A stretch of DNA of 47,302 bases from Perkinsus chesapeaki ATCC PRA-425 (Eukaryota > Protista > Perkinsozoa), in the NCBI GenBank assembly GCA_013115145.1, contig JAAPAO010000248.1, positions 1 through 47,302 of the forward strand. The letters are read 5' to 3'. Shown one piece after another: positions 1 through 47,302 of this stretch. Under the pieces are notes generated by a model. It did no database searches. It was not told where the DNA came from and saw nothing but the letters and a program-made list of their open reading frames with translations. The translations under genes were made by a program, and so were the position numbers. Each line of letters begins with the position of its first letter. Within the stretch, counting starts at the first letter, position 1.

Positions 1-1
1 G

Positions 2-1075
2 CCGATCTACCGCCACTTCTTTGACGTCTTGTCGAAGAGAACTGAGCAAGGCAGCAATTAAGCGGCCACTATCTAGAGCAACGCCATGAGATGAGAGGTC
101 AGCTACAGTTGTTTCAAAACGATCCAGAAACGATCCCGTAGATTCTGACTTCGTCTGCCGTATGGCGAGCAGGTCCTGCTCAGACTTCCAGGAGCCTGTA
201 TCTCCATCGACTCCGGCCGTAAGCATACCCAACTCATTCATCAATCGCTCGTACTCAACCTTCCACTTCTTCATCGGCGCAGTAGAAGGCGGTGCTGTTG
301 GCTTCAATCGCAGTTGAACGTTGTCGGCAAGGTTCCTGGTCAAAGCATAATACTTTAGTACATAATCATTATAACCACGAGAGTCGCATAGCGCAAGAAA
401 CTTCCGGCGCCAAGAGGGAAAACTTCGAGAATCAGTAAAACCAGAGTAAGGGGTACCATCAATAATCTTAACGGACTCTACCTCCTTTCGGGATTCTCGC
501 ACTGTCTTGGCGTCTGTTTCACCATCCAAATCAATAACATCATTATCAGTATCAGCACCATCATTACCAGCAGAGTCGACCATGACTGTATCTTCAGTCT
601 TAACACCTGCAATGCGGGCACCATAATCCAAAGTAGGGAATTCAAACTTCACAGGATCAACTGAAGGTCGATTTTTAACATCCTCGGCCTTCAATTTAGT
701 CATAAATTCAGTGTCTAGGCGTTTCTGTAAGGAGCCATGACCATGAAAGAAAGGAGAGTACCAATCAGAGAGCAGAGCCTTACGCGCTGGACTCGTCTCC
801 TTCCTCGTAGCTCCCGCACGGAAAGCCAAGATCTCCAAGAACACTGCCCGAAGCCGAACTTCTTCGGGACCCAGGACCAGGTCAAGAGCCATAGTAAAGG
901 CCTGGTCCGGCGACACGCCCTCGTCTCCTTCAGAGAGTGGACATATCGCATTAAACAACCGCTCCAACTCTACGTCCAAATCCAAGTCGTCTGCAGTAAA
1001 CCAATTTGAGATCACTTTGCTCCATGAGGTCCCGGTATCGGAGCCAATCTGTTGTGACCCCATGGAACTAGACAT
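2..1075 (-). mobile_element. Gag-like ORF of an LTR retrotransposon (5' part; runs off the window)
   Basis: Intron-free ORF from ATG at 1075 (MSSSMGSQQ...), open for 358 codons to the window edge, so absent from the ORF track. Contains FTDSRSFPSWRRKF and IRQTKSESTGSFLDRFETTVADL, the Q-x3-ES-x3-F-x2-RF signature of retrotransposon Gag capsid domains. Confidence 0.75.
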
Positions 1076-1288
1076 TTGGAAGATAAAGTTGAAACAATTT
1101 ATTTAGTTATAAGTAATCGTAACACTACTAGGTATCTAGCATAGCGTAACACAAGCTAAAGATACCGGAGGGAAAGATCACACAAAAGGAGACACAACAT
1201 AAGTTTTCAGTGGGGATGAGTTTCAGGTGCGGTTGGGTTTCAACTTTAACGCCGATATCTTATTCCGCTACTCTGCATCATTCATGTT

Positions 1289-1298
1289 CTCGCCGCCA
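1289..1298 (-). promoter_or_regulatory. Putative tRNA primer-binding site TGGCGGCGAG
   Basis: Minus strand reads ...AAGTTCA|TGGCGGCGAG: a CA end directly followed by TGG. Resembles the tRNA-Ser-type PBS (TGGCGACGAG) of Ty3/gypsy-like elements. Lies ~210 nt upstream of gag. Confidence 0.5.
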
Positions 1299-1553
1299 TG
1301 AACTTAACTCTCTCAAGACACTAATGCCCGCCGGCAGAGGGATGTATGCAGTCGTGTACGGACAGAAGTACCCCACTCCCAACACAAAGAGAAGGAGTTG
1401 ATGATCCTCATGAAACTGCTATTGTTGTTGATCTACATGAAATGAGATGCCGCACAGGGTGTAGTGCATGGCAGATGATGTGCTGTTGATCTATGGGATA
1501 GAAAAGTGGAGACGGAAACGGTTAGTTACAGCGGAAACTAGAGATAGTCAACA
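1299..1553 (-). repeat. Probable 5' LTR (~255 bp, TG...CA)
   Basis: Minus strand starts TGTTGA at 1553 and ends GTTCA at 1299, adjacent to the PBS. The second LTR is outside the window, so the 1553 boundary is a guess. Confidence 0.35.
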
Positions 1554-1560
1554 GCACAAC

Positions 1561-4149
<2,589 letters not shown>

Positions 4150-4243
4150 GGAGCTGTTGGACTTGGGAAAATCTACGTACAACGACAGTATTAAGAGCCT
4201 ACTGAAACCAAAGAAGAACATGTCAGAAATATCGCATAAGTTA

Positions 4244-6076
4244 CTAATCTGGAGCAGGCCTTTGATCACAATCAATAACAACCTTGGTACCAGTCTCAGG
4301 GCACTCGACAGGTACACCGAGCCTGAACTCCAATAGGTCCTGTAAAGCCTTCATCCTTTTATATTCTGAATGAACCAAAACAACCTTCTTAGACGGTCGT
4401 AAGCCAGCCACCAGTTGAGATACCCCGTAGGAGTCTGTATGGTACGTCATCGGCACATAATAAGGCTTGCACCGAATGGCCAGTTTTCGTCCATCACCAT
4501 AGTTCACAGTAGGGGACCATTTAGGCCGCTTTCGAGGAGGGTGCTGTGTCTCATCCACCTTCCGCCTCTTATCAGCTTGAGACGCTATACTGATGAGCTC
4601 GTTGCCGACGGTACCGTTTCTGCAGTACCCTGTCAGAACAAACTGCGCGTCGGGATTGCCATTCTCACGATTGAAGAACGACAGACTTGCACCACCCTCC
4701 ATCATCGCTGCGCCACAAAATACCACACTAATGCAGTTTGGAGGGAACACGAAGTTGTCGTCGATAAGCTCTACCCTTGCCGCAGTGCTGGCGGCAGCCA
4801 TGGCTCCCATAGGGCCAGTGTCACCCTCGGCTAGGCCTAGACTGAGACGTCTGTAGTACTCATTGCACATATATGTCACCGAGCTAGTAGTGAAAAAACG
4901 AAGGTCGGGTGTGGGAGGCAAGCTAGCACCACCACCGCTGAGTCTTCTAGATTTCGGTCCATTTGGACGACCGAAAGCGCTTCCTGCTGCTGCACCGGCG
5001 GCTTTGATAGGCAAAGAATCCAGCAGGTCCTTGTTGAGGATCTCCCGCTTGTAATACGACAGGAACATCTGAGCCATTTCTGACACTCTACTGGTGGCAA
5101 ACACAGGCATGATAGTGATCAACGGTGGCACGCCCTGAGGCATGCCCAGGTATTCCCTCAGGCGGCTTTTACCGCATATTGTATCGCACAGGCTAGCCTC
5201 CTTCAATCGGCTGCTCAAATGAACCGAGCTGCCAAAGGTAGCCTCGGAGATAACGGCATCAATGACCTTGCCAGTGAGAGGAAGCTGTCTAGTCATCAGA
5301 TTTGCAGGTGGCATGGTGAACTCAGCTTGGGTGCTGAAGTCGCCAGTGTAGAATAGTGTCATGCCACCGTACTCTATCATGAACATAAGGGCCCCTACAA
5401 CATGGCCAGCAGGGTATGCCGTAACCAAGGCGCCACAAGCCAACTTCTTCCGCTCACCAGGGGCCATCACCTTGGCTCTGGTAAAGCAGGCCTCGACATG
5501 GCAAGGGCAATACAAGGCTGGCTTCTGGTCTTTAACGTAGTCTTTAAGCATCATAGGTGCCGTCAGCTTTGTCATCAGCGACATGAATATCTCTGGCTGC
5601 CGTGCCTCGCTTTCCATTAGTATCTCTGTAAGATACGGAAGGGCTCCAGTATGATCCAAATGGAAATGTGTGACCAGGATGGCATCTATCGGTAGCATCC
5701 CCGTCTTCGACTTGGATGAAGGCTGCTGCCCACGCCAGAGGTGGTCCAGTTTAGGCACTTTGTGGTGGTGCTTGGCAATCGATTTCAACACGGTCGTCCT
5801 CAGAGCGTTTCTATCATTCATTTCATCATCGGTCTCCTCGGAACTCTCGTCACTCTGATCTGGTCCAGATTCGTCATGTAAGGGGTCGCCACAGCCCACA
5901 TTAGCTCCGCAGTCCAGCAGTATGCGTACAGGAGGCTTGGACGTGGACCGGCGCGGGGTGAAAGTGGCTAGCACACATGAACGGCCGACACATCTACCAG
6001 CACCAAGGACTTCAAGTTCAATGCGGCCACCAGCTGCTGCTGCTCGACTCGACGATGAAGCGCTGCTCATCATCAT
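4244..6076 (-). CDS. Metallo-beta-lactamase/beta-CASP RNA nuclease, INTS11/CPSF73-II-like (single exon, 610 aa)
   Basis: LGAGRCVGRSC, LLDCG, THFHLDHTGALPY, AGHVVGA, YTGDF, ISEATFG, PVFATSR, YHTD, VLVHSE. The N-terminal LGAGxxVGRSC is the INTS11/CPSF73 signature. Confidence 0.82.
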   Translation of the reverse strand: MMMSSASSSSRAAAAGGRIELEVLGAGRCVGRSCVLATFTPRRSTSKPPVRILLDCGANVGCGDPLHDESGPDQSDESSEETDDEMNDRNALRTTVLKSIAKHHHKVPKLDHLWRGQQPSSKSKTGMLPIDAILVTHFHLDHTGALPYLTEILMESEARQPEIFMSLMTKLTAPMMLKDYVKDQKPALYCPCHVEACFTRAKVMAPGERKKLACGALVTAYPAGHVVGALMFMIEYGGMTLFYTGDFSTQAEFTMPPANLMTRQLPLTGKVIDAVISEATFGSSVHLSSRLKEASLCDTICGKSRLREYLGMPQGVPPLITIMPVFATSRVSEMAQMFLSYYKREILNKDLLDSLPIKAAGAAAGSAFGRPNGPKSRRLSGGGASLPPTPDLRFFTTSSVTYMCNEYYRRLSLGLAEGDTGPMGAMAAASTAARVELIDDNFVFPPNCISVVFCGAAMMEGGASLSFFNRENGNPDAQFVLTGYCRNGTVGNELISIASQADKRRKVDETQHPPRKRPKWSPTVNYGDGRKLAIRCKPYYVPMTYHTDSYGVSQLVAGLRPSKKVVLVHSEYKRMKALQDLLEFRLGVPVECPETGTKVVIDCDQRPAPD

Positions 6077-6248
6077 CGGCCTCCCTGGCCATTAAAGGAA
6101 GGCCTATACAACGCATGTAGAGGGGGGAGCGGACAACGCAAGAAACAGGGGAGGCGGGCAAAAAGGAGCAAGTGTACGAATATGGCATGGAACAGAAAGG
6201 CAATTTTATATAGGGATAAATCGAATAATCATGCACTTATATGTTCAC

Positions 6249-8926
6249 CTAACGACTGGTGATGCCACGACTCGGCCGTCTAGTATCGGTGACAGCGTGG
6301 GGCTCCGACTCAGAGCCTGGTAGAGCACGCATGGCCTGACGAATGGAGTCTACGAGAAGACCCGCAGAGACGGTTTGAGTGTTGCGGTCGAGCCCAAACA
6401 TCAAAACAGAGATTGGAGACCCAAATGGCACACAGGGAGAGCTTTCGCTGAATGAACCTCTTCGGCTAGTCGCCGGTTCGATCCCCGCCAGCGGAATTTC
6501 TCCCGCTGAATAATCACTCTCGCAGTAACCATCAGACCAATAGCCATTGTCACCATCCTCTGTCTCAACAGACGTGCTTGCCTCTGCAACTGCCTCGACC
6601 TCAGGCCAATCCAAATCAGCCGCGTTGGTCACAGCCTCCTCGACATACCCACAACAAGGGCAAGGCGAGGAGCCGGCGGCCGAGGCCGAGGAGCTCGATA
6701 CCGGGGAGCTAGGCGTAGATGAGACCACCGAAGGATCAGCCCATACACCACGAAGGCTCGGTAAGGGATCCTTGAGACACTCAGACATCTCACGGCTTTC
6801 GTCGCAAAGCTTATCAGCTGCCTGTTGTAGCCAATCAGGATGACCGCGCCAATACGGATCCGACCACAACAGAGTGTTAGCAGTGGAGCCGCACAGGATG
6901 ATGCTGTACAGGGAGGGAGGGGAAGTGCTGCGGTGGTGGTCTACACCTGAGAGAAGCGACACTAGAGACACTGATCGACATGATGTTAGCTGCTGCCGAC
7001 CTTCAGCTAGGTCCTCTTCCTCACCACCACTCAACTCTCCTGGGAGATCGACCTTGTTGCCATACTGATCCTCAATCACCATCTGGAGCTCATCACCGCC
7101 CTCTATTCCCTGAAGATTGTGTCGAGGGGAAGCGGAGCTGAGGTGATAGGCTGTTCGGCTGTTGGCAGTAGTCGCAGCTCCACCAAAGAACGCATCATCG
7201 ATGACTAAAATGAAAGACTCCGAACTAGCAGCACCGATTGCGAGCTTACCTATGCCGCCGGAGACCTTCGTCCCGGAAGCGTCCGACAACGGCACCGGAG
7301 TCTGAGTCAAATCAGCCGAGCTCGCCCTTGAAACCGACCGGCTGCTGCCTTCTCGAGGCGTTCCCGTGGGCGACTGAGCAACGGGCGCGGCTGCTGCTGC
7401 TGCAGACCATTTCTTCTTCCAATAGGCCGACTTATGTACTTCACCTGACCCCAGCCATCACCATCAACATCGGCGGCCCTATCCACGGCAGTAGCTTACG
7501 CTCCCTGTGCAGTATTATCCTAAGTGTGCCTATACTAGAGCCTAAAGCACATATCTCCCCTACTGGGGAATTGGGAAGGTCTCTAGGCTCAGCTGTGAGC
7601 TAAATAACAACAGCAATGATATCATCTACCCGTCCAAATGAAGGAGGACCCTACCACATGGTGTTCAGGGGTGACCATTGTCACATCATCCTCACCAGAA
7701 CTGGGCTTGTAATGCCACAAGGATACTTGTAACTTCACAACCGGACTACCGCCACCGCCGGTGCTGCTCGTCGGAGCCCTCTCATGCTGCTCGCCTGTGG
7801 CAGCCTCTCCTGTCACCAAATGCCGATGTCGTGGGCAGTCCCTCTGCTGCATTTCAGGGCGGCGAGGTGTACTAGCCCCACTACGGGGCGTTGTCATGCC
7901 CGCCTCCTTGAAGTAGGTGAAGGCCGGAAGTATACGAGTAAGCGGATAAAGCGAACCTGCAGTAGGTTTCAACTGCTGCACGCCTAGTAACCAGCTCACG
8001 AAGAGCCACAGCCATCCGTCTCAATATGGTCTCATCCTTGCTCCTCAACGACTCAGGCCGGCGGTCATCGGGAGGCTCGTCATCTATTGGAGTGAAATGG
8101 AAGTACCTGTAGTAGTAAAATGGTATCTTCGCACTGTGTAGATTTTCCATCATGACCATCTCTCCATGATAGAGCTTCGCTGCCTCCTCTTTGATGGCGT
8201 GGCCGCCGCCTTCTTGGTATCATTTCCACCCGAGGGGTCTTCAACAACTCTCTTAACTTCTAATGTATAAGATATCTTATTCTTAAATAGTTGGTCCGAT
8301 GCATTTAGATATGATCTGCAACCAAACTTCTCGGGTACCTGCAGACACCCAAGTGGTCCTGGAATAACGACTAAGACCAAACAAAGAAAGCTTAAAGTTC
8401 AAATACGGCCAACGCCGCCGCCGTACATCGATTTGAACTAGAATGCATCTTCAGAGCTTGGCATCAGTCACTTTTCGAAAATGACTCACCAGCGGCAATT
8501 GAAAAATAGACTAAGATAGACCTATTCGACGCCCGCTGATCCCCATTTAGAAGCCCACACCGTTCCTCGGCTCCCCCCTAAGATGCTAGGGGAAGCCCTT
8601 CGATAACCTACTAATAAGGCAAACTTCCGACATGGCACTGGCTCGCCCATGAGGTCCCTTGTCCTCGACTGTGCTATTATCTCACACGCCTTCACAGTGA
8701 ATTCATGATACCTTAACAACACCAGCAACTACTACTAGGTACCTATCACCGATACCACTGTAACCTACGCGGCAAAGAGGTCCTCAGTAGTAAGTCTAGG
8801 CGGCCCACCGGCGGCAACACCGACGATGGCTTGCTGTCTGGCAGGCGCTCCCGGCGAGGGGCGTGGTGGGAACGTTGGGGACTTGCCTCCGCCGTGGTCC
8901 ATGGCCAAGGCTGACACAGACGTCAT
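6249..8926 (-). CDS. ATG13: Autophagy protein ATG13-like (N-terminal HORMA domain plus long Ser/Pro/acidic disordered tail)
   Basis: Hand-spliced: MTSVSALAMDHGG...FAAYHEFTVKACEIIAQSR...ISYTLEV...IMERW|YFHFTP...ILRRMAVALR|SLYPLTRILPAFTYFK (43-nt intron at 7957-7999). These match the Atg13 HORMA hallmarks F-x2-K-x3-I-I-x2-SR, ERW and RSLY-x-L-x-R-x-LPA. The last exon (~6249-7445) contains the 353-aa ORF. Confidence 0.78.
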
Positions 8927-9065
8927 AGGAAGGCGCTATATAACAGAACAATGACGAAGTTGTTGAAACATGTACTGATAAAAGGTCAGATGGTGGGAAT
9001 GTAAAAAATGTGTTATAAAGGGACAAGGCTTAAGGTGGCTTCCGAATCGGAATTTCGATATCCAC

Positions 9066-9699
9066 TCAACCGCCGCCGGTCTCCTCGATGATTATCTAAA
9101 ACACGTATCACCACCCATCAGTTAGCCACGAGCCCATCACTCACCTCCGTGTCACCATTACTATCAACAACTATAACCTCTCCGTTACCAGCAGTGCCTT
9201 CTAGTAGTACCCCTGGATCAGAGGCAGTCTCATCGTTGGACATCTAAGGTTAGCAATACCAAAACACATCGTGAGCTATACCTCTACCACTGCCCCACGG
9301 CTATCTAAAACCACGACCTCCTGCCTCTCTCCAGCAGCAGCACTGGTATGCCGCCGCCGCCGCTCATCCGCATCAACAACAACAACATCTGGGCTACCGA
9401 GAGTTGTGACGCGTGGTCGGTGGTCCTCTGTTATTATAACTTTGTCTACCACCGAGCTAGGCTCCTCAGTTACTCTTTTTAGCACCTACTAGCCAGTCCT
9501 TCAACACTAGCTAGTAGATGGCCTGTACTTACCTCAACGTCACCAAAGTCATCTTCAACAATTATGTCATCCACCACTGTTCGTGGCTCAGCCTCGACGA
9601 CCTCCTCTATGATCTAAAGATGGGACTGTCTAGGCAAAGGGAAGGGTTAAAGTAGCAGTATACCTCCACAGAGTCACCATTACCCAGTATAATGGTCAT
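9066..9699 (-). CDS. Small acidic Val/Ile/Glu/Asp-rich low-complexity protein B (~149 aa, 5 exons)
   Basis: MTIILGNGDSVE|IIEEVVEAEPRTVVDDIIVEDDFGDVE|VLKRVTEEPSS...RGAVVE|MSNDETASD...NGDTE|IIIEETGGG*. All four introns are GT-AG, phase 0, and each follows a GAG codon. Confidence 0.72.
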
Positions 9700-9762
9700 T
9701 ATAGCAGCAAGTGTATAAATCGAAAACTAATAACAAAATCCCATAAGACTACCACTAAATAG

Positions 9763-9825
9763 TAATACACTATATCCATTAGACTACTACTATAATAATA
9801 ATACACTATATCCATTAGACTACCA
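9763..9825. repeat. Short direct duplication (TAATACACTATATCCATTAGACTAC x2)
   Basis: Two near-adjacent identical ~25-nt copies in the AT-rich spacer between the two acidic genes. Confidence 0.7.
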
Positions 9826-9975
9826 CCACTACCAACTTTAATAACAGTACCGTCGAATGCATTATAACTCAAGATAGACCCAATTAAGGTCTCAATAGAA
9901 ACGGTGTTGTTATAATGAAAGCAGGATCAAATACAAAATGATTCTAAACACACTTGTACGCACACACTAGGTTTA

Positions 9976-10529
9976 TCACTCAATGATGGTAGTCTCTTCA
10001 ATAACCACATCATCATCGCCAGGGACAACTCCCTCGACAACCTGAAAACAACTGTCAACTGTCTAACAGACGGCAATCTGTGGGAGGAGCGGTAATGCGA
10101 GATGTTTTGTACGATCTTATCATTTTATACGTCCAATGAGTTCTGCTCGTCGATTGACTAATGCATACCATCTGAGACTAGCGGATAAGTACCTGTGAGG
10201 ATGGTCCATAACCATCATCAATAACAACAGTTTCATCCTCAACAGTAGTTGTCTCCGGCACACTATTAACAATTTCAACCACCTGAAAGCATGCATCTCT
10301 ATGTCACTTCTCTATCCCCGTCACCTACCTGTCCTGGCATACCATCATCAATTACAGTAGTGTCTTCTATAATAACATCATCCGGGCTATAGGTCTCATC
10401 AGTAACGGTAGTTTCCTCAACTACCTCCGGATCTTCATCCACTACCACCTGCCAAAGCCATTACCCCACCTCAGACCGTATCTGGAAGCTCACCTGTGTT
10501 TGGTAGGGTTGTTGGATATAATACGACAT
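9976..10529 (-). CDS. Small hyper-acidic Val/Glu/Asp/Thr-rich protein A (~103 aa, 4 exons)
   Basis: MSYYIQQPYQTQ|VVVDEDPEVVEETTVTDETYSPDDVIIEDTTVIDDGMPGQ|VVEIVNSVPETTTVEDETVVIDDGYGPSSQ|VVEGVVPGDDDVVIEETTIIE*. Three phase-0 GT-AG introns, each at Q|VV. Missed by the ORF track because the exons are short. Confidence 0.78.
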
Positions 10530-10726
10530 TTCTTATTAACGATTAAAAACGATGTGTAATACTGTATTATGAGAACTAGCCAGTGGGAGACAGCCGTTGC
10601 ACAAACAACGCCGGTTTCCATTGATTCGCCACAACAGATGTAGTTTGAGAAACAGTAGCTTTACAAAATGCACAAAGATATAGCCAATCGTTATATTAGT
10701 ATTTTCTGACACCTCTAGCCATACAC

Positions 10727-12030
10727 TCAAGGCCTATAGATGTTATGAGCATACTGCGCACCTGCTGGTCCCCCTTGATAAGGCTGGTACTGCTGCTGTT
10801 GCTGCTGCTGCCCATACACCGGTTGAGCATACACCGGTTGCCCGCCGTATTGGGGATTGCCATACTGCGGCGTAGCTTGGACTGGTTGGGCATACACCGT
10901 CTGAGGTTGGTAGGGTTGAGCATATCCTTGAACAGGTTGAGCATATCCTTGCGGCACCGCTTGGGCATACACTGGTTGAGCAGCCGGATAACCCTGTTGA
11001 GGCCCTGGTGGCGGAGCTCCATATACAGGTTGGGCATAGACAGGCTGTGCCATAGAGGCGTATTGGGAGGGCTGTGGCTGACCATAAGCTTGCTGGGGCT
11101 GTTGTTGACCGTAAACTGGCTGTTGTTGACCGTAAACTGGCTGTTGTTGACCGTAAACTGGCTGTTGTTGACCACAAGCTGGTTGTTGTTGACCGTAAAC
11201 TGGCTGTTGTTGACCATAAGCTGGTTGTTGTTGGGTATAAGAAGGCTGGTAACTTTGTGTCATTGGCGGCTGACCTTGTATAACCTGTCCACGCATCGGC
11301 TGTTGCCCCATCACACCTTGTTGCTGATACATAGGAGTTACCGATTGTAATAGAGGTGGCGCAGACGGTGCATACGCTTGCTGCTGCTGTTGCTGCTGAT
11401 CGCTGGCAAAGCCCTGAGGTGGTGCTGGCCGGTTAGGTGCTGCCATACCCTCCTGCCCATCGCTAACAGGTGGTGGGGGCGCAGATGCAACAGCAGCAGT
11501 CGCCTGCCCCGACACGGCGGGGTCAGCGGATCCCTGACAACTAGGCTGTACTTGGACCCCCGGCGAACTGGCCACTGTATGTGGGGGGTTCATCGGGGCT
11601 GGTGCTACTGATTGGCCTTGGACCTGCTGCTGGGAAGCCACCAATGGCGCTGCGGCTGCAGACCCCGAAACCGCCGTCACCTCGGCAAGAGGTTGCTGGT
11701 GTTGCTGGGAAGCCGTACTCCCTGCAGTGGTCGATGGGCCACCAGTCGTGACCACTACAAACGGCGGTGAAGTGCCCTGAGGGGGATTCGAGCCCGCGTT
11801 CATCGAGTTGACTTGTTCGGTGGCTGCTGCTGGTGCAGAAGGGGCTGACGTGACCGTCACTAAAGGTGCTGATGTATCGGAGGAAGTAGGTCGGGCGGAT
11901 ACCTTGACGACCGGTAACCATCAGCATGACCTGCCCATACTACTACCTGTGGTTGATATACATACGAGGGAGGGGCCTGTGGGGGAGGGACACTTCCTAA
12001 GGGATAACTAGACTGATTAGTCTGTTCCAT
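10727..12030 (-). CDS. Gln/Pro/Tyr/Ala-rich repeat protein (2 exons, ~420 aa)
   Basis: MEQTNQSSYPLGSVPPPQAPPSYVYQPQ, then a 44-nt intron, then VSARPTSSD..., which joins the 377-aa ORF. Contains YGQQQP(V/A) heptads and QPVYAQ repeats. Confidence 0.75.
11099..11235 (-). repeat. Coding minisatellite, 21-nt unit, ~7 copies
   Basis: Tandem units such as CTGTTGTTGACCGTAAACTGG on the + strand. They encode GQQQPVY on the - strand. Confidence 0.9.
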
Positions 12031-12696
12031 AATAAAACAACTAAACATGGTAAGTAGATGAAGCCCCATGAAGCCAAGCCCACGAAGAAGCTCTCAATAC
12101 AACCAACTGATGAGATGAAAGAACGCCAATCTCAAAGGCACCCTACTGAGCAATATGGCATATAATAGCTGACCCAACAAGACCAATTAGCGCCTAGGTG
12201 GCTCCTGTTATACCAAGCTTGATACGAACCGATATTGCCGAAAAGTCCAGTAGGATATTACATCACTTCAAAGCTCCAGCATTATTATTAAACGGTTTGA
12301 TGAATGATGATAAATATAAGCAAGAAATGCTAAGATCATAAATTAAACGATCGACTTTAACATTTCATAATCGAAAACCAATTAACACAATACCGACTGA
12401 TAATGTATATTTTGCACCCACTGAAAGCGATTATCGATAAGAATGCGAAGGAGGAGTTATATAGGAGGTGAAGTGCTCCGGCCTAGGCCTGCAATTATTG
12501 CTGTTCCCTTCGGGCCCGATAAGAGCCAGGATACCTCCTACGCACAAGTCCGCCGAAGACTGCCGTCTCCTCCAAGAGCATCACTAATTCTACCAGCATA
12601 TCTTCCCTTTGATGATGAATAACAGGCAAAAGCAGTAACCCACTAATAGGGAGGAGAGTAAGGTAAGAAGATTCCCGAAACGCGCGTTCATTTCTT

Positions 12697-12715
12697 AATT
12701 TTGTGGCGCAGTGAC
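12697..12715 (+). promoter_or_regulatory. Intergenic motif AATTTYGTGGCGCAGTGAC, copy 1 (copy 2 at 40895-40913)
   Basis: 18 of 19 nt are identical between two spacers, each ~270-280 nt from an ATG. Confidence 0.3.
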
Positions 12716-12980
12716 GCTGAAGTTGTGGCAGTCAGCGTACGGTACTGCTGCGCTGATGTAGACCCGTTTGTCATAGAAGTGGTTCTAGAACCTGTTTTCA
12801 CTTCCAAAACTACTACAGTAGTCTATTAAGCGACCCGGGTAAGTCATTCGCAAAATTTAAAGCCGATGAAAACGTCTAAACGCCAAAACAAGTATCAGTC
12901 TTGGTCGACGTAAGCCAAAGAAGGCCTTTAGATCCTTTTAAGTTGCCCATGGTAGCATTGTTGTCATCCATGCTTCGACT

Positions 12981-14884
12981 ATGAGCAAAGGGCACCGGCA
13001 ATGGATACCAACGATGCCGGCCTCATCCCAACGGCGTGCGGTTATGGCTTTCCTGAGTATGACATTTCTATTATCAATATATTGGCAATCGAGACATATA
13101 AGCCTGACGGTAGATAAGCCGACAGTTGCTGTGGCGAAGGAGGAAATTTATAATAGTAACATCAGACAGGCTTTGGCATCAATAACGGAACCGCGTTTAG
13201 TTGAGACCCCGATTAGCTCAGCATGCCCAAAGAGTTGCCCATCACGTTACTTGAGTGGCAATAAATATGTGTGTTGTAATGAAGGTAGATGTAGCAGAGC
13301 AATTGCTGATTGTCCACCACCTTACGGAATATGTCAACAACAATGTAATCAACATCATCAATCAATCTAAACAATACCATCAGGCTCAGTGAAGGTCCTC
13401 GTAATTAACGAAAGTGCACCAGAACCGGTATCACCCGTGCCCCTATGTCTCGCATTATCCCTGAATTCAGAAGCCCATGGCCGATCAAGCCTGTAGAATG
13501 CCCACTACTGCTAGAGTTGGTGGATCCTCGAACATAGGCAACGATATGAGCGCATATTGGCATGTATGTCTCGCAACCCCTCACCGTGATGACGTGCATG
13601 AGTTGTAGGCCTTGGGGGTGGCTGCTGTGACAGGGCAGTCATTCAGCGCACAAGCTGGTATGGGTGGCTCGACCTTCACCGGCTACTTGCCAACTCAGTG
13701 GCATCCTCCCGCTGACTGGCATGGTGATGCCGAGTAGTGGATAGCACTTCTGCTGTGTCCTTCTTTGCTCGTACCAGGAGAGGCAGAGAAGCATGCGAAT
13801 GCAAACGGCCCGAGTTCCCTCACGAGTGCATCGGGGCTTGGACCGAGGTCCGCGGGCTTATACGAGACTTTGTACTTGGATGTTATTTGGTCCATCTAGT
13901 CCACGATTAGGTTCATGATTCTCTCACCCGAGCTGGCCTAACTCAGCAAGTGAAGGACGATATTCTTCCTGATGAAGTATTTGTACATCAACGCTGCGCC
14001 TGGGAGACACTCCTTCTACATGGTCGGATCTAGGCAGCAGCTTCCGTGATTCTAGTAGTACTTCAGGTATGTATGGTCCAATGTCATTCTCGGTATTTGG
14101 CCAAGCGATGAGGGCGACAACAACTAGGGTAACATTTATCGAAGGAAAGGCTGGAGATCCTTGGCTCTGTGTCAAAGTCACATCATGCATCTTATTAATT
14201 GTATTATCCCTGAGTTAACCTTAGATACGCGAGAGTATCCAAGACTATATCAGAAAGGATCATCCAAACGTATCTTTTAGAGTTCTTCTTGGTGACACCA
14301 ACCCCCAATCAATCTCACTTGACTTTGCCAGGCTGGTGCAGTGATCATCCCTCGAATGCTTATCATTATTTCCCTATCCCGTAGGTTTATGCTCCAATAT
14401 TAGTTCGCGGCCCATCATCGTTTAATTTATGGGCAGCACTTGCCAATCGTGGTCAGGTAACCGTTCACTGTCTCCCCTCCAGCCCTCATCTCTAAATTCA
14501 ACTTCACTTTTATTAGCAGTTGGTATCTCCTTGCCATAGAGTAGCACATCACCACCTCGTCGAGTTATACGGCTTCTCGGCCCATTCCCGCTTTTCTCAG
14601 GTCTATTCGCCTCCTAATCCTGAGTCATGGGGATGGTCTACTGTTGAGTTGGGCAGTGATTGGCATTGGGTTACTACGGCCAGAGTGCTTACTAGGAATA
14701 TCGCCAAAGAAGAGGTTGGTTACTGCGGTTGCGGTATCAAATGCTTTCATAGCTCAAACTGAAGCGTCCAATAGAGAAAAAGCCACGTAAGGATGGTGAG
14801 CCAGCATGGACAGATATCTTCCTCGAGAGGGCTCTTCCTTGGCTGCAGGAGGATCCACGTTGGTTCAAGCATGTTAATAACTGA
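12981..14884 (+). CDS. Type II membrane protein, fucosyltransferase (GT11/GT23 superfamily)-like, multi-exon
   Basis: Short cytoplasmic tail plus TM (AVMAFLSMTFLLSIYW) and a stem. Later exons give GSSNIGNDMSAYWH, DEVFVHQRC...YGPMSFSVF and APILVRGPSSFNLWAALANRG, ending ...ALPWLQEDPRWFKHVNN*. These resemble, in order, the GN-x-M, H-x-R and S-[ST]-F-x-W-x-A motifs of GT11-like enzymes. Confidence 0.5.
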
Positions 14885-14970
14885 CAATAGCTGCTTATTT
14901 CTTCACCACATCATTAGTAATTGTGTTTATCATCAGTACCATATAGCCTTCATCAGTCTGACCAGTTACC

Positions 14971-16335
<1,365 letters not shown>

Positions 16336-16576
16336 TGTCTGCTACTGGTCTTACTGTGGATTGATGATTTATGCTTGAAATTGTTTCTCACTGAGAGCTG
16401 CGGATTTGCGTTGTAAGTGGCCGTCATTCATCGATCGACGAATATCTTTGGGAATCGCTTAATAAAGAGTTGTAGCCCAAATACAGTGGGTTTCCCTATT
16501 AAGGCTATTCCTGTGCATTCGGATCCTTAACCATCCATCAGCTCCCCAGTAGGTCTCCCAGCTATTCTGCAGTGCA

Positions 16577-16640
16577 TGTATAAAGATCGGATATAAACAT
16601 AAGGATATAAATATGTATAAAGATAAGGATATAAACATCG
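16577..16640. repeat. AT-rich degenerate minisatellite ((AA)GGATATAAA-like units)
   Basis: GTATAAAGATCGGATATAAACATAAGGATATAAATATGTATAAAGATAAGGATATAAACATCGG, in the spacer where + and - gene blocks converge. Confidence 0.6.
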
Positions 16641-17281
16641 GGTCTTACGAGTACGGAGAAGTATCATGTTTCAGTGAAACTTAAATCTGTAAACGCTCAG
16701 TGTCCTAGAAGTTCTAGGCTAGAGCGCATTGTTGGACGCATGCCGAGATCCTAACGCTGCCGCAGAGGCTTCCCACCGTACACGAAGCTTCGACGAGGCC
16801 GACAAGCGCCGACCATTCTATATCGGCTAAGCCCATGCGTCTCTTCAACAACTGACAGAATCGTGCAAGACTGCTGCGAAAACAGTTTTAAACTGTGCCT
16901 CGAACACCGTCGACCACCGTATGGGGTTCACGATCTTCGGACAGTTTTTTTAAGAGGTTATCGTGCTCCGTTGGGTGCTGATGCCGCTGTTGATTGGTGA
17001 CTCTGCCGTCGATGGGCGGGTTGATTGAGATTACTTACAAACACCCGTGAGGCATACCACCGGCACTGTCAGAGTGAATAGCAGTAGTTTCGTCATCAAT
17101 GAGGCAACTATCAAGTTTGTTCAACATTGTACAAGCCTCGATCGAGACCGTCTATGTACTCTAGCAACGAGACTTTCAACACTGTACAAGTGACAACGCA
17201 AGCTGCAAACCGAAGAGAAAGTCCGAGGAGAGTCATAAGGCAATAGTAAGGGTATTTTACAATGGGATCGTTCAGCTTCGT

Positions 17282-17500
17282 TCACGACCGCCTTCGCCAC
17301 AGGGCTAGAATGGTATTCTTGTTTTTCATAGCCTAACAAAGCATACACTGACACATTACCGCAACCACAGAGCTCACCATAGCTGTTATCGGGGCCACTA
17401 CAAACACCAACATTATGAGGGCTCCAGTGAGATATGAAAGAAATGAATAATCCAAGTCTGCCGCCGCCGGTGCCGCTATACTATTATCAGCTGCTCCCAT
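17282..17500 (-). CDS. Candidate two-exon single-TM microprotein (~57 aa)
   Basis: MGAADNSIAAPAAADLDYSFLSYLTGALIMLVFVVAPITAM, then a GTGAGC...TTAG intron, then AMKNKNTILALWRRRS*. An alternative frame continuing to ~17121 or further cannot be excluded. Confidence 0.35.
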
Positions 17501-17592
17501 TTGTATATGTTATCAAAACCTGCTAAAACTGATCACTGTACTGTACTGAACGCAAAACACTATTCCACACCGGGAGCAACAACAGCAACAGT

Positions 17593-18544
17593 TCATGCTT
17601 CATTGGCCTCATCTTGCACATTGTCCTCCTCATTACCTACACAACAGATACGCTGCCCGCACGCCCCAGCCTACCCTCAAGGGTTTCACCATCCTCTGTA
17701 GGCTGCTGATCATCATCAGTGCTCTCCTCCTTGGAAGCCTCCTCCAACACTTCACCTTCCTCGACAGCATACCTGTAAATAGCGTTGATACGCTTTACTG
17801 CAGCTCTCTTGGACCTATTCTTCCATGCGCCCTTGTAGAAGAGCCAATCCGCCATCTGCGGTTCCCCTGCAAATGCCGCCAGATGTTGCACAGTCATCCC
17901 TGCTGAATCCGTGCTGTTCATTCTGAAGCAGACTTCTTCCACTTTCACCAGCCAGGATCTCTCACATAGCTCCCTTCGACACCAGCAACGCCACCGCATC
18001 ATGCTTTCGGGCGCAGACGGCTTGGAATAAAGCTGACTCACCGGCACTGAAGATGAGGCGAGAATGCGCAGAGGGCTCATTGACCACGACTTAGTCGTGA
18101 CGACTACCCACCCATCTAGAGTGTTAATATCTGCACTGCTCTCCAAGAGTAGCTCCACTAATGCTGTATGGCCATATCTAGCGGCTTCATGCAATGGAGT
18201 GCTGATAACATAATAAGATATTAACACGTTGAACAAGTAACTAACCGCCCATCTCGATCCTTGAAGTTAACATCAGCACGCTTGTCGATGAGATATCTCA
18301 CTGCGGGCTCATTGTTCTTCCAGGTAGCCTCCCAAAGAGCGCTAAGGTAAGGCACCACCACTGCGGAGCTAGATAATAACGTAGATTATACATACCTTCT
18401 AAAGTACGGTTTTTCACTGTAGTTGAGGCCATCTTGGCCTTGTATTCGGACTACTTCGCTGGCCAGGAATCTTACACCTTTCTCGCCGTCCATCATACCA
18501 AGTCGCGCTTGTTTCATCAACTCTTTATTGTTCTCCAACGCCAT
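17593..18544 (-). CDS. Ankyrin-repeat protein with acidic tail, multi-exon
   Basis: ALWEATWKNNEPAVRYLIDKRADVNFKDRDG, TPLHEAARYGHTALVELLLESSADINTLD, SAGMTVQHLAAFAGEPQMADWL. Confidence 0.85.
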
Positions 18545-18760
18545 TACTATTGCTTATCTTCACACTATGACAACAACTCCTATACTTCCCATCAACACAG
18601 CAACCAAACTGAATGAATACAAAATTCTGAATGTAAGCCATTCAGCACCACCAAGATGAAGCTAATGGGCAATAAGCCTGTGTGGTGGTGGCATGAGAGA
18701 AAAAGTATCAAACAGAGTTTGCCAAACCTTCACTGTATCATACAAAAGTCGGCAATGCAC

Positions 18761-20447
18761 TCAAACTGGGCTTCTGATATCATCATCCTCATCATCACCG
18801 ATCGACTCCCTATCGACTTCAGAGGTGTTACCATCGCAGGTAGACTCTCCAGTGTAGCAAGAATCTCTGTGGCAGCAAGCATCCTGAAACATGCACGCTA
18901 CATAACGATGAAAGGCACAACAGAATTCACCTTCCTTTCATCGGAATTAAGATCCTCCGGAGAGCTTGCCTCCAACTGGAAGGTAGAGTGTGTTATGCCC
19001 AACTCCTGCGCAACTTTTTTAGCTTCCGCCAACACCGCACCTAAAGCGCCTGCATTTTAGTAAATAACACAGCAGCTCAACACAATCTACCGCAATTGTG
19101 GCATCCTTCCAGAGCAAGATGGGCTGTACAGATCGGGTTGGCAGATCCAACGTTCCAAACATGCACATCATGAACCTGGTTACGGTAACCGTAAGATACT
19201 TCAGAGGTTGGAAAGAGCTTACACATTGTACATGCTGAATATTCTTAAGTTGTTTGGCAAACCTAGTGACATCAACGTCCTCTGGGGCCTTTTGCATAAG
19301 AGCACTCAAAGACCGTCTCAGAGTACCTGCACAACAGTGAGCAGCAGCATGGGACAAGGTGAGACGGTAAGTATTACGGTAGGTTGTAAGAAGGACCAGT
19401 ATTGAGAATATTATAGTACAAATGGGATCAAAGTAACTAATAAAAGTGTTAGATAGGGAAGGATAGTAATAATAATAATGATGACACTACTTCCAATGAG
19501 AGATACCATCACTAGTGTAGCCAATGTCAAATGGCTTCCACCATATCAGTACAGCAGCAACAATAACTCCAATAGACTGAACCTGTGAACGTACTAATAG
19601 CATACCACCGCCAGCCTCATCATCATCAACAAGCCGAGCTACTACTTACCAGATCCCCAAGTATATGAATGAAAGCAGCATCCAGCGCAAGGTTGCGTAT
19701 ACGACGACTTGGAGGAGGAGAAGTACGATGGGCAGATTCATGACCGTCATTACCTGTATTTATAGACTACAAGGCTGCTGCTGTCTTTTACTATAATACA
19801 TTTATTACCTTCCTCATCGACGTGCTCTGAATCATTATGGCCATCAATGTGACCGTGACCATGACTATGCCCATGACTATGCCCATGACTGTGATTGTGA
19901 CCAAGCACAAGCATCATGATAATATTCACAACAAGGCCAGCAACCTGATGTATCGTTAACCAAGAAGCTAGGGAGCGAGTAGCATACTGCTAAGGAGAAC
20001 ATCACTGTGCCATTGACATCTTCAGGAGTAATAAACCTCTTAATAGCCTCGACAAATAGTATGATAGTCGTTGCCCAAATAATCATTATCGATATCAACG
20101 CTCCAACAACCTCAGACTGCCAAAACCCATATCTGCCAGTACTTCACTAAAGCACAACCAACAACAACTACTACGTGTAATATGAGTTGGCCTTGCGACT
20201 GCTTAGCTTTATAGCAATCAAAGATACTATAAACCCAGATATATCTGATAGAATATGAGCAGCGTCAGCTACCTAAAAGAAGCCAGCTGTGTCGGATGCA
20301 TACAGGGAGCTAGTTTACTATGGCGAGCGATCTTGCGATGATGCCTCCTACAACCTCTGCGATCATAAAAATTGTCGCTATAGCTATAACAGCCAAGAGC
20401 CTTCGCTTTATACGCTTTAGTTCATGTTCACGACTATTACGACCCAT
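18761..20447 (-). CDS. Cation diffusion facilitator, Zn-CDF (ZnT/MTP1-like), paralog 1
   Basis: [26 protein letters not shown] (TM2), His-rich loop [27 protein letters not shown] (TM5), [12 protein letters not shown]. Confidence 0.9.
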
Positions 20448-20714
20448 AGCTGCTGCACTCATTCAAGGTGAAAGAAAAAGAGTTGACCCTGCCATGTGAT
20501 ACATTGATGAGAACACAACAAGCTGCAAGACTGTACTCGGTGGGAAATGCGACGAGTTAAAACCCACTACTATAGTTCAGATATAATACGGTGATGCCGA
20601 TAGCGTCTGGAAGGCATCGGTGACGCTTATGGTGGATGGAAAAGTGACACAAGGCACAGCAGACTCCTCAACGGCGATGACTTTTCCTGGCTCTTGTGAT
20701 TAAAGCAATATATT

Positions 20715-22745
20715 CTACATCATCAGTGTTGTGGCTGAAAATGGGACAATCTCCAGGACCCATATTAGATATTATAGTTTACCTTAAGCAATGGCGACGA
20801 GCCCTTCGGTGAGACTATAACAACTGGTGCTGATATGGCCTCTGATGGAGCACCACATGTATCATCTCCTTTATTACATGCTTGATTATGACAACATGAA
20901 TTCTACAAAGTGGAAATAAACCCATGTGCTATCAAACTTATCTACGCCTACTACGGAGAATACCATAACCCATCTAAAAGTGTGATATTATACCGTGCAT
21001 AATAATATATAAGCCATTCCAAACAATAAAGTCTATTGTGCCCTGGTTATTATACGGTCTCCCTCTAGAATCCTTTAGTACCTGTAGCCTGTCCACATCG
21101 ACATCTTCAGCTCTTGCCTCTAGCTGAAAGGTGGTATGGCTTATACCCATATCGTTAGCTACCTTGGTAGCTTCATCTAGTACTTGACCTAAGCCATCAT
21201 ATTATACTACCCATTATCCAGTACTGCTACTACTTACTGCAGTTAGAGCAGCCTGATACAACTATATGAGCGGTACATATAGCACTACTAGAGCCTATGC
21301 TCCATACATGGACATCGTGTACCTAAGTTGATAGTAACCAAGACTATCCTTTACTGCTACTACCCCCTTACACATTGGACATGCTCCACATGCCTTAGCT
21401 TAGTCTGTAGTAAATCCACATCTACGTCATCCGGTACTCTTTGCATCAGGATATGCACTGATTGCTTTACAGTCTCTAAAAAGAAGGAGTATACAGGTGA
21501 ATGATAGTGGTGAATGCAGAGGAGGAAGACTGCCTACTGAAGGTGGTGAACATAACCAGGATCGAGAATAGTACGGTACAAGCCGGATCTGCGTAGCTGA
21601 TCAAAAAGCCGGTGCAGTACAAACACTACGTAAGCGATACCTACTTCCATTTTGAAACACCGTCAGCATAGCCGACATTAAAAGGCTTCCAATAGATGAG
21701 CACGGCAGCTAGCAGCACTCCAAGGGATTGTATCTTAGAAAGGTTTATGGCAATACTGTGGTGGTGGCGTTGGGATACTTACTATATCTCCAAGGACATG
21801 TACCACTGCTGCATCTAGGGCAAGATTGTGGCTTTCTGAAGGGAAGGCTTGAATAAGCTATAGAGTATGTATCTTACCGTGGGAGTGACTGTGACTATGA
21901 CTGTGTCCCTCTTCAACGTCGGAAGCCTGCTGCTTCCCATGGGAATGGCCATGAGAGGCTCCACCATGGGTGTGGTTATGGCCAAGGGTTGCCATAAGGC
22001 AAAAGTTAACAAGCAAACCAATCAACTGGAAATGGCACAGTACTGACTGGTACCAAGTTGAGCGCTACTTACCGCCATAATGCTCATAAGGCCACCATTG
22101 ACCTCCTCCAGCTTGATGAACCTCTGTATGGCCTCCCATAGTAGGACACCTGTCATGAACCATACTATCATAACAGAGAACAAGGCCCCTAGGATCTCAG
22201 CCTGTCGGTAGCCGTATCTGCGGGAAGATGTGGGGGAAAGTTGGTAGAAAAGGAACTGTTACGTGTATTGGGATGTAGGGGCTTTGGCTGCCAGAACAAC
22301 AGCGAAGAGAGATACAGCAAATCCTGATACATCAGACATAATATGGGCAGCATCAGTAACCTGATCAGAAGAAAGAGTGGTATGAGATAATATACCAAGT
22401 GCCTTACAATAGCAAGGGAATGTGCTAATATACCACCAACGATCTCGAGTATCATGAAGAACACAGACAGGCATATAGCCCTTCGAAGCCTCCGCTGAAC
22501 CTATTTGATCAACCTTACTATAGTAATAGTTATTAACCTCCTACATCCCTGGCCTGTTCCATCTCCTCAGTAGTCTGAGCTCTACCTCTATTAGGGGCTG
22601 GTACTATCCTTTCCTTAGGTATTGCTACTGCTGTTAGACTTGTATTAGTTATACTATTCCTTCCCTTAATAGCAGCAGGATGAGTATGATCTGATGGCCC
22701 CTGTGCATCGAGTAAAGGGGATTTCAATTCAGAAGGGGATGTCAT
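20715..22745 (-). CDS. Cation diffusion facilitator, Zn-CDF (ZnT/MTP1-like), paralog 2
   Basis: FFMILEIVGGILAHSLAI, TDAAHIMSD, loop GHNHTHGGASHGHSHG...GHSHSHSHSH, AAVVHVLGD, DMGISHTTFQLE. The 3' end is approximate. Confidence 0.9.
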
Positions 22746-22986
22746 AATTAATAACTAACTGACACCCATTACTGTCTTTCCCATTATACTACCCATCGGG
22801 CTAGAAGTCAGCAAGTCACAACGGCACCTCTCTTCCCACCACTATTCTGCTAAGTATTTAGCGCTCGCCCTGTGGCCTTTCGCCCTTCACCGTGAGTCTT
22901 CTTCTTCTCCTTCCCGTCCTATATTAGCGATATTATTCTATGCAGTTCATTCAAGTGGCATTCGGCCACTTCGATATTTGTTACCA

Positions 22987-24198
22987 ATGAGATTTTTTGA
23001 ACGTACCCACACATTTCCATACGACTGGGAAACATGTAAGTTAGTAGCGGGCGGCAGCGTGATGCGTTCCTGTTGAGCTCGGTTTAAGTATATCCATGGA
23101 TTCCGGGGGTGTATTATACACCATTGCTTTCATTAGTAATAGGAAAGATACTCGACGAGGTTGACCATGCAAGATGCATGATATGTCGAGAATTGTTATT
23201 TTGACATCTTCCAAATGAGAGTGAAACATCAGGTACATCGGCTTGGTGGACCAAGTATCCTAATCCCGAGCAGGCTCATGTGAAGGAGGTTGACACCCTT
23301 TGCCGAGAAGTGGATAAGGACTCAGGGGTACCATCTCACCCCTTCATGCAGTGTAGAGGTTTTCTATAGAAACTGCGAGTCCGACGATTGTTCTATCTCG
23401 AGTACGATCTCCCAAGTTGGGTTAAAGTGATGTACAAAAGGAATATGGAGGTAGTGACCAGCAGTGTGCTAGTGCCGCATTATCGATATAGGGATATGCT
23501 ATTGAGGACGTCGAATGTGATGTTAAGAAGAAGGTCCTCGTGGCAAAGGGATCCAACTACACCTTCAGTAGGCCTCCGCTTCCTCCTCGATAGCCTTATT
23601 GAACATATCTGCAGGCAGCTTTTTCCGCATGCAGGAGACCATCACTTACGAGCGCCATCCAGAGAACCCAGAGTAGGTCACCAATCACTCTTGGCCGCCT
23701 AACATTCGCCTGTCAGGTGGACCCTTTACCACCAACGTATGAATTTTACCGTATCTGGCTTAGGGGTACTCTGCGGTAGACTAGAGCAGGCAGCCCGAGA
23801 CAGCTCGGCTCAGAAGGCCCATAATGGTAATAGATGGAGGTGGCGTGGGAATGACGGCTTTGTAGGAGTCACTGTCATGCACAAATTAATAGAACGTTTA
23901 CATCTTACTAACTGGAAAGCCGACTTGGATTCCTGGAGGCAAGAGGTAGTAGCTGGGAATAGAACCCAGGACCGCCTGGATGAGAGTACGGATGCTTAAC
24001 CAGGTCTCCAAGATGACTGATGATGCCTTGGAGAAGGGCCGCATTACCGCAGGAGAGGCGGCCGAACGTCTGAGACGGTTCCAATCGGAAGCGAAGGGTC
24101 GCATCCAACGGGTGGAGACCTCCTTCATCAACCGAGTTGCCAGAGCTGCAGTAGTACCCATGCCTTTCACTCTGACCAGAGAAGCTGCTGCTCTTTAG
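22987..24198 (+). CDS. PRELI/MSF1 (Ups/SLMO2-like) mitochondrial lipid-transfer protein
   Basis: MRFFERTHTFPYDWET|CTSAWWTKYPNPEQAHVKEVDTLCREVD...RRLFYLEYDLPSWVK matches the PRELI start (F-x-x-x-W-E-x-V-x-x-A-x-W-x-KYPNP...HV...D). Has a helical C-terminal extension. Confidence 0.85.
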
Positions 24199-24541
24199 GT
24201 TCACTGTGATGCCGGGGAGGTTGCCTCAACTCTAATAGACCATAACGATTTCCCCCCTTCACCGTCGCCCGAGTCCACTTCGGACTAGGGCATTAGGTGG
24301 CCGTATTAGGGATCATGCTTGCTCTATTATTACTAATACTATCGATGCCTATGTAATTTACTTTTTCCAGCCATCATACACCCCGGCACTATATCATGTT
24401 TCGTGTGCCCAGGCGTATCTTAGGTCGGGTTTGACCCTCTGCATCATTTAAGCCTTACCATTATAGTGGATGATGATTTATTTATGTGTTGAGTTCAAGT
24501 TGATCTATAGAGTGTCTTTAGTACATCCCCTTCTGTAGTCC

Positions 24542-27500
24542 ATGTTTGGAGGGGGAGGAGGCCTATTCGGGCAGCAGCAACAACAGAGTTCACAAGGTGG
24601 AGGCCTCTTTGGAGGAGGAGGAGGCATGTTTGGCCAGCAACAGGTAATACTATATCCTGCTCACATTCATACCACTCCTTTCCCAGAACACTGGAGGAGG
24701 GCTCTTTGGTAGCAGCCCACAGTCGGCTCAGGGCGGCGGTCTTTTTGGAGGTGGCAGCACTTTCGGCCAGCCGCAACAACAGCAACAACGCCCAGGAGGT
24801 CTCTTCGGAGGTGGAGGAGCATTTGGTCAGCAGGTAACCCCTTCGTCTCCTATCCAGCTCTTTACTACCTTTGTCAGTCCTCTGGCGGTGGCCTTTTTGG
24901 TGGCGGAGGAGGAGGAGCATTTGGCCAACAACAGAATACAGGCGGAGGGCTATTTGGCCAGCCGGCAGCAGCAGCAGGAGGAGGAGGAGGCATGTTCGGC
25001 CAGCAACAAGTAAGCCTTCAACTCGTTCAACACCAAATGGCTACCTCTTTTTAGAGTAGCGGAGGAGGCCTATTCGGAGGCGGTGGTGCCTTCGGTGGTG
25101 GAGGAGGGGCGTTCGGAGGAGGTGCGCAAAATGCAGGAACAGCGCAAGTGAAGTATCAACAGGTTATCGACCATGATTCACGCCTCAAAGTAGTCACCTG
25201 GTGGGCGGCGCTATTATTGGACCCTTTCTGCCACTCAGCTCGTTTCTATTACTGCTATGGATGCTTACAAGGGCAAGTCATTCGAAGAGCTACGGTATGA
25301 GGACTATGCTCAGGGTAGAGGGCCAGCGGGGGCGGCCGGGGCTACCGGAATGCAGCAACCTCAACAGCAACAGCAAGCTGGTAAGCATTCCGTCCCCTCT
25401 GCTCTCCACACTCCAGCATCAGGCGGCCTGTTCGGCGGTCAGCAGCAACAACAGTCTGGTGGAAGCGGGCTCTTTGGAGGTGGAGCATTTGGTCAGCCTC
25501 AACAACAGAGTGGTACTAACTGGGGAGCATATATGATTATATGCTTTATCAGGTGGAGGCCTATTTGGCGGAGGTATGCAGCAAAACACCGGCGGAGGTC
25601 TATTCGGCCAACAACAGAACACAGGTGGCGGCCTCTTTGGCCAGCAGCAAAATACTGGCGGTGGACTCTTCGGTGGAGGGGGAGGTGGAGGGATGTTCGG
25701 TCAGCAAAGCTCAAGTCAAGGTGGTCTATTTGGAGGGGGAGGTGGTGGAGGTGGCCTGTTTGGTCAACAGCAGTCTTCCTCACAAGGAGGTCTCTTTGGT
25801 GGAGGTGGCGGCGGCGGTCTCTTCGGCAGTCAGCCTCAGAGCAGCCAAGGAGGATTATTCGGCGGTGGAGGCGGTGGTGGACTATTTGGTCAGCAGCAGT
25901 CCTCGCAAGGAGGGGGTCTATTTGGTCAACAACAATCAAGTCAAGGAGGTGGCCTCTTTGGTGGTGGCCAGAACACTGGGGGCGGACTATTTGGAGGAGG
26001 CCAGGCAAGCGGTGGCGGTCTTTTCGGGTCGACGCCCAACACTGGTGGTGGTCTATTTGGTAATCAGCAGTCCTCCGGCGGTGGCCTCTTCGGAGGTGGG
26101 CAACAGTCTTCTGGTGGTGGACTATTTGGTGGTGGGCAGGCTGGTGGCGGAGGACTCTTTGGCAACACCCAGAGCAGTAGTGGAGGTGGCCTCTTCGGGG
26201 GTGGCGGCGGCGGTCTATTCGGAGGTGGTCAATCCTCCGGCGGTGGCCTCTTTGGTGGTCAGCAGTCGTCATCTGGCGGAGGCCTATTTGGCGGTGGCGG
26301 AGGAGGAGGTGGCCTGTTTGGCAACCAACAGAGCAGCAGCGGTGGCGGTCTATTCGGCGGTGGAGGAGGCGGAGGTCTCTTTGGCAACAAGCCTTCGACA
26401 GGCGGTGGCCTCTTCGGTAACACAGCGTCATCCGGTGGTGGCCTGTTTGGTCAGTCCTCCAGTGGTGGTAGCCTCTTTGGAGGTGGAGGTGGCGGAGGTG
26501 GTCTGTTTGGCAACTCGACATCCTCGTCTGGTGGTGGACTGTTTGGTGGTGGCGGAGGAGGCGGCGGCGGGCTCTTCGGTGGTAACAAGGCCACCGGAGG
26601 CGGCCTATTCGGCTCATCCCAGCCCCAAGGAGGAGGCCTATTTGGTGGTGGCAATCAGCAACAACAGCAAAGTGTGCAACTCGCCACACCAGCGTCATTG
26701 CCTGCTCCCCCACGACCAAGTGGATTGCTCCTTCCTAAGGAGGTTGATAAAAGTTTAGCATCATACCTCTGGAAGGAGGAGCCCAAGAGCCACGCTGCAC
26801 CTGCGCCCTCCACCAGTGGTAGTAGCCCTCAGACCCCACCACCATCCAGTAGGTCACCAGGCCTTTCACCACGCAGTGACAGGTAGTAAGGAGGGTTGCA
26901 TTCCCCAGCGCCATCATCACCGAGCTCGTCGTCTTTTTCAGGCTGTCTCTTCCTGGACCAGCACTCGGCGGTGCTCCACCATCACCTGTTAATCCATCAT
27001 CTATGCGGCACCTCTATCTTCGAGGTAACCCATCCTCACCAGGAGCATCAGCAGACCACGTACTCACTCCACGGAGCGCTATGACACCTAGAGCCACAGG
27101 CCGAGCCAGCACCATTAGCGGTAGTCTCGGCGGGGTGGGTTAACCCTATTTCATTGTCAGGTGGTGGCAGCACTAACCTATTGCTCGATGATGGCACCCT
27201 TCCTTTGCGGAACCCCGATGCTATCGGAAGCTCAGCCTTTGTCGCCCTAGCCGAGTAAGGTTACCCCCTACGGTTTCGCCATACCACCATTTCTTTAGGC
27301 ATCACCCTCATCACTCCAGCCCGGGACCAAGCAGCTTCGAGTATGGTTCGATGACGTCCCCGAGGAGATCACCACCAGCGATGACCAGCGATTACTTGGC
27401 AACTTCTTCCCTTGTGGACCACGAGCCTGATGTTATTATCACTCGACCGGGAATCATGTAACCTTTCTCACCCCGAACCCGCTTAATCAATGCTAGTTAC

Positions 27501-28248
27501 TCCTCATGTGATCGGCGCCGCTCACTGTCCGCAGACCGTCGACGGTCATCGTCATCGAGTGCAGGATCGTTGAGGCACCGCGAGCCAGCACCAAAGAGTA
27601 TGGTGCCCAAGCTGAAGGACCCAAACATGTGGTAGGTTACCAAAACACCATCAACAACCTTAGGGACCATTGTAGGATACGGCCATCGATTGATGCCTTA
27701 TCTCTGATGAGTGAGTCCGAGCTAGCACGCGTGGACAACTTGGCCATTGGACACTATTCCTATGGGAAGATCACTTGGCCTGGTAAGAATGCCATCCTCC
27801 CAATAATGTAATAGGTTAGACCTCTTAATAGGTTTGACCGATGTCCGCTATTTGTCGGTGGATGATACTGTGCAGTTCACATCCGCCAATGTGACCGTCT
27901 TTCTTGACGAGTCGGGTACGCGTTCCCCGTACCGTTTGGACCTAATATCTTGTGTATTTCAGTCCGTCCACCTATCGGTAAAGGCCTTAATAAGCCCGCA
28001 GTAGTTGAACTGTATGTGAAGCCAAAGAACATGAAAAAGGCCCGACAACAGGCAGAGAAGGTAAGCCTTCTTCTTCTCCTCCTCTTCACTAGCTGTTAGT
28101 GTTCCTCTTGTAGTACATTACGCGAATGCGTCAATTGACTGAGGAAATGGATGCAACGTTCTTATCGTATGATTTGGAGACTTGGCGGTTCAAGGTCGAT
28201 AACTTCGGCAGAGGGCCGGAAGCCGGTTCCCCTCCTCCTCTTCGGTAA
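24542..28248 (+). CDS. NUP98: Nup98-like GLFG nucleoporin (FG repeats, GLEBS, C-terminal autoproteolytic-type domain)
   Basis: Dozens of GGGLFG(Q) repeats; GLEBS-like [22 protein letters not shown] (~25255-25320). The C-terminal domain runs [34 protein letters not shown]...[15 protein letters not shown]...[18 protein letters not shown]. Confidence 0.9.
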
Positions 28249-28341
28249 CGCCTCCTACTCGTGATGACATCTACGTACATTTATCTCGCTGATTGATACT
28301 GTTGAGTTTTAACACAATATTAAAATAAACATGCAAGAATA

Positions 28342-30018
28342 CTATATTATGAATGACGTACTGTACGGACCATCCTCGGGAGATGAAGGCAATTCTACTA
28401 TCTCAATCATGGAGCAGCTACTGGAAGGGGCAGCAGTGGAGGGGGTGCCAGCAAAGCTCCCTTTGAGTCTCTTTGGCAGAGGCGTGCAAAACTCCAATAG
28501 GGAGGATTGCCTTTTCCCGCCCGACTTCACCCCGCCAGCAGCAGGAGCATCACCGTTGATCTGCTTTATTCTGTTACGAATGGTCTCAACACGTTTGGGA
28601 TTGTAATTGAGTCGATTAATGAGAAGGTCTGAGAGACCTTCTATATTCACTGCGGGCTTGGGAGATAAATCGTTGATAGTTGATGGCTTTAGGAAAAGCT
28701 CCTTGGCCTCTTGGTAGGCCCAGCCAATTGGAGCTTTATAGGACTTGGACCCTTCCAAGGCCGACACTATAGCCGAGATACTGCCGTGCTTTAGGAGGAG
28801 ACCATGAGCTCTATGTGGGCCTATCTTGGGGATGCTAGGACAGTAGTCACAGCCGCATAGTATTGCAAGCTCTGCTAGGGCCTCCGAGGTCAGCCCGAGG
28901 CTATCAAGGACAGCTGAGCGGGAGATCTCCCTCACGTAATTGCCATCGTCACCCGTATTGGACCCTGAAGAATGAGATGGCGGCTGCTGGACTGCGGTGG
29001 TGTTACCTTTATTAAGCTCGAGACGATGCAATGTGTTGGAGAGGTTCTTCAGTACCACCTCGGCCCCAAAGACGATCGCATCGATATCCTCCGTTGAAAC
29101 TGCATCAGCCTTGCCAGCAGCACACAAAGAGGCACAGGTGGCCTCGGCCTGATCGTGAAATGTGATAGGTAAGATAGACAGTGTGGGTACTTCAGCGGGA
29201 GCTATGACATATTGACAACCAAGGCACTTAACAACTTCCACAATGTACTCCTCTTCGTTGCTCAACTGCCGAGGGAAGCCTGTGGGCGGTGGGAGCAGTA
29301 GCAATGGTGGTGATGGAGATGTAGCTGATGGAGGCGATGACCTGCTAAGAGCTAGACTGAATGGGACACGTCCCTACCTACGCATCGTCTATGCCTTTGG
29401 CATTATGGACCTCACCGAAGTCAAGCCTTCTTGCTACACCAGGAAGTGGGGGAAATTTACTGGAGGCCCCTCTTGGTTCGCACCTGAAGAGAGTTCCTCG
29501 AAAATGCAATAGCGCGGGTGGTGCTCCTCAACTGATATTCGGAACTGGCCGCGCTCTGTGGGGGTGGGGAATGTCGATTCTCACTGCTCCGATTTTGCTT
29601 GGCTGCGTTGATCCTCCGCTGCCTGAGACACTCGTACTTCATCGCGGGTGGATGACCATCAAACACAAATATCGGTTGTATGCCTGAAATGGTGATATGC
29701 TACCAGCCCAACGTCTGCGGCGTCTACCAAGCTCGAGCATTTTTATAGTCCTATGGAGGAATCCATGTACTCCAGAGGTGCATTCTCCCTGATGGTTAGT
29801 TAGCATCCTATCTTCATACCGTATTTTGTTCTTAAACTGAAACCAAGTCTGCATGTTGGACGGGAGGCAGAGGAGAAGGTCATCATCATCATCACCTGGT
29901 ACATCCAAATGGACGCATCGATCGCTAGCCTCTTCCCTGCGAACTCTTCCGGTCGGCATTCCCTGATCGCCGATGGTGCTTGAACTCTGAGGAACTCATA
30001 GAGCCCTTTAATCCCCAT
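28342..30018 (-). CDS. FEN1: XPG/Rad2-family 5' nuclease, FEN1-like
   Basis: MGIKGL...LAIDASIWMYQ, VFDGHPPAMK, APAE|AEAT (42-nt in-frame intron), STEDIDAIVFG, LCGCDYCPSIPKIGPHRA, and a C-terminal PIP box KRQSSLLEF. Confidence 0.85.
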
Positions 30019-30228
30019 TGATATAACAATGATTTAAAGGAAGAGTGGTATATCAACACAAGAGGAAGGGGAGATAAATAATTCATAATATTGTTGTGAT
30101 GATGTTAGTATGCAAAGGTCAACTGCTGTTAAAAATAGTTCAATTGAAATGCTTCAGACGATACTGGGTAAATGGCGAACTTGTTGAGCCAGGATTGCCC
30201 TCGGAGACCAGCCACCTGAAGCCAGTTC

Positions 30229-31049
30229 TCAAGCTCTTAGAGGGACGACGAGCTCGACCTCACCTGAAGGGCTACGATGACGCGCTGAGGAGTCCTCGGT
30301 AATCTTATTAGATATTTCAAAGTCATAACAACTACGGCTGCCAGCCACACCAGGCTTAGGGAGCTGTAGACGGCTTGATTTCAACATACGTTGGCATACA
30401 TACCACACCACACCAGTCGCTGCTTCACCGCTCCTTATTGCCGACTTCACCTCCCTTGACATGCCCTGACTGGGATGATGACTAGAAGAGGCAACTACGT
30501 GGATTGGTATGGTCCATTGCTCAAACATCTCACGGTTATCGGATACACCGGAGAGGAAGTCAGCGATGACATTGAAGGTCCAAGAGCTAGCAGCTGCTGC
30601 TGTTGCAGCTGCGCCCCCGGTGATGGGTGTGCGGTGCTTTGGCACGAAGAAAGAGAGGACGATCGAGGCCTTCCGCTCAGGGCGGCGCTCAAGGAATCGG
30701 CAGAAATCTTGCAAGGCAGTCTTCACGGTCTTATCCACGTGGGGGTCATCCGACTTGGACTGAGAATGAAGAAATAGCTACGAGACGGTATGAGTTAAAT
30801 ACATAGTGAACATCAATAACATCGCTTGACACAGTAATGGGCTCTACACAGCTTTGGCCACCTATGCTTCGACCCAACAGAATTGTGTGGAGTATCTGAA
30901 GGAGGAGGCTATCCTCAAGCCTGGTGATCGTGACTGTAAGCACTCACCGCAGCCAGGGCTTCTTTTACATGGCCCATCGGCAATTGAATCTCCGGGCATA
31001 TGTGATACTCTACAGCAGAAGCCCTCCGAATCGCACTACCAGATGACAT
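30229..31049 (-). CDS. ATG101: Autophagy protein ATG101-like (HORMA domain)
   Basis: Spliced: MSSGSAIRRASAVEYHICPEIQLPMGHVKEALAA|ILHTILLGRSIG...DVIDVHY|SKSDDPHVDKTVKTALQDF...ASIVLSFF...SSWTF...FEQWTIPIHVV. This parallels human VEEAMLAVLHTVLLHRSTG...DFIDFTY...MSLEFY...WPF...WEVWTVKVHVV. The C-terminus may extend by one more exon to ~30140. Confidence 0.8.
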
Positions 31050-31277
31050 TTGTGATGATGCCACAGATAACCGTACCGTTATAACCAACGCAACGAATAT
31101 CAACAATAAAAGAAATATAACGGTCGATAGAATCATTTCTTTGAGCTAAGACTTCAAATGGTATCGGGCTTGTCAACAAAAGGGGGCGGCGATGCATCAC
31201 CTTCATACACTTGTACATAACCACTGTGCTGCTGCTGCTGCTGCTGTCGCCAATACTCAAGTTGTCAACAGAAGCCA

Positions 31278-32483
31278 TCAGAAATGGGAGCAGAAGCCCT
31301 CCGGAATGGTGCTGTTGCCCCACGTCGTTGTTGCAGTGGGTGTAGAGTTTGATGCTCGAGTGGTACTACGGAAATTGTTATCGTCTAAAGACGGCTGTGG
31401 CGTAAGCCAGGGGGTTGATCCTGATGATCTATCCATAAGAGGAGAAGATGAGTGGAGGATATTACCAAAGAGGGAGGATTCGACAGCGGAAGGAGGACAG
31501 GGTATACCAGCAAATAGGTCAGCGGTATCAACGGCATGCCAGAGCTCACGGCAATTACCATCGTCATTATTAAGTCGCCTGCTGCCGATGCTGCGATCAT
31601 GCCCACCACTTCCTAGAAGAGGATCTGTAAGCATCATCGCGTCAAGGCTTTGTTGGTGTTGTTGATGCTGCTGCTGGCCAGAAGAATCAGTAGTGCTGGT
31701 AGTAAAGTGACTGCCGTTCGCAGGGGACCGTTTGAACAAGGACTCTCCACTGGCTCCTCCCCCAATGTATAGGCTATCATCAACATGCCCCCCAGAAGAT
31801 GGGTTATCAGGTTTAGATCGGGACACTCTCATCGCAGAAATCATGTCTCGAACTTGGGCTTCAGTTGCCTTGTTGTTCTTCGCGGCAATCAACCGTTCTC
31901 TGTCTCTTGCGGCCTCCTCCATAGTTCGTCGTAGAGGTCCATAAATTCTCTTCTTGTCAACATATACTGTTGAGACGTACCCACCAGCATTCTTCCATAC
32001 ACCCGGCGGAGCCGTATAACTTTTCCTTCTACCAACGCTCCTGTTCATCTTAACGTTACCACTGAGAGATCGTTGGCTGTCAGCTCTGATCGGGCCAGAA
32101 CTAACCGAGTTGTTAGTGGGCCAATACCCTGGAATGGACTCCAAGGGGTATGCGGCCAGAGCTGCCATCAGAGAAGAGCGGCTGTTCTCCTGACCAGATC
32201 GCGGCGGCAGCAGCTGGCCTGTCGGCAAAACACCGAAAACCGACGGTTGTTGATAAGCGAAGCGATTCACTTGGAATGGCCCATGTTGGGGTAGAGCACA
32301 ATTAGGAGCAGTATATGGATGAACGGAAGTGAAATGGAAGAAGTCAGCTGCCGCTCGACCAGACCCATCTCGACGCTCCAGCTTTTGAAGAGCTTGTGGT
32401 ACGTGTGGCTCCGTTAACGACCAAGGAGAATCCATCAACATGCTGAAAGCAGCATTACACCTTTCCTTCCCCATCAACAACAC
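31278..32483 (-). CDS. Low-complexity protein with one AP2/integrase-like beta-beta-beta-alpha DNA-binding domain
   Basis: Intron-free 401-aa ORF. The only compact segment is PPGVWKNAGGYVSTVYVDKKRIYGPLRRTMEEAARDRERLIAAK (~31878-32010); the rest is S/Q/N/G-rich. Confidence 0.55.
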   Translation of the reverse strand: MLLMGKERCNAAFSMLMDSPWSLTEPHVPQALQKLERRDGSGRAAADFFHFTSVHPYTAPNCALPQHGPFQVNRFAYQQPSVFGVLPTGQLLPPRSGQENSRSSLMAALAAYPLESIPGYWPTNNSVSSGPIRADSQRSLSGNVKMNRSVGRRKSYTAPPGVWKNAGGYVSTVYVDKKRIYGPLRRTMEEAARDRERLIAAKNNKATEAQVRDMISAMRVSRSKPDNPSSGGHVDDSLYIGGGASGESLFKRSPANGSHFTTSTTDSSGQQQHQQHQQSLDAMMLTDPLLGSGGHDRSIGSRRLNNDDGNCRELWHAVDTADLFAGIPCPPSAVESSLFGNILHSSSPLMDRSSGSTPWLTPQPSLDDNNFRSTTRASNSTPTATTTWGNSTIPEGFCSHF

Positions 32484-32552
32484 TCATTATTATCATGATA
32501 CATGATGGTGAATTTAACATGAACACACAACCTATCAAACTGGACCATCAGC

Positions 32553-34541
32553 CTACCACTTCTCACCGAGTACGAGTTGTCCCATTATAGGGAGATGATC
32601 GAATGTCCTGGCTCCAGGCTCATTAGTATCCAAGAACAGTGCTTCTTCAAAACAGCAAGCAGCCACATTCCGAAGCTTGAGGTCGAACTCGCGGTTAGAG
32701 GCAGGATTGATAACCGCCAATCTATCAATTAGCTTGTCACGATTGCCTTTAAATCTGTGCCGCTTGTAGGAATATTCTGCCACAGTTAAACCAGGTAGAG
32801 CACAGTCTAGGTCTGGGTTCCCATCCAGTAGGTCAACGATGTCACAGTTGAAGTCACCGCCCACCAGCACCGGCATCCTCGTCGCATTGCTGAGTTCCTG
32901 AAGGAAGAGTAGGACCGCCGAGCTACAGGCATTTGCTTGGTGTCGAGTTGCATGAAACGAGCAGGCAAAGAACCTGCTGCGCATCTTCTCGTGTTCAAGC
33001 TCAATAAGGCAGATCCTTCCCAGGGCCGCAGCCAGTTGGCCCTGCGGTATGGCGCCGTAGTGGGCTCTAATCAGCCTCTCCTGGATAGTCACCAAAAGTT
33101 GTTCTGGAACCGGCCTGGCGACGGAGAACTTCTCAGAATTAACCAGGATGCCTGTGTCATGCACTTGACTTTTATAACCGGTTAGGTACTCATATCGCCT
33201 TAGATGTGACTGGAAGTAGCAGACCTGAGCTCGATGAGCTGATAGGTTGGATTCTTGCACCATAAGGACATCAGGCCACCCGTCCTCGTGGAGACCACAG
33301 ACGAAGTTCCGAACTTCCTCCTGTCTGTTGTGGGACTCCATACCGCTCTTCTTGCTGAACCAGACGTTCCACGTACCCACTCGAAGACCGTGGTGCTCCT
33401 CAGCCTTGCCCATCGCCAGCTCCTTCTCTTCTCCCTCGTTTAGGACGACTTCGCAGGCATCAAACCATTCTATATCAGGTACCACAGACTCCTCACCAAT
33501 AGTGTGTCGATGGTCCCCTCTAGCGGTAAACAGAGGTACCATAGGATCATCATCACCACCACTATCATCATCGTCATCGGTTTCCTCCTCCTCCTCTTCC
33601 TCTATGTCGCTCGGCATCATCGTCACAGATTTCCACAGTCGGCTCACAAGTGGAGGGACAGTCGAGACCTGTGATGCCTCCAAGACCTGAGAGCTTGTTG
33701 GCAACAACTGAGAGGTAGCACTCTGCAGCTCAGTCATATCGAATGCGTCGTCCTCAACACAAATACCATCAGCATCACCACCGCCGCATCCGCCATCATC
33801 CTCATCGGAGGCCCCCTCAGCGTCCCAGGTCTCCTCCGGCGCTGACCTAGCACTCTTGGCCGACTCTGGGCTAACGTCCTTCAACTGGCGGGGGCAACTG
33901 CTGTTGGTTGTAGTGTTACTGGTCTTCTCCTCTTCCTCTTCATCCTCTTGACCACTTGTAGTCTGGCTGTTGGTAACAGCCTCGGAGCTACCGGAGGTAT
34001 CCAGAGTAGGGCTGGAGATACCAGATGTTGAGGGGGAACTGACTTCTGCTGTCGCTGTTGCTGCTGACTGCCGTTGTTGTTGTTGTTGTTCTCCTATGAG
34101 AGCGTCTCGAGTGGACTTGGGTAAACTGGGCCATCTGCTCAAGTAGTATCGCTGACCGTCATAGTCATGGGACAGAGCTTCAAGTTCCTTTAGGATCACT
34201 TTAACCTTCCGTCTCATCTCCGTCGGTGAGCGGTTGGCCAAGGCTGGGTTCTGAGAGTAGGGGCGTTTCTAAGCAAAGGCCTGGGCTGGCTGCAGTGGGC
34301 TCACACTATCGACCAGATCCGACCAAGACAGACCAAGCTTACGGAACTCAGAAAGTTGCGAACGATCGCATACTCGATCACTGGCAGCTTCAACGAAAGC
34401 TGTAAGGGCTTCCACCACCTGACCAAGGGACCGAAGGCTGCGGTGGAGATGGGACGACGATGTGGGTCGAAGCACCTCTATCTCGGTCCAGTTGCGACGG
34501 GCCCTGACAGGCGGTGGTGAAGCGGCGGCGGCGACTGTCAT
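32553..34541 (-). CDS. Endonuclease/exonuclease/phosphatase (EEP, DNase I-like) protein with long acidic N-terminal region
   Basis: VGTWNV, PDVLMVQE, DTGILV, FACSFHA, VLVGGDFNCD, LIDRL, FDHLPI. The first exon MTVAAAASPPP...VDS joins NPALANRSP through a 54-nt GT-AG intron. Confidence 0.8.
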
Positions 34542-34684
34542 CTTGGTAAACTACGATGCTAGCAAAGAACGGTGCAGAACACGAGGAGCTCGAATGGCAG
34601 AGAAATTGATATTAATTTATACCGCAGCTGCATCATCTCGAACATGATTCTTCTTCTGGATGATTATCAAGTCTCGAGCTGACT

Positions 34685-35658
34685 TTACCAACTCGTGCAG
34701 GTTAGGACCATCACATAGGGGTTTGGACCACCAATTCCTACGCCGTGGCAGACCTTCGAATAAATGCACGACAAGGGCCTGATGATGTAAAACCGAGGAG
34801 AAAGGAGGAGGGCACTCTGGAGCACCTTCTCATCCTCGGGGCCTTCAACTACAAGCTCCTCTGTTTCACGGCGGTACACCAGTCGTAGGTCACTGCTGTC
34901 AGACAGAGACACAGAGATTCCGGTCTCTTCCTCTACCCCTGATGGCTACTGTATAAAGCTCTTTAACGGCGTGGAGCCCTACCTGCATCGAGAGGGGCTG
35001 GCAGCAGCTGATGTAACTCATCATTAGGCATGTTGATCTCAGCCTCCTCCATCTCAGTGAACACCCTCGATGCCTCCTCATTAAGCCGTCTGATCTCATC
35101 CTCCAACTTCTCAGCTGATCATAGCAGTAATGTGGCGCCGGGTAGTAAGCTGATGGCTACCCTTGGCCGCATCCCTCATGGCCTGATCACAGACATGCTT
35201 CATTTTCTCGGCCTGTGTGAAGACACCACGGGCCTCCTCGGAGATCTCAATGGCTTGGGGGCTGCCCCCATCACCACACGCACCAGCTGCTGCTGCTGTT
35301 GGTGATGCTCCGGGACGCTTCCGTAGAAGGGGAGAAAGCGACGCTGGCAAATGAGGCTGCTCTGAACGGGATCGTCATCATCACAACAGGGGAGCAAGAA
35401 GCTACTTACCGTGCGAGAGGGCAGAGAGCGGCGACTCGTTAGAATGAAATAGGGCAAAGGCGGGCTTGACGGAGGCCCTCTTGGAGGGATCTATCCACGG
35501 TGAACAAGGTAACTTCTCGAGGACACGAATCTTTGTGTTGAGTAACTGATGATGACGATGCCTGTGGATGATGCGTAACATCTCCAAGGCATGCTCACGG
35601 CTTCTGCCTCCCTCAGCTCCATTAAGGCATCCTTGAGCTCCAATAGGGATACTGTCAT
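34685..35658 (-). CDS. Hypothetical coiled-coil protein, multi-exon
   Basis: MTVSLLELKDALMELREAEA|LLNTKIRVLEK... and EKLEDEIRRLNEEASRVFTEMEEAE heptads, with canonical splice sites. No family recognised. Confidence 0.5.
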
Positions 35659-35768
35659 GAAGGCTACTGACAACAGTATTATCAACACGCGGAGGAGGCC
35701 AACAAAGCACAGCTGAAGGAAGAAGAGGCCCGTGGACAACTAAAATGCTAAGGGCACAAATGCATGCT

Positions 35769-36682
35769 TCACTTTCCCGTTGCAGCGTTTGAGGGTTGCC
35801 CTGTAGCCTAGACAAGGGAAAAGGCAACGATAGAGCCGTCGCTCGCAAGAGATACCTTCTTAATGACTGCTGCTGTGCTGCGCTGAGAGAGGGGAGATGG
35901 GTCCAACTTGCCACGGGAAGACCGGAGAGCTCGAAGTCGATTATTGGATCTGGTCTGAAAGTCGGTAAAGGTGATGGTCGCCTCCTCGCCGGTGTCAATC
36001 CTTGCACTGGAGGCAGCACCAAAGATCTCCCGGATCTCATCATCCAACCTGGGAAGGATGGTGATACTGGGCTGACAGTGACAAGGCGGACATACCTTTC
36101 TCTACCGTAACGAACAAAGAGGATCTGCAAGGTGTTCTCGACGGATATCTTCCCCTTGAAATCCTTGTCGAATCTAATGGACACTTCTATGACACAGGCA
36201 TGACCACTCGTGGCCTACAGCAGGAACTGCACTAGTGTGAAGAGCCCTCTTGGTTCCAGACCAGTAGTATCAAATATACACCGTTGGTACATAACTAAAT
36301 ACTCATCCCATGATATAGTGCCATCCAGGTCATCATCGACCTCCCTACACCATATAAAGAGGAGATACAGCACCACCACCATCACCAGCAGCAACAACAG
36401 CATGGCAGCTCACCAGATGTACTGCTCCACGTCGAGTTTAGGCGCCTTGTAGCCAAGGCGATGAAAGGCTGTGTGGACCTCTTCAAGATCTAATACACCG
36501 TCCTTCTTGGTATCGATCCAGTCGAACACTCTTTTTAATCGTTCAAGTTCAACCTATAGCTACCAATTGAATACCCATAGCCTTTTTCTTCTTCTTCTCA
36601 CCGGTGTGACCTCTTTAGAGCCCCCCGAGGAGGGCACTGTTGCCTTCTGCTCACCGCCGCTTACCCCCACTGGATGAACCAT
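35769..36682 (-). CDS. EF-hand calmodulin/centrin-like protein, multi-exon
   Basis: LKRVFDWIDTKKDGVLDLEEV, EVDDDLDGTISWDEY, YQRCIFDTTGLEPRGLFTLVQFL, DKDFKGKISVENTLQILFVRYGRE, LDDEIREIFG. Ends KK|ATGQPSNAATGK*. Confidence 0.85.
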
Positions 36683-36914
36683 CGATATAAATACAATGCT
36701 AATAGCTCACTCTTGTGCTATAACTAAGACCGCTGAGCGAACGAGCTAATACAGACCGGGGGCTAGAATGAGCTAATATCACCAAGTCGAACAAATAGCC
36801 GGGAGAAAGGCCCGAGCGCTATGTTATGGCAGACCATTGCCCTCGAAGTATCCTCTAAGTCCATCTAGCATCATAATGCTATTGTCACAGTGACATAGTA
36901 GTACACCGTTAGCC

Positions 36915-37936
36915 TTACGATGCAGAACAGCAGGGCCGACAGGCAGCTAATGCGCATGCGTACAATGCTAATGGCTGCTGGGTGCACGCATGCGCAGACC
37001 TCCCTAGAGATGTCGCTGGTGAGCTAATGAGGAAAGGCGTTAACACGAAGGCAATCGAACCATGGGAAATAAATGTGACAATGTTACAGTTATGGTTAGA
37101 ACAGCAGAAGGAGCGAGAATTGTACATGCACACATCCAGAGCATCAGGCAGCGGAGGGCTCCAAGGTGCGAGGGCACGTCACGCCGCCTTCTTTAGTGCT
37201 CTTTGGGAGCGAACGGCCTTTTGCTTGCGGCAGATGCGACATCGGTGGTGCCGAAGGTTGAGGGTATATCATCTCAATCGGGGAAGAACCTCCCCCATGA
37301 TCACAGTGGAGTCCTTCACAATTGCCCTAAGAGAGAGACGCCGTAGCACACCGCACAGAAGCGCACGCGTGCAGCATAATGGACAGCCGAGTTGATGTAC
37401 ATATCCTCTTTAGCATGACAAGCTTACCTCTGCTCGAACTGTTCGCGGCAAATGCGAGAGAGCTTCAACGCATACCTCCGCGAAGGTACTTTCATTAGAA
37501 TCGGCCACACTGTGGACGTTACCATCGACCAGAGACTCCAATACGGGAGTGCTAAAGGGAGACGCCACTTGAATGTGACGGCGGCAAGCAATGGTTACCC
37601 CCACCTTTTAAGGATGTAATACAATGGTCCAAGAGTAACTAAGCTACCAACAAGGGAGCCTAGACATATAAAGGACCATGAGCGAATGTCAATGGTGGTG
37701 TGGAACCTTATCCATCCAGAGATCAGTTCTCCCATGGTAACGTGTGCAACCTACAAGGTTTGACGAACACTAGTAGCCACGGGGCAGTGGCTAGTTACCA
37801 TGAGGACTGCAAAGCAAGCTACGTATCCGATAAGGAAGCATGCCACCAATCGCCGAGGCCACTTCCGACCACCACACCTACATCGAGTAGATGCGCCCCG
37901 AGATATGAGAGATGAAGAGGAAGTGGATGGAGGCAT
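36915..37936 (-). CDS. Hypothetical membrane-anchored protein (exon structure unresolved)
   Basis: MPPSTSSSS...RRLVACFLIGYVACFAVLMVTSH (N-terminal TM), followed by short ORFs with plausible splice sites (...RTVRAE|gtaagc). The 3' end is uncertain. Confidence 0.33.
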
Positions 37937-38139
37937 GGGGAGGAGGAGGGTCAGCTAACCCTGATCATAACTGAAACCGACAGCATGGCGAACCCTGAAC
38001 ACAAAGCTATAAAGCGTGGATGTATTTGCATGCTAATTTAATGCGTTGATGATGGTGACGATATTATTCGTCCCACACTAGTGGATGATGAATTTATACT
38101 AACTGAACATCATCATCATCATCATCACCCTACCCTTCT

Positions 38140-39710
38140 TCATATACATAACCTTGAGACGTTCCTGCCTGGAAGGTGGAGTCTATTTTCCCTCCTGATG
38201 GACAGTAATTCAAAGACGATATACACAACAATCTCACCCGACACGGCGCCCCACACCCTAGCCTGGACTCTAGTGCGCTGGTCTGATGCTGCTGTTGTTC
38301 TGGAGACAGGACCCGCTGCCGGGAAGGATGATTGATGCTGACTGGTGATTGACTGGAAGCGTGGTCCAAGGGGTGGCTTGTTGGACACGTTGAGTGATGT
38401 CGTTACCACAGTACCACCGGCTTCAATCCTCGTCGAGGCAGTGGCTGCGGTCAATGATGAAGCTCTAAAGCAACACATTCCAAGTCCCGCTCCATGGCCG
38501 CTCCTGTACCTTGGTCCGGACAGGCTAGTGGTTACGGACCTAGTAACCGCAGCAGGGCCTTGTGGAGTTTTCTGAGGGCCACCATCACTGGAAGTTCTAA
38601 GCAAAGTGACATGCAGTGGTATCGCTTATGATGCTTACAAATCCTCTATAGACTTCACTGTACCATCGATACCAATTCTTATCCTCCTCACCACTCGACC
38701 TTGTATCTCATTACTGAACAAGGCGGGCACACCTCCTGCCAGCCCAATACCACCCAGCTGTTGTTGTTGTTGCTGGAAGGGAGGGGAGGCGCCGTAGTTA
38801 CCATTATATCTCGTCGCCATAGGTGTACCGAATAGCTGAGATAGAGCAACACACATTACTCTGCGATCCCGCGGCGGCACGGTTTCCACTGGCGGCGTCA
38901 CCTGTCTCCCTCCTCCTCCTGCTGGTGGCGCGGTGAATTCCCGTGCGGCACCACTGTTAGTCACAGAATGCATGGGGCAGCCAACTGTCGTGGTTATTGT
39001 CGAAGCTCCCAGGGCATCCTTGTTAGGATCGGCGGCGAAGATAGGCGGCCAGCGATAGGTTCGGGTGCCCGCTTGGGGTGTTGGGGGCATCGAAGGTTGC
39101 TGGGGACTTGGGACAATTTGCCTCGGTCGTGGTGGCTGAGGGGACTACACCAAGCCCTGCTGTAGGGCAAAGCTAGCTGGCACTTACGAAGAACATCGGG
39201 GTGAAATCTCTAGCGGGACGAGGAGTGTTTTGTAGGGATGACGCAGGGATTACCGGTGGCCTAGTTGCCTGTTGAGGGCTTCGTCTCTGGCACTAAAATG
39301 GATTCGCTCAACGAAGCCTACGGTGCGCCTCACCACTGGAGCCTCAGTGGCACGCCGGATGACTGGAGCAGCAGCAGTGCCCAGTGTCGGTTGGAACTGC
39401 GGTATAACAGATGGGGGCACACTGTCACCAAAGGCAGCACTAGAGAAGGGAGGAGGAGAAGGAGGAGGCATACCGTTGCCGGACTAAATGGAAGAGTGGA
39501 GTTGAAACACAGATGATGCCCTGCCTTCAGCATAGCCGACCAGGGACATCTCGAATCTGCTTGAACATTGTAGTGGTGGTGGTGATTCATATTAACACTT
39601 GTCCAGCGATGTGGTGACACGGCAATATGCGGAGCACCCTGCATGGGCATTGGACTGCTGCCTAATTGATCTAAAGGGACTGGTCCGGGTTGATGACCCG
39701 CAGCAGACAT
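38140..39710 (-). CDS. Hypothetical Pro/Gly/Thr-rich low-complexity protein, multi-exon
   Basis: Chain of minus-strand ORFs (MSAAGHQPGP..., MPPPSPPPF..., MPPTPQAG..., LRTSSDGGP...) separated by intron-sized gaps. Confidence 0.5.
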
Positions 39711-39881
39711 TATAAACAGGAGGACAGCTGCGAATGGTGGTAATGATACGGCTGATGAGATACAAGTACTTCTATGCGTAGCATCAAGCACGCAGGTGGA
39801 GCACGCACCGTTACCTTATCTGCACTTAATTGATCGAACAAGCAACAAAAGGGAGAGAAGTAATAAGAAACTGAGTCTGAG

Positions 39882-40629
39882 TCAACTGGTATGCGTTGAC
39901 ATCAATACACGAGCAGCTTCCTCCTTAACACTCTTATCGAAGCCAACTAATGCCCTCTTCACCACAACCGGCAGATCCTCCTTACATCGCTCCAGGAGGG
40001 AACACATAAGGGATCTTAGGCTCTAAAGGCAGCAGCAACAGGCAACAACAGGCAACAACAACAATACCAAAGTACTATAGCTTACCTCATCGGCTCCGGG
40101 TTGATAGTTTTTAGACGGTATAAAATTAACCTTAGTGTCTGCAAAATCATCCTCTGCATCAACCGAATCGATCTAAGGAGGAGCAGGCATCTTTATAGAG
40201 CGTGAACTGTGACCAGGTACAGCGTACCGACGGTATGCTGATCTCTCCCTTGGCCTCACATAGGGACTTGCCATAGTCAATAGGTATAGTAACCTACAAG
40301 GAGGTACGTGACCCTAGCCAGGGACTCTGGTGATGGCACCTTAACATCAATTGTCATTCGTATCTCATATATAGCGGTGATGCCCTTCTTCCCCATCGTT
40401 GCTGTTGCATCACACTCTCTGACATGTACCTTCATTACCCTAACACATTTGAGGAAGTTACGGTATAAGGCCGGGTATCCTACTTCATAGTAGGATAAGT
40501 ATCGCCAACTGCTTGTGGCAGCTCCACTGGTCGCCAATTAGTCAAATCATTAAGGTATGTATTAGCCCATTTTGTGAGGTTAACTTCAGTCCAAGGAGAT
40601 GATGACGCTGAAGCAGCAGCAGCAGCCAT
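39882..40629 (-). CDS. Aha1 N-domain-only (Hch1-like) Hsp90 co-chaperone-like protein
   Basis: MAAAAASASSSPWTEVNLTKWANTYLNDL...VMKVHVRECDATATMGKKGITAIYEIRMTIDV...AKGEISIP...DSVDAEDDF resembles Aha1-N (WTEK-x-x-x-x-W...A-x-x-x-x-RKGK-x-I-x-x-Y). No C-terminal START domain before the stop. Confidence 0.65.
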
Positions 40630-40954
40630 TGTACATTCTATAAAACAACTATACGAGAATCCTTACTCGAGAAGGGGCATTTATAACACAAAAGGAGACA
40701 ATAAGTATATTAGGAAAATACAGTCTTGTAGTGTCAGTGTGGCAGCGGTATCATCATCAATGGCTCCTTTAGATAATAGCAACATTACCAATGGCCACAC
40801 TGAGGTCATCAGAGAGTAATAGTAAATAACGACGTTCAGCTGTACTACCGACTACTGGCAGCGACCAACATGACAAGTATCATCATCACAAACCAATTTC
40901 GTGGCGCAGTGACTATTCTCAGAACCCACGTAGTTTCTGCTGCTGTTGTTGTTG

Positions 40955-43900
40955 TTAAATGATCAAGTCCATCTCAGTCCGCCAATATCGGTTGTTGTAT
41001 CTGAGCCACAGAGACATTCAAACACTCCAGCAGCAACAGCAGCAGCAGCTCAGTGTCCTACGGTCCCAACTTGGGTACTTCTGGATGGTCCTGCTCCTCC
41101 TCCTGACCATCCCATGTCAGAGGTATTCGAGGGTAGAAGGCAACCTAGAAGGAAGATAGGAGCTGATAGAGGGAGGGTATCTTACCAAGGCATCTTCAGC
41201 ACCGATGTACAGGGAGTTATACACGCGCCAGTAGCATTCACGCACCCGTCGAGCTGGATGCCAGAGACCTTGGACGACGTATCTTAGCGAGGCACAAAAT
41301 GCACGCATCAAGCTGCCAATTATAACAGGCTTACTGTAGAACTCGGGATGGACCAATACTGACACGCATACCATCCATGGCATCGAAAAAGGCCTGAAAA
41401 AGAGGCGGAGCGATGCACTCGAGGAACACCAATAATAGCGCCTACCTGAATCATATGGGGCGCTGTCTCAAATATATTAGGGAAGATGTAGTTCATAAGA
41501 TGCTCCAAACACTCCTCTTGACCGAGAGCGTGAACACCTAATAAGGTTATTGATCCGAAGCACTGCTATACTGCAGGGTGCCCCCCTACCGAGTGCCATA
41601 TGCTTTATTGCCCATGTTGCAGTCTGACGATGCACAAGATTACGATCAATAAGAGCATCCTCGAATAGAGGTGTCACAGCATGTACATAATCCTTACCCA
41701 TCTCACCAATGTACCTAATAAACACCATTACACTTATAATATTATAAGATTTGTGTAAAAGGAGGAGTGGTTAGGCCATCACAAAAGGGGCATTATTCTT
41801 GAACCGATAACATACGTTAGTGTTATGTCTTACTCAAACATAAATGATAAACTCTTTAAGATACCATGCTGCACGTTCATCTCAGGAACCTTGTACTCGT
41901 TCATGATAGCAGGCAATACTGTGAAGGGACCACAGGTCTCCGCGACAATACCAATAGCAACCGTTGCTGACAACAATAACAACATTACCGCGCGCCATTA
42001 AATTGCCGTGCTGTAGTACTGCAAACCCTCAATTGACGTTCCAGCACTTTAAGATTGTTTAGCAGTGTGGCAATTACGTCATGTGGTCCAATGGCCTTTG
42101 CAATATACCTACAATGGAGGGATAGGATGCAAATTAACAGGAGCCAACTATACAAGCAGCGTACAAGTATGTAAGCACAATGTAGTTCTAAGTTCTATGT
42201 ACACTCAAAGGGGTTAGGGGGACTCTGGGGGAGAAGGGGTTTCGAATAAAAGTATAAATATCAACAATCCATCCGCATACTATGCAAGGTTTTGGCGATG
42301 AAAATCTGCAAGCACTTTGACCAGAAGATTGGGCGGCGCCAACTTCTTAGAATTGAATAAAGAGCTTTACTTACCCAAAGGTGTTAACTGCTGCTCGACG
42401 GATACCCTTCTTTTGTGCCTTCAATAACTCCAATAGATCAAAGCATATCCTATTCCACTCCCGAGGGGGTGCCAGATCCGCACCACGATCAGCTATACGA
42501 CCAATCAAATCGATACCTAATAAAATAAAATACTGCTCGCAGCAAGGGTAGTGGTAGGCTCACAGTTCTCCTCAACCTTCTCATGGCGATTCTTTAGAAT
42601 AGGGGTGAGGCGGGGCAAGAGATCCTTGATTGGAGGCGCCATTTTGGTCATACCGATGACGTTGACGATAGCCTTCAATGCACCCAGGATCGATCCCAGC
42701 ACCTGACACATCCATCGTCCCCCCTCCATCCACCTTTACCCCCCTTCCAACCTCAGGATACTCTTCACCAAGATACTCATAAAGGAACAAACCGAAGTGT
42801 CCAAGCATCTGCTCCTCTCCACACAGCTTCATAACACCAGCTATTCGGGCAATCAGATCCGCTGCTTGCTGTCGGACCTGGCAACACATAATGGGAGCTT
42901 CAATCGACCAACAGCAAGTGTCAGCTCACCCTAGCACTTGGGGTGTTCAACCTCCAACGTATGATACCAGCGATTTGAGGCAGGTAAGGCTTGATGCGAA
43001 CCTGAGGACGGCGAAGGTCGAGCTACCTGCCACGCGGGGCGATATTACCCCCAGGCAGTTAACTATGGTACCGAAACCATTAAGCATAGTCTGGGTATCA
43101 TCCGATGACTGCTCCTGGAATGCATATAACATACCATCGACAATCTGATAGAAACACCGTAGTCCAGCTTCGTCCTCGACTTAACACTAACCTGTTCTTC
43201 CAGACGAGAATCAACATCCTGCACACCCATTTCATCCACAATCTTCTCTATGGTCTCCATAACCATCCTTCGGTACCTGCCGCCATCCCAATCCCCCACC
43301 AAGCCCCCTCCCCCACCATCACTACGCTTCATTATTATCCTTAAGGTCCTCAGCTATCCTCTGTACTATCTCAGCACCGCCCACTTTACGTGCCAACTCC
43401 ACTGTGGTATCGACCAACTGCTTGTAGTTCCCTACAGTAACACACTAAACCCTAATCCTAACCCTAACAATGCCTACTTCGATCAGCAGCCATACGCACC
43501 ACCCAGAAGTTCCGGAAGAACGGTGGCAGTATATCCTCACGGACGTACGCCGGCTCCACACCTTCAGTGGCAACACACTGCTTCACAACCTTCAATACCT
43601 AAACCACAACGTTAGGAGTAAGGGACAGCAGCAGCAGACTTACGATCTTCTTCATTTCCTCATCTGGTGTTGAGAACTCCCTCACCAATATAATCATAAC
43701 CTCTCTCGTATAGTAGTTAGCATGCTCTGCGTCCATCAGCGGTATAATATATCTAAGTTAATCATACTGATAATCCACCCACCACCTGATTAATTGCTGC
43801 TGCTGGTGCTCACCCAATAGCCTTTAGGAATGCTGCCAGTCCCTTACCACGATGCTCACAGATACCCTACAAACAAGAACTACTGACAAGTTCCACTATT

Positions 43901-46900
43901 AACCCTTACCCGCCATAAAGGCCTAAGGACACTATCAAAGCATTCAATACCATACGGGAAGGATGCCTCAGCGAGAGCAGCCAATGCCAAGGCTGTAATA
44001 GTACGGACCTAACTTCAATAATAACAGTTACAGCGGCGGCGGCTTGTGCTGCCCTTCACGCCTTCTTACCTTCTGTTGTTCATCTCCCAAGCCGAACTGC
44101 ACTATATCAACTAATTGCTTAAGATACGGCAATACACCACACCCCATCAATAAGGCTATCTGTTGTACCTACCCCAATCCCTATCCCATACCCCCCCGCA
44201 CTTTATAAGATATTACAATCTTAATTCCAGTATGCCTGGCCTGCCAGCTCTTCTTACTCTGGCATACCGCCTTCAGGAACAGCATAATCTGTGGCACTCC
44301 CAACGCACTGGCCACCACCGCAAAGGCTCGTGCTGTAGTGTTACGGACGTATCTACATGTATCAACACGCTAAATGCCACCACTGGATCCTCGAGCACAA
44401 CCTACTCATCTGGATGGTCGATATCAGGCCTCATAGTAGCAATCATCGTGGCCAAGCCCGCTGCCTGAGAACGGAGCTGCCATGCAAAGAGATGGAGGCC
44501 ATGGGCATTACCTTTGATAGATTTGATATGATTTCACGCCCCTCAACTCTAGCAAAGTAGTCCTCATCGATAAGCAGTGGCTCAATGACGACTAGGATCT
44601 TATGGACATAAGGCCGAACCATATCATCCAACTTGTGGAGGACACGATCGATAACCTAACCCCCCGGCAGCAGTAACCATCAGCCTATTAGACCATCGAC
44701 TCTACCTTCACCAAAAGATGCCTTTCCTGGTCCTCTAGAGTAGTGCTCATAAGCAAAGGCAGTATCTGGTTGAATAGGGCATCTGGACCAAACTGCCTCG
44801 CTCGTTCTGTGATCTCCCTCATAGCCATCTTCCTCATTTGTGGTGTACCTGTCATCATCATCATCCACCCCCCCCCCCACCACCATAGGCCCTATACGTA
44901 CCATTCTTAACCTTGAGCAACAAGGCCATAACCTTCCTTTCCTTAGCCTCCTCTGGGCTCAGATTATCATCTGTCTCACCACCCTACAAAATAAGCAAAG
45001 ATACTCCCAGATCTATTAGCCCAGCTTGAGCCGATGACTCGATATTATTAAAGACAAATGGGTATGAAGCTTCATGGCACATGCTACTGCTGTTACGTAG
45101 CTACACAAGTAACAGAAATCCACCGATACGCACGACCCGAGGCCCTTCCATGTGGGATACAACGTGGCTCACCTGAATAAGGGCCGAGAAGTGTTGTACA
45201 TCCTCTGGCCTAAGGTCAGGTAGATCGCCAGCTCCACCATATCTAATCAACAACCGTTCAACCGGTTAATACTAGCACCTACTTAGGATGTACTAAACCA
45301 GTACCAGAGTCACTAAGGCCTGCTGTAGAGGCATCACCAAGACCGGCCATCATAGCTGGTGTGGCACCACCGGAGGGCACTGAGAAACAATGTGCGGTAG
45401 AGTACAACATCATTAATAATATAATAGCTCACAACCCCGCCAAGCTTACTGGAAAATCCCGAAGTCTCCCCCAAAGGTGTTGCTGCCTGGTTAACGCTGA
45501 TGCGATGAGCCTGCTGTTGGGCCGCATACCTGCCATACCGTAACTTCCCCAATGCTCGTTTAAAATAGAGTACCCTTCAGGCGGTCGGACAATCTCGTAG
45601 CCGGTAACCGGCAGCAATGCATCAATTTCGTCATCGGTGAGATATCTGAATCACCATAAGCATTATAACCTCGCCTTCCCCTCTTCCCCTCACCTATTCC
45701 TCTCATCCAGCTCCCTATCAATCTTCGTCATACCATACCTGCCAACAACAACATCATCAACCTAACCGCCCTAGCTCAGTAGCCTTCCATTGCTTCCTAC
45801 CCAGCTGCCTGAAACTGTGGCGTAAGGCCCATTGGCGTCTCCATACCAGGTTGGAATAGCGGTGTCGTGCCAGGGGTGACTCCAACCAAAGGTGTAGCGC
45901 CCGGCGTTGCACCAGCCCCGCCGCCTAACACGTGACATCCCCCCTTGCCCGACCATCCTACTACTTGGTGTCCGCCCAACTGCATCATCCCATCTGCTCC
46001 TGGTAGTGGGTGTCTCCCCCATACTGCCATCAGGGGTTTCCCCTCCACCTCCTAGCGGGGTCTCAGGAGGGGCGTCCGAGAACCGTGAGACGCCTAATTG
46101 AAACCATCTCCCACCCTCCTTTACACAAGCTATTACGCTTCTTCTTCGGTTCGGGTTCACCTCCACCGAATGCTCCCACTGCCGGAGTCTCGCCCCATTC
46201 TCCTGAGCCCGCCACTGGTGTTTCCCAACGGTCCTCTGGCTCCTTAATGTCAAAACCTGCCACCAGTCTGCTACGTACTACGCTTAGACAGTGTTACGGC
46301 TTCGGCGTTTTTTAACTTCTTCCTTTTTAGTTCCCTCATCTTTACCCTCATCCTTCCGTTTTATACCATTCTCTCCTTCCTTCTTTTGGTCCCGTATTTG
46401 CCTTAACACCTAAGTTGCATACACCCCTACAGCCACCGCCCCCTCAATCTATGCCATCACCCCACTGTGTATCAGACAACACAGTATGATAACCACAGTA
46501 CTGCAATAAGTGCTATATATTAACAAGTGAAAAATTCCTAGTAAGTGTTTCACTCTGCCACCAACTACATAGCCTAACACCTACCCTTCAACACTATTGG
46601 CGTATTATGCCACTACCATCTGACACCCCCCATGCTCTGTTGCCTAGTACTACTACTACCTCAGCCCTCTCCTTCTGTAGTGTAACCTGCTGTGCTACAT
46701 CCGAATAAGTAGTAAGTTCCGCAGCTGGTGTCTGGGATGAGAAGGGATCTGCTCTTTGTGGTGATAGCACCTAATAGCCCTGGTACATGGTTATAAGGCT
46801 ATCAACAGTAATACTCTATGCAGGGCTTTCTCCCTATACTCCCCCTGACGTTGATAGACCCCTTTTTGACGTTCATGTTGTGTTAACTCATCCTCCTCTT

Positions 46901-46949
46901 CTAAATCATCATCTACTCTCTTATCGGGTTTAGTTGGGGGCGGTGCCAT
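40955..46949 (-). CDS. SF3B1: Splicing factor 3B subunit 1 (SF3b155), highly intron-split
   Basis: N-terminal RWD/ETP repeats; [32 protein letters not shown]; [12 protein letters not shown]; [10 protein letters not shown]; DEQQK|VRT; [11 protein letters not shown]; [13 protein letters not shown]; NLVHRQTA; [20 protein letters not shown]; ends [10 protein letters not shown]. Confidence 0.97.
43445..43467 (-). repeat. Telomere-like hexamers inside an SF3B1 intron
   Basis: Minus strand reads TTAGGG TTAGGA TTAGGG TTTAG within a ~46-nt intron. Confidence 0.4.
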
Positions 46950-47302
46950 AGTGATATTGGAGGAGTGATGTGCAACAGCAGCAGCTCCCAACTGAATGCA
47001 AATCATGACAATGCAACAACAACAACAACGTAATAATGATGGACAACAACACCAACTGTCGATCACCAGGGCGCGCGCTACTCACATCGGTCCAACTTCG
47101 GGTGTTACAGGTTTCGCCAACCGTGATTACGCCAAAATGTAACCAAACGGATTTATAGACAACAGGACAAGTACAATAGGCAATTCAAGTTGGACCGCAG
47201 GTTTGAACGATGTGGCGATATTTGGCTGATTCGAACAAAGTTGGCCGATGTATTGGCCAAGTACACAAATCACACCAAAGTTATTGATATATGTCATATG
47301 TT

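Follow-up and report, generated by a model that had tools for sequence, protein, structure and literature searches.

The window analysed here is the entire contig JAAPAO010000248.1 of Perkinsus chesapeaki, a stretch of 47,302 bases. P. chesapeaki is a clam parasite. The minus strand of the window carries two genes that belong to the ATG13 and ATG101 families (Table 1), at the outer coordinates that a preliminary description of this DNA had given for them. From the start of ATG13 (8926) to the stop of ATG101 (30154) the distance is 21.2 kb. In both predicted models, every intron is GT-AG and there are zero in-frame stops. A search for RNA sequencing runs listed none in which the locus is present. 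A neighbouring beta-CASP ORF was looked up by its exact product, which is not on record.

Table 1. Exons of the predicted ATG13 and ATG101 models and genes lying between them in the P. chesapeaki window. P0002 is the P. olseni orthologue of ATG13.
Feature	Position	Strand	Description
ATG13 exon 1	8769..8926	-	weakly conserved N-terminal leader, end ...TTEDLFA; GTAGGT donor
ATG13 exon 2	8612..8711	-	start of the HORMA region, YHEFTVKACEIIAQSRTRDLMGEPVPCRKFALL
ATG13 exon 3	8157..8338	-	VPEKFGC...SSIMER-W; 65.6% identity to P0002 residues 74-133
ATG13 exon 4	8000..8106	-	YFHFTPIDDEPPDDRRPESLRSKDETILRRMAVAL; 100% identity to P0002 residues 135-169
ATG13 exon 5	7655..7956	-	SLYPLTRILPAFTYFKEAG..., low-complexity insert, then VVKLQVSLWHYKP...VTPEHHV
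ATG13 exon 6	7500..7599	-	LTAEPRDLPNSPVGEICALGSSIGTLRIILHRE; 100% identity to P0002 residues 263-295
ATG13 exon 7	6249..7444	-	~397-aa C-terminal region, S/P/A-rich, with conserved islands; stop 6249-6251
Genes between ATG13 and ATG101			two small acidic, Q-rich, 395-aa-type, TPI
Further genes between ATG13 and ATG101			ankyrin, 785-aa, PRELI/Nup98, GEN1/FEN1-like
ATG101 exon 4	30154..30215	-	G-GWSPRAILAQQVRHLPSIV; coding 30215-30157, stop 30156-30154
ATG101 exon 3	30264..30759	-	most of the HORMA domain, W-T-F motif (SSWTFNV)
ATG101 exon 2	30803..30895	-	ILHTILLGRSIGGQSCVEPITVSSDVIDVHY; PF07855 profile positions 16-43, 14 bits
ATG101 exon 1	30948..31049	-	34 aa, MSSGSAIRRASAVEYHICPEIQLPMGHVKEALAA; ATG and GTGA donor kept in P. 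marinus

The ATG13 model (6249-8926) comprises seven exons with 2142 nt, or 714 codons, and opens with an ATG at 8926. An alternative in-frame ATG at 8902 aligns better with the starts of the P. olseni and P. marinus genes. Introns 1 to 6 measure 57, 273, 50, 43, 55 and 55 nt, of which the second (8339-8611), preceding exon 3, is unusually long. The stretch ELVTRRAAVETY was rejected as ATG13 coding sequence and assigned to intron 4 (7999-7957). Exons 2-6 encode a highly conserved N-terminal region of ~260 aa, which is followed by a S/P/A-rich tail of ~400 aa. Over residues 41-295 of P0002, exons 2-6 are collinear with the P. olseni protein and 80% identical to it, with values of 93.9% for exon 2 (residues 41-73) and 71% for exon 5 (residues 171-262). 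The leader in exon 1 is 48.6% identical to residues 8-39, and exon 7 as a whole reaches 47% (E 2e-69). The conserved islands of exon 7 are VIDDAFFGG, MVIEDQYGNKV.LPGE, PSLYS...DPYW...CLKDPLPSLRGVWA and PCPCCGY, together with DLDWPEVE, YWSDGYCES.YS and PFGS...DRN..TVSAGL.VD.

The ATG101 model (30154-31049) has four exons and encodes 250 aa. The start codon at 31049, as previously proposed, is retained here, but the internal gene structure given with it is replaced by the four-exon model. Intron 1 (GTGAGT...CAG) is 52 nt long and intron 2 is 43 nt long. An end of the gene at the TGA at 30229 was rejected; a 48-nt third intron instead leads to the short, conserved exon 4. The P. marinus ORF P0001 ends in the same 20 residues as this exon, and the NCBI gene model shares the end at 30154. 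Identity in tblastx is 81% for exon 1 and 95.8% for exon 4, while exon 2 has a nucleotide identity of 79.6% with zero indels.

Both genes are conserved across the three species compared, namely P. chesapeaki (the window), P. olseni and P. marinus. ATG101 exons 1-4 and ATG13 exons 2-6 show 68-83% nucleotide identity to P. olseni or P. marinus, and ATG13 exon 2 on its own has 75-78% to the two species, without indels. ATG13 exons 1 and 7 are lower, at 46-62%. Within the exons of ATG101 and exons 2, 4, 5 and 6 of ATG13, any indels are multiples of three (3, 6, 15 and 18 nt only in ATG13 exon 5), and ATG13 exon 3 contains paired gaps of 2 or 8 nt that compensate each other. The introns of both genes lack such conservation: they show 35-65% identity, and most have indels that are not multiples of three. 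At the level of sequence, this pattern indicates that ATG13 and ATG101, both intact, are under purifying selection in all three species.

For ATG101, each exon was searched singly against PF07855 (ATG101), which has a curated cut-off of 26.5 bits. Exon 3 alone passes this cut-off with 29.4 bits over profile positions 47-134 of 158, which bears out the earlier assignment. Exon 2 contributes a further 14-17 bits over positions 13-45, in collinear order with exon 3. Among the protein-language-model neighbours, 19 of the 20 nearest Atlas clusters are ATG101. Like ATG101 of human and S. pombe, the Perkinsus protein is a single-domain protein (~250 aa), and the same genome encodes an ATG13 partner. 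A W-T-F motif at residues ~125-127 (SSWTFNV), conserved in the P. marinus ORF P0001, lies in a loop between two conserved strands. This Trp-x-Phe motif may be the counterpart of the human WF finger (W110/F112), which has a similar location. The protein differs from known ATG101 in a loop insert, rich in Ala, Gly and Thr, that precedes the WTF motif and in its C-terminal exon, which is kept between P. chesapeaki and P. marinus. It is also too divergent for a phmmer match to solved ATG101 chains, and a search of PDB sequences, run with E limits of 1 and of 10, gave no match.

The identification of ATG13 in the window follows from the PF10033 (ATG13) match of its P. olseni orthologue P0002, for which UniRef already gives the name ATG13 N-terminal domain protein. 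P0002 reaches 37.8 bits (E 2e-9) and so passes the curated cut-off of 25 bits, with a match that spans residues 83-191 and includes the counterpart of exon 4; a P. marinus orthologue exists as well. The Perkinsus protein differs from known ATG13 in a low-complexity insert of ~50 aa, which splits the HORMA region in exon 5, and in tail motifs whose sequences do not allow them to be equated with the known motifs for binding ATG1, FIP200 or ATG8. Judged by their scores, the family matches of ATG13 and ATG101 are both above chance level. The divergence of both homologues, as previously noted, is confirmed in that neither finds a solved structure by sequence.

The partial nature of the ATG13 match raises the question whether the gene at 6249-8926 encodes a lineage-specific protein, with a PF10033 match that arose by chance or stems from a different HORMA-like fold. 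The orthologue matches only the middle of the profile, at positions 66-160 (95 of 233), and the window exons, searched one by one against Pfam, gave no match. Solved ATG13 HORMA domains were likewise not matched in the PDB sequence search (E limits of 1 and of 10), and an AlphaFold2 prediction of P0002 residues 36-300 without an alignment was of too low confidence for use (mean pLDDT 34.5, pTM 0.24). We nevertheless consider this reading very unlikely. P0002 lies 12.8 bits above the curated cut-off, and 17 of the 20 nearest language-model clusters in the Atlas are ATG13 families, which come from nematodes, arthropods and plants. The protein begins with a short globular region and continues into a long disordered tail with short conserved islands, which is the architecture of ATG13, and the genome also encodes an ATG101 partner. 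A second question concerns ATG101, which is the tail of the 1,680-aa product of an NCBI gene model (36682-30154). EF-hand, PF03372 and PF07855 matches all fall in this one product, and PF07855 is already on record for it, so that ATG101 could be the C-terminal domain of a large protein that also has EF-hand and endonuclease/exonuclease/phosphatase domains. This is less probable still. The ATG101 frame opens with its own ATG at 31049, conserved in P. marinus, and directly upstream of this ATG the sequence diverges, with similarity to P. marinus dropping to 44%. The merged 1,680-aa arrangement is not conserved in P. marinus, whose syntenic contig lacks the 562-aa EEP ORF that carries the PF03372 match (32553-34241). 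Between this ORF and ATG101 there is also a further ORF of 401 aa, which terminates at a stop codon of its own at 31278. A length of 250 aa suits a stand-alone ATG101, and the nearest ATG101 clusters in the Atlas are 131-188 aa long. We conclude that the NCBI model is over-merged and that ATG101 is buried in it as a gene of its own.

ATG13 and ATG101 share a strand and are 21 kb apart, which had led to the suggestion of either chance or a retained ancient neighbourhood of two paralogous HORMA genes; a co-regulated pair is a related reading. Two P. marinus contigs could be seen in this light: L001 corresponds to 40.6-18.8 kb of the window and L004 to 8.7-1.7 kb, each is collinear with the window up to the contig ends, and the arrangement may therefore be common to the genus. 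Synteny at the level of a genus, however, is expected of any neighbours and is uninformative on ancient linkage. Moreover, L001 and L004 are not joined, as no overlap was found between them or between L001 and the P. olseni contig L002. The P. olseni locus departs from the window beyond TPI, where positions 1-2569 of L002 have no similarity to it. ATG13 and ATG101 are separated by eight or more unrelated genes, which are spread over both strands, and a comparison of their HORMA regions detected no sequence similarity. In human and Arabidopsis, ATG13 and ATG101 are on different chromosomes, which also counts against a retained neighbourhood. The HORMA families of eukaryotes have been described as each monophyletic or jointly so (10.1101/514885). 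We ourselves take the split between ATG13 and ATG101 to be older than LECA. The suggested neighbourhood is thus unsupported, and we regard it as even more improbable than a merged ATG101 protein. Least likely of all is that the linkage is kept across Perkinsozoa and other myzozoans, be it as a relic of tandem duplication or as a constrained, co-regulated neighbourhood. We find no support for a proximity exceeding chance, and the linkage itself has no demonstrated meaning.

Taken together, we propose, with a probability of roughly 85%, that ATG13 and ATG101 of P. chesapeaki are ordinary nuclear genes, each transcribed on its own, for the two HORMA subunits of the autophagy-initiating ATG1/ULK complex, and that their 21-kb spacing is coincidental and would be without functional meaning. 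Both are ordinary members of known families. The preliminary description had seen here a candidate for an undescribed system, but ATG13 and ATG101 are both Pfam families, and the UniRef name of the P. olseni orthologue and the PF07855 match of the NCBI model were on record already. Its label of an "animal/fission-yeast-type" module is a misnomer, since the ATG13-ATG101 pair is the default eukaryotic state. As purifying selection acts on both genes, which are intact in all three species of Perkinsus, a functional pair is the natural reading.

In such a pair, the ATG13 protein of ~714 aa would consist of a HORMA region, interrupted by the lineage-specific low-complexity insert, and a disordered tail of ~400 aa, and the 250 residues of ATG101 would form a single HORMA domain. 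From the established behaviour of the families, we infer that ATG101 binds and stabilises the HORMA domain of ATG13. The resulting heterodimer may then help to recruit downstream factors via the exposed Trp-x-Phe finger of ATG101. The conserved islands in the ATG13 tail, in turn, may bind the ATG1 kinase, a scaffold of the FIP200/ATG11 type and perhaps ATG8. Binding of these partners could be under the control of TORC1; both TORC1 and TORC2 are reported to be kept in Perkinsus (PMC12467227). P. chesapeaki may also possess the full module, with ATG1 and FIP200/ATG11.

Corrected models are supplied here for ATG13 and ATG101. With ATG101 hidden in a 1,680-aa model, homology searches that are limited by length or use whole proteins can miss it. 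Non-unikont parasitic protists are said to lack components of the Atg1 complex such as Atg13 and Atg17 (PMC5376053; PMC8161075), and the main texts of these two papers do not mention Perkinsus. Perkinsus is itself a parasitic alveolate related to the apicomplexans, but it differs from this repertoire in keeping at least the ATG13-ATG101 pair. The finding is of modest value: a parasitic myzozoan retains a HORMA pair that reviews call generally absent from parasitic protists. With ATG13 and ATG101 retained and TORC1 and TORC2 reported, Perkinsus would be a reasonable organism in which to date the apicomplexan loss of TOR/ATG1-dependent autophagy initiation.

ATG101 is present in the window, as the preliminary description had claimed: among the minus-strand stop-to-stop pieces used as queries, its large exon alone matches the ATG101 family PF07855 with 29.4 bits (profile positions 47-134), above the cut-off of 26.5 bits. 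The piece upstream of this exon gives 16.9 bits (profile 13-45) and the exact exon 2 gives 14 bits (profile 16-43), and the matches of the separate pieces are collinear along the profile. In the ESM-Atlas, 19 of the 20 nearest clusters are ATG101 families. Two conserved strands flank a W-T-F motif (SSWTFNV), also present in P. marinus. This motif is the probable WF finger, a correspondence that we assume from the human sequence.

Gene structures were resolved with material from two related species. The P. marinus comparison used Logan contigs L001 and L004 (run SRR12548988), assigned to this species because the partial FEN1 protein of P. marinus ATCC 50983 is 100% identical to L001. For P. olseni, locus L002 was taken from the 405-kb contig JABANP010000007.1. 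Databases were searched with single exons or pieces or with an orthologue, and exons were translated and aligned one by one.

Alignment of the locus to P. marinus set the exon limits of ATG101, yielding a four-exon gene with a product of 250 aa. P. marinus shares the ATG at 31049, and the DNA just upstream is only 44% identical. Exons share 69-80% DNA identity with P. marinus and every indel in them is 3 or 6 nt long, whereas introns share 35-48% and carry indels of 2, 6 and 8 nt. Exon 4 encodes GWSPRAILAQQVRHLPSIV, and the same residues close the P. marinus open reading frame (ORF) P0001.

Exons of the ATG101 and ATG13 models
Gene	Exon	Position	Strand	Remark
ATG101	1	31049-30948	minus	followed by 52-nt GTGAGT...CAG intron
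ATG101	2	30895-30803	minus	followed by 43-nt intron
ATG101	3	30759-30264	minus	followed by 48-nt intron
ATG101	4	30215-30157	minus	stop 30156-30154
ATG13	1	8926-8769	minus	
ATG13	2	8711-8612	minus	
ATG13	3	8338-8157	minus	
ATG13	4	8106-8000	minus	
ATG13	5	7956-7655	minus	interrupted by low-complexity insert
ATG13	6	7599-7500	minus	
ATG13	7	7444-6252	minus	stop 6251-6249

The NCBI model at this locus (36682-30154, minus strand, 1,680 aa) shares the terminal base of ATG101 and combines EF-hand, Exo_endo_phos and PF07855 in one product. This model probably represents several genes fused by the predictor, since ATG101 begins at a conserved ATG of its own, a 401-aa ORF that ends in a separate stop sits in between, and a 562-aa endonuclease/exonuclease/phosphatase (EEP) ORF is absent from the syntenic P. 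marinus contig. The EEP ORF (32553-34241, minus) matches PF03372 with 36 bits. By tblastn it has no counterpart in L001, pointing either to an insertion specific to the P. chesapeaki lineage or to loss from P. marinus. The 401-aa ORF (31278-32483, minus), between the EEP gene and ATG101, gave no match in a Pfam scan; tblastx shows part of it to be conserved in P. marinus, at 69% identity. On visual inspection, one stretch of it (…GVWKNAGGYVSTVYVDKKRIYGPLRRTMEEAARDRE…) looks similar to an AP2-type DNA-binding domain. The merged model hides ATG101 from length-limited homology searches: because of its length, our length-limited word search for homologues returned solely a P. marinus ORF fragment.

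For ATG13, none of the window's pieces gave a Pfam match singly. The large 3' exon as query retrieved P. olseni FOZ60_014661 (P0002, 633 aa), which carries the ATG13 family PF10033 and is named an ATG13 N-terminal domain protein in UniRef. On rescanning, residues 83-191 of P0002 match PF10033 with 37.8 bits (E 2e-9, cut-off 25), a match confined to the middle of the profile. Its tblastn matches to the window form a collinear series from which seven exons were derived; all six introns are GT-AG with consistent phases, and the 714 codons contain no in-frame stop. Exons 2-6 align with P0002 residues 41-295 at 80% identity, exons 4 and 6 reaching 100%, and the tail is 47% identical. An orthologue also occurs in P. 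marinus, and the contrast between exon and intron conservation parallels that in ATG101. With the HORMA part of P0002 as query, 17 of the 20 nearest ESM-Atlas clusters are ATG13 families. A search of solved-structure sequences with ATG13 gave no match at E up to 10, and a single-sequence AlphaFold run of the P0002 HORMA region reached a pLDDT of 34.5, too low to read the fold. Judged by sequence, the identification of the gene at 6249-8926 as ATG13 is sound but indirect; the earlier proposal of an ATG13 here is upheld through an orthologue that passes PF10033 and its similarity to exons 2-6.

ATG13 intron 2 (8339-8611, minus) measures 273 nt, the other introns of the two genes 43-57 nt. Alignment gaps imply a far shorter intron 2 in P. 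olseni and P. marinus, and the extra sequence has no match in the rest of the window or the fetched loci.

The pair had been suggested to be linked either by chance or as a retained ancient neighbourhood. Both genes do lie on the minus strand, 21.2 kb apart; the ancient neighbourhood is not borne out, given the unrelated genes between them and the absence of similarity when the ATG13 HORMA region is compared with ATG101. The ATG13 and ATG101 families presumably split before the last eukaryotic common ancestor, so such dissimilarity is expected. According to NCBI and P. olseni annotations and Pfam scans, the interval holds two small acidic genes, a Q-rich gene, a 395-aa-type gene, triosephosphate isomerase (TPI), an ankyrin gene, a 785-aa gene, a PRELI/Nup98 model on the opposite strand and a GEN1/FEN1-like nuclease. 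At a Perkinsus genome size of some tens of Mb, we roughly estimate a probability of 0.05-0.1% for two named genes to lie less than 22 kb apart. The pair was chosen post hoc in a genome of hundreds of such windows with about 100 gene pairs each; reasoning from our own rough assumptions rather than from a computed test, we would expect chance alone to bring some partner pairs together.

Within the genus, synteny around each gene is good: L001 is collinear with the window from 40.6 to 18.8 kb, L004 from 8.7 to 1.7 kb and L002 from 16.3 to 1.7 kb. None of these three contigs spans both genes, and L001 and L004 overlap neither each other nor L002. Linkage at genus level, even if present, would not bear on ancient linkage. 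P. olseni similarity to the window ends just past TPI. No gene is annotated in the 2.5 kb beyond (L002:1-2569), which shows no similarity to the window; in the window, the ankyrin gene begins 1.3 kb past TPI. Synteny between P. olseni and P. chesapeaki may break at this point.

Elsewhere in the region, P. marinus L001:14800-16000 matches the window twice (~22.4-21.2 and ~20.3-19.1 kb; 19000-22400, minus), suggesting that the 785-aa gene carries an internal duplication or repeat. A 377-aa ORF (10727-11860, minus) consists mostly of Q/P/Y/G repeats (QQQPVYG units) and has a weakly similar P. olseni counterpart. Downstream of ATG13, both P. chesapeaki (window 4244-6076) and P. olseni have an intact beta-CASP/metallo-beta-lactamase gene. 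P. marinus L004:4640-6000 has just a weak C-terminal remnant (35% identity to residues 447-579), which could reflect gene decay or replacement.

The Perkinsus proteins belong to families already known; HORMA families are reviewed in 10.1101/514885. Most eukaryotes, budding yeast excepted, have ATG101 as a constitutive subunit of Atg1/ULK (PMC4824606), so the ATG13-ATG101 pair is the default eukaryotic state and not the animal/fission-yeast-type peculiarity that had been proposed. Perkinsus is reported to keep TORC1 and TORC2 (PMC12467227), which fits TOR-ATG13 regulation. Among the papers searched, we found none on Perkinsus ATG13 or ATG101. Surveys of parasitic protists report Atg1-complex subunits as absent (PMC5376053; PMC8161075), and their main texts do not mention Perkinsus. 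In contrast to the parasitic protists surveyed, Perkinsus keeps both ATG13 and ATG101, which is of some value for dating the loss of the initiation complex in myzozoan parasites.
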